Source: Lepidodermella squamata (lineage: Eukaryota > Animalia > Gastrotricha). From it: 64,000 nt of DNA. Positions within the stretch are counted from its first letter, which is position 1, and every line of letters starts with the position of its first letter. Below are positions 1 through 64,000 of this stretch, piece after piece. The stretch is from assembly GCA_047495785.1 (NCBI GenBank), contig JBLDXI010000066.1, positions 558,001-622,000 of the forward strand, written 5' to 3'. The notes under the pieces were generated by a model that had not been told where the DNA came from, did no database searches, and saw only the letters and a list, made by a program, of their open reading frames with translations. A program made the translations under genes and the position numbers.

Positions 1-890
1 GTAGTTGGCTCATCGACCCAAATTTGATCGTATTTCATATCGTAGTAGCAATAGTAGAGGTAAAAAACGAAGGTAAACACATTCAAAGTCGCAGTAAAAC
101 TTCCGACTAATTTCATAGTGATACCACCCCTTCCTTCACTCATGCAATTAGACCGGTAAACTAAAGCAGTTTGACCGAGTCGAATTTTAGGAAATTCCCA
201 ATGAAGAATAATCCGGACATTAACAACTTGAAGTAGCTGAAAGAAACAGGATAATGTTGACACGGTTAGGGTGATATTGAATAGGATAACGAATTCAAAC
301 CATTGATACCTGAATTTTCTAGGTAAAACTCTGATTTCAGGGTCGTTGTAATCGTAGAAAGACCTGGTTGCGTATAAATAGAACAGAACCCATGTTGAGG
401 AGAAGAGCAAGGCGGTATTTAGGGTTTGAGTAATAGTCAAACTGACAAAGTTGAAGTAATTTCTCACAAATTTTTGACCAATCATGCAAAACGTGCATAT
501 AGGGTGGATGACACATGAGGCGAGGCAAACTTGCAGCAGAAGTTTAGGCAGCCATAAACAGTATTTAACGCAATCTTGCCATTGTGAAATTTCGAAAATC
601 TGCTCGAATTTTGTCATATTGTTCCAGGTTGGGCCGTTCTCTCTGGGGTTGGGGCATTGATGGGTTTGGCAGTCGGATTGATTGAAAAAGTGGAAGGCAA
701 CCGCGATGATGCAGGGAACTTGGAGCAGACTCAGAATGCTGTTGATAATCGTCAATGCTAGGCCCAGTTTCTGACTTCGGAAAAGAGGAATCTCGATTGG
801 AACCGAAGGGATTCGCGCCCGTTGATTGTTGAGGAGTGCTGATTCAGCTTCCTGGTTGATCCATATTGGTTGGGACGAATCGCTTGCCAT
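1..890 (-). CDS. 8-TM membrane protein family A, paralog 1 (3' end outside window; absent from ORF track)
   Basis: Hand translation from ATG 890 is open to the window edge: MASDSSQPIW...PIEIPLFRSQKLGLALTIINSILSLL...DCQTHQC...QDCVKYC...QVVNVR...LVYRS; same motifs as the other family A ORFs. Confidence 0.85.
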   Translation of the reverse strand, partial: MASDSSQPIWINQEAESALLNNQRARIPSVPIEIPLFRSQKLGLALTIINSILSLLQVPCIIAVAFHFFNQSDCQTHQCPNPRENGPTWNNMTKFEQIFEISQWQDCVKYCLWLPKLLLQVCLASCVIHPICTFCMIGQKFVRNYFNFVSLTITQTLNTALLFSSTWVLFYLYATRSFYDYNDPEIRVLPRKFRYQWFEFVILFNITLTVSTLSCFFQLLQVVNVRIILHWEFPKIRLGQTALVYRSNCMSEGRGGITMKLVGSFTATLNVFTFVFYLYYCYYDMKYDQIWVDEPT

Positions 891-1393
891 AAGGAACTGC
901 CGTTGGTTTAATCCGTTAAAATCCTAAATATAAGGAATTGCTTAGAATCTAGAACGCCTTTTGTCGTTTTGACCCGAGTTGGATCAAAATCTGGCTAAAT
1001 TTCCCTTAAAAGCCTGCTATATCTTTACCTTCCCCTTGCCAAAAGGACGAACGTAATTCGTAGTATGGTAATTGGCGCCCTAATTTAGCGTATAGCGTAC
1101 AATTATCTTGGAGGCTAAACTGTACGTGTTAACAATCCTTACCGCACCTTAAGTATTTACCATCTGAGCACTCCGATGACTAGCGACTATTGTTTCCAAT
1201 GGCTGCCTATTATCCGCCGCGGCCCATCATAGCGATGAGTGTTAGTAGCGTTCATTCACTGCGTCTATTTACTCAAGGCAAGTCACCATCTTATCCTCGG
1301 CTCCTATTCGCAAAAAAATCCCTGGAAAATATACATAGCAGTATCATCATATTACGCATCTTTATTATATTATCATATTGTGAGGAAAAAAAA

Positions 1394-2431
1394 TTAGAAA
1401 TCAAATGTGTGGAAGCCGAAATCAAGCATCCAGGTAATAAAAGTTACACTCGTTATAGAAAATGGGATTTCAATTCGACTGACTCCGGTCCATAGTCCGA
1501 TGAGAAGGGCTGCAAAAGCGCACAAAAGCCCTACAAAACTGATGAGATACGCTGAAATTACAACAATAGAATGTAGGGTGTTTTTCGAATTTGAATCAGT
1601 TGTACTCGGTATAACGGCGTAACATATCAGAGCGTGGTAGATGTAACCGGGTAGCAGAATTTTTGTAACACCTTCAACGCGGTGATCATAATGCCAAAAG
1701 TAGTAGTAATACACGAAATGGCCTAGGAAAGTTATCGGGGCCAGTAGAGCGAGGATACAACTGACAATTTTGAGAAATTTCGAAAATTTTCCACTCCGAC
1801 TCAAAATTAAGGTGGAAGTTTCAAATTCAGTCGAACGGGGTTTTCGAATATTAAAAAGTTGAAAAACAGTAAAAATAGCCGCTGTGAGTGACGTAGCTGT
1901 GGTAAAGCCGAAAATTGAGTAAGAAAAAGCCGGAAATCTATAATCAGGACTTTCCAGCAAGTAGTTGGTCACATACATCAAACAAACTGAACTCAAAAGA
2001 ACAAGGGCAATGTCTCCAATGTGAAGGATGATAAGGGAGAAATGTTCGAAGCGTCTTCGGAATTTCACCTTATCCAGCAGCCAGAAAGTCAAGCAAGCGT
2101 GTAGGATAGCGACCAATAACGGGCAGAGGAGTAGCCACAGCAAACAGTCGCACTTCTGCTTGCATTGGCTCGAATCAGCTTGCGTCCATTTCCGACCCCG
2201 AAAAACATCGAAGTTGTCCTCGTTTCGGTAGCAATCGGTCGCGCAAGTTGACGCGTTGTACAGGCTGAAAGCGATGTGGAATGTTAGAATGATGTGCGGG
2301 AAAGCGATGGAGCAGTTCAAGATTTTCAGTACAATGGATATGATGCGATTTCTGAACATTGCAACAGGCCGCGTGCTAATCGTTGTTGCATTGCTGCAAC
2401 TCGCCTCAATCGCTGCATCGCTGAGAGGCAT
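1394..2431 (-). CDS. 8-TM membrane protein family A, paralog 2 (345 aa)
   Basis: Intronless ORF; likely start MPLSDAA at 2431; PVAMFRN...LKILNC, four-Cys first loop, eight hydrophobic segments, C-terminal WMLDFGFHTF. Confidence 0.85.
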   Translation of the reverse strand: MPLSDAAIEASCSNATTISTRPVAMFRNRIISIVLKILNCSIAFPHIILTFHIAFSLYNASTCATDCYRNEDNFDVFRGRKWTQADSSQCKQKCDCLLWLLLCPLLVAILHACLTFWLLDKVKFRRRFEHFSLIILHIGDIALVLLSSVCLMYVTNYLLESPDYRFPAFSYSIFGFTTATSLTAAIFTVFQLFNIRKPRSTEFETSTLILSRSGKFSKFLKIVSCILALLAPITFLGHFVYYYYFWHYDHRVEGVTKILLPGYIYHALICYAVIPSTTDSNSKNTLHSIVVISAYLISFVGLLCAFAALLIGLWTGVSRIEIPFSITSVTFITWMLDFGFHTFDF

Positions 2432-3499
2432 TTTTTGTTGTAAAATTTGTGCTTGCGATACGTTTTTTTTTATGCTCGAGATAAGGAATAAGAAACTTGT
2501 GCGGCTATTACTGACATCCCGAGGGAGTTGAGCCGAAAACATCGATAACTGTGCCCAGATTAGCCGTCTTGAGCTAAGTAGGCTTGATTTATTGATCACC
2601 TCACTCTACGCAGTTCGTGCTATACAAGTATAAATTCACTGCAGCCCCTAGAGAGAAAAATGCCGTTATAAAAAAAGAAACATGCTATACATATAGTCTA
2701 TAGCAAGTGAAAAGTGGTGGTTGGTAAAATAATGCGGACAATTTTTTAGAAATAAAAAGGCTCATTTTAAATGGAATTTCAAAAAATTAAAAGTGGGTCG
2801 CACATATTTTCTCACTTTTTTTCTTTTTGTGCTTCTGTGAACTATTCGGAAGGAAATCCTTCTCGCAACGGGAAATTAGGATATCATTAAGTTTTATTTC
2901 TCAAGTGCAAGCCGCCCAGCGCAATCCGAATAGCAAAACTATTGAAACTAATGCGCATTATTAGACCTCGCTTGCTCCTGTTTTATTCAATCCTAATAAG
3001 ACTTCGTTCGGGATTTGGAAACACAGCACCTGTCATAAAAGTCTGGAGTACCGTGTGTTTGTATGCGCGATTGCAGCCTGATCATATTTACCGTTATTTG
3101 TTTTATTGGAGCCAGCAGTGCCTGAAATATCTATAGCGCCATCGGGGCGTTTTTATCGCAGTTTAGTACCGCAGCATATAAAACAAAACCCACTGTCTTT
3201 ATTCTATGTTCTAAATCATAAAATCCACGTTGCGGTACCGTGTCTTCATGCAACTGCGATAGAAATTACCGTTCGATTAATGGAATCGAATTAAAGCTAA
3301 GGAATCATGTACCGAGTGAATGTTCTTCCTAGTTGTGCTGTTTTACCAAATCATGAACGACATCGTCGACCCTTATAATGCTTGTTGCATAGCATTTTGA
3401 TTGATTTTTGAAAATGAAGCTAAAAATTGATGTTGCCAAGCTACCATGATTGATGCGAGTTGATAAAGTGGATTCTACAACCCTCCATTTAGGGAGACA

Positions 3500-6400
3500 A
3501 TGAACGAGAAGATACAGAAATTTTCTCTGTTCCTTGGTTTCCTAAACAACAGTTATCAAGAAGTTGTTGATGGCATAGTAAAAAATCTTCTCATACATTA
3601 TGCAATTTTAAATTCAAATGGAAATAGCTCAATTCAGGTATAAGACATCGTGATCTAATAACTCAACAATATATTGGAGTTTATTGCGGGAAATTCAGGA
3701 TTGTGATGGTTTAGTTGTATTCTTCAGCTCATCCTACGCTACTCAAGAGGCTTTTTGGCCTCAAATTGACCTAGCTCATCGGCTCGGGAAGCCTATCCTT
3801 GTCGTAGTGCTTGAGCAAATACACTCCGCCATGACATCCTCAAAATCATGGCTACTAATTGGCGGTCTGGAAAAATATATTTGCTTTGAGAGCTCTGAAA
3901 TCGAGTTAACCGCAAATAAACTCATTAATCGGTTCAAAATTCTGCTGAAACGGAAGCTTATCGATCTGTATGACTTTCCCAAAGTAAATATCGAAGATCT
4001 GCACTACATCGGCGAAACTCTGGTAGTTAAGGCACTGGATCATCTTGGAAGGTTGACGAATTCGCCATCTAATGGTTTGTTAATCCCTAATCTGAGAAAA
4101 ATCTATCCCAATTTTGTTCAGGTTGCTTTGTGATTCACGGCGATGCAATGGTTGGTAAAACGGCTTTCACGTGTTACCTTTTCAAAGATTCCGAGAATCA
4201 GAAGAGAATAGAAAAGTCCTGCGGAATCAGCATCGTTTTCTGGCTCGACTGCGTAAAATGGTGCAAAGACTCGTATAATCCTACTCTCGAATTTCAAGTA
4301 CACAATTCGATTCAATCCATAATGGGAGCTAAATTCAATACAGCACTGCCGTCTAAAACAAGCTTCGGTAACTGCCTATTGATTGCTGACAACGTTAACA
4401 ACGTCGGTCTACTGCAGCCGCTTGCGAGTTTTTGCAAGCCAAAGGAGCTAGCATTTGTTACAGTGATGGACGAGGAGACTTTCGAATCTGCTAGGTCTGA
4501 CGAGGCTGTTTCTGATGACATTCAATGCGGCATGCGAATACCGTTGCTAACTGAGGATGAGTTAGGAACCATGATAGTTGAGCTCAGTGATAATGTTGTG
4601 AAGAAGTCGAAACTTGGCCCTGTGCCAGGACTTTGCGCTGGCCTACCTATCAATGGAAAAATCGCGGCTGAATACTTCAAAGGTTTGCGGAATTCTCGAT
4701 AATTAGACTTTGTATTTCCACTTCTTCCACAGAGATTTCAGAAAACAAATCATCCACTGGTTGCTGTTCAAGGAACAAAGTTGGCCCGAAAGAATCTGAA
4801 GAGCTGAAAGCAAGGCTGGTGAATCCTAACGTCACTCGAGCTGAATGTCTCAACAAGGAAGACCTCCTCGCGTTGAACAGTTCGAACAAATGTATCGACA
4901 TTCCATTCATCAACTTCTTCTATCGCCGGCCTGAAGAACGGGACGTCAAGAATTCGATCAGAGAAATCCTAACTAACCCTGGAAGAATCTTAGTTATATC
5001 CGGCTCGAGTGGGTACGGAAAGTCTACGCTAGCAGCAAAGGTAGTTCGAAGTCTTGCCATCGAAGAAGAGTCAATTTTCTGCATCCTAAGACTAAATTGC
5101 TTCCGACTGAATCGAGATGAAAATCAAGACACGGAGAGCATTAGTAAAGGCCTACTAACGAAGATCAAGCAAAGCGGTGTATTTAAGGAGGAAATGGCAG
5201 GCAAATGGAAGAAGATTGATGACGTAATTGAGCTTGCGAGGACTAGAAATCAGCAAGTTTTGTTCGTTTTCGACAGCTGTAACAACTCAAACTTCCTAAA
5301 GGCGGCACTGCCGAGCCTCAGAAACTCTCCTTGCATCGTGATCAGTCGAAATCCAAAGCTTGTAGAAGAAATGTCTGACAAAAGCATCCACGTCGTTACC
5401 AATCGAGTTTCTGATGAAGTAATCAGTGATTTTCTGTCTGTTCGAAGCGGCATGAAAGACCGATTGAACTCAGTACAGCTTAAAACTATAGCCGAGATGA
5501 GCCATGGATCCTTTCTAGCTGCAAAGTTGATTGCTGGGAAGTTTTACCGGCAAATTTATCCAAATTTGACTATCAAGCGGTTATCAAATGACGAATTCGG
5601 GGAGCTAACGGCCGATTCTGAGGCTAATTGCTCCGAGATGTTCAAAAATGCCCTGGAAGTAATGGATTCTAGACAGAAGTTTGCCTTCTTTCAAATGTCA
5701 CTGCTGGACCCTGAAGAAATATTTCGATACAACGAGCTTGTAAAATTTTGGTGGGGCCTTAAAAGTGGCGGTGCCCTTGGTGCACGATCAGAGTTCATAG
5801 AACAACTCGTTACGATGGGGCTGGTTGAGAAATGCTACGCCCCGAATCGTTATAGACCAAAGGAAATGGAACAAGCTTTCTTCTTACATCCCTTAGTCGC
5901 TGATACTGCCGTAAAATCTGCCCATACCTTCCTGGAAGTGGAGCAAAAAGACATTTCAAGCATAAGATTGATGATCATGTCTCTGTCTGTATGTCCCTCG
6001 AAGAAGGACCTGCACTTCGAGAAGAACATCGGCGAATTTATGTTCAAAATGATTGCTGAAGATCTACCAGAACTTCTCGGCGAGATAATGGCGAAATTTC
6101 CGAAAGACTTTTTTGATAAATTCAACGAAAAATCCGTAAAGGAGCTGTCCGGAGCGGCAATACCAAAACTTCAGGGTGGCGAAAATGGAGAAACAGCCCT
6201 GACAATCGCGGCGAGATGCGGAAATCCTAAGCTGATGAGCATTGTTACGAGGCTTCACTCCAAGGTGGCGAGAATCACCAATCGAAATAACGAAAATGCC
6301 TTGTCGATTGCTATGAAGAACGGCCATAGCATTCAGAGTATTGAAGCTCTGTCAAAAATGGACCCACTTCAGGTCAGAAATTTGAACAAAGACAACGAAA

Positions 6401-7176
6401 GTCTTCTGTTTCAAACTGTGGAAACAGGCGATTTGGAGATGGTTCAACTTCTCGAAAGAAAATGGCCCGATGCTGTGAAAGTTCCGAATACCTTTCATGA
6501 CACCCCTCTGTCACGAGCTGCTGCCCTTGGCCATTCAGAAGTCGTGAGATTCCTCTTAGGAAAATGGCCTCATGCTACTCGGGTTCAAAACCGGAATAAC
6601 GAAACAGCTCTATCTCTCGCAGCTTCTCAGGGTCATATTGATATAGTCGAGCACCTAACTAAAGCATGGCATGGGGCTGTTAGGGTGACCAATTCACAAA
6701 ACGATACCCCTCTTTCCCAAGCTGCTCATAACGGTCATGAAGTAGTGGTCAAGTATCTTACTAAGCACTGGCCGGATACAGCGAGGATTCCTAACAACGA
6801 CCTTGAAACTCCGTTATCTCAAGCTGCAAGCCAAGGCCACTATGAAATTGTGAAGCATTTGTTTGAAATCTTCCCAGATGCGATACGGCATCCTAATAGC
6901 AAGGGAGAAACAGCTTTGGCTTCAGCTGCGACGAACGGACATATTGCTGTTGTCCAATTTCTAGCTGAAAAGTGGCCTGATGGCATAAAAATGGGTGACC
7001 ACAACTCAAACACTCCTTTACACCTCGCTGCAATGAATGGTCACGTTAATGTCGCGAAATTTATATTAGAAAAATGGCCTGAATGTCGTGAAATTCAGAA
7101 CAATAACGGTGAAACTGCTGCTAAAATCGCTGAAAAATCAGGAAATTCAGAACTGAGTAGAATTTTAATGAAATAA
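3500..7176 (+). CDS. TIR-like + NB-ARC + NB-ARC + ankyrin-repeat STAND protein (about 1172 aa, 4 exons)
   Basis: Exons 3500-3637, 3699-4074, 4122-4682, 4733-7176 join in frame through GT-AG introns. TIR-like IQDCDGLVVFFSSSY...LAHRLGKPILVVVLE; P-loop 1 GDAMVGKT, LLIADNV, CAGLPI; P-loop 2 GSSGYGKS, LFVFDSC, IVISRN, LHPLV; about 10 ankyrin repeats (TPLSxAAxxGHxxVVxxL). Exon 1 is the least certain. Confidence 0.8.
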
Positions 7177-7177
7177 A

Positions 7178-8323
7178 TTAATCAAAAACAGGAAATGAGT
7201 GTAGGAAGAAGTCGATTGTCCAGAATAACATGGTGAAGATGCATGAAAAACTAGGTGCGATCAACGCATTGAAATTCGTCTCTTCAGCCGGCAGTTCCAT
7301 CCAAAAGCCAAACAACAGCGCTCCAGTGCAAAGGAACCAAAGAACGGCATTGAAAATGTAGAAGCCATATAACACTCTAGCCTGCCGTAGTGTTTTGTAT
7401 CGGTCTGAAACTGGGATCAACGTCCAGCAAATGGTGCAGTGGTACAGAAACGGCGGTAGGAAAGTTGCTAGTAAGAAACCAGTCGAGCGTTTCCAAGGCT
7501 TCCACCGCCAAGTTTTTTCAACCTCTCTCGACGGATCGTCAATCGAGTGGTAATCGTAGAAAAGGGCCAGCACTAATCCTACGACATTCGCTGTCCCAAT
7601 CAAGCAATGAATGAACTTCGTGCTGTAACCAGCTAGTTTCCCCCTTAACCAATTCTTACGATAAACAAATTCGCTCCTTTTATCCTCAGGGGCGAAATAA
7701 ATTGCAGCAGAAGGTCGCCGTAAATTGATCGATTGAATGATTTGAAATAGGGCTGTTAAAGTATTTAGTCCTATAGTAGATACCAGGAAGATCCAGTATC
7801 TTCGGCCTAATTGAGTCCCATCCAGTGAGAATTTATCTAGGAAATTCTGGCTATTCATAACCAAAACTAAACACCCTGTTGAAACAATCAGCAGAATCGA
7901 GTCGAAAATGTGAAGGACAAAATTGAACTTCATCTCCAGAAGAGTTGATAGCGTAGGATTTGGCGCAACGTAGAGTGATAGGCATAAATGGTAGACTGAG
8001 GCAATGATTGGTAACTGGATTGGCTTGACGATAGAAACACAATCTTCAATGCAGTGTTCGAGATTTTCACGCTGGGCTGATTCCGTCAAGTTACTGTACT
8101 TTCCATGCAAATTGCATTGATTGCTGCGGCATAGCGAAAATCCATATGTGTAAAATGAGGCTAAGACTATAGCTGCTAGGAGTAGGAAAGCGAGAATGCA
8201 GTTGATGACTTTGATGATTGCCCCAAGGATAGGTTTTCGATAGATCGAAACTGGTTTAGCCGGCGGCAATTTCGCCGATTTGGCGAGAGGCCTAACCTCC
8301 TCTACCACAGCATCAGTTTTCAT
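7178..8323 (-). CDS. 8-TM membrane protein family A, paralog 3 (381 aa)
   Basis: PVSIYRK...IKVINCIL, CRSNQC...CIEDC loop, FVYRK second half, WTIDFFLHSFP end. Confidence 0.88.
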   Translation of the reverse strand: MKTDAVVEEVRPLAKSAKLPPAKPVSIYRKPILGAIIKVINCILAFLLLAAIVLASFYTYGFSLCRSNQCNLHGKYSNLTESAQRENLEHCIEDCVSIVKPIQLPIIASVYHLCLSLYVAPNPTLSTLLEMKFNFVLHIFDSILLIVSTGCLVLVMNSQNFLDKFSLDGTQLGRRYWIFLVSTIGLNTLTALFQIIQSINLRRPSAAIYFAPEDKRSEFVYRKNWLRGKLAGYSTKFIHCLIGTANVVGLVLALFYDYHSIDDPSREVEKTWRWKPWKRSTGFLLATFLPPFLYHCTICWTLIPVSDRYKTLRQARVLYGFYIFNAVLWFLCTGALLFGFWMELPAEETNFNALIAPSFSCIFTMLFWTIDFFLHSFPVFD

Positions 8324-8557
8324 CTTTCAGCCGAGCTGCTTATTGGGTATATCTGAATGATACAATAGAGCTTTCTCCTCAGAAAGCCACATGTAGTATG
8401 TCATCCATCATTGAGGTAAACACTCATCCTTTCTAAGCAAAAGCAAATAGGACCACAGGAAATCTTGAAACACGCACGTCTATAGTAAAGTGACTGCAAA
8501 ATGGGTCTTCCCGCAATCAAATATATACAGCATGGTCCTCGTTTTATTGTGCTCTCA

Positions 8558-9922
8558 TCAAAATGGTTTCGTGTCAAAGCAATACAGTCCTGGAAATTTG
8601 TGAAGAGCAAAATCTCCAAACCAGAGTGCTAATTTGAAGCTGATATACACCGCACTCGCAACTTGAACGCCATCCAACGGCTTCGGCATCCCAAGCAGGC
8701 CGAATAGAACGAAACTCAGGCTGAAAGTGTCAATAATAAAGAAGGCAAGGGTGAGTTGGACCTGCATGAAATGTAAATATCGATTTGAAGACGGCAGAAT
8801 TGCAAAGCAAGTCGTTGCGTGCCACATCAAAGCCGGAAAAAATAGCCGTATCGACATATCAACATTGACTTTCATATGCCATCGACCGCGGTTAGGATCG
8901 TACATTTCGTTGAAATGATACAGAAGGAACAAAGTCACGCTTATCAGAGCTAGAATGCATTGCAGCGACTTGGTGAATACTGCAAAGAAAAGAGTCTGCA
9001 GCTTTTTCGGCCGATAAACGAACTTGTTATGAGTCTTGACAGGAAACGTGATGTCCTTAGATATCCAGACTAAATTCACAACTTGCGCAATAACACAGGT
9101 CAAAATCAGGAGTGAAAACGTGAGAGTTAGCGTGAATAGAGCTTTTATCGATAAATCTTGATGAAGGCGATAGGTTAGGTATCCTTTATCCTGAGGAACC
9201 TCCCTTTCACCACTCATCACATTGATATGGATCAAAACACCAGTTGAGATAGCTAAGAAGAGCAAGGTAGAAGCATGATAGGCCAGAATTGCGAAAAATT
9301 CGTTTCGACTATTATAACGGTCCTTCATAACCATGCCGAATGAGAAGCAAAAGTGAATGACGAAGATGATGAGAGGAAATTGAATTTGTTTGATGACTCT
9401 ATCACAAGCATTCTGACAGGTCGTATAATTCCTATCTCTATCGATATTCATCGCAAAAGATTTATTTCGCCAGATTAAGATGGACTCAGTGTCATTGCCA
9501 TTGATTATCAAATCAGCATCGTCGTAATCGTCGTCGTACAGAATGTCATTTTTCCGAGAAGATGGGACTGAGGCCGGAGGTACAGGACTGTCCTGTAAGG
9601 ATAGGTCGAATTCGTTGCGGCAGTCCTTTAAGCAAGTCGAGTCTTTATAGTAGTCGAAAGCAGCTGTGTAGACCAGCACGACTTGAACTAGGCTCATGAG
9701 GCAGTTGAAAGCCTTAATCATAGTCGCGGCTTTGTAATTCCGGTACATTGCGACTGGTTTATTACTCGGCATCGGCTGAATGCTGATTGATGGCGCTGGT
9801 TGCACGTTGATTGTTGCCTCTGAAACAGCTCGAGTTGGGGGCTCGGTGAACAGTTCGAACTGATCTTCAGGCTGGTCATTTGACAGCCGAGAAAATGTGA
9901 ACGTTCTATCCATCGCAAACAT
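8558..9922 (-). CDS. 8-TM membrane protein family A, paralog 4 (454 aa)
   Basis: PVAMYRN...IKAFNCLM, long acidic first loop with N-glycosylation sequons between CLKDC and CQNAC, WFGDFALHKFP end. Confidence 0.88.
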   Translation of the reverse strand: MFAMDRTFTFSRLSNDQPEDQFELFTEPPTRAVSEATINVQPAPSISIQPMPSNKPVAMYRNYKAATMIKAFNCLMSLVQVVLVYTAAFDYYKDSTCLKDCRNEFDLSLQDSPVPPASVPSSRKNDILYDDDYDDADLIINGNDTESILIWRNKSFAMNIDRDRNYTTCQNACDRVIKQIQFPLIIFVIHFCFSFGMVMKDRYNSRNEFFAILAYHASTLLFLAISTGVLIHINVMSGEREVPQDKGYLTYRLHQDLSIKALFTLTLTFSLLILTCVIAQVVNLVWISKDITFPVKTHNKFVYRPKKLQTLFFAVFTKSLQCILALISVTLFLLYHFNEMYDPNRGRWHMKVNVDMSIRLFFPALMWHATTCFAILPSSNRYLHFMQVQLTLAFFIIDTFSLSFVLFGLLGMPKPLDGVQVASAVYISFKLALWFGDFALHKFPGLYCFDTKPF

Positions 9923-10219
9923 TATTGTAGCACAATAAATTTCAGTATTATTTCCCCCTTTAAACCTGATTGTAGTATACTTACTGCATCACGCAATTTT
10001 TATGGCTAAATATCGATTTTTTCGGCCGCTATTACTAATTTACTATTCAGTTGTGGAATTAATTTACTCAACGAGATGGCGAATCGATAAAATATGGATT
10101 TACACTCATTTAGGTGTAATTTTTCAGAAAGCAAGATAAGATAGCAAAATTAGGGGAACGTCACGTTCCAGACGTTCAAAGTGACAAGGAGGCGGAAAAC
10201 ATTATCATTTTACGGAAAA

Positions 10220-11657
10220 ATGGAAACAATAGCTAAACCTTTGATTGTGTCTATGAAAATCGCTGGCATCTTCCCCATTAGGCCAGGATGTACGATTTCG
10301 AAAATTTATGTCTACATCGCTTGTGGCATTACTTGGCTGCAGTTTTTGAGGAATGTCATACTGATTTTCAGCCCACCAGAGGGAGCATTAGTGGGTAGTA
10401 CTGGTCGCAACAAGTTTTTTGTATGGTTCCTGAATAGCTACCTCATGAGTTGCGCCGTCATTCGGACTACTGCTATGTTCTGCTTCGCGACGAAACGCGG
10501 TTACAGATTCAGTGCTGGATTATTCTACGCAATCGATGCTGAAGTTCGAGAAACCTCACCGAAAACGTTTAAAAAGATGAAGTTCCACGCTCTAATTACG
10601 ACATTGCTATTTTGGCTTATTGGCTTCCTAAACTTTGTGCTATCAATGTTTACTGTGGTAACAGCGCGAAGTGCTCAAAATGACATGTTGGCATCCACCC
10701 CAGCTTATTTGTTCGGGTTTAAAGGATTTAACTCTCCGGATGATTTTCAACGAATTTTCTTAGCCCTACCAACTTTTATCGGTTTCTTCTACTCAGATAC
10801 GTCATTGTGCGCGTTGGCCTTCATGGTAAGTCTGGCTTTTGTGCTGGCTCAGAGGTTTTGTATGATCGAGAGGCAAATTCGAAGATTCCCCAACAACAAG
10901 CGGCAATCTATAGGCGACATCTTACTAGCTAGGAAGAGCGTAATAGCTCGTAATGTTGATATCCATAATAGCTCCTCAGAGGAGGAGGAGGATGGAGATG
11001 AAGAATCCGAAGCTGGTTTCTCCATCCCAGACAAGAAGATTGACCTGGAGACTTTGAGACGAAAACACCTACATCTATGTACCTTGACTCGGAAATTAGA
11101 TAGTGTAACAAGCTACGGCGGCTTGACAACTTGCTTTTCAGCTTTCTTCACGATTCTAGTGTCCATGTTTGTCCTGATCTACGACCCTCCCCTTAGCCTC
11201 AATTGGCTACTTCTTTGGTGGCTGTGGCTAGTCGTGAATGTTTTGATAATTATGTTCTACCTATTGGCTGCCGCTCTTTTGAACAGCGCTGCTCATTCCG
11301 TCGTTGACGGCCTGCATAGAATTGAGACGAAATACCTATCTTGCGATTTGAGAACTACGCAACAGATCATGCTGTTCATTAGCCAAGTTAGTGCAGAGCC
11401 GATTGGTATAACCTTGTTCGGAGCGGTTTGCCTTACAAGGGAAAGTTTCCTAACTGTAAGTTCCAAGGTGTGTCGATGATTCAAGCAATTAAAGCAATTG
11501 TTTTTTTCAGCTATTGGGTAGTCTTTTGACCTACTTTCTGATTTTGATGGACTTCTCCGGAGTCTCCCCTGTTTCGGGCCTCGGAACGCCTGAGAACTCT
11601 GCCTTGCTTAATGATAGCATTTCTTCAAATTCTAGTGACTCAATGTTAGACAATTGA
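10220..11657 (+). CDS. Gustatory receptor-like (7TM_7 / 7TM ion channel) protein 1
   Basis: Exons 10220-11455 and 11511-11657 (phase-0 intron); LRRKHLHLC helix, PIGITLFGAVCLTRESFL, last exon LLGSLLTYFLILMDF matching the GR signature TYhhhhhQF. Confidence 0.9.
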
Positions 11658-11808
11658 AATCAGTAAAAGATAAGTGTTTATCTGTTAGAATTCCTTTCTG
11701 TTTATCTGCGGTTTGAGTTAAGATACTGTCAGTTGATAAAAGTCACGAGTGACGCTATAAGGCGGGACTGCTAACCACATTAATGATTCAATAAATTCTC
11801 GTTTTAAA

Positions 11809-13192
11809 ATGGAACATCTATCTGGCCCTCTGGTTTTCGCAATGAAAGCCAGTGGGCTCTTCCCGATTGTCACAGGATCTCGCCTTTCAAAGTCCTACGT
11901 CATTTTCTCATGCGCTGCGACTTGGTTTCAATTCGCGCGACATTTCCCACTCGTCGTCCGACCGCTGCCGACCTTAGAGCCAGAAAGTGCGAATCGGACA
12001 TGGTTTTTCCACGCCTTCATGGCAGCTTACCTCCTAATGTGCGCCATAATCCGAACGACTACAACGTATTGCCTGTCCACTCAGTCTGGTATTGCGCGCA
12101 CCCGAGGACTTTTCGAAGCTATCGACTCCGAAATATTGCAAGCGACCCCGAATGCCTATAGGAAATACAAAACGCACTCGCTACTAAGCGGTTTGGTTTT
12201 CGTTACAATAGCATGCACGAATTTCGGCCTTTTCCTGTATATCGGTCTTACCTCAAACGATCCAACTATACACATGACCGCGGCAACTCCGTTATACCTG
12301 TTCGGGATCAACTACCATTCAATGAGTGTCTGGGCACGACATAGCGCAACGGCTTTCCATTTGTTTTTGTTCTTTTACGTCGACACTTCATTACTTGCCT
12401 TTTGTTTCCTGCTAAACTCGATCATAATCATCGCCCACCGATTCAAGAAAATTGAGCAGGAGTTGTTGACCTTTCCGAATCACAAACGGCAGTCTGTTGG
12501 CGACATCTTGGGTAAGACTAACCCAAGCTCTTCGGACGAATCTACTGACGAAAATTCCAGTCTGAGAGGCAAAAATAGCGAGAGAAAAATTGATTTGGAA
12601 TCATTAAGGCGGCGTCATTTGCATTTATGCTCCCTTGTCGCTAATATGGACCAGCTTGCCGCGCCGGCTATTCTATCCGGATGTTTTTCAACCTTTATAA
12701 CCATATTGATTTCAATGTTTGTCCTAATCTGGGATCGTCCGTCGAGTTTCACGTGGACTCTGATGTGGGTACTTTGGCTCAGTGCCAATTCTCTGACTTT
12801 GCTAACGCTACTTTTCATCGGCGCATTTTTGAACGGAGCTGCTCATTCAGTGATCGATGGCCTTCACCGCATTGAGTCGAAATACTTGTCTAGCGATTTA
12901 AGGACTACGCAGCAAATTATTCTATTCATCAGCCAAGTTTCTGCCCAGCCGATAGGCATATCTCTGATTGGAGCTATATGCATTACTAGAGAAAGTTTCA
13001 TTGGAGTAAGTTTTTTCAGAAGTTTTAAGGAATACTTGAAATATCTTTCCTCAGCTGTTTGGAACACTTTTGACTTATTTCCTGATCCTGATGGACTTCT
13101 CTGGGGTGACACCAATGCCTCCGAAACCAGTTGATCCATTCGACTTCTGGAATCACTCAATAGCTACAAATTTTACAGCTGATTATTCATAA
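11809..13192 (+). CDS. Gustatory receptor-like protein 2
   Basis: Exons 11809-13005 and 13055-13192; same intron position; LFGTLLTYFLILMDF. Confidence 0.9.
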
Positions 13193-13341
13193 AATGTGTG
13201 ATTATTATCATTCAGGTTAACTCTATTTTGAGACAATAATGCTCCCAGACATGGAGTAAGAGATATGATAAGAGCTGAGCAGATAGTTTTCTTTATTCTA
13301 CCGAAAATTACTGCTGCGTTTTTGAGTCGTTTGAAGTAAAA

Positions 13342-14683
13342 ATGGATAAATTGTCTCGACCACTTCTGATTTCCATGAAAGTCACCGGCCTATTGCCGAT
13401 ATCAATGACTTCAAAACTTGCAAAGGCTTACGTGTATGTAACATGCTCGCTGACATGGCTTCAGTTTCTACGCTACCTTCCTTTGCTATTCGTACCAGTG
13501 CCAGGCATTGAGGTGGAGGCTGAGAATCGATCTTGGTTCTACAACATCTACATGTCCTGTTTCATGCTGATGTGCGCAGTGGCTAGGACGACTACGACCT
13601 ACTACTGGTCAACGGAACGAGGTTTGAAATTCAGCCGAAAACTATTCTTAGCAATTGATAAAGAAATTCGAGAGGCAACCCCGAACGCATTCGCAAGATT
13701 CCAAAAGCATGCAAGAATCAGCACTCTCATCTTCTGGTCGATGGGCGTTTTAAACTTTTCTTTATCCGCCTATGTAGCAGCTACGTCATCTAATCCAATA
13801 ACTCACGTTACCGCCTCCACTCCTTTGTATCTATTCGGCTCCGGAGATTTCGCTGAGCACGATTGGAGACGGCATTTGACCGCCGTAATCCATCTATCAT
13901 TAATCTTCGTAACAGATACTTCCCTTTTCGGCATGTGCTTCATGCTGAATGTAGTCATAGTATTAGCCCATCGATTCCAGATGATCGAACACCAAATTAG
14001 GAGGTTCCCAATTGAAACAAGAAAAGCCGCAAGTGATGATGATACATCCAGTGATTCCAGCTCAGATGACGAATTTGAACTCGAATCTTCACCGAAGATA
14101 GATTTAGAAAGTATTCGACGGCATCATCTTCATTTGTGCAATTTAACCTCAAAACTCGACAGTCTAACCGGACCGGCGTGTCTTATCGGCTCGATGTCGA
14201 TGTTCGTTACAATTTTGATATCGATGTTTGTCCTGATATGGGATAGGCCGAAATTCCCCCATATGCTTGTTATGTGGATTCTATGGCTCGGCGCCAATGG
14301 TTTGATGCTGATGTCATATCTAAGCATTGGATCGTTTTTGAACAGTTCAGCTCATTCAGTGATGGCGAGTCTTCATAAATTAGAGACGAAATACTTATCT
14401 TGCGATTTGAGGACAACACAGCAGATTATTCTGTTCATTAGCCAGGTGAACTCCGAGCCAATAGGAATAAGCTTAGCTGGGGCGATGTGCATTACTCGAG
14501 AAACTTTTTTAACGGTAAATTCCATGGAATTTTCCTGTTCAATTTATTAATAATTTTGTTCAGCTTTTTGGAAGCCTCTTGACGTACTTTCTGATATTGA
14601 TGGACTTTTCTGGAGTATCTCCAATATCTGATTTGGACGATTTGGAAATGGCTAACAGAACCACGCTAAACATATCTGCTTAA
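13342..14683 (+). CDS. Gustatory receptor-like protein 3
   Basis: Exons 13342-14514 and 14564-14683; LFGSLLTYFLILMDF. Confidence 0.9.
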
Positions 14684-14913
14684 CATTTCATCTGAAATTA
14701 TAATAAATGGCGAATAGATAAGAAATCTTTTGTAGATGAAATAAAGCAATGGAATTTGAGGAGATAAAAGCTTTTCTAATAGAATTTTTCAATTATGAAG
14801 TTTTACACTACGACCTACGACCTATATGATGTTTGCACAGCCGTCCATGGTGATATTCAAATTGATGAAATAACGTAAAACAAGAAGCCTTTTCGCTATT
14901 CTTACTGAGTAAA

Positions 14914-15224
14914 ATGCTTAGAATAATGTTGGGCTCAATTGTTCTGCTTGCCGTAAGTTTAAATTGAGCAGTTTTTCAGTTTTTCAATGACTTTGTAAAA
15001 TGCAGGTAATTCTCATCGCTTTAAGCTTCGCACAATGTGGCGAAACTATACCAAACAGATATCAAAATCGAGTGATACATGTTGTTTTGGAGTACGAACC
15101 ACCCATCAAGATTGATGCGATTGCACGGAGAAATGGTCGAGAATATCGGGAAATAGAAATCGGCCCGGACGATGAGGGCTTAGAGAGCGATCTATTTGCA
15201 AATGGGCACTACCTTCCGGGTTGA
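14914..15224 (+). CDS. Small secreted protein, copy 1 (85 aa, ends HYLPG)
   Basis: Exons 14914-14952 and 15006-15224; signal-peptide-like MLRIMLGSIVLLAVILIALSFAQC; frame and intron conserved in copy 2. Confidence 0.75.
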
Positions 15225-15501
15225 GACTGAGTTCATTTCAATTAATGACGACTATTTTTCGGCATAATAAAATCGATGATGTCGCAAAATCTACAATTTT
15301 TCCTCATAAAATCATGGACAGTTTACTCTGGCAATTTCGAATAGAATTTGCGGCCTTTTTCCTATGTCACGTGACTCAAGGACAAATTTGAAAAAAATGT
15401 TAAAAGCACAATTTTGATCTTATTTTATTCAAAATTCGCGCAAGATTGAACATATATAGAAGGGTATAGAAGGAAGAACACATGAATAAGCAAACCGCGT
15501 T

Positions 15502-16890
15502 TCAAATGTATATCATAACTTGTTCAAGCCTCTCGGTATTCACGTCTAGATCCCGGCCGAGGCTGACGAAATCAAAGAACGTCCGAACAGTTCTCCATTG
15601 CTGCGTTGCTGTGTCGAGCATTTTCAACGCAAACGCCTTGATAAAGCCCTCCTCGCAGTCGCTGCCTGATACATCGCCACGGTCGTTGTAGTATTCCCTA
15701 ATGATGAGCCAACATGCCAAAATATCAGTCGTTTCCGCGGTCAACTTTTCCCGTTCTTCTTCCGTAGCCTCAGGATGCTTGTCCGGATGTGTGGCTAACA
15801 GGCGTCGGCGGAACCGGCTGTGAGCCTCTTCGAACGAGTCCATTTCAATGTCGATAGCAAACTTCGCCGCAGCTTTCTCGACAAGCTCCCGAGGCGTGAA
15901 TTCTCTTTCTTCAATCACATCTTTTTCCTTGGATTCTTTCTTCAAACCCGGAACCAATTTGCGGTAGATCAGCCGACCAACCCCATCAAACAACAGACCG
16001 CCGATTAGAGACCCAATCACCCCGCCAACAATCACGCCAATAGCGTTGCCGATCCCTGGAACCACCGTACCAATGGCGCCTCCAGCTAAAGCGCCCAGTT
16101 TGAACCCGCCAAAGGCCCCGCCAGCTCCCGCCAAAGCGCCAACAGCATGTTCACCGATATTCTTCGCCACCTCACGCCCGTCCAATCCTTTCGACCAGCG
16201 ATAAAGCTCGACGGCCGAGAAAATTGAGAACATAACAATGTTAGAAACAGCACACGCTCCGAAAGCAGCTCCGCCGAAGCCTTGCAGACCGTTTGCAGCC
16301 GCGTCGAAGATAGCACTGCCGACAGTGGCGATGACCGCACGTGATGCAACAGCCTTTTTATCCGGCGATTCAATGGTTTTGATCACCATTTCTTGAACAG
16401 TTCTGGTTATGGCTCGTTTTTCGAACTTGCGAGAGTCAAGTTGTTTCAGCACGGCGTGGAGGTCCTCGTGTTTTATCAGCTCGACGAAAGCTAGCTGGTA
16501 CTGTTCCATGGTGAGGCGCTGTCGAAGAGCTCTTTTCAAGTCGACCAGCTGTAGTTTGGACGCCTGAACAGCTTGCATAGCTTCTTTGACAGTCCGGTAA
16601 ACATCGGCCGTTGCGATTGATCTCTCTCGGCCGAAGAGAAGACAACCAAAAGGGTAGTCTTGCTTGAGCGCGTCGTAAGTCATGAGAGAATCGGCCAGGT
16701 TGAGGGAAGCCAGTTGGACACTTGTGGTGTCAGTAACTGCGACAACAGCGCTCCGGCAGAGTGGGCAATTTTCAGATCCATTGTTCTGACCCTTGGTTAG
16801 TTCGAAGCAAGTGGAACAATACTGACGGTGGCCACATGACGGAGTGACTGTTGCCAGGCGGTCTTCACACGCTATGCAAATATCTGACAT
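15502..16890 (-). CDS. RING finger (C3HC4) + glycine-zipper hydrophobic region + DnaJ J-domain protein (462 aa)
   Basis: Start MSDICIAC at 16890; CIAC...CGH..YC..C...CPLCR; GxxxG runs (GALAGGAIGTVVPGIGNAIGVIVGGVIGSLIGG); FRRRLLATHPDKHP J-domain motif; intronless. Confidence 0.85.
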   Translation of the reverse strand: MSDICIACEDRLATVTPSCGHRQYCSTCFELTKGQNNGSENCPLCRSAVVAVTDTTSVQLASLNLADSLMTYDALKQDYPFGCLLFGRERSIATADVYRTVKEAMQAVQASKLQLVDLKRALRQRLTMEQYQLAFVELIKHEDLHAVLKQLDSRKFEKRAITRTVQEMVIKTIESPDKKAVASRAVIATVGSAIFDAAANGLQGFGGAAFGACAVSNIVMFSIFSAVELYRWSKGLDGREVAKNIGEHAVGALAGAGGAFGGFKLGALAGGAIGTVVPGIGNAIGVIVGGVIGSLIGGLLFDGVGRLIYRKLVPGLKKESKEKDVIEEREFTPRELVEKAAAKFAIDIEMDSFEEAHSRFRRRLLATHPDKHPEATEEEREKLTAETTDILACWLIIREYYNDRGDVSGSDCEEGFIKAFALKMLDTATQQWRTVRTFFDFVSLGRDLDVNTERLEQVMIYI

Positions 16891-17471
16891 GAAATAACTA
16901 AATAACGAAAGCAAAGTTGGATGTAAGACCCTCTTTTTGCAATAGAGAAATGCCCACAAAATTGAGAAATTTCCAAGAGGTGCATAGTTCATGCTTATCA
17001 CGACACCTTCCTAGCCCTCTAGGACCCAAACTGAGACAAAGTTTAGCTGTCGAGCTGTTTCTGATAAATGCTATAGCACTTTCCCCTCCGCGATAGGAAT
17101 TATCTTGAACGTTTTTTATCGCTGATTCATTTTATAGATAAATGATGATTCATCATTTGACACACTTCACGAAGTTGACAACCTTCAGAACCTTTAAATC
17201 AAAATGGCTCAACGAGAATTGTTGCTTACTTGGTCGCGTGACCAGTTTTTTAATTGTCAACAACTCAATAAGAAGTACGGCGAAATCAAAGGAGATGACA
17301 AGTGATTACGGGTGGCTACTTCAACTCGATTAATGTCAAAACTCATCTCCTTTGATTTTTTCAAAACTATTGTGTTTTTGAAGAATGAATACATAACAAG
17401 CTGTTTCGTCATATTTTCCGGCTTTTCGGCCGGATTTTTGTTTATTTTCTGTGTAAGCAAAGCCACTCGTT

Positions 17472-20400
17472 CACTCTCAGCCATACTACGGATGGCAACG
17501 CGTTATGAACGGATAAAAAACGAGTAAAAACGGATAAAAACGGCTGTAGCCGTTACTACGTGCTATCTATGCGTTACTTCTTTCATCGATTTTCCGTGTT
17601 CAACAGTATTTATGCGTCTTTATGCGTCGTTCACGTGTCATCTATTCGTCATTCACTTGTCATATATCCGTTGAAAAAGGGACGGAAATTTTTCAATACC
17701 GAGTGAAGACGGCTAAAAACGACTGAGAACAAATAATAACGGCTAGAAGACGGCTGATGGACGGATAGAAGCGAGATAGAAGCGAGATAGACCGTCGGGG
17801 TTGGGACACGATTACGTAATCGGCCATGATGAACAATGAAAACGCCATTTGAAATTTTTTGATGCTAAATAAATAAACGAATTGTAAGTCTCATTTCATT
17901 TAAGGTGGGTTTCTTACTCTATGCCCGATGAGCTATTGCTCAGAGTTGTGATCTATTTTCGTGGAGCTCCGCTATTTTCTTAAAATCAAATCGCCGAATC
18001 TATCTTGAGCCTTGAGCTGACCTAAATAATTCTTCTAGAATTAATTTTTAATGTTTGCGACGTAGAATTCAAACTATGCCAATGTTTTTGTTCCATTTTC
18101 CCAAATCGAATTTGCAATTCTTACTAGAATGCTTCATCATCTTACAAATGTTAAGGTATGAGGAAGCTGCGATAATGTGAATGAACCTTTAACGGCAACC
18201 AGATGAAAGGGCCGATGGCAGTTCAGGCTGGGCAGTTCGGCAACTCATCATTAGGTGTCAGTTCTCAGCCCAGACAACTCGCAGAACTTCATCTTTTGCT
18301 GAAATTGGGTGTTCCCTGGGGCCTGAAGAAAAAGTAAGTGTTATTTTCCGCCTTTTTTACTACTTGGTTTCAAAGATTGATTATTTTAAATTAAATTCAA
18401 ATTAAATTCGGGAATTTTGAAATTGGCTGATATCGCTCGTTTTCAAGGGACTTTCACCGCCATATAATCCAATCTAATCCACAACCCCTAACAAGTTGCT
18501 ACAATAACTAACAATGGTGGAAATTTCATGAAAACTCTGCTATGATAATGCCAAATCGAAGCCTTTAACCATTTTTCCCTACCCTTTTTTACTTTTGTGC
18601 TGAAAATTATGAGGAATAATTTTCATATTTTTAGAAGGACTGAAACCACGACATTCAACATTCAGACCTCGTTCTTCACGTCTTGGCGAGTAATAGGAAT
18701 TTTTCTCAATTATTAATGCGCACTCAATTTTCAATTTTTAGCCATAGGTATTCTTTCCCTGATGCACCCGAAAATGGCAAGGATACAATGAGGAATGAGG
18801 GCCGGGTAAGCCGTAGCTAGATTCTAGTTTTATTCGAGGCACTAAATCTCCCATCTTACCGCAGACCGCAGATCTCGACAATCAAAGCAATTTCAATACT
18901 CGAAAATTGGCGATACCGGTATTTTTTTTTCATTGCTCGAAAAGCCCTATTTATTTGAAACATTTTTCAGTATATCAATCTGCAAATCATCTTTCAGATT
19001 CTAATCCATAGTCAAATCCATCGAATCTTTCAGCAATTATAAAGGTAATTTTCTTGTAAAAAAATTGCAAAGTCACACCCCTGGTTATAGTCCATAAATC
19101 AGTGGCACATTGATAGGCCCTCTGTTAGTAAAATTTACCACCCTAACTAGCCGTTAGTTGTCGATTAAAACCAAAAATGAATCGACGGAAATCGATTTTG
19201 ACCGATTTAATCACCCCAAATCATTTGTTGATAATTTTTCGAGCAATCAAGTGAAAATAAGCTGTTCAAGAGGTGCGTAAGTAACAAATGTTGTGCGATG
19301 AGAATATTCCGACTTGTGCGGCCTTGAGGCAGTCCCAAGTCTACGCTTGCTAAAATCGCTAAAAATGCTTAGTGAAAATTCATTGCAATTTTTTTTGTTT
19401 CCCTAAATTTTCCGATTTTTGTTAAAATTCATTGCACTGTTTTAGATATTTAGAAAATTAAGATGAATGACAAAAAACACCCAGAGCGAATTGAAATAAA
19501 TTTATTATTACTGGGCCTGGGTGTCATATTGATTCAATCAAAATATAATTGAAAAATCATAAAAATTTCTTGAATAAATTTAATGTTAACTACTAAAAAA
19601 TCAAGAATCAAGGAGCTGCGAAGTGGCAGCGAAGTGACCTAAAGTTCCAAATTGCTTGCAAGCTAAGAATCGAATTAACCTGATTTTTTGCTACCATCAA
19701 GTAATTGATTTTTATTTTCATTTAATTTCAGCCGAATCCGCAGTCACAGTGGCAAATGGCAACAAACCCGGCTATGTGCGAAAATGTGCAATCGAAATTC
19801 TCAAAAATTGCGAAATTCTTGTCTACGATTCTTGTAATGGGCACGATTCGCTGGAGCGCGGAAGTTGGGCGATTTTCGGCTGCAAAATTCACAACAGCCA
19901 CGTCTACATCGGCTTAAATCTCGTCAACCCTTTGGCTCAAGGAACGAACAAATAAGTTATGAATCACATATCTTGGACTTGGCATTTTTTCGCCATTTTT
20001 TCGCCTCTCGAATTTTTTAATTTATTTCTAATGTTAATTTTATGTAAGTAAAACGGATAGATGATACTGAAACGATGAAGCGATGAAAACGGGTGAATAA
20101 CGGGTGAATAACGGGTAGCTTTTATCTGGAAAAATTCCAACGGGTGGGGATGCGATGGATACGGATGATAACGGCTGGTAACAGCTGGTAACGCGTTGTC
20201 AGCCGTTACGTGTAGCACTGCCGTTCAAAGTTGCACGAAAAAAGTGCCATAGCAACGTGCTGTTGACAGATAGACACGACAGAACACGGATAGCAACGAG
20301 AAAAAAACGGATACGATTTTTCGCGTAGCCATGCGTATTACACCCGTATTGCATCCGTCATACAGCCGTCATACAGCCGTCCACTAGCCGTTGAAAAATC

Positions 20401-20482
20401 ACGGATAACAACGGGTATTTACCCATAGCCGTTGTTATGTGTGATTTTTCACGTAACTTTATCCGTTTTATGGCTGAGAGTG
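17472..20482. mobile_element. Non-autonomous DNA transposon with CACTC termini (CMC/EnSpm-like)
   Basis: 22-bp TIRs CACTCTCAGCCATACTACGGAT and CACTCTCAGCCATAAAACGGAT (reverse complement of 20461-20482); TT on both flanks as possible 2-bp TSD; dense ACGGAT/ACGGCT subterminal repeats at both ends; no transposase ORF. Confidence 0.8.
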
Positions 20483-21541
20483 TTGCCTTGGGACTAATAC
20501 TGTATGGACTCGACACTAGCCACTTTTCTGCTGGACAGGAAAAATATCAATAATTTTGATGCGAGAAAATCACATGAAAAATGTGTTTTTACGCATTAAA
20601 GGCACCATTTTTACGCATCCGCCCGTTACAAAGCCAAGAACAGGACAATTTTCACGAGAGTACCGTATGGGCAAGTCATGCCGATAGATGCAGACTTAAT
20701 TTTTATGAATATCGATAGCTCAAGTCACGATCTTTGCAACAGTGCCAAGTTCAAAAATGTATGACTTGGCTATGATTTTACTTTACACAGAAATTGCCAT
20801 TTTTGAGGAAATAAAAAAATGGCAAAAAAATATTCAATGAGTCATGAATATTCTCTCGTATTTTTTTCTGAATAAATCAGCGTAAATAATTCGGTTCTAT
20901 TTTTTGAAATGTTTGCTCATTCTGTTAGAAACATCAATTTCGCTAAGTAAATTCAGCACCCAGTAGGTCATGGTTTATACCGTTACAAAGGTCCTCTCAT
21001 GTAAAATTAAATGCAATCCGAAATAAAGGTAAGGTGTGATACGGTACCAACGGGACGAGACTTCGATTCTTCCCAATGTAATGGGCGCATGCGTAAAAAA
21101 AAGTTCTCATAAATCGCCATTTTGCGATTTTTGAACGACTTTACGATCACGATTCTTCGGACTGGGCCTTGATCTCGCAGCAGCGGCTGTCAAGAGCTAC
21201 TTTAGCCAAGGTACGAGAACAACCTGCAAGCCGAAGCATCCGAAAGACCATTATGAGTCAATGAAGTGTCCGAGCTATTTAGGCGAATATTGACTTATTT
21301 CTTGATGAATTGTTGAGATATAATATCTACGAAGATAGATGGTAATGCATACCACTGCTGGAACCAATCGCTGGCAACAATTATCATACCTCATTAAACT
21401 TGGAATGTATGATTGTTATCGCACCATTCAGATCATCCCAGACAGGCATGCGAGATATGATAAGAGCCGCACTGATAGTTTAGCACTGAGTTTTCTTTTG
21501 CTACCGGAACTGCATTATTATGTTGGAGTCATTTGAGTAAA

Positions 21542-22886
21542 ATGGATAAGCTGTCTCGACCACTTCTGATTTCTATGAAGGCCACCGGCCTATTGCCGAT
21601 ATCACCGACTTCGAAACTCGCAAAAGCTTACGTGTATGTAACTTGCACGTTAACATGGCTTCAGTTTCTTCGCTACCTTCCTTTGCTATTTGTACCTGTC
21701 CCTGGAGTTGAAAAGGAAGCTGAGAATCGATCATGGTTCTTCAACATTTACATGTCCTGTTTCATGTTGATGTGCGCTGTTGTTAGGACAACTACAACTT
21801 ACTACTGGTCAACTGAACGTGGGTTGAAATACAGCCGGAAACTGTTTCTAGCAATTGACAAAGAAATTCGAGAGGCAACCCCAAAAGCATTCGCCAGATT
21901 CCAAAAGCAAGCGAGGATCAGCACTTTCATCTTCTGGACATTGGGCGTTCTCAATTTCACCTTATTCGTTTATGTAGCTGCTACGTCATCTAATCCAATG
22001 ACGCACATTACAGCCTCATCTCCCTTGTATCTGTTCGGCTCGGGAGATTTCGTTGAGCACGACTGGAGACGGCATTTGACCGGGGCAATTCATTTATCTC
22101 TTATCTTCTTAACCGACACGTCACTTTTCGCGATGTGCTTTGTTTTGAACGTTGTCATAGTATTGGCACATAGATTCCAGATGATCGAACGGCAAATTAG
22201 AAGGTTCCCAATCGATAGCGGAAAAGTAAAATCTAGTGATGATACTTCAAGTGATTCTAGCTCAAATGATGAATTTAAATTCGAATCTTCACCGAAAATT
22301 GATTTAGAGAGCATCAGACGGCATCACCTTCATTTGTGCAATTTAACCTCAAAACTTGACAGCCTAACCGGACCGGCATGCCTTTTCGCCTCTATTTCGA
22401 TGTTCGTAACAATTTTGATATCGATGTTCGTCCTGATATGGGACAGGCCGAAATCTGGTAATTGGCTGGCCATGTGGATTCTTTGGCTCTGTGCCAATGG
22501 TTGGATACTGCTGTCCTATCTAGGCATAGGCTCTTTTTTGAACAGCTCAGCTCACTCAGTGATGGCGAGTCTTCACAAATTGGAGACGAAATATTTATCT
22601 TGCGATCTGAGAACTACACAGCAGATCATTTTGTTCGTTAGCCAGGTGAACTCGGAGCCGATAGGCATAAGCTTAGTTGGCGCGATGTGCATTACTCGGG
22701 AAACTTTCCTAGCAGTAAGCTATGCCATAATCGATGCAAAATTGAATTTTCAAATATTTTTTGCAGCTTTTTGGAAGCTTTTTGACGTATTTCCTGATAT
22801 TGATGGACTTTTCTGGAGTATCTCCAATATCTGATTTGGACGATTTGGAAATGGCAAATAGAACCATGCTAAACTTAACTATATAA
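21542..22886 (+). CDS. Gustatory receptor-like protein 4 (recent duplicate of protein 3)
   Basis: Exons 21542-22714 and 22767-22886; closely similar to 13342-14683. Confidence 0.9.
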
Positions 22887-23079
22887 AACGGTTTGACTGA
22901 TATGACAAAGGCCAAATATAGATTACAAAAGCTAGAGGTATTTTCTCATGAATCAGCAGGGAATTTGAAAGTATGGTTGTTTTACACTACGATGTTTGCA
23001 CAGCCGTGTATATGATGATAATTAGAATGTATGAAATAATGTAAAACAAGCTGAATTTTGGATAGCCATACAGAGATAA

Positions 23080-23384
23080 ATGCTTAGAACAATGGTCGGC
23101 TCGATTTATTCTTTTATCGTAAGTTCAATTCATATTTTTAACTCTTTGGATGATATGGCCAAATTCAGGTCATACTCCTCGCTTTAGGGCAAGTTCAGTG
23201 TGGCGAAACGTCACTACCCCAAAGCCAAAATCGGGTAATTCACGTTGTTTTGGAGTACGAACCATCCATCAACATTAATGCAATTGCCCGAAGTGGTCGA
23301 GAATATCGGGAAATTGAAATCAGCCCCGACTACGAGGACGAAGAGAGCTATCTATTTGCGACTGGGCACAAACTTCCGGGATGA
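23080..23384 (+). CDS. Small secreted protein, copy 2 (84 aa, ends HKLPG; absent from ORF track)
   Basis: Exons 23080-23118 and 23169-23384: MLRTMVGSIYSFIVILLALGQVQCGETSLPQSQNRVIHVVLEYEPSININAIARSGREYREIEISPDYEDEESYLFATGHKLPG. Confidence 0.75.
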
Positions 23385-23459
23385 CACTGGGTTCATTTCA
23401 ATTAGGCAGTATTTTTTTCAGAGTAGTAAAATTTTCGATATTTCAACATATTTCAAGCC

Positions 23460-24725
23460 ATGGAAAAAGCTACCAAAGCTCTGACAATTTCCCTGAAAAT
23501 TTGCGGCCTTATGCCTATTACGCGAGGCTCAATTATTGCTAAGGCACTTGTCGTTGCAGCCTGCGCGATATCTTGGCTGCAATTGTTCAGGTGCATCCCT
23601 CTGCTGTTCTTCCCAATGCCAAATATCGAACTAGTCGATATGAATCGAACCCGCTCGCTGTATCTTTTCATCAATCTGCACCATCTGAGCTGCGCTATCG
23701 TTCGGACTAACGTTTGCGTTATTTTCGTCACTAAAAATGGCTCGAAAATCACAGATTTCTTGATAGCGAGCCTTGATGCTGAAATTCAAAATTGCTCCTT
23801 AAACATGCAACAACAAATTAGAAACAAAGTTTTAACAGCAACTTTATTATTCTGGATCCTGGGCCTTATGAATGGATTAATCTTCATTTACCTTACTTTC
23901 GTTACCGATGACATCAAAGCCCATTTCATAGCGTCATCGCCTCTTCATCTGCTCGGAGACTCATGCGATCCGGGTTGGTGCCGTTCTTTGTTTACAGTAG
24001 TGCAAATGTTCGCCTTTTTCGTGGTGGACAGCTCAGCTTTCGCTGTAGCTTTCGCAGCAACTCTAGCTATCGTTCTAGCCCACGGATTCAGGCAAATTAA
24101 GGCGGAATTTTTGCAATTTGACCGAAATTTCGACGATGAGATTGGCGAGGACCTTGAAATCGACGTTGAATGCCTGAGACGGCAGCATCTTCATTTGAGT
24201 TTGCTTACACGAAAACTGGACAGATTGTCTACTTTTGCAAATTCAATTTCCTGCTTAGCAGCATTTTTCACGATTCTTGTCGCTATGTTCATTCTAATCT
24301 GGGATCCGCCTGAAGACCTAACATGGCGCATCTTGTGGTGCCTTTGGCTTTGCTGCGAGTCGTTGCTTCTAATCACGTTCTTCTTAGTTGCGTCCTTCCT
24401 GAATTCGTCAGCTCATGGCGTTATCGACGGGTTACATCGATTAGAGTCGATATATCTCTCAAGCGATTTGCATACAAATCAGCAGATCGCGCTGTTCTGC
24501 AGCCAAGTTCAATCAGCTCCGATTGGATTAACGCTACTTGGCATCGTTTGTATTACGAAAAAAGGATTTTTCAAAGTAAGATGATTGAATCACAGATTGA
24601 TAAAAAAACATTCTTTTCTGTAGCTCTTCGGCAGTCTTTTGACCTACTTTTTGATTCTTATGGATTTTTCGGGAATTTCACCGGTCAAATTACACGAACC
24701 GATTGCTAACTTCACTGTGACATAG
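23460..24725 (+). CDS. Gustatory receptor-like protein 5
   Basis: Exons 23460-24575 and 24624-24725; LFGSLLTYFLILMDF. Confidence 0.9.
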
Positions 24726-24966
24726 AAATTACTGATACCGAATGCAAATAAATGCCCCTGCATCCTCTTGGACAATGACTCTGATTCGACTATAGGCAAC
24801 GAGCGATAGAATTGAGAATGGCAAAACATGTTTATGGAAATCAATGGTTAATGAAAACAATTTTGCTGAAATTTGAATTTCCCAAAATATTCTAACGGAA
24901 ATTCAACACTTATCACAAAATGCGTTGTTTTGTTTTGAAGTTGTTCATTTTGCTTCAACTTTGTCT

Positions 24967-27462
24967 TTAAAGGTTGCCCTCATAAACTTCCTCGACCATC
25001 AAATAGGACGCCCCGCCAAGAGTGACTGCATACATTTTGTTGAAAACCCCCCAGCCTGCAACGTTCTTCCCATGAGCCAGTCCAATTGTTACAGGCCCAG
25101 CCGCAATCGGAACTCTGCAGATACCTTCGACTAAAGAAACATTTCATCGTAATTGAGGATTTTGAGTATATTTTACTTACTGGCCCGAGGTATCGCTCGG
25201 CAGAGTCCGTAAGCCATATTATCGAAGTGCCACCAGCCTTCAATTGTCGTTGGATCAGTGCAGTCGGCCCCGTTTATTGTAACGTAGAACCTTGTACTTT
25301 CTTGGCCAGCGAGTCCAGTTGTACAAAGCTCCTGCATTCCGTACCACTTGATATGAAGGATCGACTTGTCTTGAAGTTTGTTGTACGTTCGAGTCTGTAG
25401 TATAAGAAAAGATTAACCGAGTATTTTCGAGGGCTGCGCGGTAAGCCATACCGTAATAGAGTTCAAACAGGCTGATCCTGCAACAGCCCGGCATCCTTCC
25501 GTTATTGGGAAATACCGTCTGTTGTAGTAAGGCAGTTGGACAACATTGCCATCGTTCATCAATACTTTATTCAGAATTCAAATAAGAAAGAATCGTCATC
25601 GGAAATGAACTTACAAACGTTGATCGGCAAGTTTTCGTTGATTTCTTCGACAATCATTCCTGCAGGTTTCGAACGTCCAATGTCTATTCCATCGGCTTGT
25701 CCGCCATCAGGGTAGTAGGCACAATTGTGGTCCCACCATACAACTATATCGTATTTTCCAGCAGGCAGTCCACGGCACACCCCATCGACTATTAGGATTT
25801 ACAAAATATTTAACGTGGGTATTTTCAGCCCGAATTTATCTGATCAAAGGGTTTTTTGAGGTCTTTCTTGGCGGTTCAATTGTTCGGCGTATACTCTGTT
25901 AGGAAAAAGTGTGACATACGTTCAATGGTGATGCCGTAAGGCCCAACTCGATTTTGGTTCATATTGATAGAATTCTCCCGGATAGATGCCTCAATCGAGT
26001 AAGGGCTAGTGCACAATTGATCGTTGATCGTCACAAATAAGCGCGTGCATCGATTGGCGCTGTTATAGGAAATAGTTCCCTGCCAGTAAACTCGCAGCAA
26101 TGAAGTGTCAGATCGCTTTTTGTACTTCCAGATCGCCCAGTCTGTTCTGCCGCTTGGGTTCAGCCCATTGTATGACAGCTTACTGTTCCATTGGTCTGTC
26201 ACTGTGTTGAAAACCTGTGGGAAGCTAAAATTATCGGGAAAACCAGATCTTAGGCTATTTTTACCGTTGCACTCTGACACCTAGCTGTATCGTCTGAAAT
26301 TATGGAAAGGCATTTTGAATATTTTAAAATAAATGCAAATAAATGCAAACCTAGCTTGAATAAGTACTTCGCGGGAACGAACTCCTCGACCCAAATCATA
26401 TTGGGAGGCAACTTTCCATTGAGATTGCCACCTATGTCAGCCCCAGCACCTTGCGGTATCCCCCAATTGCGATAGTCGTAATATCCCTTCACATCGTATA
26501 TACCCGCAGGAATTTCATTTAGCGTGCAAGGGAATTCGGCGTGGTGAGAATGCCCATGGTAATCATTAGCACAGCCGTCCATAAATTCGTTCTGTATGGC
26601 CCAGAAAATATTTTCATCGCCAGCGCAATTGATCCCATTAACAGTCGCAAACACATAGCCGTCTCTATAAATGATACTTGAACCGGCGTTGAAGTGAATC
26701 CAATAAGCGATGAATATGTGCACTCGGATGTGCGTGAAATCATGCTTCTTTGTAATCGAAGTTGTCTGGATAAGGGAAAAGCGGATAGATTATTCAAGAT
26801 TTTGATGCATGCCCTTACCCATAGTGGATAAGGCGAGGATAGTGAACTGCGAATACTGTAGACTTGCAAATTCTGGTTGACTGTAACCCGGCGCGGGAAG
26901 TCAAAACACGACGACATCTCACCTAAATACAAAATAAGATGAAAGGAAATAATAGAAACATCAAATGAGAACCTGCACAGTAAGGTGGCGTATTCGGGCA
27001 ATCTTGAACACAAACTGGCGAAATCGCAGTGGCTGAGGGAGTTGTAATAGCAGGGCAGAAAGTGTCACAGCCATCAATTCCAGCTACGCGATCCGAAACA
27101 CCTTCGCCAATGCTTTGGGGAGCAATCAGAATTCCAGATGTCAGACTTCCCTCGGAGCGATCGAACCCGATTGCTGTGTCTTTATCCGCTCGCAACAGCC
27201 AGCACTCCTGCCGATAAGGAACGTAGAAGGCAGATCGGCAGGGAGGGTTGTAACTAGCAAGGCATTTGGTTTGGCATTGTTCCTGGCTCGAAACAGTGCG
27301 GTTGAACGGCTGAATCACGTACAGGTTGAACGCAAGATCGCTGAGGTCAACATTCAAAGCTATTTCTTGTGGCTGGAAGTAGCTAGAACATTTTCCCCGC
27401 ATCATCATTTCAGCATTCATCGGGCATAGCAGCCCTGCAAATATAAGTAGCAAAGGCACCAT
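24967..27462 (-). CDS. Secreted PAN/apple + three CTHRC1-C-terminal-like domains, family B copy 1 (multi-exon)
   Basis: Signal peptide MVPLLLIFAG; PAN pattern SQEQCQTKCLASYNPPCRSAFY...QECWL; three repeats of Kx3-4[ST]xLx[VI]xW...TING/DxxCxxPxxIE...[ED]GxCxxxxAG...[IM][VW]EE; ends EEVYEGNL. Confidence 0.8.
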
Positions 27463-28351
27463 CTTTCCAGTCATTTGAACTTGGATCAAAATGACGGCTT
27501 CTTAACTGCAGCTTACATTTTCCAGTGACGATCAACAATTTATGATGTGAGAGCCATGGTGATATCCAAATAAACTAGCAAAAACAGTAATCCTCCACGC
27601 GCCCTTTGTTATTCAGGAATATTAGGGTGTATCGTGCGCGGCCGGGAAAAAAGTCAACACGATATAAGAGAATTTAAGTGCATTCGTATGTTTCCTTAAA
27701 AAAAAACATGCGATATTGCCTTACGTGAGGGGTTTTAATAATTTAATGAAAATATAAATATTGTTATTTATTAATGTCGCTGAGAAACCGGGTAAACCTA
27801 ATTTTTTTGACAGCTTCAACCAGCATTATTAACTCTTCTGAAACCTATTAGATTATGTTGGATTACCCTATAAATTGACAGGCTTCTGTTTTTTATGGCG
27901 TCAACTTTAAATTCCCAATTAATTTGGAATATTTGTTTTCTCATTTAATTTCGCCAACTCATCGGCAAACTCCTCGGATATATACCAATGCGAGTCTTTA
28001 GCCAGCAGGTTTCTAGTCCTTGATGGAGCCTGATTTTTTGCGAGGCAAATCTCAAAATCCGAAAGCCAATTCGAAGGAGTCTGTAGTAAATTACCAACTG
28101 GAAAATAAGATTTTCGCCCTAAAACATGATCGCGCCAACTATGCTTTGGGTTTTAAGATCGATAGATCGATCGAAGCTCCCCATGTGGATCATGCTAATA
28201 TGTGGCAGACATCAATTCTGCCTTTCTCATCTTTGCTTTTTGCTAGCGACATCAGATAATGAACTCAATTGAAAAAGGTTTGCGGCAATTCATAACATCA
28301 TAAAATTACGCATAATAATTATTGATAAATTTTATTGCTCATTCCAATGAA

Positions 28352-29533
28352 CTATTTTCTAGCGCAGCAGACAATGCCAGGAAACAAGTGCACACTGAAA
28401 TCAATGACCCAAAATAGTCCATTTGCCGCAGCTAAAAATGCTATAACACGAAAACCAACAGCATACGATGAGAAGATGAATATTCCGAATATCATCGTAA
28501 CAGCAAAACCAATGGTTTCAAATAAGTATAGGGCAAAAGTTAGTTTCACAGAAAATAAGCTGTTATAGCGGCCTTTGGCCGGTAGAATGGCACAAATGGC
28601 TGAAATGTGCCAAATGAAAAAAGGTACAAAAAGCAGCAGGACGTTATAGACATAGCTTTTAGGTTGCCAACCACCAGGTTTCAAGTAGAATTCATAAAAA
28701 CACAGGGAAGTAGCCAAGATAATCACAGTGATAGAAAACAGTAAGTTCAGAACTTTCGTAACAGCGGCTGAGAATGGCTTACGGAGGCAAGACACGTTGT
28801 AGACACTATTGTCTAAGGTATGTTCCTGCGATGCTGGGAAAACATCCATAGGACCAACTCTTCGATAATTAATGATTTGGGAGACATGGCATAAAAAGCA
28901 TAAACCCCCGAGTACTGCAGCATGTAGGAAGGCAAAATCTACGGAGACAGGAGGTTGGTAAAAATGGAATCTCCGATTTTTAGGCCACGGATGCTCTGTA
29001 AGAGTCAAATTAACGCAAATCATGATGAGGCAAACTGTAGAGATCGCAAGTAACAACGAATTCAATACATAAATTGAAAAAATCACGAAATATTCAGCCA
29101 TATTATTATAAGAATCTTTCGTTGCCAGGCTAAACACTACGATTAAATGGAAAATTCCGGCAATTATTGGGAAGAGAACTGGTAAGATTGGCCGATCGCA
29201 GTCCTCAAGGCATGCTGTGAAATTTCGACTTTTTTGAAGAAAGGCGAACGGATTCTTGCCGATCGAAAGCGATAGCGATGAAGTTTTATCCCCGGCTGAA
29301 TGCCAATCCCGGCAGTCGTTAATGCAAGTCGATGCGCCGTAGAATTCGAAAGCGGCAAAGTAGAGCCAGAATAAATAGGCAAGGCTCAGTATGCAGTTTG
29401 TGACTTTAAATGCGACTGCTACTTGTCTGCTTCGATACATTGCCGGGCCATTGTAATCCGTTTTATTCGATAAATCGTATGCCATCAGTTCCTGATGCTC
29501 GGGGTAAGTTCTCGACGAACCGTAAGATGCCAT
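28352..29533 (-). CDS. 8-TM membrane protein family A, paralog 5 (393 aa)
   Basis: PAMYRS...FKVTNCIL, CINDC...CLEDC, WVIDFSVHLFP. Confidence 0.88.
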   Translation of the reverse strand: MASYGSSRTYPEHQELMAYDLSNKTDYNGPAMYRSRQVAVAFKVTNCILSLAYLFWLYFAAFEFYGASTCINDCRDWHSAGDKTSSLSLSIGKNPFAFLQKSRNFTACLEDCDRPILPVLFPIIAGIFHLIVVFSLATKDSYNNMAEYFVIFSIYVLNSLLLAISTVCLIMICVNLTLTEHPWPKNRRFHFYQPPVSVDFAFLHAAVLGGLCFLCHVSQIINYRRVGPMDVFPASQEHTLDNSVYNVSCLRKPFSAAVTKVLNLLFSITVIILATSLCFYEFYLKPGGWQPKSYVYNVLLLFVPFFIWHISAICAILPAKGRYNSLFSVKLTFALYLFETIGFAVTMIFGIFIFSSYAVGFRVIAFLAAANGLFWVIDFSVHLFPGIVCCARK

Positions 29534-30415
29534 ATGTTAAATTTTCCAAATTTTGCTGAAGGAAAATATATCTAAGATAATTTTTCAAAAGATCAGTTCC
29601 TTTTTAGTTAAAGCTCTTAAAAAATTCCAACAATTCATTGATAGTAAAATTGAAGACCTTACGAAATCTTGTTCTTTTTTACCATCTATCGTGTCGCATA
29701 TTTCATCTTTGAATTGAATATGCAAATTTTGGTAAATATACATGGTTTTGTCACATAAAAATATATTTTAGCGCATTGCCAAAAAATAATTGAATAATTA
29801 ATTTCATTAGATTAAATTGTTGCAAAATGCAGTCATTAATAAGCGATATTTCCTGGAATTCGCCGTCAAGAATTTGGCTAGCTGGCAATAAACGAGGCAT
29901 CATATCAATTTATTGTGAAAAGCCACAAATTAAAGACTGAATAATAAGTGACTCATTGGCTATGCAAACAAGGATATTTGCTTGGCAGTGCCAAATGGGC
30001 CATTACTATGTGCAATATTTGATGACAGACTTTAGCGCGTAAAATTGATGAAACAATTATGCTGTTTAGAAAAAAACGAGGGGGAAATTGCGCTTCTGTA
30101 AGTGGGCGAATAAAACCGGCTCAATCGCTACCGCGTGTATGCTTGATCATGACTCAATCTGTGGCTCTTGAAGACGTTACCCCTTTATTGCGTGCCGTTT
30201 ATATTGCGTTGCCGCAGCAACAGTTTTATTACGCTGTCTACGTTTCGATAACACGTGGCAAAACAATCGATAAAAAAGCTGTTAAAATGTGAGCATGCAA
30301 TTTTTCGATCCTGACTTGAAGAGGATGGGTTGGGTCATCACAAACGATAAATGATTAATCAAAACAATAATAGATTTGTCATAGCAACCATTGCTGAAGC
30401 TGAGAAGCTTCTTGA

Positions 30416-32581
30416 TTAAATAACAATCTCGTGTGCTGCCCCTCGTCCGAAAAGCAGCATAGCACTCGTTCCGCCTCCTCCAGACTCCGCATGATGGTAA
30501 GGAGCCTCACCAACAGTTCTACGACCTGAAACTGCATAACTCCTCGCCCGGCCCCTTCGCTGCGGAGTTGGCGAGAAGAATCCTACAACATTCTGCCAAA
30601 ATCCTGACTGTTCAGCCCGATTAGCGGCCAAAGACCTAATTCTTCCAGAAAATTGTCGGTTCTCATCGCCGTGGTTGTAGGAGATTCTGAAATTTCTCAA
30701 CGCACTAGCCACTGAGTAATTCGGCATTTCAAACTGCCGAGGCATTGAAAATGAAACGTTATTCCTAGGCCGGTGGTAGCTTGGCCGAGGGGATGGGGCC
30801 AGTGATGAAAGAGCGCTCGCAACCTCGCTTAGAAGACCTTGCCGATGCGAGACAGTTTCTTCGCCGTGATCTGCCGGGTGCACTGAAGCGTGACGCTCTT
30901 TATAGCACCGTTCAGCATACTCGTCAATCAGCCGTTCGATTTCAGCAGGCGATTGGGCGGTTTTCGACCGCCACTGGAAGGCGGTGAGAAGGTTTTTGAT
31001 GTGGTACCGGCCGAGTTCGTTCGCGAGTTTGGGATCAGAAGTTGGGTCGAGTGGGGGTGAATGTTGAGCAACTCGAGTTTCGCCACTGACCCAATGTGGC
31101 ATAGCTAGTTCAAACTGAGATACAGCGTTTCTCGAAAGTTGAGATGGTGTTTCGTTAACTGTTGCCTTTTGAAGGCCAAGTTCGCGCTGACAATTTGACG
31201 AAATTCAAATCGAGGTAGAATTAAAGAATGGAAACTTACTGCTTCGCCTGGCATCCATAGTGAGAGGCGCCTTCTGAAGAAATCGAGCCGTTTAGGGTTG
31301 TAGGCTTTGTCATTATATGACATCCAATAGTGATAGCGCATCGAGGCTGTTGGGGAGTCGCTCTGAAAAAGTAGACAAAAGATGAAAGATGAATGCTGAA
31401 TAGTGGTTCTCTCAAGTAAAAAATAATTAAAAATCCAGCTTAATTTAGTGAAGAAGAGAAAAATTACCCCAGCAGCCATAAGAGGTGATTGGCGGAACGT
31501 GTAGACATAGTCTTTGAGCAATCCTTTGCCTTCACCAGGCGAGGTGAACCACAACGCACGATTCGAGAACAGAATGTTGCGAATGCGCCGCTTCTCCGCA
31601 AAATTCAAATGTACATAAAGCGATATTGATAGCATGATGAAGGTCAGCATGATGATAACTGCACCCGTTATTGGTATCGCCATGCTGTTGGACACCATTT
31701 TGATGTAATAGCTCTGGAAAAAGGTGGCCAGTTTTGCTCGCTCGCACTGATCAGTTGGTAATGTGCAGTTGTTGTTGGTTTTAGCCAATATCGTGCCAAT
31801 TGATTCCAGGATGGCTTGCTCGCCTACAAACAACAATATTTGTACAAAAAATCAGAGAATAAACAAAAAACGGGAAAATTTTCCCCAGTACAAGAAAATA
31901 GAGATATTATAGTGAAGAAAAATAGAGATTGGGTATTTAATTTTTCCTGATCATAAAATTGGTTTCAATCATAGTAAAAACGATAATACGTCAGAATTTG
32001 TTCAATTTTTAAAAAATATTTTTTTGAAAAAATTGAAACCAAGTTAATGTTGAAAAGGAGAAAGAATAAAGATATTGTTGATAAATCGAAAAAATCACTT
32101 CGAAAATCATGATTTAAGACTTTGTTAAAATCTTACCTGAATGATCATGATTCATTTGATCGGCGGTTTTGTCCTTGTGCTCTGCAAAAGTAGCGCTTAG
32201 AATCGATAGAAGTCCTCCCACTGGCTTTGTCGTAGGCCTTAGCGTCGCTCTAGTTTGGGTCGAGGCCGAGCTAGCCTGCGTTGACGGCGTTGCCAGGGTT
32301 CGAAATCGCATTTTATTCGGCGGCGGCCCGGGTGTGATGAACATGAAATTTTCAACAGGCGAATTAGCCGGCATTTTGCTGGTCGTGATCGGCCGGCGTG
32401 TTGCTGGCGATCTCGCATACAGTATCACAAGGTTGTTGGTACCTGTTGAAACCGCAAAAGAGCGAGGCATTATTGTTGACACGCGCGGTTAGGAATTGGC
32501 ATAACAATAAGGTAAAAAATAATAATAGCCACAGTATAACGCCTTACCATTAGCCAATAATTGCGCGGTGTCAGACATCAT
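30416..32581 (-). CDS. Putative multi-exon single-pass membrane protein with S/T/P-rich N-terminal part; function unknown
   Basis: ORFs 32114-32482, 31105-31836 and 30416-31102 contain GTAAG donors and TTTCAG/TAG acceptors; one TM segment AIPITGAVIIMLTFIMLSISLYV; not all exon borders resolved. Confidence 0.5.
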
Positions 32582-33786
32582 GAATTCGCTCTGCGATGAT
32601 GATGAGTGAATTATCGTAGCATAGGCGCAGGTCTGGCGAAAAATACGGCGCCGATTAAATGCTGCTGCCGATGTTACAACTGCGCACTTGATTTATTGCG
32701 CGCACGCTTTTTTGCCTTGCTTTTATCGCACGCGCGCGCTTGCGTTTATTGCGAAAACACAGCCGTGCGCGGGTTAACAAGGCGCAGCAAGTGCGTGAAT
32801 GCGCTATTTACCTATGCGCGATTGTTTACAGGCGGGCTTTTATCGTCTAATCATTGCCTGGTAAAGTACCCGGTGAAATTGCTAGTTGTAACCGTGCATG
32901 AATGATTGTGATATATTCCCATTCACAAATAAACAAAACAACGATACTATCTCAGCGATGCTCGAATACCAGCTAGTTTTTTCACTCTTTGAACTATGGA
33001 TGTATCTGTTGAGTGTGGGATAGATAGCGATAAGATGCCGAAGTGCCTTAGGTTACAAAATACTCGGAAAAATGCACTACCGGTATCGAAATCAGAAGTC
33101 ACGAATTTTGAGCTCTAAAAAGTTACGTTGGTAAAAGAGCACAAGTAAAAATGAGCGAGTTATAAACGAGATTTTGATCTCATCCTAACTGCCATGAGAT
33201 TGTAATCGACGATTTAAATCTCAGAAGGATTTCGCTGCAGCTAGTATGACGTATCGCCGGTCGTTTTCAACACTTAATGTTCGCATATCTCCAATTTTCA
33301 AAGAAGATATAGTTTATAGATATAGCCGAATGCCAATGTTCAAGGTGACAAACGTCTTACGCATACCAGCGAGGTTGAAACAAGCCGACTTTCTGACCCA
33401 GCATGGGCATAGTCATCAGCATTATACGTTGGGAAAATCTTCTTTCGTATTTCAATTTCACTATTTTATCATTATTGCTCACAAATTGTTGAGATTGTTT
33501 ATTCTTCATATTTATTCTTTATATTCTAGGCCACAAGCGAAAACGGTTTTATTTGAAAAAGAGTCGGTCGCTTATTTTAGGTAAATAAAAACAGTCCAAG
33601 AAAGTTGAAGTTGAAGGCTAAGTTGGCAGCTGCCTATCTTTTAACCCAGAAATTAAGTATTTTATTAAGTCTGATATTATAATTATTGAACTATTAAAAT
33701 GCCAAAGGCGCTTCTAAATCGCCAAACAAAGTTACTCTTAGTTCGAGTCATCAAGCGTTAGCTGAATCATGTCTCAGCTTCAGAAA

Positions 33787-36372
33787 TTATATGTTCCCTT
33801 CATAAACCTCCTCAACCATCAAATAGGAAGCTCCACCAAGAGTTGCTGCGTACATTTTGTTAAAGTTCCCCCAGCTTGCCAGATTTTTCCCGAAGGACAG
33901 TGTAAGTGTGACGGATCCCGCCGCGATGGGAACCCTGCAGACTCCCTCGACTAAAAAAGAATAAAAATCCAAATTATCATTTACATTGAGTAAACTTATG
34001 CTTTACTAACCGACTCTTGGGATCGCCCTGCAGAGTCCATTTTGTGGGGTGTCATAGTGCCACCAAGATTCTATAGGCGTCGGATTGGTGCAATCGGCCC
34101 CATTTATCGTAACGTAAAACCGAACACTTTCAGCGCTTATATAACCATTGCTGCAAAATTCCTGCATTCCGTACCATTTTATATGAAGGACGGACTTGTC
34201 CTGTAGTTTGTTATAAGTTCGAGTCTAAACCAAGGGAAAAAAATACTAAAATTTTCAAGTATTTTTTACGAACAATACTGCAATTGTGCTCATACAGGCT
34301 GAACCGGCTGCAGCCCGGCATCCCTCTGTTATCGAGAAATACCGCCTGTTGTAGTACGGCAGTTGGACAACAGTGCCATCGTTCGTCAATACTGCACAAA
34401 TGATTCAGATAGAAGAAACGAACATAGCTGCGAGAATGGAACTTACAAACGTTGATCGGCAAATTTTCGTTGATTTCTTCGACAATCATTCCTGAAGGCT
34501 TTGAACGTCCAATATCCATTTGATCGCCAGAACCAACATCAGTGTAGAAGGCACAATTGTGGTCCCACCATACAGCTATATCGTATTTTCCAGCCGGCAG
34601 ACCACGGCAAACTCCATCAACTATCAAAATTGAGAAAATCCTCATAAATGTGACTTCACTGTGACAAGGACAACGCTTGAAGCTCATCTTTCACGCAACA
34701 CGCAACATTAAAAGCAATTCACGAATTTTGATTATGCTGTTTTATGCAAAGGCGAAAATAATCGCCAGTTGTTAAACTGACTTAAATGTGACTGAATCTT
34801 AAATGTGTCAGTTATTTCAAGTTATGCATGTAACATACGTTCAATTGTAATGGCGTACGGTCCAACGCGATTTACACCGCCAGCGTAGGTGAACTCACGG
34901 ATAACTGCCTCGATGGAGTAAGGATTGGTACATAATTGATCGTTAATCGTGACATATAACCGTGTGCAACGGTTGTAACTGTTGACGAAAACAGTGCCCT
35001 GCCAGTAAACTCGCAGCAATGACGAGTCCGATCGTTTCTTGTACTTCCAGATCGCCCAATCCGTTCTTCCGCCCGCAAGATTCCCATTGTATGTCAACTT
35101 GTTCCATTGCTCTGTCACTGTATTGAACACCTGGAAAGGCAATTTGGGAATCATTAGAAAGCAGCTCATTCTTACTGTTGCGCTTTGACACCTTGCAGTA
35201 TCGTCTACACAAATTGTAAAGTACATGGCACCTTATTTAACAGAAGTAAGTTTTATACCAAGCTTGAAAAGGTATTTTGCTGGGACAAATTCCTCGACCC
35301 AAATCATATTCGGGGCCAACCTTCCTCCTAAATTGCCACCGAAGTCAACTCCGGCACCTTGGCCCCACCCCCAGTTGCGATAATCGTAAAACGTTTTCAC
35401 GTCGTAGGTCCCGGAGGGAATTTCGTTCAGCGTGCAAGGAAATTCACCGTGGTGCGAAAAACCATGCCCATCGTTTGAACATCCGTCCGTAAACTCGTTT
35501 TGTAGAGCCCAGAAAATATTTTCATCGCCAGCGCAGTTGATTCCATTCACGGTGGCGAACACGTAGCCGTCTCTATTTGTTAATGGGCCGGCGTTAAAAT
35601 GAATCCAATAAGCGGTGAAAATGTGGATGCGAATGTGAGTGAAATCGTGCTTTTTCGTAAAAGACGTTGTCTAGCAAGGTTAAAGACGGAATTGTAACGT
35701 TTTTCTATTTTCTATTCTATTCACCCAAAGTGGAAACGGTGAGGAAAGTGAAGTGCGTCTTTGGTAAAGTTCCCCATTCTGATTTATTGTCACCCGGCGT
35801 GGGAAGTCGAAACACGAAGACATTTCTCCTTCAAAAAAGGAAAAGGCTGGAACTGATGAACGGATGTAAACTATTAAGCAACCTGCACAGTATGGCGGCG
35901 TATTCGGGCAATCCTGAACACAAACTGGCGAAATCGCAGTAGCCAAAGGGGCTGCAACAGCTGGGCAGAAGGTGTCACAGCTATCGATTCCAGCCACGCG
36001 ATCAGAGACACCTTCGCCAATGCTTTGGGGAGCGATCAGAATGCCAGATGTAAGACTGCCTTCGAGGCGATCGAACCCCACTGCCGTGTCTTTGTCTGCT
36101 CGCAACAGCCAGCACTCCTGCCGATAGGGTACGTAGAAAGCAGATCGACATGGAGGGTTGTAACTCGCAAGGCATTTGCTTTGACATTGTTCCTGGCTCG
36201 AAACAGTGCGGTTGAACGGCTGAATGACGTACAGGTTGAAAGCCAGATCGGAGAGGTCCACATTCAGAGCTATTTCCTGTGGTTGAAAGTAGCTTGAACA
36301 TTTTCCTCTCATTATCATCTCAGCATTCATCGGGCATAGCAGCCCGGCTAACAGAAGTAGCAATGGCACCAT
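33787..36372 (-). CDS. Family B (PAN + 3x CTHRC1-C-like) copy 2
   Basis: Same exon series as copy 1; MVPLLLLLAG start, EEVYEGNI end. Confidence 0.8.
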
Positions 36373-37249
36373 TTTGCTTGCACTTCTAGCTTTGATCGAA
36401 ATGACGGCTTCTAGAATGTTATTTCTGACTTTTTTTGTGCTATAAAAAATTCATGAAACGAAGGGACCATGGTGATGGTAAACATAAACGAACGAAAATA
36501 TCCACCGCGAATTGATCATCATAAAGAATAGCTAAAGTTATACTCAACCAGGTAATACGTCAACACGATATGAGAGAATTCAAATGTACTTCAGTTATTA
36601 TTCTATTCAAAATTTACAATAGCGCCTTGCGTAGTCAGGCTTAAAATTTGGATGGATATCAACCTATGGATTATTTATATCGCCCACGTCTTTCTAAGCT
36701 ATTTAAATGGCAGCCATAGCCTGCTTTAATTCCGAGTAATTCCATGACGCTTTGTATCTCCTCGGTGCTGGTTTCTCGTCCTATTATGAACGCTGTTAGA
36801 TTGATTACGGGACAGGCTGTTTTATCTTGACTTCATACTTCATTTCACCAAAGCAGGCTTTTTTCTTTGAATACATCTTCACTTTACCTTTTGGTCATTG
36901 AATGTGATACTGGGCATGGCGAGAAATGAACCTTTCGAATTTCAATGCATTGGAACGCATGGGAACGAATCACGTGATTCCACTATTTAGCTATCTGGCG
37001 GACCGGATAGTGCTAGATTAGGGTCTCGTTAAGCTGGATTGAGTTTTGATATATCCGTTAGCTGCGTCAGCATTATGCTTCAAGGCGCCAAAATGCTTTG
37101 TCGAAGATTAACCTTTTCACAGCCGAATTGTTTATCTCTGAAAGAAAACATGTTTGACGGCTTTTCTGGAAGTTTTCGATTTTCGAAGTACCCGATCACG
37201 ACTTTGAAACCCGCTTGTCTCAATCTGTCACCGGTAAGACTGTGCGAAA

Positions 37250-37780
37250 AGATCGGGAAATTTTCGTTGATCTCTTTGACTATCATTCCAAATATTTAGT
37301 TATGGCTCAATTTCACGGAGTTGGAAATTACCTATAGGCTATAGGATCGCACCATATTACAACATCCGCCAGCAACTGAACTCGAAAGTAGACATCAACT
37401 ATCCATAAACGAAACTGTATAGAAACCGACATTTAACGTCACGCCGGGGGGATCGACATGACGGTTTCAGTTGATGCTGTATTCGCACTCGCGTAAATGT
37501 TGCCTTAATCGAGTAATCTTAATTGGTACACTATCGATTGATAACGGTCGCATAGAAACATATCCAATCGGAACATGTTAGTGTCAAAGCGTTTTTTTGT
37601 GCAAAACAGGTTTAAAAAACATCAAGTGCGAGTTCGAGCGATCGAGTGATTTCGAGGTAGCCGACCCATTCTGTTTACCGCATGCAAGCCCCCGGCAAAT
37701 CTAGCTCGGAAAAAATGGACAGAAATCGTCTGGAAGAAAAGGCGGATCCTACAGGTGCTGTTTCGTCTGAAAAGAGGAAA
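37250..37780 (-). pseudogene. Degenerate family B fragment
   Basis: GMIVKEINENFPI at about 37250-37290 and decayed remnants of neighbouring exons, no continuous frame. Confidence 0.5.
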
Positions 37781-37956
37781 AATAAATCTTCCGGCACTGA
37801 CCCGAATCAGTAAACTAATTCTGTAGACTAATGTTTTGTCTTCCAGACTTTTTATGATTAATTATGCTTCACTCGGTTTATTAATCAAGATATATAGTTC
37901 AGACATCACTGTTGGTAAGCTAATTGGGGTGCGGTCTTTTGGCTGTGTTAGCAACT

Positions 37957-40442
37957 TCAAATATTTCCGTCGTAAACTTCCTCAACCATGAGATAAGAAG
38001 CGCCTCCGAGAGTTGCTGAGTAGGTTTTGTTAAAGGTGCCCCAATTCGGATCCACCTTCCCAATGCTCAGCCCAATCGTAACAGTGCCAGCTGGAATCGT
38101 CATCCTGCAAATTCCTTCGACTAAAGCAAAACGCCGTCAGATTGTAACCTAGCTTTATTCAAGTAGGACTTACCAACTCTCGGGATAGCACGGCACAGCC
38201 CGTATGCTAGGTTGTTGAAATGCCACCACGATTCAATCCGTGTCGGATTAGTACAGTCCCCGCCGTTGATGGTGATGAAAAATCGAGGACACTCAGCCGT
38301 ATCAGCGCCTAGCGTGCAGAATTCTTGCATCCCGTACCATTTTACATGCAGTGCAGATTGACCTTGTAGTTTCGTATAAGTCCGAGTCTACAAATTTAGT
38401 GAACTGGTAATTTGCCTTAATCATTAAAATTGTATCGAACCGTTACAGGGCTCAGGCAAGCTGAACCTCCAGTAGTTCGACAGCCTTCTGTGATCGAAAA
38501 GTACCTTCGGTTGTAGTAGGGTAGTTGCATTACGCTTCCATCGCTAAGAAGTACTAAAGCAGCAAATGAGTGATGAAACTATCGAACCTATTACCGAACT
38601 CACGAGCATTGATAGGCTGATTTTCGCGAATCTCTTCAACCATCAACCCAGACGGTTTCCCACGACCAATACTGATTCCGCCATCCGACGGGTTGTTTGC
38701 GTCAACATAATAAGAACAAGACCGGTCCCACCATATCGCAATATCGTACCTCCCAGCTGGCAATCCACGACAAACGCCATCAACTAGGAAATAAAATAAG
38801 AATCGGATTTGAAGATGAATTGATATCTCACGTTCTATTGTTGTTCCGTAAGGTGCTGCCCTTCTGGTCGCAGTACTCCCAGTAATCTCGCGCATTGCTG
38901 CTTCGATTGAGTAGGGATTCGAGCACAACTGCCCATTTATGGTTGCAAAAAATCGGATGCACGAGTTGTAGACGTTCAACATAACAGTCGCCTGCCAATA
39001 GATTCGCAACAGAGACGTGTCTGACCTCTTTTTATACTCGAAAATAGCCTTAATAACAGTTTCGAAGTATTAGCTGGAAGAATTAATTCTCGAGGATTAC
39101 CCAATCAGTTTGGCCACCTGGAATCATGCCGTTGTACGTCAAATTTCGCCATTGTTTTGAAAAAGTGTTGAAAACCTAAAGAAAATTCTGAATATTTTTG
39201 AAATGAAATGAAAATCCTTACCGTTGCGCTCTGACATCGAGCAGTGTCATCTTAAAATTTCAAAAATGTCAGTAATTTTTTCAATCTCAACTATACAAAC
39301 CGAGCTTGAAAAGGTATTTTGAAGGTATGTACTCTTCAATCCAGATGAAATGTGGAGCTTTGAAGCCATTGAGATTCCCGCCGATATCCGCCCCATTACC
39401 ATGCGTTAGGCCCCAGAAACGGAAGTCGTAAAGCATGTTAATTGAATACGTCCCAGCGGCGTATTCTTGTTGGGTGCACGGAAATTCAATGTGTAAAGAA
39501 TGACTTGACCAATCGCTATTGTGCGAATCGTAAAATTCGTTCTGCAACACCCACATAATGTTATCATCGCCGGTACAAGTGTTCCCATTTATCGTAGCGT
39601 AGATGTAAGCGTCTCGGTATGGACAACAGGCAACGCCGGGCCCATTTGCATTGAAATGCATCCAATTAGCGATAGATAGATGGATTCTGATGTGCGTGAA
39701 ATCGTGCTTCTTCGTAAAACTCGTGGTCTTGAGAATAAAAACCCTTGATTCCTATAATCGAAACGAGGCAAAAGTGCTCACCCATAGCTGGAATGGCATA
39801 GCGCTTCCGCTGCGAGGTTGATACAAGTCAACATTCTGGTTGATAGTCACTCTTCGGGCGAAATCGAAACATGTGGACATTTCTCCTGTCAGTTGTCCCA
39901 CAATTTTTAGATTTAATGATTAAATTGAATGACAAACCTGCGCAGATTGGTTGACTATTCGGGCAGTCTTTGAGGCAAACTGGCGTGATGGCCTCCGCAT
40001 CTGACGGTTGCGCATTTGCTGGACAATAATTCAAGCAGTTATCAACGTTATTTATCCGGTCGATTACTCCATTGCCGATAGACTGCGGGACCACTAGAAC
40101 ACCAGAGGTCCCGGGTCGCCCATCGAGACCAGCTCGATCGAACTCCAACGCAGTAGCCTTGTCCGCTCTCGATAGCCAACACGTATTCCGAGACAAATCG
40201 ACAAAAGCTGATCGGCACGGCGGTGATCTTGTGCCTAAACACCTCATTTGGCAGTGTTCGACGCTTTTCACCGGCACGTTGCTAGGTTGAATGACGTACA
40301 AATTCCAGGCTAGATCGGCTGTGTCGATAGTGACCGATATTTCCTGAGCTTGCATGAAACTGTTACATTTCCCCTTCATTATAAACTCAGCGTTAAGCTG
40401 AGCGTATAGAAATGTGATCGAAAAAAGGAGAAGGGCGAGCAT
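37957..40442 (-). CDS. Family B copy 3 (most divergent)
   Basis: MLALLLFS start; PAN SVEHCQMRCLGTRSPPCRSAF...TCWL; three CTHRC1-like repeats; EEVYDGNI end. Confidence 0.8.
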
Positions 40443-40741
40443 CTTCCAGTTTACCCAAAAATTGTTCTTGTTGCTGGGGTACAGCCTGGGTTTGGAAAGC
40501 CTGGGGTTGGAGTGATTCATAATTAAACGCTCGCTCACACCACTGGAGTGCTGAATGAATCAAAACAAATAGCGGATGATCTGCTGTAGTGAGAAAAACA
40601 TGTATATTACAGCATTGACGTCAGAATCCGACGTGTCCCGAATAACATGTCCAGGCTTTTAAACCTATGAACTGTTTAATAGTTTTAGTCTTTCCAGCCA
40701 TAAATCCATTCATTTCTTGTTTCAGTCATACTGGTTGAACT

Positions 40742-40790
40742 CTAAATATTGCCCTAATAAACTTCCTCGACTAACAAAATAGGACGGCGC
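40742..40790 (-). pseudogene. Isolated remnant of the family B last exon
   Basis: Reverse strand TCCTATTTTGTTAGTCGAGGAAGTTTATTAGGGCAATATTTAG matches the VEEVYEGNI exon end, with a frameshift and a GAG to TAG stop. Confidence 0.6.
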
Positions 40791-41300
40791 TGTATGGCCC
40801 TCCCGCTATTGTCTCAAGTGAACGTCAAAGATGCCTACGCAATCATTAAGGCCGAGGCGCCCCCTGTTGCCGAGTTGCGTTTCGCGCTTCGGGCCGATTG
40901 GCCAATATTGGACAGATTTGGCCCAAGAGGGACTTGGGTATATGCAGTTTTTGATATATCCGCCCATCAACTCTCTGAGTTGGAAGAAAAAAAGCCAGCG
41001 GTAAGCCGCCTTGGCCTTGAAGACGGCGTGGAGCTAGATGCGATTGTTGACGATGATGGCGAAGGCGATCACAAAGGTCAAAGTCATAGCTCTGATGGAG
41101 TGACATGAATTGAGACATGCATTTAATTAATAGTCTCAAATAGTCAGCCGCCTTAATTGAGTGGATACTTCAACATATTTCAAAATATTCAAATGGCGAT
41201 TTGAAATTATTAGCAATGAAAGTCAATTGTTTTACTCTTATTTCGAGTCGTCAAGCGTTAAATCCATCACATTTCAAGTTTCAGATATTCTGCCCCATCT

Positions 41301-44130
41301 TTATATATTGCCCTCATAAACTTCCTCAACCATCAGATAGGACGCTCCGCCAACAGTTGCTGCGTACGTTTTGACGAAATTTCCCCACGTAGCGTGATTT
41401 TTCCCAAAGGCCAAAGTGAGCGTGACAGGTCCCGCCGCAATAGGAACCCTGCATATTCCCTCGACTATCAAAGAATAAATTCAAGTTATCTAATTAATGA
41501 TTAATTTAATCATTTACTAACCGACTCTTGGGATCGCGCGGCACAGTCCATACGGCGGAGTATCGTAATGCCACCATGATTCTATAGGCGTCGGATTGGT
41601 GCAGTCAGCCCCATTTATCGTAACGTAAAACCGAACACTTTCAGCGCTTATGTATCCATCCGAACAAAATTCCTGCATCCCGTACCACTTGATATGAAGG
41701 ACGGACTTGCCCTGAAGCTTGTTGTAAGTTCGAGTCTAAACCAAGGAAGAAAATATAATTCTTTTGTACATAGTATTCTTTTCGAAAAAATACCGCGATC
41801 GTGCTCAAACAGGCTGATCCTGCAACAGCTCGGCATCCCTCCGTTATCGAGAAATACCGTCTGTTGTAGTACGGCAGTTGGACAACAGTGCCATCGTTCG
41901 TCAATACTGAATTAGGGATTAAAATATGAATAGAGGATAATTGATAATTGAAAATATATATATATATATATAAATATATATATATATTAAACTTACAAAC
42001 GTTGATCGGCAAATTTTCGTTGATTTCTTCGACGATCATTCCTGCAGGTTTTGAACGGCCAATGTCAATTCCATCGGCAACACCAGCATCAATGTAGCTT
42101 GCACAATTGTGGTCCCACCACACAACAATGTCGTATTTTCCCGCCGGCAAATTACGGCAAACTCCATCAACTATGAAAATTGATGAATATGTCACATTAA
42201 AAGTTGACAATCGTGGAATGTCGACAATATGAAACATAAAACATAAATTGCCATTTAATGTGTATGAACAGTCATCCTTGTGAATTGTAATGATGACCAA
42301 AAAATCCATGAATAAATAAATGAAATCCACGCCAGGGAATCTGAATCTGAAAATATGCATAGGTAAAATTCGCAGCGATTACGCTAATTTCGAAAAACTC
42401 GATTATCGAAAATCGATATTGATTGATTATCGATATATGGATGATCACTTTCCCATACACATTTCAATGAGTTTCAACCAAAAAGTCTTATAGACATACT
42501 TATACTTGAACTTCTCAATTATTCGAAATTGATCAACTTCATTAACTGCGAACAATCCACAAGGTTAAGTTTAACATACGTTCAATTGTGATGCCGTATG
42601 GTCCAACGCGATTTACACCGGGACCGGGGGCGTACTCACGGATAGAAGTCTCGATCGAGTAAGGATTGGCGCATAGTTGATCGTTAATCGTAACATATAA
42701 ACGCAAGCAACGATTGTAAACGTTCATGTTAACAGTGCCCTGCCAGTAAACTCGCAGCAAGGAAGTGTCCGATCGTTTCTTGTACTTCCAGATCGCCCAG
42801 TCTGTTCTACCGCCCGCAGTATTACCATTGTATGTCAATTTGTTCCATTGCTCGGTTACAGTGTTGAAAACCTGGAAAGCACGAATGAATCAACCGTGAT
42901 ATCACCATAAAAATGAGATCCTTACTGTTGCACTTTGACACCTCGCTGTATCATCTGAAATGTTATGAATTGATACCACATTGATTAACACCTTTATAAA
43001 AGAATTTCACCTAGTTTGAATAAGTATTTTGCTGGGACAAATTCCTCGACCCAAATCATATTTGGAGCCATTCTTCCATTTAGATTGCCACTGAAGTCAA
43101 CCCCGCCGCCCTGAACCATCCCCCAGTTGCGATAGTCATAATAGGCCTTCACGTCATATGCCCCAGCAGGAAGTTCATTCAGAGTGCATGGAAATTCGCC
43201 GTGGAATGAATAACCGTGGTATTCGCTTGCGCAGCCATCCAAAAATTCGTTTTGAATGGCCCAGAAAATATTTTCATCACCTGCGCAATTGATTCCATTC
43301 ACGGTCGTAAACACATAGCCGTCTCTAACAGTGTTGGCTGAATTCAAGTTGATATGAATCCAATAAGCAATGAAAATGTGGACTCGAATGTGGGTGAAAT
43401 CATGCTTCTTTGTAAAAGAAGTTGTCTGGAAAAGAAGAAGCACAAAGCCTATTACTAGATGCTTTAAAATTTCCAAAAATACCCATAATTGATATGGTGA
43501 AGAGAATGTTCCACGTATACTGAAAACTTGCCCATTCTGATTGATTGTCACTCGACGCGGATAGTCAAAACACGACGACATCTCTCCTTAAAACGGAACC
43601 GGTTTAGAAGCATTGAAGACATAAAAAATTGTACAAATACCTGCACAATAAGGTGACGTATTTGGGCAATCTTGAACACAAACAGGCGAAATCGCAGTGG
43701 CCGAGGGGGTCGTGACAGCTGGGCAGAAAGTGTCACAGCTATCGATTCCAGCCACGCGATCAGAGACACCTTCGCCAATGCTTTGCGGAGCGATCAGAAT
43801 GCCAGAGGTGAGACTGCCCTCGAGGCGATCGAACCCCATTGCTGTGTCTTTATCTGCTCGCAACAGCCAGCACTCCTGGCGATAGGGAACGTAGAAGGCA
43901 GATCGGCAGGGAGGGTTGTAAGTCGCTAGGCATTTGCTCTGACATTGTTCCTGGCTCGAAACCGTGCGGTTGAACGGCTGAATAACGTACAGGTTGAAAG
44001 CAAGATCGGATAGGTCCACATTCAGAGCTATTTCCTGTGGTTGAAAGTAGCTCGAGCATTTTCCTCGCATTATCATTTCAGCATTCATCGGGACCACCAG
44101 CCCTGCAAATATAAGTAGCAGAGGCGCCAT
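41301..44130 (-). CDS. Family B copy 4
   Basis: MAPLLLIFAG start, same exon series, EEVYEGNI end. Confidence 0.8.
41954..41987. repeat. (AT)n microsatellite in an intron
   Basis: ATATATAT... run with one interruption. Confidence 0.9.
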
Positions 44131-45710
44131 GTTTCTTGTACTTCTAGGATCAAAACTACAGCGTCTAACATAATGTTACTTCATTCTCCTATAGTTATCA
44201 ACAATTTATGAAAGCAACTAGAGTCATGGTGTTTGTTAAACAATCGAGCCAATATGAATATCAACTCACCCATTGTTCTTCGTGAATTACAGCTCGCATC
44301 AAACCAAGCAATAAGTCAACGATTAGCGAGGGTTCAAACATGCTCCAGTCGTTCGTTCTCTATTCTAAATATAGAATTGTCCTCCAAAATATAGGCCGAG
44401 TAGCTGCGCGAATTCGATATTTTACGACATAAAATGTATTGCATTGCCTCACGTGTTCAGGCCTGATATTTGAATGAATATCCTTATGTATTATTCAAAT
44501 CGCCAGCGTCGTGGACAAACTAGGTATTATGCTTTTTTCATGGCAGGCTTTGCCTGCATTGAATCCTGTTGTTAATTTCTGAACGGCTGTTTTTTTCCTC
44601 ATGAAATCATGCCTTTTTCTCCAAATACTTGCTGCCGAACTGATAAAAAGACAATTTAACGGGTGATTGATTCGCCTCTATCGCGTCACGCCGGTCAACA
44701 CTCTCATCACTTGTCTCTGATGATACTGAGCTGTCGGAATGGGTGAGTACCATTAAGTAAATTCAGGTACTTTTATGAGATTTTGACTTTCCACCAGTTC
44801 AGCAGGCCATGCGATAGAACCTAACGTAGCTATTATATCATCCGTCCTTTTAGATGAGAAATTGGCTGTTAAAGAAATCCAATGAGCAATGAGCAACGCG
44901 TGCTGTCAGTCGAGAAGCGAATATCATGCTAGGCATTTGTTCTCATGGGGCCCTTATTATCGATTACACCGACGACCCAGGCCATAGTATGATAAAATGA
45001 TCAATGTTTACGAAATCGATAAAGCTTCGATTCAAAATGACGCGCCCCAGTTATTTTCGACGACGTATCCCGGAGAAAACATGGTGCAAATGGTTGCTTT
45101 GGTTTACATCGTGCTAAGTTCGCTGTTCCGATGATCACTATTGAAACCTGTTGCCTCGATTTTTGTGAGGCCTATCTTCAAATATCGTGTCGGTTTTAAT
45201 ACTATAAAGTAATTCAGACAATTCTTCATCGATTGAATACGGGGTTCTCGGGCGAATAAATTGATGGAAACAAGCTTTACGCGCTCCTAATGCTTCGAGA
45301 AACGACCCTCTGGCCAACAGTCAGCTAACAGTAAAACGTCAGCTAATGAATGACAGCAATGGCAGACTGGCGACTTCGACCCACAAATCTGTATCCTCTG
45401 ATAGCTGATAGTATAGATATCGCTAGCGACATAGCAAACATGCCCAATAATGTATTCTTGAATGAATTTACTCTTTTCAAGTGATAGAAGGCATGCGGCA
45501 CTCGTTTAATGAAGCATGAGGGAACATTGAATAGTCAGCCGCTTGTATTAGGTCAAAATTTAAAAAATGTCAATAGTTTCAAGGCCATTCGAAGCTTAAA
45601 GCAGGGTCGAGAGCTGCGCTTATTCCACGTCAGATGCTTTTACCCATAATCATTGCGTCATCTCACAATAAATCGGTCATTGTTTTAGTTTCGATTATTT
45701 TTGTCAAACT

Positions 45711-47975
45711 TTAAAGGTTGCCCTCGTAAACTTCCTCGACCATCAGATAGGCCGCTCCGCCAAGAGTTGCTGCGTACGTTTTGGTGAAAACTCCCCAGCT
45801 AGCGTGATTTTTCCCGAAGGCCAAAGTGAGCGTAACAGGCCCCGCCGAAATTGGAACCCTGCATACCCCCTCGACTACCGAAAAATAAATTGAAATAAAA
45901 TCATGATTATTTTGGCAAAGTCACGATTGACTAACCGACTCTGGGAACGGCTCTGCAGAGACCGTAGGCTACACCGTCGTAATGCCACCAGGATTCTATG
46001 GGCAATGGATCAGTGCAATCAGCCCCATTGATGGTAACGTAAAACCGAACACTTTCCTGGCCAAGATTACCATTTGAACAAAACTCTTGCATCCCGTACC
46101 ATTTGATATGAAGGACGGATTTGCTCTGAAGCTTGTTATAGGTTCGAGTCTGAAAAAGGGAAAAATATAATATCCAAAATCCGTTGCGAACAAAATACCG
46201 CGATCGTGCTCAAACAGGCTGCCCCAGCCACAGCTCGGCATCCCTCTGTTATCGAGAAATACCGCCTGTTGTAATATGGCAGTTGGACAACTGTGCCATC
46301 GTTCGTCAATACTGGTCGAGTGATTGAAAGAGAATAAATAATATTGCCGCGGGAATTCTTCAACTTACAAACATTGATCGGCAGGTTTTCGTTGATTTCT
46401 TCGACGATCATTCCTGCAGGTTTCGAACGTCCAATATCCATTTGATCGCCCCCACCACCATCACTATAGTAGGCACAATTGTGGTCCCACCATACAGCTA
46501 TATCGTACTTTCCAGCCGGCAAGTTACGGCAAACTCCATCAACTATTAAGATTGACAAAAATATTGCCAAGTTAGCAAGGCTGTTCTTTTCTGCTCAATT
46601 TAGATAGTTAATTTCGAAATTCTTGGACTTCCGGCATTGGAAAAATCCGGGAGCTGATGTGTTTTCTACTTGTCAATAGGACCCGGCCGAAAAAAACAAA
46701 GGGTTTCCACCCTGTGGTTTTTTCAGCCTTCCTCTGATTGGAGTCCTGGAGCTGGGGTGTTGTGACACCCCAGCAACCCTGTACTTCGCACCCTGTTTGA
46801 CATACGTTCGATCGTAATGGCGTAGGGCCCAACACGCATTTGATTTGCATTGACAGCAATCTCACGGACAACTGTCTCGATCGAGTAAGGATTGGCGCAT
46901 AGTTGATCGTTGATAGTAACATATAAACGCGAGCATCGGCTCCAACTGTTGACGAAAACAGTGCCCTGCCAGTAAACTCGCAGCAAGGAAGTGTCCGATC
47001 GTTTCTTGTACTTCCAGATCGCCCAGTCTGTTCTACCGCCCGCAGTATTACCATTGTATGCCAATTTGTTCCATTGATCTGTTACAGTGTTAAAGACCTG
47101 GAAAAGGCACTTGAATCATCACCAAAATAATAAGTTTTCTATCCTTACTGTAGCGCTTTGACACCTTGCTGTATCATCTGTAATGGTATGAATATTTATA
47201 TACCACATTGATAAACACCCTGATAAAATGATTTCACCTAGCTTGAATAAGTATTTTGCTGGGACAAATTCTTCGACCCAAATCAAATTCGGTGCCATTC
47301 TTCCATTAAGATTGCCACTGAAGTCAACCCCGCCGCCCTGAATCATACCCCAGTTGCGATAGTCATAAAAGGCCTTCACGTCATATGTCCCAGCAGGAAG
47401 TTCATTCAGCGTGCACGGAAATTCGGCGTGGTGCGAATGCCCATAGTAATCATTATAGCAGCCGTCCGTAAATTCGTTTGTCAGTGGCCAGAACATATTT
47501 TCATCACCTGCGCAATTGATTCCATTGACGGTCGTGAACACATAGCCGTCTCTAGCGGCGAGGCCTGAACCCGAGTTAATGTGAATCCAATAAGCGATGA
47601 AAATATGCACTCGAATGTGAGTGAAATCATGCTTCTTTGTAAAAGAAGTTGTCTGGAAATGAAAAGACCAGTAGAGCTTTTAGATGCTTTGTGATATCGA
47701 AACCATACCCATAGTGCATAAGGAGAGGAGAATGCACCTCGTATACTAAAGACTTGCCCATTCTGATTGATTGTCACTCGACGCGGATAGTCAAAACACG
47801 ACGACATCTCTCCTTCAAACAAAATTATTTGGGGACAATTCTAGGGAGAAACAAGTAATAATAACCTGCACAATAAGGTGACGTATTCGGGCAATCTTGA
47901 ACACAAACAGGCGAAATGGCTGTGGCCGAAGGCGTTGTAACAGCTGGGCAGAAAGTGTCGCAGCTATCAATTCCA
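45711..47975 (-). pseudogene. Family B copy 5, first coding exon interrupted by the Polinton
   Basis: Downstream exons present; match to paralogs stops abruptly after CAGCTATCAATTCCA (47975), where paralogs continue GCCACGCGATC; signal peptide and PAN domain missing from the window. Confidence 0.8.
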
Positions 47976-48270
47976 AGCAGATAGGAATTGCCGGAGCTGG
48001 GCCACTCGACGGCTTACACCCTTTTTGGCAATTCGAGCCTGACCATGGAAATTGGCAAAACATTTCAAGGACAATTTGAATAAATATTTAGTGTGTTTGA
48101 AATTGCTGGGATGGTAAGTTATGACAATTCCGCGCCCGCGAATGAGGACAAAATTTCGGCGTAAGGGGGGAGTATTAGATGCGCAAAACATACATGAGCG
48201 AGTTATGACTCATCGCACACAACACTTCCTTAAAATAACACTTTAAAATGAGACGGACACACATATAAAT

Positions 48271-48367
48271 GGGCCTCGCCCACTGGCATAGTGGTTAACA
48301 CACTGTGCAGTGTTGTTTTGGGGTGCGGGTTCAATCCCCACCGCCCGCAGAAGAAATTCGGTTTTTT
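48271..48367 (+). ncRNA. tRNA-like Pol III unit 1
   Basis: A box TGGCATAGTGG 48284, B box GGTTCAATCC 48328, T-arm-like stem, T6 at 48362. Confidence 0.55.
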
Positions 48368-48447
48368 CTTTCTTTTCTTCTCTTTCTTCTTTCTCTTCTC
48401 TCTCTCTCTCTCTCTTCTCTTTCTTCTTTCTCTTCTTTTCTTTCTTT
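48362..48447. repeat. CT-rich low-complexity tract
   Basis: Pure pyrimidine run including (CT)n. Confidence 0.9.
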
Positions 48448-48542
48448 AGGTTAAATTTTTTATTTAAATGTCTACAGCACATGATTCATAGGGGAAATAC
48501 CGCCGAGTGAAATGACACGATTTTAACGCCTTGGTATTATAC

Positions 48543-48638
48543 GCTGTACACAGTGGCACAGTAGTATTAGCACTACACTGGGTAGCTCAAGGATGTGAGG
48601 TCGATTCCCACCTGCTGCAATATAAACTTTATTTTTTT
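48543..48638 (+). ncRNA. tRNA-like Pol III unit 2
   Basis: A box TGGCACAGTAG 48554, variant B box GGTCGATTCC 48599, T7 at 48632. Confidence 0.45.
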
Positions 48639-48754
48639 ATTTTTTATTTTTTAATCAATTTTACATTTCAATCTGTGCATAAGCAAATGAGCCGAATGGA
48701 AGAAATAGAAGAGGCATGATTCCCTTCTTAAATGGTTTAGAATGGTGCTATAAT

Positions 48755-48849
48755 GGGCTGTACACAGTGGCACAGTGGTATTAGCACTGCGTTAGATACC
48801 TGAAGGATGAGGGTTCGATCCCCAACCTCTGCAAAATAAATTTAGTTTT
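48755..48849 (+). ncRNA. tRNA-like Pol III unit 3
   Basis: A box TGGCACAGTGG 48768, B box GGTTCGATCC 48812, T4 at 48846; tandem homolog of unit 2 including the downstream spacer. Confidence 0.55.
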
Positions 48850-48979
48850 CTATTTTCTTTAATTTGATTTTAATTTAAATCTGTGAATATGCAAATGAGC
48901 TGACTGGAAGAAATTACGGATGCATGATTCGCTTTATAAATGGTTATTGAGTACGTGATAATACCCTTCGGGGAAAACA

Positions 48980-49270
48980 ATGGCTACAATGGAGAGCGAA
49001 CCACCAACGCGAAAAGACCGCTTCGCCTTTCTGAACGGTACCAAGCAAACTGGCAACGCGGTTCGAAGACGGCACGCCCAATTAAAGGCAGAGCTCGGCC
49101 GGCTATTCGATCAAAAGCGAGCCATCAAGTTGCGGATGCAAAAGCTCGCAAGGCAGCTGAGCGACAAACAGTCGCGAATCGCTCAAGTTAAACAGGAAAT
49201 CGATGACCTACCTAGAGAATTCTATGATGATAATGATGACAGTGATGATGGAGGTGTAGATCTTCGTTGA
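48980..49270 (+). CDS. Small basic coiled-coil protein with acidic tail (Polinton accessory)
   Basis: ATG in AAAACAATGG context; RRRH then heptads L-L-I-L; DDNDDSDD tail. Confidence 0.55.
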   Translation: MATMESEPPTRKDRFAFLNGTKQTGNAVRRRHAQLKAELGRLFDQKRAIKLRMQKLARQLSDKQSRIAQVKQEIDDLPREFYDDNDDSDDGGVDLR

Positions 49271-50248
49271 TCCCTAATAGGATCATGAAGCGTTGATCCC
49301 TAATAGGATCATGAGTAGGATATCATGCAATAAAACAAGAATGAGAAAATCTCTCTTTTTCACTTCATTGTTCAATAGCCTTTTAGATACTTGGTTGTTT
49401 ATAGAGAAATTATTCTTGACAAGTTTTACCACTAACCACTCGCGCACACGACATGCGCACAATGAATATAGTCTGTGATTTATAGCAGTTATAGTTAAAT
49501 CATGCTGTGTAATTTATGGGGAAGAGGAAATGGCTATTTCCCTTGTAAATTATAGCCGGTATATACTTCCACACATTTCGAGCAGTTCTCTTAACAAAAT
49601 AGTTTTGCAGCTCTCGTAATGCAGTTTCACTGTTTCATGCACGATCCCTTTTCTCACCCAACTGCGTTGCAATAACAAATAACAAGCAATAACCCCCCAA
49701 TTTATTTTACATTAAAACCAGGCATAAAATCATCAGAATATCTCTTTTTTCTAATTACGTAGATAATCAGTCTGAGTCAGGAAATCAAAAATCCACTCGA
49801 CTCAAATCAATCTACAAACTACAGGCTTTCCAATGATAAGTGATTTATGGGATTTGCGAAAACTTTCGTCTTCAACATAGGTCGTTGAATATTTGAAAAA
49901 ACTTCGTGAAAAGGCACATTTTGGTCAGGTTTTGAGTGCACAAAATTTTGTTCACGCCCGCAAAACTTGAAATTCCACTCCCAATTTTTTAATCAATACT
50001 TTACTGGCTTTCGGATGATATATGACTCGTGAGATTTGGACAAATTTGTAACCACAACGCAGGTCGTTGAAAAATGCATAAAAATCATGAAATAGCGGTA
50101 TGATATTCGACTTCTCGGATTTCAACATATTCTTGAGTTCATTCCAGGTCATTGAAATTTATACAGATTTCATTAGTCGGGCACATTACATTACAGTCTA
50201 TCGACCGCTCCACCGGCTGATTCAGCAGTACCTCCCAGTGCAGATCTA

Positions 50249-53200
50249 TCAATGTACATTTTTCGACTTATAATGACCATGAGCAAGCGTTGTTACACCA
50301 TCATCACAAACCCATCGTTTGTCATCGTATGGGCACAGAGCGAGTTTTGTACATTGCATAGTTACTAGCTGATGATTGAAGGATCGGATTTGATTGAATG
50401 TAGCTTTTGTTAAGACATGTTTTAATACACAATTTTTATAATTTTCAAATTGTATTTGCTTTTTTACGCAATGTTTAACGACACCCTTAGCTTTCTTTAC
50501 CGATGTCTCCTTATGGAGTTCTGTATTTTCTCCAGTCGTTGAAATTACTTCAGATTTGAAGCTATAGGATTTCGATCTCAAGCCAACGAATTCAGTAATA
50601 GTAGAGAGTGTTATACCTCCTGCACTTTCGTCTTTGAACTTACCAATAACTTTCTTGTTAACGTTTGAATGTAATGCATGGTCCTTAGGGTAGTCGCTAA
50701 AGTCCATCACCTCTTTATAACTTTCTATATCCTTATATATATCCTCGGCTTGTACGTGATAACACAACGAATCTGTGTCTGTGAATAACAGCTTTGCCTT
50801 GTCACCATATTTCTTCTTGATCACATTGTAATGAAAATCATACATCAATGTCTTTGACAATTCTAAAACGCTGAAACCTACGATAATCGGGCGATCGAAT
50901 TTAATAGATGTCTTTGCCATATTTACGCTGCACAAATCTTCGGCAATCACTTTGGCATCTTTGAAATTTGGCTTGTTTATCAATTTTTGTAACTTATTGG
51001 GCTGAGTAACAAGTCTGATGTCCACTCTCTTTCTAAGGTTCTCCATGGTCTTTCCAAACACTGCATTATTCAACAGCTTGAAGAAATCTTTCTCAAAATC
51101 ATTCCTAGCTTCACTTCTCTTTTTCGTATTGAAATCAATATAAGGTGCCAACCATTTCGATTGGCTGAAGCTTAGAACCTTATGCACCTTCTTTAAAATC
51201 AAGCCATTCTCCAGAGCCTGCTTCAGATTTCTATAATGAATGACGTAGTTTGTCTTATCATTGAGATTTTGTGTCAGTTTTGTTATAGATGGCGGTTTTG
51301 ATAAATTCAAATTCTGCATGACAGTTTGCATATACGGACTGGGTTCGCAAAATGTTTGTTCGGGACAAAATGGATAATCATTATGAATATCATGTAAGGT
51401 ATTAGGATATTCTAAATCTACCATTAATATATATCCCGTATCATCGTCCTCACCTAAATTCAATATAAAATCTGTGGTAAATCTGTCCAAGTTCTTTTCC
51501 CATTTGTAACGACCTAATGGCAAGGCTTGCGACATGGCATAGCCATACAGATTATTTGCATCCAGGTATAAAATATACGAGTCCGGCTTCGAGTAATCAT
51601 ATTCAACCATGTATTTATTATTCGCTCCAGCGTATCTATGAGTGATTATGCTGACCCCACCGCGAATTCCCTCCTCTACAAATGTTAACATATCTTCATT
51701 CTCCAATAGTTCAATTCGAACACCAGTTTTCTTCAACATAGCATCCCACGACAAACTTGGCGCTGTTAAATAATGAGCAGGGTCCAATGTGTAATACTTC
51801 ATACATGTATCTCTGAAACTCTCGAAACAGTCGGCTAAGAGTAAAACATCGGTTTTCAAAAAAAGGCTATGATAGTCTTTGAATTGTTGACATCGGAATT
51901 CTTTATATACGCGTTTGGCATGTTCATAATCTTCCTGCGATATTGGTACTCGCCCTGATTTCCCATCAATCGAACTCGAGTGGAGACTGGTAGAGAAATG
52001 TTCCATATCAGGCAGTGAAGGCTCCTCCAGTTTTTCAGGACCATCTATATATTCATACGGATAGAATCCCTTTTGTTTTATCAGGTCAAGTTGTAAATCT
52101 GTTAATCTTGGAAACTGGTTTTTCAGATGAGGGAACCCACCGTTCGATTTTTTCAAATTCTGTACCAAATCAGCTAAACTTACCGGCATGAAGTTGAGGC
52201 TGTCTATGAACCTCAATCGGCCAATGCTGAAAGAGATGTATTTCTCAGAACTATTTGCGATGGTTCCTATCTGTAACAAACGTTTCTTCACATGAGATTT
52301 CTGCTCCTTCGGCAATTGCTCCCATTCTGATATTCTTTTATTATTAATTTCTTCTATTACCTTTCCCGCTGCTTGTAAAATCAAATGTGCATCATAACCT
52401 TTCAAATTATGAAATACTACTGGAATATTGATATTCCTGTAGCTGTATTTCAAATTGCAGAAACTATGAGCTGCGCCTCTGTAATAGCCTGTCAAATGAT
52501 CATGATCTCTCACTTTTTTCCATTTTTCCGACTCATCTGCAAAAGCTCCTTTACAAATATGGCATTGTGAAGCTTTGTTATATTCTGTTTTTTGCTGCCC
52601 TGTCAGCGTCATTGCTTTATTAGTATTCCTCAGATATGAAGTCAAGAATGATTCCTGTTTCATCAGATATTTAAGAAATTCTTCGGTGCATTTCTCGCCC
52701 TCGAATGTTTTATACCTCGAGTTAATGCCTTCGACATCACTTGAAAGGTAAACACCGAAAGAGTTCGCTTCATGTTTTTGATAAATAGTGGAGCTGGCAC
52801 CCTTTTTCTGATTGGTCTTCACGAGAAAACTCTCTGCGTCACAATAAAATGCAAAAGGGATTTTCAACTGCTTGGCGTAATTTTTGAAAGTAACCGATTC
52901 ACCCTTAGGCATTTCAACTTTCACTTTTCCATCTTTCTCATTACACTTCTTTTCATTGACATGATGTTGCCTGGATTCATCGCTATTAAAACCCTGAAAG
53001 CATCTGAAACACCAGAATCGCTTATGCTCATGCTTGTTAACTCCTGCCAACAGTGCACTAGGATTCTTGATCCAGCAGTAATGTGCTTGCTTGTTCTCAA
53101 CAATTCTGAGAAGATTTACTTCTTCTTGAAATTTCTTATCTGAAACGTAAAACGGGAAGAGGACCTCCTTGTCGATTTTCCCGCATTCAATGATATTGAT

Positions 53201-54490
53201 GCGTATTTCATTCAAGTCTTCCAATTTCGATATGTCTTTTATGCTAATCGGGAAAGCTATTCCGTCGGTATTAATTGTCTTTTCAAAGTTCATATATTTA
53301 GAAACCCGATATGCATGATTGTCAAATTGATGCCGCGAAGCGAGAATGCTCCATACGATACATTTATTATCTGATTTGTTTTGAACGTTAATGACTGCTT
53401 TTTTATTCGCAATCCATTTTGGTGTCTCTAAGTAAGAACCTGCTGCTAATGGCTTGTATGTAAACGTGCATACACTTGTATTTCCTATTCCTATCAGCGT
53501 CCCACCTGTCTCTCGTTGATGATACTCTTGAATGCTCGAACCCATTTGTGTGAACATATTATCCACAATACCAGGAATATCGTCCTGATTTATAATTGTT
53601 GGAGCTTTCTCATTCGATGAGCTCCATTGGTATGTTGGAACACCGTTATTCTCTTGGTAGTAAAGTGATGTATACAGCACTGCTCTTACTGGACCGCGCT
53701 GGTTAATTAGTTTCCGATACTCGTTAATAACCTTGGGCTTGATTTTCTTTGCATATTCGTAAAAATCGATTTCACAATTATTTGTTGGCTCTATGTCCGT
53801 GCGAGTGAGAATATTTTTGAAATGCCCAAAGTCATCTATTTTAACTATATGAAAGTAATCATCTTTTTCCAAGCTATTGGTGCTTTGAACGTATTTATAT
53901 CCATTGGCAATCAGTTGATTAAATTTATCCCCATTAATTTTGATTTTATTCATTGTTTTGGGGTTGACAACAAAGCCATCCTTTTCCTGTCTTTTGCACA
54001 TCCTATTTGAATCATCTTTTATTGCATATCCTTGTCTTCTAAAGCTTTCATATCTATCTCCTCCAATCACGATAGGCTTCCCTGTAATCGGATCGAATAC
54101 GTAACCATCTCTGATTCTACTCTTGTATTTGGTTAATATGTTATTTTTGGAATCGTAAGCGTGTGTATTTCGAACCAACTTGATAAACTCTCGTGATCCA
54201 ACTTCTATCTTTCTATTGTTTAAAATGGTGACTTTCTTTAGTTGGTTTCTATACTTCTCATATACGTAATTACCATTTACCAACTGATTGAATATATCAC
54301 CATTAACAGGGATCAACTTTCTATTTTCGGGATTTAAAACATGTTGAACATATGGATGTCCATTCTTATACCATTTACTACCCGTTTCATCGTATGAAAA
54401 ACCGTCTTTAATATACTGTTTATAGGCTTTTCCACCTTTTTTAATGGGGAAACCCTTCGGACCAAGTATGCTCAAATTTTCGTTACTCAT
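50249..54490 (-). CDS. pPolB: Protein-primed family B DNA polymerase (1413 aa) with N-terminal repeats, OTU-like region, zinc finger and endonuclease VII-like insert
   Basis: Exo motifs YCDAES, FHNLKGYD, FIDS; pol motifs YLDANNLYG, KLLNNAVFGK, FTDTDS; DNKC...HY OTU-like dyad; CHIC...VRDHDHLTG.YRGAAH..CN insert. Confidence 0.97.
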   Translation of the reverse strand: MSNENLSILGPKGFPIKKGGKAYKQYIKDGFSYDETGSKWYKNGHPYVQHVLNPENRKLIPVNGDIFNQLVNGNYVYEKYRNQLKKVTILNNRKIEVGSREFIKLVRNTHAYDSKNNILTKYKSRIRDGYVFDPITGKPIVIGGDRYESFRRQGYAIKDDSNRMCKRQEKDGFVVNPKTMNKIKINGDKFNQLIANGYKYVQSTNSLEKDDYFHIVKIDDFGHFKNILTRTDIEPTNNCEIDFYEYAKKIKPKVINEYRKLINQRGPVRAVLYTSLYYQENNGVPTYQWSSSNEKAPTIINQDDIPGIVDNMFTQMGSSIQEYHQRETGGTLIGIGNTSVCTFTYKPLAAGSYLETPKWIANKKAVINVQNKSDNKCIVWSILASRHQFDNHAYRVSKYMNFEKTINTDGIAFPISIKDISKLEDLNEIRINIIECGKIDKEVLFPFYVSDKKFQEEVNLLRIVENKQAHYCWIKNPSALLAGVNKHEHKRFWCFRCFQGFNSDESRQHHVNEKKCNEKDGKVKVEMPKGESVTFKNYAKQLKIPFAFYCDAESFLVKTNQKKGASSTIYQKHEANSFGVYLSSDVEGINSRYKTFEGEKCTEEFLKYLMKQESFLTSYLRNTNKAMTLTGQQKTEYNKASQCHICKGAFADESEKWKKVRDHDHLTGYYRGAAHSFCNLKYSYRNINIPVVFHNLKGYDAHLILQAAGKVIEEINNKRISEWEQLPKEQKSHVKKRLLQIGTIANSSEKYISFSIGRLRFIDSLNFMPVSLADLVQNLKKSNGGFPHLKNQFPRLTDLQLDLIKQKGFYPYEYIDGPEKLEEPSLPDMEHFSTSLHSSSIDGKSGRVPISQEDYEHAKRVYKEFRCQQFKDYHSLFLKTDVLLLADCFESFRDTCMKYYTLDPAHYLTAPSLSWDAMLKKTGVRIELLENEDMLTFVEEGIRGGVSIITHRYAGANNKYMVEYDYSKPDSYILYLDANNLYGYAMSQALPLGRYKWEKNLDRFTTDFILNLGEDDDTGYILMVDLEYPNTLHDIHNDYPFCPEQTFCEPSPYMQTVMQNLNLSKPPSITKLTQNLNDKTNYVIHYRNLKQALENGLILKKVHKVLSFSQSKWLAPYIDFNTKKRSEARNDFEKDFFKLLNNAVFGKTMENLRKRVDIRLVTQPNKLQKLINKPNFKDAKVIAEDLCSVNMAKTSIKFDRPIIVGFSVLELSKTLMYDFHYNVIKKKYGDKAKLLFTDTDSLCYHVQAEDIYKDIESYKEVMDFSDYPKDHALHSNVNKKVIGKFKDESAGGITLSTITEFVGLRSKSYSFKSEVISTTGENTELHKETSVKKAKGVVKHCVKKQIQFENYKNCVLKHVLTKATFNQIRSFNHQLVTMQCTKLALCPYDDKRWVCDDGVTTLAHGHYKSKNVH

Positions 54491-54596
54491 TCTTATATAA
54501 TATTATATTAAGAAAATATTTCTTTAAGTAAAATTCTCCCTGGTAAAGCTTAAAATTATTTTCTCTTTATAATGTATATATATAAGAAAATTCAGA
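54491..54596. promoter_or_regulatory. Divergent AT-rich promoter region with inverted TATTTTCT...TATAAT...TATATAAGA modules
   Basis: Same motif order precedes the pPolB ATG (minus) and the 54597 ATG (plus). Confidence 0.5.
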
Positions 54597-54890
54597 ATGG
54601 ATTCAAACAATAAGAAGCCGAGAGGTAGACCCAAAAAATATTTGACGGAGGAAGAAAGGATATCAGCATATAAGGAGGTTCATAAAAACAGTTGTAAAAA
54701 GTATTGGCGAGAAATATCAAACATGGCGAAATTGAGTGATATGCTGCTTAACACGACAGAGAAATTGTTGGTTATTTCCGAGAAACAATTGGAGGAAATT
54801 GTCGGTAACATTATTGCGAACAAATTGAGAAATTGTTCTCACTTCAAAATACGTAATGTACACATAATAAATAACGCAAAAGATGAATGA
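54597..54890 (+). CDS. Small AT-hook protein
   Basis: KKPRGRPKK AT-hook followed by a helical region. Confidence 0.7.
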   Translation: MDSNNKKPRGRPKKYLTEEERISAYKEVHKNSCKKYWREISNMAKLSDMLLNTTEKLLVISEKQLEEIVGNIIANKLRNCSHFKIRNVHIINNAKDE

Positions 54891-54898
54891 ATTACTCA

Positions 54899-56452
54899 TC
54901 AATCTATAAGATTTTCGGCTTTCTCCCATGTGGGATGATCATAGCCCGCCCATTTAATTAACACCATTTCCTTACCTTTAACCGTTTTCTTTTGTAATAT
55001 CTTCTCAACGCGGTGAATGCTGTTGTCGTATAAATCATTTTCGCTTATTTTAGATTTCAATAGCTCTTGCTCATAGAAACTTCCGACTACTTCCTCGCCA
55101 TCTAATGCTCTCAATTTATACGTTCTAGGGTATGTATCATTGATCTTCACTATTCTTAACAACTCTTCAGACCAATTAGGATGAAAACCCTTTTCGAAAA
55201 GTTCTTTAATTCTACTAATCCTGACAATGTCGTTTACCTTAAATTTTGGCTTTTTCAATTTAGGCGGGGGGTTAGGGTAGAGACTTCGTAATACTCTATC
55301 TTTATTGATCGGATTCACTGCTTCGGATGGGGTCATATTAATAGATCTATGTTCCTTATTGTTATATTCATCTAATAAGGAATCTATCATATCGATCCAC
55401 TTTCGAGTATTTTCAAGAGTAAACCTCTTCCACATCATTGTTTTCAGTGTTCTATTAAATCGCTCTATGATTGGGTTATGGAAATTCTCGTACGTTGAAT
55501 ACCTGATGACTTCATTTGCTTTCAGCCATTTTGTGAAAGTTGAGTTGTAGAATTCACTACCTTCATCAACCCAAATATTCTTCGGTTTTCTTTTACTCTT
55601 GTTGATGATAGTTGTGAAAGCATCAAATACAGTTTTAGCGTCTTTAGTTTTCAACGGGACAGCCCACGCATATTTGGAAAAGCAATCAATAACAGTTAAT
55701 AGGTATTTATAGCCTTCGTTGTCATCAGCTAGATCATTCATGAAGCACAGATCCATACCCCATGTTTCGTCCACATCGTGAAGAATTACTCTGCGCCGCG
55801 GGAATCTCTTTCTAGCCGGTTTGTGTAACTCATCAGCTAAAATGGGAAAATTCACTTTGCTTGTTCCCCTATTCATCTTCTCTATCGTGCTGTCCTTATC
55901 TGATTGAAGCTTGAGTTTTTCAGCGTTTCCTGCTAATTTCTTCTGCTGTCTTTTCGGTTTTGAAACTTCACCGATATATTTTGTTGCAGTATAATCCACA
56001 GGCTTTCGTTGCCGCAATTCGTATCCTTCACCATGGCACTCGTCTTCCCGACGCTCGTATCCTGTAGGCATTCGGCCTCCATGGAATTTATCGGCTAGGC
56101 CTCCTTCGTGGAAGGTTTTGTATACGAACGCCGCCATGGCTCTCTCGTATCCGCTTTTCGAATTGTCGTTGGCTATCTTGAAGGCTTCATCGGCTAGAAT
56201 TCTGTCCGCTCTTGTCCTCATTTCTCGATCTTTATATTTCCAATAGTAATAGTCGTGAACTTTAGCTGCCTTGTCCAGATCATTGATGCCTTCATATCCT
56301 TCCTTCATTCGCTGGACGAAATTTGTACCTGGTCCAGCGTAACTATACTTCTGCGTGTTGTTGAATGATCCGCGGGGACGATATTCACCTTTGACCGGGT
56401 AAGAGGGGAGATGCAATTCTACCGGCAAGTTATTGATAATTCCGTCGAACAT
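54899..56452 (-). CDS. INT: Parvovirus-type phospholipase A2 + RVE integrase + chromodomain fusion (517 aa)
   Basis: YAGPGT...INDLDKAAKVHDYYY...AD; DDE triad WGMDL / WVDEGSEF / IERFNRTLK; C-terminal VEKIL...VLIKWAGY...TWE. Confidence 0.95.
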   Translation of the reverse strand: MFDGIINNLPVELHLPSYPVKGEYRPRGSFNNTQKYSYAGPGTNFVQRMKEGYEGINDLDKAAKVHDYYYWKYKDREMRTRADRILADEAFKIANDNSKSGYERAMAAFVYKTFHEGGLADKFHGGRMPTGYERREDECHGEGYELRQRKPVDYTATKYIGEVSKPKRQQKKLAGNAEKLKLQSDKDSTIEKMNRGTSKVNFPILADELHKPARKRFPRRRVILHDVDETWGMDLCFMNDLADDNEGYKYLLTVIDCFSKYAWAVPLKTKDAKTVFDAFTTIINKSKRKPKNIWVDEGSEFYNSTFTKWLKANEVIRYSTYENFHNPIIERFNRTLKTMMWKRFTLENTRKWIDMIDSLLDEYNNKEHRSINMTPSEAVNPINKDRVLRSLYPNPPPKLKKPKFKVNDIVRISRIKELFEKGFHPNWSEELLRIVKINDTYPRTYKLRALDGEEVVGSFYEQELLKSKISENDLYDNSIHRVEKILQKKTVKGKEMVLIKWAGYDHPTWEKAENLID

Positions 56453-56473
56453 TTCACAATGTTTATAACAGCA

Positions 56474-56487
56474 TTAGAAATTTCTAA
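56474..56487. promoter_or_regulatory. Palindromic double TCTA element between divergent integrase and ATPase genes
   Basis: Perfect palindrome TTAGAAATTTCTAA gives TCTA 12 nt before ATG 56499 and 22 nt before ATG 56452. Confidence 0.6.
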
Positions 56488-56498
56488 TTGGAATGTAA

Positions 56499-57209
56499 AT
56501 GATCAATTTTGATTCAATAATCCCAAAAAGCGAGTATTCGCCGCTAAATATCTCTCCTTTTTACCCGCAGCATTGTTTCCGAGCAATTATTATCGGTCCA
56601 AGCAATACCGGTAAAACTAATGATTTGCTCAATATCATTCATAATTCGGTTTTTCATAAGCTGTACATTTACTCTAAAACTTTGGATGAAGACAAATACC
56701 AGTTCTTGATAAATTTGCAGAAAGCTAAAGAAGCCGAGTTGAAAATGAAAGGAATAAACGAGTCACTTATTCACTTTTCCACAGATATAGCAGATGTCAT
56801 GCCCCTTGATAAGCTCGACAAGAAGTATCAGCACTTGTATGTCTTTGATGATATTTGCCTGGAAAATGCTAAGAGCCAAGAGAAATACATTGGCGATTTG
56901 TTTATTAGGTCGCGAAAGTACAATTGCTCCGTGGCATACTTGAGCCAGTCATATTTTAAAATTCCCAAAATAATTCGTGACAATGCGCAATTCCTCGTTT
57001 TGAAAAAGTTGACTGACGGGCGGGAACTTCCGACAATTCACAGAATTCACGCTGGAGAAATCGGAAAGGATGAATTCATGAAAAAGTACGAACTAAGCGT
57101 TTCGTCATATAACAATCACGGGTCTTTTATAATTGACAGCGTAATAAAACACAAGTCGCTGAAACTGAGGGCAAATTATACAGGAATATTTTACGGCGAA
57201 CCTCTGTAA
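56499..57209 (+). CDS. A32/FtsK-like genome packaging ATPase
   Basis: Walker A GPSNTGKT, Walker B LYVFDD, RSRKYNCSVAYLSQSYF, IRDNA. Confidence 0.95.
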   Translation: MINFDSIIPKSEYSPLNISPFYPQHCFRAIIIGPSNTGKTNDLLNIIHNSVFHKLYIYSKTLDEDKYQFLINLQKAKEAELKMKGINESLIHFSTDIADVMPLDKLDKKYQHLYVFDDICLENAKSQEKYIGDLFIRSRKYNCSVAYLSQSYFKIPKIIRDNAQFLVLKKLTDGRELPTIHRIHAGEIGKDEFMKKYELSVSSYNNHGSFIIDSVIKHKSLKLRANYTGIFYGEPL

Positions 57210-57231
57210 GTAAAATCTAGTCTTAATTCAA

Positions 57232-58395
57232 ATGCCGATCAAAGAACTCTCAATCACCGAACAAATAAAAATTTTAGAGCAATTAGATAGAGAAGAGAAG
57301 TTGTATGATAAAAACCTCGCGCTTGCAAGTCGCGATTCTTATGCGCTCAAGCACAAATTTGGGGTGGAAACCGAACCGAGCCCACTAACAGCCATTCAAA
57401 CAGCTATCAACCAACGACCAACCACCGATGCAATACGTAATTTGCAAAATTCGATCAAGGAATTAGTTGTTAAAAAGAAACCACCAATATTTAAGCACAG
57501 CACTCCATCTATCTCTGCCTCCGCATCCCCTGTAGCTTTAAAAATCCCTAAGCTTGAGTATGAGAGCCCTGAAAAAAGTAGGTTAGTCTCTTCGCGAAAT
57601 TCAGAAACTGATGAAAGTGAAAAAGATTCTGATTCTGACTCATCGAAGGAGAATGAGGATGCCCAAGAAGGGACATATGACACTGAAGAAATGAATGCTG
57701 TCATCCGTCAGCATAATTTCCCTACAATTGAAAAAATTAAACAAGAAGACATAGAAGAAGCCGTGGTAAGTTTGGCCACATACAACAGACAGGTCTTAGG
57801 GGTTAAGCTCTCTAATCTGACTCGAGCAGGGAAAAGAGATTCAGATGACTATAATAGAATTAAGCGCGACATTGCAGTTCTGAGGGACTATCGCGAAAAA
57901 TTAAAAAGCAAGCAGCTAGGTGAGGGTTTCACCAAACCAACCCCAAAAAATCTCCGGAAGTTTGGACGATTTTACGTACGCAAGGAAGATTTACATGATG
58001 GGTGGCTCCGGGTCAGAAAAAAGAATCAAGGCAGAGTGTTTGATGAGCAAATTTCTGATGGCGTGAGAAATCTCATTTTGAAGCGATATGAACCGAAAAA
58101 GTACAAATACACCCAAGAAGATTTGTCTCATTTTCAAGACATTTGTCGCAGGACCGGATACAAACCGAAACCTCACTCCGGCGTAAAATCTGAACTCGTC
58201 ATTTCTAAGCAGTCTGGTTCTGCGCTTTTTGTGACATTGCAGGATGCGCAAAGGCGAATGCTGCACTGTTTGGGAGAAATTAGAGCAGGTAATAACAATG
58301 AAGAAATTAGGAACGAATTGGTTTCTATTGCGGACTTGTTGCTGAAGCATGGTAAAATAACGAAGGAAGAATATAAAACTGTGTGTAGCATATAG
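57232..58395 (+). CDS. Polinton conserved protein (putative core protein)
   Basis: 387-aa ORF in the structural module; C-terminal LGEIRAGNNN motif familiar from Polinton ORFs. Confidence 0.65.
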   Translation: MPIKELSITEQIKILEQLDREEKLYDKNLALASRDSYALKHKFGVETEPSPLTAIQTAINQRPTTDAIRNLQNSIKELVVKKKPPIFKHSTPSISASASPVALKIPKLEYESPEKSRLVSSRNSETDESEKDSDSDSSKENEDAQEGTYDTEEMNAVIRQHNFPTIEKIKQEDIEEAVVSLATYNRQVLGVKLSNLTRAGKRDSDDYNRIKRDIAVLRDYREKLKSKQLGEGFTKPTPKNLRKFGRFYVRKEDLHDGWLRVRKKNQGRVFDEQISDGVRNLILKRYEPKKYKYTQEDLSHFQDICRRTGYKPKPHSGVKSELVISKQSGSALFVTLQDAQRRMLHCLGEIRAGNNNEEIRNELVSIADLLLKHGKITKEEYKTVCSI

Positions 58396-58419
58396 GGAAT
58401 TATCTAGTTTCAAATAAAA

Positions 58420-59166
58420 ATGAGTCTGAGCCCGATTTTCTTACCACTAGAGTATCTTTCAAATAATCGAAGTTCTCGAAATAACACCATCGACCGATAC
58501 CTCAATGATAAAATAGACTTCACTGGAAGACGAATTGCAGTTAGTTATATTCATTTCAGCGACACGTTTCACAACGTTTCCGCTCGTTATGGTAATAATA
58601 TATTGGAATACTCACTAAATGACGATATTTACGAAGTGGTTTTCCCCGATGGGACTTACACCTTTCAAGATTTTAACAATTACCTGCATTTTCAGATGAA
58701 GTTGAACGGCCATTTCACTGTTGACAACGCAAGAGGAGTAGACATTTTTGGCATAAATATAAGTGTCAACACCGTTTTCAGTTGCGTAAGTGTGAGGATT
58801 TTAGAAAATTATTCTTTGATAGTAGAAACTGAAGCTATGGCCCGGTTTCTCGGGGTCAACATAGGCTCATATGAGCGCGATTTCAATTCCCAAAACGTCC
58901 CTGATGTGACTATGGGGCTGGATACAATGTTTGTTCATTGTTCCGTGGTTAATAATAGCGTAATCCCCGAATACAACACGGTGATTTTTACATGCCCTAT
59001 CAACAAAAAATTTGGGGAACACGTCAACTACATTCCGAACGAGAAAAGGTTCCTAATGTGCACAAACGCGAATACGCAAAATATTCGAATTTGGCTTACT
59101 AATCAAGAAGGAAACGAGATTTACTTTGTGGAAAATAGATGGGGGATAGGTATAGATATAATCTAG
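58420..59166 (+). CDS. Minor capsid protein (penton, single jelly roll)
   Basis: Size and position; NVSARYGNN, FPDGTYT, FVHCSVVNNS, IRIWLTNQEG motifs. Confidence 0.85.
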   Translation: MSLSPIFLPLEYLSNNRSSRNNTIDRYLNDKIDFTGRRIAVSYIHFSDTFHNVSARYGNNILEYSLNDDIYEVVFPDGTYTFQDFNNYLHFQMKLNGHFTVDNARGVDIFGINISVNTVFSCVSVRILENYSLIVETEAMARFLGVNIGSYERDFNSQNVPDVTMGLDTMFVHCSVVNNSVIPEYNTVIFTCPINKKFGEHVNYIPNEKRFLMCTNANTQNIRIWLTNQEGNEIYFVENRWGIGIDII

Positions 59167-59190
59167 TGCTTATCTAGTTATTGCTGAATT

Positions 59191-59493
59191 ATGAATAATC
59201 GAAAAAGAAAGCGCGTTTACATTTCTGGTCGAGGATTCGTCGATGTTGGTAGAAACATTTTATCCAAAATAATAGCAGCATCAACTGAACCAGCTCAAAA
59301 TTTTGTCAAAGCAGCGCTGAAAACTGGGTCAGAAGCTGCAGGAGATAAAGTGGGAAGTTTCGTAGCAACAAAATTGACTGAAAAAGTGCTGCCTAGCTCT
59401 GACACAGCTAATCTTAAAGCCATAGAGGAGCTCGAGCGCAAAATTAAAAATAATATAAATTCATACTCAGGCTCTGGATTTAAAAAAATCTAA
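59191..59493 (+). CDS. Small basic/amphipathic virion core protein
   Basis: RKRKR, ISGRGF and YSGSGF protease-site-like motifs; directly upstream of the major capsid gene. Confidence 0.65.
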   Translation: MNNRKRKRVYISGRGFVDVGRNILSKIIAASTEPAQNFVKAALKTGSEAAGDKVGSFVATKLTEKVLPSSDTANLKAIEELERKIKNNINSYSGSGFKKI

Positions 59494-59507
59494 TCCTTTG
59501 GTAAATT

Positions 59508-60887
59508 ATGCTTCAACAAGAGATCGTCAATAACCTCTTCGAGACTACTGAAATTCAAGATCGGGTCTTTGAGAAAAAGACATGGACGGAAACGCCAGCA
59601 CAGAATTTCACTCAAGATCAAAATTCACAACCCTCGAAATTAATATTTTCCAGCTACAACCTAAAAGACAATTATTTACAAGTCAGAGAGGGGTACTTGG
59701 AGTTTAATTTGCAAATTAAAAGGAAGAATGGAGCCGCGTTCGTGAATACTGACAAGTATGCCATTCGGAATCACGTTTTGAGCCTGTTTGACAATATTGA
59801 AGTTCAAATATCAGATTCAGATCACAAAATCGAGGAGCTGCGGTTCCTCGAACATTGGGCGAACATCAATTTTCTTTTGAAATGGAGTCCTGATTACGCC
59901 AATAGTTTAGGGGAAGAAGTCCTGTTTTCGAAAGACTGCCCGTTGGCTTTGGGAAGCACAACGCTAATTGCTGATGTGACGGCTGACACTTTTGACGCAT
60001 CGAAAGCTGCAGCTAACAAGGGTTTGATAACGCGAAGCAGCTATGTTAAATCTACCGAGGCCACCGTCACTTTATATCTGAAAGATTTGCCCTTTTTCAA
60101 TTCGTATCATGGAATTTTCACGAAGTCTCGATTTAGGATCATTCTCACTCCGAACTATAATCGGCCTTTGGTTTATGTGATTGTCGCGGCTGATACAGGT
60201 ACACCTGAAGGATTAACCTATCATTTCAATCGGGCTAATATGTACATCCCAGAGGTAACACTAATGAACCAACAGAAACTTTCAATAATGAAAAAGTTCA
60301 ACGAGGGATTCACCAAAATTCATAAATGGATATCAATCGATCCGTATCAGTCCAGCCAGTTTGCTGCAAATACCATGAATATTCAGTACACAATCAGCAC
60401 TGAAATAAGGAAACCAAATTGGGTGTATATTGTTCTTTGCCCCGATTACTCAGACGAGGAATATCCGAAGAAACTCACGCAGATATATAACACGTGGAAC
60501 ATTACTTCCTATTCCCTTTTGATTAATAACAAAGAAGCCTTTAATGAATCCAATGTTTCTTTTGCTAAGCTTAAAGCTCACCGGCTATACAATTACATAA
60601 AACAGAATATGCATCAGAACAGCGATAGAGAAAGTCTGAATACGGGATGTCAGATTTCGTACATGGAATTCTGCAACTTGTACAGAATTCTTTGCTTTTG
60701 CTTGGACGACGTAGATGCTACTTCCATTTACAATTCTCGAGCAGATAACACTGTATCTGTAGTATTCAAAGCGACGGTCGGCGTGGTGAATAAGCCTCTT
60801 GTGATTTATTCGTTCATTGAGAGGGAAAAAGAGATATGCTTCAACTACAAGCATGACTCTGTTGACATCAGTCTTACTAGCGTATAA
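59508..60887 (+). CDS. MCP: Major capsid protein (double jelly roll)
   Basis: 459 aa, beta-rich; GYLEFNLQI, SLFDNIEVQI, KPNWVYIVL motifs; position in module. Confidence 0.85.
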   Translation: MLQQEIVNNLFETTEIQDRVFEKKTWTETPAQNFTQDQNSQPSKLIFSSYNLKDNYLQVREGYLEFNLQIKRKNGAAFVNTDKYAIRNHVLSLFDNIEVQISDSDHKIEELRFLEHWANINFLLKWSPDYANSLGEEVLFSKDCPLALGSTTLIADVTADTFDASKAAANKGLITRSSYVKSTEATVTLYLKDLPFFNSYHGIFTKSRFRIILTPNYNRPLVYVIVAADTGTPEGLTYHFNRANMYIPEVTLMNQQKLSIMKKFNEGFTKIHKWISIDPYQSSQFAANTMNIQYTISTEIRKPNWVYIVLCPDYSDEEYPKKLTQIYNTWNITSYSLLINNKEAFNESNVSFAKLKAHRLYNYIKQNMHQNSDRESLNTGCQISYMEFCNLYRILCFCLDDVDATSIYNSRADNTVSVVFKATVGVVNKPLVIYSFIEREKEICFNYKHDSVDISLTSV

Positions 60888-60912
60888 TGAGAAATTTCTA
60901 ATCTAGCGGTAA

Positions 60913-61542
60913 ATGAGCCATAAGTATTTCGAATACGAGTTGCCTCTGACAGATGGTCAGCTTGAGAAACTTCAGAGCGCAGTAAAGAACAAAAAATCCA
61001 TAACACTGAAATTCAGCAAACAGGTCATTAGTGAGAAGGACAATTTACGAAAGTTGATGCTCACTAGAACTCAAATAAACAAAATAGAGAAGCACAAATC
61101 TAATGATACCGGTGTTCAATTGAAGCTTAGTTTATCACAACTGAAGAAAAATCAATCGGGCGGGCTACTCCCCCTCCTGCCCTTACTTGCGAAAGCCGCA
61201 ACGATTGCTGCACCACTAGCCCTAAGTGCTGTATCAGGGCTGATAAATGGTGCAACCAACGCGATCGGTAACAAATTAGCGGGGAGAGGCGTAAACGAGA
61301 CCACCGTACAACTATCAGTTCCCAAAAATGATCTGAATGAACTATTCAAAATGGTCGATATGCTAGAAAATAAGAATTTATTGCCATTGGGCAGCAAACT
61401 TTCAATTGATCGCGATATTGAGCAAAAGGGTGGCTCATTCGTAGTCCCACTAGTTGCTAGCCTTCTAGGGACATTTTTACCTACATTGTTCAAGGCGAAT
61501 CAGGGAAGTGGGGTTTATTTACCATGGGAGTCAAAAAACTAG
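60913..61542 (+). CDS. Polinton conserved protein with GG-preceded amphipathic segments (putative membrane-lytic core protein)
   Basis: LTDGQLEKL, LTRTQINKI, QSGGLLPLLPLL, QKGGSFVVPLVASLL. Confidence 0.7.
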   Translation: MSHKYFEYELPLTDGQLEKLQSAVKNKKSITLKFSKQVISEKDNLRKLMLTRTQINKIEKHKSNDTGVQLKLSLSQLKKNQSGGLLPLLPLLAKAATIAAPLALSAVSGLINGATNAIGNKLAGRGVNETTVQLSVPKNDLNELFKMVDMLENKNLLPLGSKLSIDRDIEQKGGSFVVPLVASLLGTFLPTLFKANQGSGVYLPWESKN

Positions 61543-61973
61543 GGCGTTTCTTCCCACTTTCGAATTCGGACATTGACAAAATGATGTACTCGAGAGTTGG
61601 GAAGAAGTACAACGGATGTTACCCCAGGCATCTCTTGCCTATACATTTGAAAAATGGATACTATGTAATCAACTTAGATGATTTTGGAGGGGGAACGCAT
61701 TGGGTAGGAATGCAGGTAACTGATAGGGAAATAATTTATTTCGACAGCTTTGGCTTCATTTGCCCTAATGAAGTCATGGAGAGGCGAAGTAATCGCGACA
61801 TTTGGTATTCCACTCACGAAATTCAGCACATAAAAAGTGTGGCGTGCGGCTTTTACGTAGTTTACTTCTTGTCTGAGCTGGCGAAAAAACGCAATAAGCT
61901 GGAAATACTCCTCGATTTCACGAATGATGGGTCCATTATGAATGATAACAGGCTGAAAGATCTTATGTCTTAG
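61524..61973 (+). CDS. Adenain-like cysteine protease
   Basis: GTHWV, YFDSFG, IQ...CG catalytic H-D-Q-C order. Confidence 0.93.
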   Translation: MGVKKLGRFFPLSNSDIDKMMYSRVGKKYNGCYPRHLLPIHLKNGYYVINLDDFGGGTHWVGMQVTDREIIYFDSFGFICPNEVMERRSNRDIWYSTHEIQHIKSVACGFYVVYFLSELAKKRNKLEILLDFTNDGSIMNDNRLKDLMS

Positions 61974-61978
61974 CAAAT

Positions 61979-62122
61979 ATGTACTGTTTGAAGTGTAAGA
62001 AGCATACTGGAAATTTGAACGAACAAAGAAAATTTACGGAAAACAAGCGAGTAATTTTAGTGAGCGATTGTCAAATTTGCGGCTCTAAGAAGAGCCAATT
62101 TGTGAAAGCACTTAGAGCCTAA
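61979..62122 (+). CDS. Small zinc-ribbon protein (DUF5679-like, 47 aa; absent from ORF track)
   Basis: MYCLKCKKHT...DCQICGSKKSQFV. Confidence 0.75.
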   Translation: MYCLKCKKHTGNLNEQRKFTENKRVILVSDCQICGSKKSQFVKALRA

Positions 62123-62145
62123 AGTAGTAAGTGCTTTCACAAATT

Positions 62146-62622
62146 ATGGATGAAGAATTCGAATATTGCCTCTCTCTTCTAGCCGAAATCGAAAACAAGA
62201 TTGTGAAAAGCCAGTTGAAAACCGAGTGTGAACTCTGCTCATCACTTCTGCAAATTGATCACCATCTTTATATCAATTTTTGTCCTAAATGTGCTATCGT
62301 TTATCCTTTTACAGATTATTATCAAAGGGTTAGGCGCTCCGAACCTTACAGGCGAAAATGGCACCTCATGGCTAAAATCAGAAAATTAGGACTAGTTCTG
62401 AAATGGTATGAGCTCGATAACATCATGACTCACTTCAAGAAAATAGATAAGCTCTATTCCACGGAATTTCCTGGTAAAAACATGGTCAACGTAGAATTTG
62501 TGCTTAAGTACGTTTCACTGAAGCTCGGTTACGAAAACGTCGCTAATAAAATCACTCTGAACCGTTCTAGGGATACGATATTACGTTGGCATGAAAAATT
62601 AAATCTAATCAGTTCTTATTAG
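62146..62622 (+). CDS. VLTF3-like (poxvirus A2-type) late transcription factor
   Basis: CELC...CPKC zinc ribbon then YRRKWHL, FKKI, KNMVNVEFVL, LGY...I...RS pattern resembling VLTF3 YKRxxHF...KNFLxYxYVL. Confidence 0.65.
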   Translation: MDEEFEYCLSLLAEIENKIVKSQLKTECELCSSLLQIDHHLYINFCPKCAIVYPFTDYYQRVRRSEPYRRKWHLMAKIRKLGLVLKWYELDNIMTHFKKIDKLYSTEFPGKNMVNVEFVLKYVSLKLGYENVANKITLNRSRDTILRWHEKLNLISSY

Positions 62623-62627
62623 TTGAA

Positions 62628-63341
62628 ATGAAATCTAGTTCAATTTTTATTCCCAGCGAATGGTCAGGAGGTCTACATGGCTCCGATTTATACCTACGTG
62701 CGGATGGAAAGAAAGGGTTTATGAGTAATTTGAATGCAAATAATTTCAAAATTGAAAACCTTGGCCGCCCCGTTTTCGACAATGATGCAGCATCGAAATT
62801 GTGGGTTGAAGAAAACACATTGAATGAAAAAGAATCCAGGCGGCTGATCGAATCGTATAAGCCGCTGCAGTACGCTGATGACAGAACCATCGACATGAAT
62901 GGCGGTCGAATAACAAACGTGGCATACCCTATAGCTCTTTTTGACGTAGTCAACAAGCAATACGTTGACGGGCAGGTATTTTCAGGCTCCGGCGAGGGTC
63001 ATGCGAGTGACCAAACGCAAATGGTGGTAACAAGGGTTATAACCCACACATTACTGGTTCAAATTAATGACGAATTGTCTTTTCTCGAAAATATTCTGGC
63101 TAATGTGCAATTTTGGTTTAGAGTTTGGGGAAATGTCTCACCTGGTTGCACTTGTGATTTCATGAAAAACGGCAGCGTCCTAATTTCCAAATATTTTTCA
63201 TTCGATTACGAGGCGATCCGTAATATAGCTGAATACTGTACTTTCGTAGAACAGTTTGAGAAAGGTGACACTTTCAATATCGTGATGTCTTCCAGCAAAC
63301 CTATGCCCGTTGAATTTTACTTGAAAATATCTAATTTTTGA
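62628..63341 (+). CDS. Fibre/spike-like protein
   Basis: Two fibre-type repeats LNANNFKIENLGRP...DAASKLWVE and IDMNGGRITNVAYP...DVVNKQYVD, then a beta-rich head. Confidence 0.65.
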   Translation: MKSSSIFIPSEWSGGLHGSDLYLRADGKKGFMSNLNANNFKIENLGRPVFDNDAASKLWVEENTLNEKESRRLIESYKPLQYADDRTIDMNGGRITNVAYPIALFDVVNKQYVDGQVFSGSGEGHASDQTQMVVTRVITHTLLVQINDELSFLENILANVQFWFRVWGNVSPGCTCDFMKNGSVLISKYFSFDYEAIRNIAEYCTFVEQFEKGDTFNIVMSSSKPMPVEFYLKISNF

Positions 63342-63347
63342 TAAACG

Positions 63348-63968
63348 ATGAATAGCAGTGATACACAAGTTCATGTGCGAGCTGAGAGTAGTCAGATCTA
63401 TCCAACCGCACCACGCCTATCATTTCCTAGTTCACCAGTGCAAGAATTCAGGCTCTCTGAACTGCGGCGCCTGAAAGAATTTTTGAACAAAGAGATGGAA
63501 ATGAGGTACAAACTATATAGAAAATATAAAAAATGGGCTAAAATCTGTTCGAAATTAAACATTGGTTTAACTGGCGTATCAATCTTGACAGGAATCGGCG
63601 GAATTGGTGTCCTTACTACTGTTGCCGGAATTCCTATCGCAGTTATCCTAGAAGGAGTTGCACTTGGTGGAGGATTTATTAGCATAATTGTGAACTCCGC
63701 GGCGAGTGCCTTGGAAGAGAAAGCCCAGAAGCATGAACGTATATGCACGCTGGCTTCTTCCAAGCTCAACTCGCTGGGTGACATGCTCGCGAAAGCTTTG
63801 GAGGATGGAAACATCACTGAAACTGAATATAATTTGATTATAAAAGAGCATGATAAGTACGTTGATTTGAAACAAAGTCTCAGGGGAAGCCTGAAATTCC
63901 CAACAGATGATGACATGAAAACGCGTATATTGTCTCAAATCACCCACTCGAAATTCAAAAAAAGTTGA
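63348..63968 (+). CDS. Polinton conserved hydrophobic-hairpin membrane protein with N-terminal PTAP motif
   Basis: YPTAP, FRLSEL, two Gly-rich hydrophobic helices, ALEDGNITETEY. Confidence 0.75.
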   Translation: MNSSDTQVHVRAESSQIYPTAPRLSFPSSPVQEFRLSELRRLKEFLNKEMEMRYKLYRKYKKWAKICSKLNIGLTGVSILTGIGGIGVLTTVAGIPIAVILEGVALGGGFISIIVNSAASALEEKAQKHERICTLASSKLNSLGDMLAKALEDGNITETEYNLIIKEHDKYVDLKQSLRGSLKFPTDDDMKTRILSQITHSKFKKS

Positions 63969-64000
63969 TTGATTGATGGCTTGCCATTTCGGGGCCATCG

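Follow-up and report, generated by a model that had tools for sequence, protein, structure and literature searches.

CTHRC1 has been regarded as a signalling protein of collagen-like type, in which trimerisation of the head depends on the stalk. The C-terminal domain has been modelled as a C1q-like sandwich able to form trimers, and the only survey of these proteins, which did not include gastrotrichs, reported collagen-less C-domains solely from choanoflagellates, Symbiodinium and bacteria, and loss of the CTHRC1 gene from most neighbouring protostome groups (PMC7058181). Several C1q-type heads can be carried by one chain: the mussel protein HcC1qDC6, which infection induces, has three tandem gC1q domains and binds bacteria, LPS and PGN (PMC5519582), and vertebrate CTRP4 has two C1q domains (PMC9952994). 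The TNF-like lectins PLTL (PMC12914763) and BC2L-C, through its N-terminal domain (PMC3164656), are sugar-binding trimers, and an apple-domain lectin with a known binding role has been described (PMC3219417).

We analysed a window of 64,000 nucleotides from the gastrotrich Lepidodermella squamata. Its minus strand carries, at 24967-47975, five genes (c1 to c5) with a common exon plan (Table 1). The first four are intact, encode 663-675 amino acids in 9-10 exons, and have GT-AG introns throughout and uninterrupted frames; c1 and c2 are 6.3 kb apart, with other ORFs in between. c3 diverges most, sharing about 62% identity with the other copies. An intron at the position of its additional intron is common to copies c6, c8, c9, c10 and u1 and is absent from the clade formed by c1, c2, c4, c5 and c7. 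The first-pass annotation had proposed five tandem genes, each with a signal peptide and a PAN domain. Five genes are indeed present, but the array continues, with at least 13 loci on the contig, and both features are found in c1-c4 but not in c5, which lacks them inside 24967-47975 because an insertion splits its exon 1.

Table 1. Positions in the window of the genes, exons, domains, loops and inserted element.
Feature	Position	Strand	Remarks
c1	24967..27462	-	intact, 665 aa, 9 exons; GT-AG introns, open frame
c1 exons	27462-26973, 26922-26819, 26765-26351, 26293-26265, 26214-25920, 25788-25615, 25564-25452, 25394-25181, 25130-24967	-	
c2	33787..36372	-	intact, 663 aa, 9 exons; PF25815 matches on exons 5 and 8
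c2 exons	36372-35883, 35828-35725, 35670-35259, 35204-35176, 35130-34839, 34620-34447, 34391-34279, 34224-34011, 33950-33787	-	
c3	37957..40442	-	intact, 675 aa, 10 exons
c3 additional intron	39049..39100	-	52 nt, GT-AG, interrupts the exon-5 equivalent; predicted
c4	41301..44130	-	intact, 664 aa, 9 exons; transcribed
c4 exons	44130-43641, 43586-43483, 43425-43011, 42954-42926, 42871-42580, 42170-41997, 41906-41794, 41735-41522, 41464-41301	-	
c4 exon 1, PAN/apple	43642..44130	-	signal peptide 44130-44077, then PAN/apple and Cys-rich linker; PAN_1 match on c1 and c3 equivalents
c4 D1	43012..43586	-	divergent CTHRC1_C-like jelly roll (predicted), exons 2-3
c4 D2	41998..42954	-	CTHRC1_C, exons 4-6; PF25815 match on exon 5
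c4 D3	41304..41906	-	CTHRC1_C, exons 7-9; PF25815 match on exon 8
c4 D1 C-D loop	43321..43353	-	first quoted loop; ranks second by pN among the clade A windows (pN 0.55, pS 0.58)
c4 D2 E-F loop	42599..42640	-	second quoted loop; highest pN window (pN 0.64, pS 0.68)
c4 D2 G-H loop	42043..42111	-	third quoted loop; third-highest pN window (pN 0.43, pS 0.34)
c5	45711..47975	-	exons 2-9 and last 110 nt of exon 1 (47975-47866); frames open, gene interrupted
Polinton/Maverick-like insertion	47976..64000	.	17,466 bp, extends 1,441 bp beyond the window end
ORF, 1413 aa	50249-54490		inside the insertion
ORF with rve integrase and chromo domains	54899-56452		inside the insertion (Pfam)

The insertion breaks c5 exon 1 at 47975/47976. 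The gene's first 129 codons, which share 96% identity with c4, are found beyond the window, at a distance of 17.5 kb (G000:C66:623442-623827). The element is flanked by a 6-bp target duplication (ATTCCA, + strand), and its terminal inverted repeats match at 56 of 60 positions. Pfam identified neither a protein-primed polymerase gene nor a capsid gene in it.

This broken gene, together with the locus u2 (L004), from which the middle exons are absent, and with loci on contigs C64 and C4, some of which may represent the two haplotypes of a single region, would suit a gene-prediction artefact or a decaying pseudogene array. Such an explanation is very improbable and is already contradicted by open frames, purifying selection and spliced transcripts. 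The 11 modelled copies have frames open over 662-675 amino acids, 8-9 introns and conserved exon phases, with an omega of 0.14-0.18, and c4 is spliced in cDNA: four of its eight introns are seen spliced as modelled in public cDNA contigs. The exact c4 junctions 41464/41522, 41735/41794, 42170/42580 and 43586/43641 are found in cDNA-like contigs of run X1, and a template-switch oligo adjoins 5'UTR sequence.

The architecture claimed at first reading, a signal peptide, a PAN domain and three CTHRC1_C-like repeats (D1, D2 and D3) with no Gly-X-Y collagen, is borne out by the gene models. PAN_1 (PF00024) is matched in c1 (E 3e-6, 27.3 bits) and c3 (E 4e-6, 26.9 bits), above the Pfam gathering cut-off of 21.4 bits. 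CTHRC1_C (PF25815) is matched by D2 with 33.6-33.7 bits (cut-off 27), at E 5e-8 in c1 and at E 5.5e-8 in c3, over model positions 38-124. A six-frame search, exon by exon, places the exons of D2 and D3 above the PF25815 cut-off in each of the five copies; in c4, D3 ends four residues ahead of the stop codon. The expected profile match to CTHRC1 was thus obtained for D2 and D3 but not for D1, which alone gave no Pfam match (c1 and c3 equivalents). By direct profile comparison (hhalign), the repeats match one another: D1 with D2 at E 1e-6 (E 5e-5 in a second comparison) and D2 with D3 at E 8e-11 (probability 97%). In addition, in a language-model atlas the features of D1 come close to those of CTHRC1_C clusters (score 0.93). 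D1 is tied to CTHRC1_C, as a putative divergent member, by its profile comparison, by these features and by its predicted fold. We considered whether repeats 2 and 3 could be halves of one domain, and this was rejected, as alignment of the downstream exons shows a true third domain on exons 7-9. Every intact copy has three domains, never fewer or more, and these are mutually divergent, with about 28% identity between positions and 45-90% within a position across paralogues. No G-X-Y run exceeds four triplets (the longest is of 2-4 triplets in the 11 proteins), and among the c1 and c3 exon translations that were scanned, covering the PAN exon and pieces of D1 and D2, none gave a collagen Pfam match or, at E <= 1, a match to the C1q family.

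These proteins are like CTHRC1 in being secreted, in carrying the PF25815 domain, modelled as a C1q-like jelly roll, and in their tandem, clade-specific expansion, which is common for CTHRC1 genes in invertebrates (PMC7058181). They differ from it in that CTHRC1 has a G-X-Y stalk and one domain per chain, whereas here there is no stalk, there are three domains, the first too divergent for the Pfam model, and a PAN domain is added at the N-terminus. The closest analogues are the triple-C1q proteins of mussels: bivalve C1qDC proteins also form an expanded family in which a signal peptide is followed by tandem, collagen-less jelly-roll heads of the C1q/TNF superfamily, although they belong to another sequence family and have no PAN domain.

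In the AF2 models of D1 and D2, whose mean pLDDT is 58 and 62, the core strands lie at pLDDT 70-84; the models place only 7-8 of the ten strands of an antiparallel jelly-roll sandwich, leave the N-terminal strands unplaced and each contain an intron-encoded insert. The best structural match of the D1 model (c4) is the TNF-like lectin PLTL (9ib6; PMC12914763), with a Z of 9.7, above the quoted background of the structure-search tool, and an rmsd of 3.0 over 121 residues. For the D2 model (c3 equivalent), Pgp3 comes first, with a Z of 7.2 that falls within the background range, and PLTL second (Z 7.1). The match list of the two domains comprises PLTL (Z 9.7), Pgp3 (9.2), LIGHT (7.8), a C1q head (7.3), 5hzf (7.3) and BclA (7.2), and its top entries are trimeric TNF/C1q-type domains. 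Structural matches to CTHRC1 clusters of the atlas have a TM of 0.53-0.55, and a Bc2l-C_N cluster is among the D1 feature matches; Foldseek against the PDB returned nothing at E <= 0.001. These moderate-confidence models indicate that D1 and D2 match TNF/C1q-like jelly rolls. PLTL and BC2L-C are, however, bacterial homotrimers with about 10% sequence identity to the gastrotrich domains, and the likeness described here is one of fold.

We take as the most likely working form a single chain in which the three domains would stand side by side about a pseudo-threefold axis, as the A, B and C chains of the C1q head do, so that covalent linkage of the heads would take over the job of the CTHRC1 collagen stalk. 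The domains might instead each form trimers with their counterparts in other chains, or stay monomeric, and build multivalent networks such as a matrix, cuticle or adhesive component. The solved TNF/C1q-type matches are mostly homotrimers of separate chains, which favours this view, and the source organism, a gastrotrich, has a scaled cuticle and adhesive tubes. Moreover, each domain of the mussel triple-C1q protein bound ligands when expressed alone (PMC5519582). Against it, all intact copies have exactly three domains, each position distinct, the linkers, 7-9 residues long, belong to the best-conserved segments (pN/pS 0.05), and engineered single-chain trimers fold, as in 5hzf (a C1q head) and 4zch (a TNF-family trimer), which have three jelly-roll modules per chain and are both among the D1 matches. 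These are man-made fusions forming a trimeric head, while here the fusion would be natural and its packing hypothetical. We consider the network arrangement unlikely and retain the single-chain pseudo-trimer.

With the c4 PAN exon as query, the family comprises about 29 loci genome-wide, and all 43 PF25815 exon matches in the genome sit downstream of one of the 29 PAN exons. None of 17 loci has a stop-free frame spanning two or three domains. D1 was run in a full HMMER search against 1.84 billion representatives and returned five matches, all judged unrelated and none with PAN or CTHRC1_C; the best is the translation of a simple tandem repeat, and PEGA-repeat proteins rank second and third. 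With D2, a word-index search yielded no relatives under a length filter that would exclude relatives of 660 amino acids, and sequence searches of the PDB with D1 and D2 returned nothing. The family is best explained as lineage-specific and expanded, with a triplication that predates the family expansion.

The first-pass annotation had set a near-invariant PAN exon against short hypervariable loops, and the spliced translations contain, letter for letter, the ten-residue loop strings that it quoted. Among c1, c2 and c4 the PAN exon is, as described, highly conserved (93% protein identity); its dN of 0.03-0.04, against a dS of 0.41-0.52, indicates that this near-invariance is due to purifying selection and not to recent copying, and only 7 of its 149 codons fall in the neutral class. 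Codons were analysed using independent sister pairs and a likelihood summed over ancestors. In clade A, 79% of codons have an omega of 0.04 and 21% an omega of 1. Neutral-class sites make up 55 of 145 sites in apex-class loops, as against 7 of 62 in base-class loops (p 1e-4) and 23 of 173 in strands (p 5e-7), the loop positions being deduced from strand order, not from model coordinates, and the D3 loop boundaries from alignment alone. Pooled pN/pS is 0.41 in apex loops, 0.07 in base loops and 0.13 in strands. Instead of being scattered, the variable sites thus gather, by jelly-roll topology, in the C-D, E-F and G-H loops of every repeat, at the same end of the domain and away from the linkers. 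In clade C, these loops barely differ; the D1 C-D loop has a Cys-Cys pair in the clades other than clade A.

Positive selection could maintain diversity in such loops as a binding face, which would make the family a repertoire of immune type or for gamete recognition. Its large size and its clustered, tandem arrangement favour this, as does the fact that the quoted loops take the first three places by pN, with pN/pS of 0.94, 0.95 and 1.26, although these windows were chosen after inspection of the data and are near saturation because dS is 0.4-1.5. The ratio expected to exceed 1 in the loops is therefore about 1, pN being about equal to pS, and over all apex loops it is well below this value. 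The site models gave a divided answer: M2a is preferred to M1a in clade A (LRT 7.98, p 0.018), a result resting on one site, but the test is non-significant with all 11 copies (p 0.06). The omega > 1 class holds about 1% of sites: one site in the D2 G-H loop has a posterior of 0.94-0.98, being the sole site to reach 0.98 in the clade A model, and one in the D3 C-D loop has 0.87. Furthermore, the domain trees conflict, c5 grouping with c4 in D1 (90% support) and with c7 in D3 (99%), and the copies thus recombine. Recombination inflates site tests for positive selection, and the evidence for it is further weakened. Positive selection has weak, marginal evidence and is not established; loss of constraint explains the loop differences as well as selection for diversity does, and we regard a repertoire maintained by selection as rather doubtful.

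Taken as a whole, the data are best explained by a family of secreted, soluble, collagen-less proteins in which a PAN/apple domain at the N-terminal end precedes three CTHRC1_C domains, no two of them identical, and which would form a single-chain pseudo-trimer with a variable binding end and a constant PAN, a reading that we hold to be moderately probable. The base would consist of the linkers, which are short and conserved, together with the likewise conserved B-C, D-E and F-G turns. The far end would be a ligand-binding surface that varies by paralogue, built from the C-D, E-F and G-H loops of each of the three domains, while the constant PAN could provide a second, common binding or anchoring function. 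By analogy with known proteins, the role is probably extracellular recognition of carbohydrate or protein ligands, as a lectin, a pattern-recognition protein or a matrix/adhesive component. We infer the pseudo-trimer, the ligand-binding role and any link with immunity.

The family would extend the known range of CTHRC1-domain proteins to a phylum absent from the only survey (PMC7058181). In this animal lineage, the stalk has been dropped, the head triplicated on one chain and a PAN domain added, and the outcome has expanded to some 29 genes. Should the three heads assemble into a pseudo-trimer, the family would be nature's equivalent of the single-chain C1q and TNF ligands made by engineering. 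A bolder and speculative proposal is that of a natural, single-chain, heterotrimer-like C1q/TNF head in which gene fusion would have taken the place of the collagen stalk and whose nine far-end loops would form one recognition surface per protein, diversified over the ~29 paralogues, as a germline-encoded recognition repertoire of Gastrotricha, which to our knowledge is a phylum with almost no molecular immunology. As a scaffold, a pseudo-trimer would be compact, its base constant and its top open to change.

The five minus-strand genes (c1 to c5) share one exon plan with kept intron phases, as seen in DNA alignments of the five repeats and in boundary-guided gene models, and the loop strings quoted by the first-pass annotation are found verbatim in their translations. 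The proposed five-copy array stands as far as this common plan is concerned but not for the integrity of c5, which is broken and whose signal peptide/PAN part lies beyond the window end. Stop-free translations of 665, 663, 675 and 664 aa are obtained for c1, c2, c3 and c4, respectively, with GT-AG introns throughout. A 52-nt intron (39049-39100) gives c3 a tenth exon; as six paralogues outside the window also bear an intron at this position, it is an old one, lost by the clade formed by c1, c2, c4, c5 and the outside paralogue c7 (clade A). c4 is shown to be transcribed and spliced as modelled: in a public cDNA-like run of 2015, contigs over its exons skip four introns precisely at the modelled junctions, and in one of them a template-switch cDNA oligo adjoins c4 5'UTR sequence. 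Coverage of c3 in this run is thin and ambiguous, and the contigs carry no information on expression level.

The homology of c5 exon 1 breaks off at 47975/47976, and its missing 129 codons, encoding signal peptide and PAN, are found at 623442-623827 of the same contig, 1.4 kb beyond the window end, with 96% identity to c4. Six identical bases (TGGAAT in gene sense), i.e., a target duplication, stand beside both c5 halves, and the 17,466 bp between them carry terminal inverted repeats (see table), which fits a Polinton/Maverick-like insertion. This insertion looks recent, because all c5 frames are still open.

Features of the window and its surroundings (window coordinates unless stated)
Feature	Position	Strand	Content or evidence
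Polinton/Maverick-like element in c5 exon 1	47976-64000, on to equivalent of 65441		6-bp target duplication; terminal inverted repeats matching at 56/60 positions
Element ORF	54899-56452		rve integrase, chromo and PLA2-like domain matches
Element ORF	50249-54490		1413 aa
u2, family member	L004 (G000:C66:540001-546000) 3236-4759	minus	exons 1-2 and second half of D2 to end
ORF beside the array	23460-24584	plus	374 aa, intronless, multi-pass membrane
ORF, c1-c2 gap	28352-29533	minus	393 aa, multi-pass membrane protein in appearance
ORF, c1-c2 gap	30416-31102	minus
ORF, c1-c2 gap	31105-31836	minus
ORF directly upstream of a family member	L012 (G000:C15) 743-1744	plus	334 aa, trypsin-like serine protease in appearance

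Exon 1 encodes a hydrophobic N-terminus, assigned by inspection as a signal peptide, a PAN_1 domain over the Pfam cut-off and a Cys-rich linker. Downstream, the CTHRC1 resemblance noted in the first-pass annotation is confirmed, CTHRC1_C (PF25815) being over cut-off in every copy for the second and third domains, D2 (exons 4-6) and D3 (exons 7-9). The first domain, D1 (exons 2-3), is without any match in the Pfam scan and is tied to D2 by hhalign (E 1e-6 and 28% identity across 113 columns with 11 spliced paralogues; E 5e-5 with reference-only alignments), by ESM Atlas features in common with CTHRC1_C clusters (score 0.93, 182 features) and by the agreement of the predicted folds. D2 aligns with D3 at E 8e-11, and the D1-D3 alignment is weak taken alone. 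Outside this genome, an exhaustive HMMER search with D1 against 1.84 billion representatives gave no true relative; as the searched library evidently lacks the proteins of this species, this blank points to a lack of sampling among close relatives and is no sign of their absence in nature. The family proteins checked are indeed devoid of collagen, as had been claimed, their longest G-X-Y runs being of 2-4 triplets, and the chain ends four residues past the last D3 strand, thus leaving no membrane anchor.

Two stop-free genomic pieces were folded, c4 D1 (with intron 2 in frame) and most of c3 D2. Both models are beta sandwiches of moderate quality (mean pLDDT 58 for D1, with core strands at 70-83, and 62 for D2), with N-terminal strands unplaced and one intron-encoded insert in each. 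In an exhaustive structural comparison, the top match of D1 is the TNF-like lectin PLTL (Z 9.7, rmsd 3.0, 121 residues), followed by the Pgp3 C-domain (Z 9.2), LIGHT (7.8), the C1q head (7.3), the engineered single-chain C1q head 5hzf (7.3) and BclA (7.2); D2 matches the same families with Z of 5-7, and an ESM Atlas shape search leads to CTHRC1 clusters. The predicted folds agree with the published modelling of the CTHRC1 head as a trimer-capable, C1q-like sandwich (PMC7058181).

In the eukaryotic assembly from which the window comes (121 Mb, 151 contigs), the c4 PAN exon matches 29 loci, among them c5, which is in two pieces. Genome-wide, all 43 of the 43 CTHRC1_C exon matches sit 1-4 kb downstream of PAN-exon loci, the order PAN-D1-D2-D3 is found by tblastn at 17 of 17 fetched loci, and no stalked single-head CTHRC1 was seen. 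Near-identical pairwise scores were obtained between contigs C64 and C4 (589-626 kb with 1744-1752 kb; 361-454 kb with 1548-1578 kb). Haplotypes that were not collapsed, or segmental duplications of recent date, may account for these look-alike loci, and the true gene number may therefore be lower than the 29 counted. One pair of family members on C64 also recurs 31 kb apart. In the member u2, neither the main D1 exon nor the first half of D2 is present, which makes it a deleted copy or a pseudogene. Among the neighbouring ORFs (see table), the intronless one weakly resembles insect-type chemosensory receptors over the full length (7tm_7, E 5e-4, under cut-off) and may be a gustatory-receptor-like gene; the three in the c1-c2 gap have zero Pfam matches.

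The paralogues are old, with dS of 0.29-0.94 between sister pairs and saturation towards c3, and an overall omega of 0.14-0.18 indicates strong constraint on the genes. In clade A, a two-class codon model (omega 0.04 for 79% of codons, omega 1 for 21%) is far better than a one-class model. In this clade, the top three pN windows are exactly the three loops singled out by the first-pass annotation (D2 E-F, D1 C-D and D2 G-H, in this order), with pN of 0.64, 0.55 and 0.43 versus pS of 0.68, 0.58 and 0.34, and a gene-wide pN of 0.07. Loops were sorted into classes using the order of the strands in the two models and in the domain alignments; since jelly-roll strands each reverse direction, the C-D, E-F and G-H loops lie at one end of the domain, and the opposite end holds B-C, D-E, F-G and the two termini. 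Neutral-class sites make up 55 of 145 positions in the former set versus 7 of 62 in the latter (Fisher p 1e-4) and 23 of 173 in strands (p 5e-7 against the former), and pooled pN/pS is 0.41, 0.07 and 0.13, respectively, and 0.05 in inter-domain linkers. C-D, E-F and G-H vary in D1, D2 and D3 alike, i.e., nine loops per protein, and only 7 of the 149 PAN codons are neutral-class. As variable sites are thus concentrated at one domain end, the picture of a constant framework with one variable face is supported at the level of topology, the loop classes following strand order, not coordinates. The D1 C-D loop of c3, c6, c9, c10, u1 and the L012 gene holds two adjacent cysteines followed by Pro, a pair absent from clade A, where loop variability is highest (main D1 exon compared at 43012-43425 in c4 and 39302-39727 in c3); its loss there fits a release from constraint.

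That the loops were diversified by selection is not upheld. Adding a class with omega > 1 improves the fit only marginally, in clade A (LRT 7.98, p 0.018; 1% of sites, one site at posterior 0.98) and in all 11 copies (LRT 5.62, p 0.06). Moreover, domain trees are in strongly supported conflict, the partner of c5 being c4 in the D1 tree but c7 in the D3 tree, and dS varies threefold between domains within one gene pair; copies have thus exchanged segments, which inflates tests of positive selection. Within the clade of c9, c10 and u1, loops are nearly alike. The data are best read as a near-neutral rate of loop change, and they do not demonstrate diversifying selection.

We slightly favour, as the most economical model, an intramolecular pseudo-trimer, in which the three domains of one chain would pack together, because (i) most of the TNF/C1q-type domains dominating the structural matches were solved as trimers, (ii) each intact paralogue has exactly three domains, (iii) each domain position has been distinct since before the family expanded, (iv) short linkers join the domains and show the strongest conservation, and (v) man-made single-chain C1q and TNF-family trimers do fold. 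By analogy with C1q heads, bivalve C1qDC proteins (PMC5519582), TNF-like lectins (PMC12914763, PMC3164656) and an apple-domain lectin (PMC3219417), the variable end of the domains could be a ligand-binding surface, and PAN could provide a constant second site.

Follow-up and report, generated by a model that had tools for sequence, protein, structure and literature searches.

Nine of the 14 genes of a Polinton in the genome of the gastrotrich Lepidodermella squamata carry a short box just upstream of the start codon, consisting of an A/T-rich run followed by TCTA, a purine and T (TCTART). The observation was confirmed: the motif is genuine, has a defined orientation and is associated with gene starts. 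The window, which is the complete 64,000-nucleotide stretch of DNA analyzed here, contains one copy of the element, and the flank looks like that of an invertebrate animal, as the original prediction had assumed.

The TCTA box and the genes behind it

Gaps of 12-20 nt separate TCTA from the ATGs of eight plus-strand genes, and the corresponding gap of the integrase on the minus strand is 22 nt. The spacing is steady, with 12-15 nt in seven of the nine sites. On recount, the coordinates and gaps originally given for the eight genes were all correct, as was the integrase gap. Listed in order along the element, the boxed genes and their boxes are:

54899..56452, minus strand: integrase, 517 aa (PF00665 4.8e-14, PF08398 3.8e-8, PF00385 2.4e-7)
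56473..56478, minus strand: integrase TCTART box, first T at 56478, gap 22 nt to ATG 56452; left half of the palindrome at 56473-56488
56483..56488, plus strand: ATPase TCTART box, TCTA at 56483, gap 12 nt to ATG 56499; 18.4 bits
56499..57209, plus strand: A32-like packaging ATPase, 236 aa (PF04665 Pox_A32 1.6e-7)
57216..57221, plus strand: TCTART box of the 387-aa ORF, TCTA at 57216, gap 12 nt to ATG 57232; within a 22-nt spacer
57232..58395, plus strand: 387-aa ORF, no assigned function
58403..58408, plus strand: TCTART box of the 248-aa ORF, TCTA at 58403, gap 13 nt to ATG 58420
58420..59166, plus strand: 248-aa ORF, no assigned function
59162..59178, plus strand: two TCTART boxes before the 100-aa ORF, TCTA at 59162 (gap 25 nt) and 59173 (gap 14 nt to ATG 59191)
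59191..59493, plus strand: 100-aa ORF, no assigned function
59489..59494, plus strand: capsid-gene TCTART box, TCTA at 59489, gap 15 nt to ATG 59508; overlaps the stop codon of the 100-aa ORF
59508..60887, plus strand: double jelly-roll major capsid protein, 459 aa (fold match of the AF2 model)
60897..60905, plus strand: TCTART box of the 209-aa ORF, TCTA at 60897, gap 12 nt to ATG 60913; overlapping second TCTA at 60902
60913..61542, plus strand: 209-aa ORF, no assigned function
62604..62609, plus strand: fibre-gene TCTART box, TCTA at 62604, gap 20 nt to ATG 62628; inside the VLTF3-like coding sequence
62628..63341, plus strand: fibre-like protein, 237 aa (phrog_2710 tail fibre 2e-10 and other fibre families)
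63330..63335, plus strand: TCTART box of the 206-aa ORF, TCTA at 63330, gap 14 nt to ATG 63348; inside the fibre-like coding sequence
63348..63968, plus strand: 206-aa ORF, no assigned function (weak Myb/CII-like hints)

The core TCTA, the purine after it and the T at +5 are each present in 9/9 sites, and the five columns preceding the core are A or T in 43 of 45 cases. Relative to the upstream stop codon, the box lies from 18 nt within the previous ORF to 10 nt beyond it, and it is retained even where embedded in coding sequence. The integrase and the ATPase are boxed though no gene ends upstream of either, so the box belongs to gene starts and not to gene ends. The integrase box forms one of the two mirrored halves of a perfect palindrome at 56473-56488, which was present as predicted but measures 16 nt instead of 14 nt, and a near-copy of this palindrome surrounds the box of the 209-aa ORF (60887-60902). 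The doubling reported before the ATGs at 59191 and 60913 was also recovered, with extra copies at 59162 and 60902; in front of the 100-aa ORF the distal copy outscores the proximal one (11.5 vs 9.9 bits), and the box at 60897 has the best matrix score in the window (18.5 bits).

The boxed set comprises the A32-like ATPase, the capsid protein, the fibre-like protein, the integrase and five unassigned ORFs, and its members are virion genes wherever they can be named. The AF2 model of the capsid protein (pLDDT 65) matches the Sputnik major capsid protein (3j26) at 6.5e-14 and also that of mavirus (6g43/6g44) and the capsids of iridovirus and PBCV-1; 14 relatives share 39-85% identity with this protein. 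The 387-aa ORF, which is without Pfam, PHROG or PDB match, is possibly a minor capsid protein, judged by its position. The integrase combines a PLA2-like N-terminus containing YxGxG and HD, an rve core and a C-terminal chromodomain. Its PLA2 domain is of the parvovirus type, as expected of a virion-borne enzyme.

Positional enrichment of the box

The original prediction hinged on positional enrichment over an AT-matched background, and this was found: in window positions 1-50000, TCTA stands 11-22 nt before 3.1% of all ATGs and before 3.4% of those with at least 65% AT upstream, compared with 9/14 element genes. The binomial P is ~1e-11 for 9/13 genes, and none of 5000 shuffles reached nine genes (maximum 5); both runs used 13 genes, and the 47-aa zinc-ribbon ORF joined the list afterwards (14). 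Only 2/30 long host-side ORFs carry a box (Fisher P = 1.2e-4). A k-mer screen recovered the same word when none was preset, with TCTA as the top 4-mer, ATCTA as the top 5-mer and TCTAAT as the top 6-mer (P = 3e-8; ~1e-4 corrected for 4096 words). In a cruder family-wise test for any 4-mer at nine genes, 11/3000 shuffles succeeded, all via A/T-only words. Using a leave-one-out weight matrix, seven of nine held-out sites ranked 5th-8th among 27,600 positions, and the top seven matches among 128,000 window positions are sense-oriented and upstream of element genes. WWTCTART is not enriched across the whole window (35 vs 27 +/- 5.6 in shuffles); the signal is purely positional.

Chance or composition, by which TCTA would merely recur in stop-rich AT spacers, could draw on the stop triplet TAR within the box, on the missing window-wide enrichment and on a sense-strand TCTA depletion inside genes that is not specific (12th of 256 words). 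The shuffles and the binomial test nevertheless lead us to reject it with near certainty, in keeping with the agreement between de novo k-mer recovery and leave-one-out ranks and with three boxes that lie in or across coding sequence, not spacers.

Unboxed genes and a putative second promoter class

No TCTA box was found within 40 nt of the five genes for which its absence had been predicted, namely pPolB, the AT-hook ORF, the protease, the zinc ribbon and the VLTF3-like ORF. These genes and their associated features are:

50249..54490, minus strand: protein-primed family-B DNA polymerase (pPolB), 1413 aa, with endonuclease-VII-like insert
54491..54499, minus strand: TATA-like 9-mer, abutting the pPolB ATG
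54579..54587, plus strand: same TATA-like 9-mer, 9 nt before the ATG of the AT-hook ORF
54597..54890, plus strand: AT-hook ORF, 97 aa, divergent from pPolB (PF02178 AT_hook 0.018, weak)
61524..61973, plus strand: putative cysteine protease, 149 aa (weak Peptidase_C5, 0.03, and C48, 0.06)
61979..62122, plus strand: zinc-ribbon ORF, DUF5679, 47 aa (PF18930 8.5e-10, above cut-off)
62097..62145, plus strand: perfect 18-nt inverted repeat with 13-nt loop, ending at the VLTF3-like ATG
62146..62622, plus strand: VLTF3-like zinc-ribbon factor, 158 aa, no box at the usual distance

A Pfam scan of the whole pPolB protein returned no polymerase match, and its middle third matched PF03175 DNA_pol_B_2 (2.4e-9, above the curated cut-off) and PF02945 (9e-5). 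The TATA-like 9-mer occurs in just two exact copies across the 64 kb, both oriented toward their own gene, and the spacer between the divergent pPolB and AT-hook ORFs measures 106 nt. The protease ORF overlaps the 209-aa ORF by 19 nt. As RNA, the inverted repeat folds at -27.6 kcal/mol (z = -6.4), with 0/200 shuffles as stable. That the element encodes a VLTF3-like protein, as predicted, is supported by its family, in which 3/10 members match A2L_zn_ribbon (5e-5) and Pox_VLTF3 (5e-4), and by its AF2 model (pLDDT 83), whose first fold matches are NCLDV VLTF3-like and TFIIB proteins, at modest values (best E = 5e-4, TM about 0.5); the Pfam scan of the protein itself was blank. Leaders are very short and spacers tight (5-25 nt), canonical poly(A) signals were not found at most gene ends, and no consistent TATA lies ~30 nt upstream.

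Related systems and candidate readers of the box

The proposed match to the late promoter of CroV, shared with mavirus, was confirmed for the core word and its AT-rich flanks (PMC8547959, PMC5294985, PMC10945749). The TCTA motif lies upstream of 124 CroV late genes (PMC5294985), and with AT-rich flanks it is a working promoter word in CroV and mavirus, which also predicts CroV-responsive endogenous virophages (PMC8547959, PMC5294985, PMC10945749). The likeness, which rests on the 4-nt core, the flanks and the closeness to the ATG, includes type 4 endogenous mavirus-like elements; there, as here, the word stands before many genes of a small element with pPolB and an rve integrase. Contrastingly, the host is an animal and not a flagellate, only 9/14 genes are boxed, the polymerase gene uses a TATA-like word, and the element has its own VLTF3-like gene with no helper virus in evidence. 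PgVV-14T and its helper PgV are comparable in that a small element shares a short word with a giant virus just before start codons (10.1101/2022.07.28.501842); in that pair, however, the shared word is the early motif of the helper, and infection experiments demonstrated the dependence, whereas here a late motif is matched and no helper is known. Group 1/2 Maverick-Polintons (Polintoviricetes) share pPolB, rve integrase, A32-like ATPase, double jelly-roll capsid, putative cysteine protease, VLTF3-like gene and PLA2 domain, a gene set listed for animal Polintons (10.64898/2026.06.19.733378, PMC11131425). VLTF3 in a Polinton subgroup, corals included, has already been published, and ordinary RNA-seq shows transcription of hallmark genes in coral Polintons (PMC11131425). 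No promoter word for animal Polintons was reported in the literature searched.

The box could be a plain host Pol II initiator (Inr) used without any element factor, in which case the CroV likeness would reflect convergence or shared Pol II heritage. This is a live alternative because the downstream half of the box resembles a Pol II initiator and sits at, or close to, the expected start. If the A of TCTA is +1, preceded by a pyrimidine, the next columns fit the N-T-Y of the Drosophila Inr TCA+1GTY (purine and T in 9/9, C/T in 8/9), and W at +3 of the human Inr BBCA+1BW is also satisfied (PMC5580651). Coral Polinton genes are, moreover, expressed without known helper (PMC11131425). However, C at -1, central to both consensus forms, is T in all nine boxes (PMC5580651), and the four invariant core letters with their A-rich run are stricter than the general Inr and far more uniform than usual host initiators. 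The lack of a consistent TATA also speaks against it, as do the 30 host-side ORF starts, which have the box at no more than chance rate, although they are few and annotated by ORF instead of mapped start. We consider this reading possible but rather unlikely.

Virophage-like dependence, in which the late machinery of a Nucleocytoviricota virus in the same animal, or in a cell within it, reads the box, appears less likely still. It would account for the core word and flanks of the CroV/mavirus late promoter, the very short leaders and the absent poly(A) signals; in Cafeteria, a promoter match predicts helper specificity, and Polinton-like viruses are reported to occur with entomopoxvirus occlusion bodies in insects (PMC11296320). 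Against it, coral Polintons are transcribed in ordinary samples (PMC11131425), and the word is reported from upstream regions generally in mavirus-type elements, unlike here. The element also has its own VLTF3-like gene, a nuclear-type chromodomain integrase and a separate TATA-like class for the polymerase, the window holds no giant-virus sequence or sign of a co-infecting large DNA virus, and a core of four nucleotides gives little ground for assuming one particular helper. An RNA-level signal on a long polycistronic transcript (splice or trans-splice acceptor, processing site or reinitiation) is improbable. The spacers of 5-25 nt and the lack of an own poly(A) signal in most genes would suit it, as would the splicing of late genes in related adenoviruses, but four of nine sites have no AG between box and ATG, the preceding tract is A-rich and not pyrimidine-rich, and the opening gene of each divergent unit is boxed too.

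The explanation that we favor, and hold to be somewhat probable, is that the box acts close to each gene as a promoter or initiator element specific to this Polinton, marking a co-regulated class of nine genes and read by a Pol II-type polymerase with an element factor. Each boxed gene would then have its own transcription start ~12-22 nt before the ATG, the TATA-like class would serve pPolB and the AT-hook ORF from their divergent spacer, and read-through starting at the box at 60897 would probably cover the protease, the zinc ribbon (DUF5679) and the VLTF3-like ORF. Among possible readers, a Pol II-type polymerase is the likeliest, probably host Pol II in the nucleus, perhaps directed to the box by a factor that the element encodes; the TFIIB/VLTF3-like zinc-ribbon protein is the leading candidate for this role, ahead of the AT-hook protein. 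Counting against this proposal, NCLDV VLTF3 proteins serve viral polymerases and not host Pol II, and the VLTF3-like protein is short, with modest fold matches and a blank Pfam scan. Of the early/late program originally proposed, the two promoter classes are present and the boxed class may be the late one; the fit to a clean early/late split is poor, since the box is missing from the protease, which normally belongs to the morphogenesis genes, but present at the integrase. For this animal Polinton, the box looks like a dedicated promoter for capsid genes.

Gene content of the Polinton-type element and its flank

A Polinton/Maverick-type element occupies positions 50249-64000 of the window and continues beyond its right end. 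The part inside the window contains 14 ORFs, in which no internal stops or frameshifts were seen.

Genes of the visible part of the element
50249-54490, minus strand: pPolB, 1413 aa, matching PF03175 (DNA_pol_B_2, 2.4e-9) when its middle third was searched apart
left arm: AT-hook ORF, 97 aa
54899-56452, minus strand: integrase, 517 aa, with a PLA2-like N-terminus, an rve core (PF00665, 4.8e-14) and a C-terminal chromodomain
plus strand, first after the integrase: A32-like ATPase
plus strand, 3' of the ATPase gene: ORFs of 387, 248 and 100 aa
plus strand: double jelly-roll capsid protein, 459 aa, whose model matches the capsid proteins of Sputnik, mavirus, iridovirus and PBCV-1
plus strand, 3' of the capsid gene: 209-aa ORF
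plus strand: putative protease, 149 aa, weak matches only
plus strand: DUF5679 zinc ribbon, 47 aa
plus strand: VLTF3-like ORF, 158 aa
plus strand: fibre-like protein, 237 aa
plus strand, last in the visible part: 206-aa ORF

The element thus shares pPolB and the rve integrase with Polintons/Mavericks (Polintoviricetes) and, from their morphogenesis module, the major capsid protein and the A32-like ATPase; the cysteine protease is represented by weak matches, and the minor capsid protein has no assigned ORF. As a whole protein, pPolB yielded no polymerase match in Pfam or PDB. The protein is very long; its polymerase domain is immediately preceded by an endonuclease-VII-like insert, and its 600 N-terminal residues are without a recognisable family. 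The PLA2-like domain of the integrase, which lies ahead of the rve core, is of the parvovirus-VP1 type and retains the YxGxG and HD motifs; this architecture suggests a virion-borne enzyme that may also target chromatin. A phospholipase domain in animal Polintons has already been published (10.64898/2026.06.19.733378, PMC11131425). No Pfam, PHROG or PDB sequence match was obtained for the ORFs of 387, 248, 100, 209 and 206 aa, and the ATPase, queried against a phage collection in search of a virophage comparator, gave no match. Within the window, neither tblastn nor blastn identified the element a second time.

The 50 kb left of the element contain tandem intronless 7tm_7 chemosensory-receptor ORFs, a RING ORF, PAN-domain ORFs and a NACHT/NB-ARC-ankyrin ORF, and are interpreted as the DNA of an invertebrate, not of human. 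The 7tm_7 (gustatory-receptor-like) ORFs are five in number and lie in tandem at 10181-14550 and 21533-24584; the NACHT/NB-ARC-ankyrin ORF is located at 4819-7176 and three PAN-domain ORFs at 35680-44130.

The TCTA box and its placement before gene starts

The original prediction placed a TCTA late promoter of the type known from the giant virus CroV and its virophage mavirus in front of eight Polinton genes. All of its TCTA and ATG positions proved correct when re-checked in the window, with gaps between TCTA and ATG of 12, 12, 13, 14, 15, 12, 20 and 14 nt at the eight plus-strand genes; the integrase is preceded by a further box on the other strand, 22 nt before its ATG. The core TCTA is present in all nine sites, but the box extends further than predicted, since in every one of them TCTA is directly followed by a purine and then T. 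The five columns 5' of the core are A/T in 43 of 45 cells, and the seven columns 5' of it hold a single C. With 31 of 45 A/T cells in the five columns 3' of the core, the downstream flank is less A/T-rich than the upstream one.

Positional enrichment of TCTA, which the original prediction implied, was borne out against background, shuffled and host controls. When the word was fixed beforehand, TCTA preceded 3.1-3.4% of background ATGs by 11-22 nt, and the chance of finding it so placed at nine of 13 genes is about 1e-11, on a gene list that predates the addition of the 47-aa ORF as the fourteenth. None of 5000 shuffles contained nine such genes, and TCTA was so placed at two of 30 host-side ORF starts (P = 1.2e-4). 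Furthermore, a prior-free screen covering every word in the 40 nt upstream of each of the 14 genes returned TCTA, ATCTA and TCTAAT as the top 4-, 5- and 6-mer, with a best P of 3e-8 (~1e-4 corrected); a cruder family-wise test gave 11/3000. In leave-one-out scoring, seven of the nine held-out sites ranked 5th-8th among 27,600 positions, and the top seven matches of the all-site matrix in the 64-kb window, both strands included, were all gene-upstream sites of the element. The word itself is not enriched window-wide, so the signal lies in its placement. TCTA is depleted inside genes (33 vs 46.9 +/- 5.4 expected), which is uninformative because other TA words are equally depleted.

The distance from box to ATG is narrow; the distance to the preceding stop ranges from 18 nt within the upstream ORF to 10 nt past its stop. 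Two boxes lie entirely within coding sequence (at 62604 in the VLTF3-like ORF and at 63330 in the fibre-like gene) and one spans a stop codon. The integrase and ATPase genes, which open the two divergent units, carry the box although no gene ends upstream of them, which argues for a start signal and not an end signal. No consistent TATA was found some 30 nt before the boxes of the element, nor AATAAA at its gene ends, and a scan for bacterial-type promoters and terminators did not exceed shuffle level.

Between the integrase and the ATPase, the two divergent boxes together make up a perfect palindrome of 16 nt at 56473-56488, each supplying one half. A near-copy (92%) is present at 60887-60902, before the 209-aa ORF, where no minus-strand gene is found. 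The palindrome and its near-copy hint at a dimeric binding protein. The same intergenic region contains two tiny upstream frames, one at 56489-56498, in the box-to-ATG interval, consisting of an ATG and a stop just before the ATPase ATG, and one of three codons at 56453-56474, which begins directly after the integrase box. Full box matches also occur inside genes at 62632-62639, immediately following the start codon of the fibre-like gene, and at 61097-61104, within the 209-aa ORF; no long ORF starts at the usual distance from either.

Genes without the box and the VLTF3-like ORF

The pPolB gene and the AT-hook ORF diverge from a common 106-nt AT-rich spacer that contains a TATA-like 9-mer in two copies, the only exact ones in the 64 kb.

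Copies of the TATA-like 9-mer
54491-54499, minus strand: faces pPolB, gap 0 nt
54579-54587, plus strand: faces the AT-hook ORF, gap 9 nt

From its sequence and orientation, this pair looks like a second promoter class. The remaining genes without the box form a tight cluster, in which the protease overlaps the preceding ORF by 19 nt, the zinc ribbon begins 5 nt later and the VLTF3-like ORF another 23 nt on; inspection of their upstream sequences revealed no box before any of the three. Tight spacing is not the cause, because the next two genes, with spacers of 5 and 6 nt, carry embedded boxes. An inverted repeat at 62097-62145 has two perfectly matching 18-nt arms and a loop of 13 nt; its first arm forms the 3'-terminal part of the zinc-ribbon ORF, and its second adjoins the VLTF3-like ATG. 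Its predicted folding energy as RNA is -27.6 kcal/mol (z = -6.4), and the base of its stem includes the VLTF3-like start codon; no other strong hairpin occurs in 16 kb. This hairpin could gate translation of the VLTF3-like factor or mark an RNA end.

The 158-aa ORF itself gave no Pfam match at E values up to 1. An exhaustive search retrieved nine relatives and another search one more (E = 1e-35 to 1e-7), and three of these ten family members match PF08792 (A2L_zn_ribbon, 5e-5) and PF04947 (Pox_VLTF3, 5e-4). The structural model (pLDDT 83) resembles the fold of nucleocytoplasmic large DNA virus VLTF3, its best BFVD matches being VLTF3-like proteins of Megaviridae, Pandoravirus, TetV-1, Clandestinovirus and entomopoxvirus and B385R of ASFV, in addition to TFIIB, although these fold matches are modest (E = 5e-4 to 0.1, TM 0.4-0.5). 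We accept with moderate confidence the earlier naming of this ORF as a VLTF3-like factor. VLTF3 in a subgroup of Polintons, stony corals included, has already been published (PMC11131425). One protein of 1373 aa (P0009) matches the VLTF3-like ORF at residues 106-139 in seven separate stretches and so carries this short segment in repeated copies.

The residues encoded by the embedded boxes recur among the relatives of the two proteins concerned: a C-terminal K-L-N-L-[IVA] is found in four of nine VLTF3-like relatives, one of them a 74-aa fragment, with a degenerate version in a fifth, and a C-terminal I-S-[SR] in two of three relatives of the fibre-like ORF. These C-termini are compatible with conservation of the embedded boxes, but are indistinguishable from the effect of protein constraint.

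Candidate mechanism and implications

The TCTA motif of the original prediction is confirmed, and its interpretation as a virus-style late promoter is supported in part. We infer promoter function, timing, polymerase and factor from the arrangement of the sequence. The box would serve a co-regulated class of virion genes as promoter or initiator and would give very short leaders, and the polymerase gene would be under a different, TATA-like element. The box is most likely read by a Pol II-type enzyme steered to it by an element-encoded factor. Foremost among the candidates for this factor would be the VLTF3/TFIIB-like protein, followed by the AT-hook protein.

Of the rival readings, plain use of a host initiator ranks first, dependence on a helper virus second and RNA processing third. 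Plain use of a host initiator would require no such factor. The Pol II initiator consensus is BBCA+1BW in human and TCA+1GTY in Drosophila (PMC5580651), and downstream of the A the box agrees with it, having T at +3 in all nine sites and C or T at +4 in eight of nine; the C before A(+1), however, is replaced by T in all nine. RNA processing at the box was also considered, and a splice-acceptor reading was rejected, as AG is missing between box and ATG in four of the nine sites and the box is preceded by an A-rich tract.

The likeness to the CroV/mavirus late promoter concerns the TCTA core, identical in all nine sites, and the A/T-rich flanks, of which the downstream one is weaker here. In the CroV/mavirus system, TCTA with such flanks stands upstream of many genes (PMC8547959, PMC5294985, PMC10945749); it precedes 124 CroV late genes (PMC5294985), and only endogenous virophages carrying the word respond to CroV. 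Its position in CroV and mavirus is given as '5' upstream' or 'within 100 nt' (PMC8547959, PMC5294985), compared with 12-22 nt in this element. Such virophage-type grammar would be expected if a large DNA virus that infects the animal, or cells resident in it, activated the virion genes through its late transcription machinery. We regard this dependence on a helper virus as improbable, and no giant-virus sequence was found within the window. The preferred reading remains a Pol II-type enzyme with a factor of the element's own. The literature on TCTA and Polintons returned by our search consisted of the Cafeteria papers only, and the search found no report of a promoter word for animal Polintons.

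Polintons are common in animal genomes, and to our knowledge no Polinton virion has been seen; the box would offer a handle on how they express their capsid genes. A private, strictly placed word on the virion genes, another word on the polymerase gene and an element-encoded VLTF3-like factor would together constitute a two-step programme like those of large DNA viruses, and the box could mark which elements remain regulated as viruses. If dependence on a helper virus were true, the element would resemble a virophage within a metazoan and might be protective. As a word common to CroV and mavirus, TCTA bears on the question whether late transcription in virophages, Polintons and giant viruses has a shared ancestry, and on the debate between 'virophage-first' and 'nuclear-escape'.
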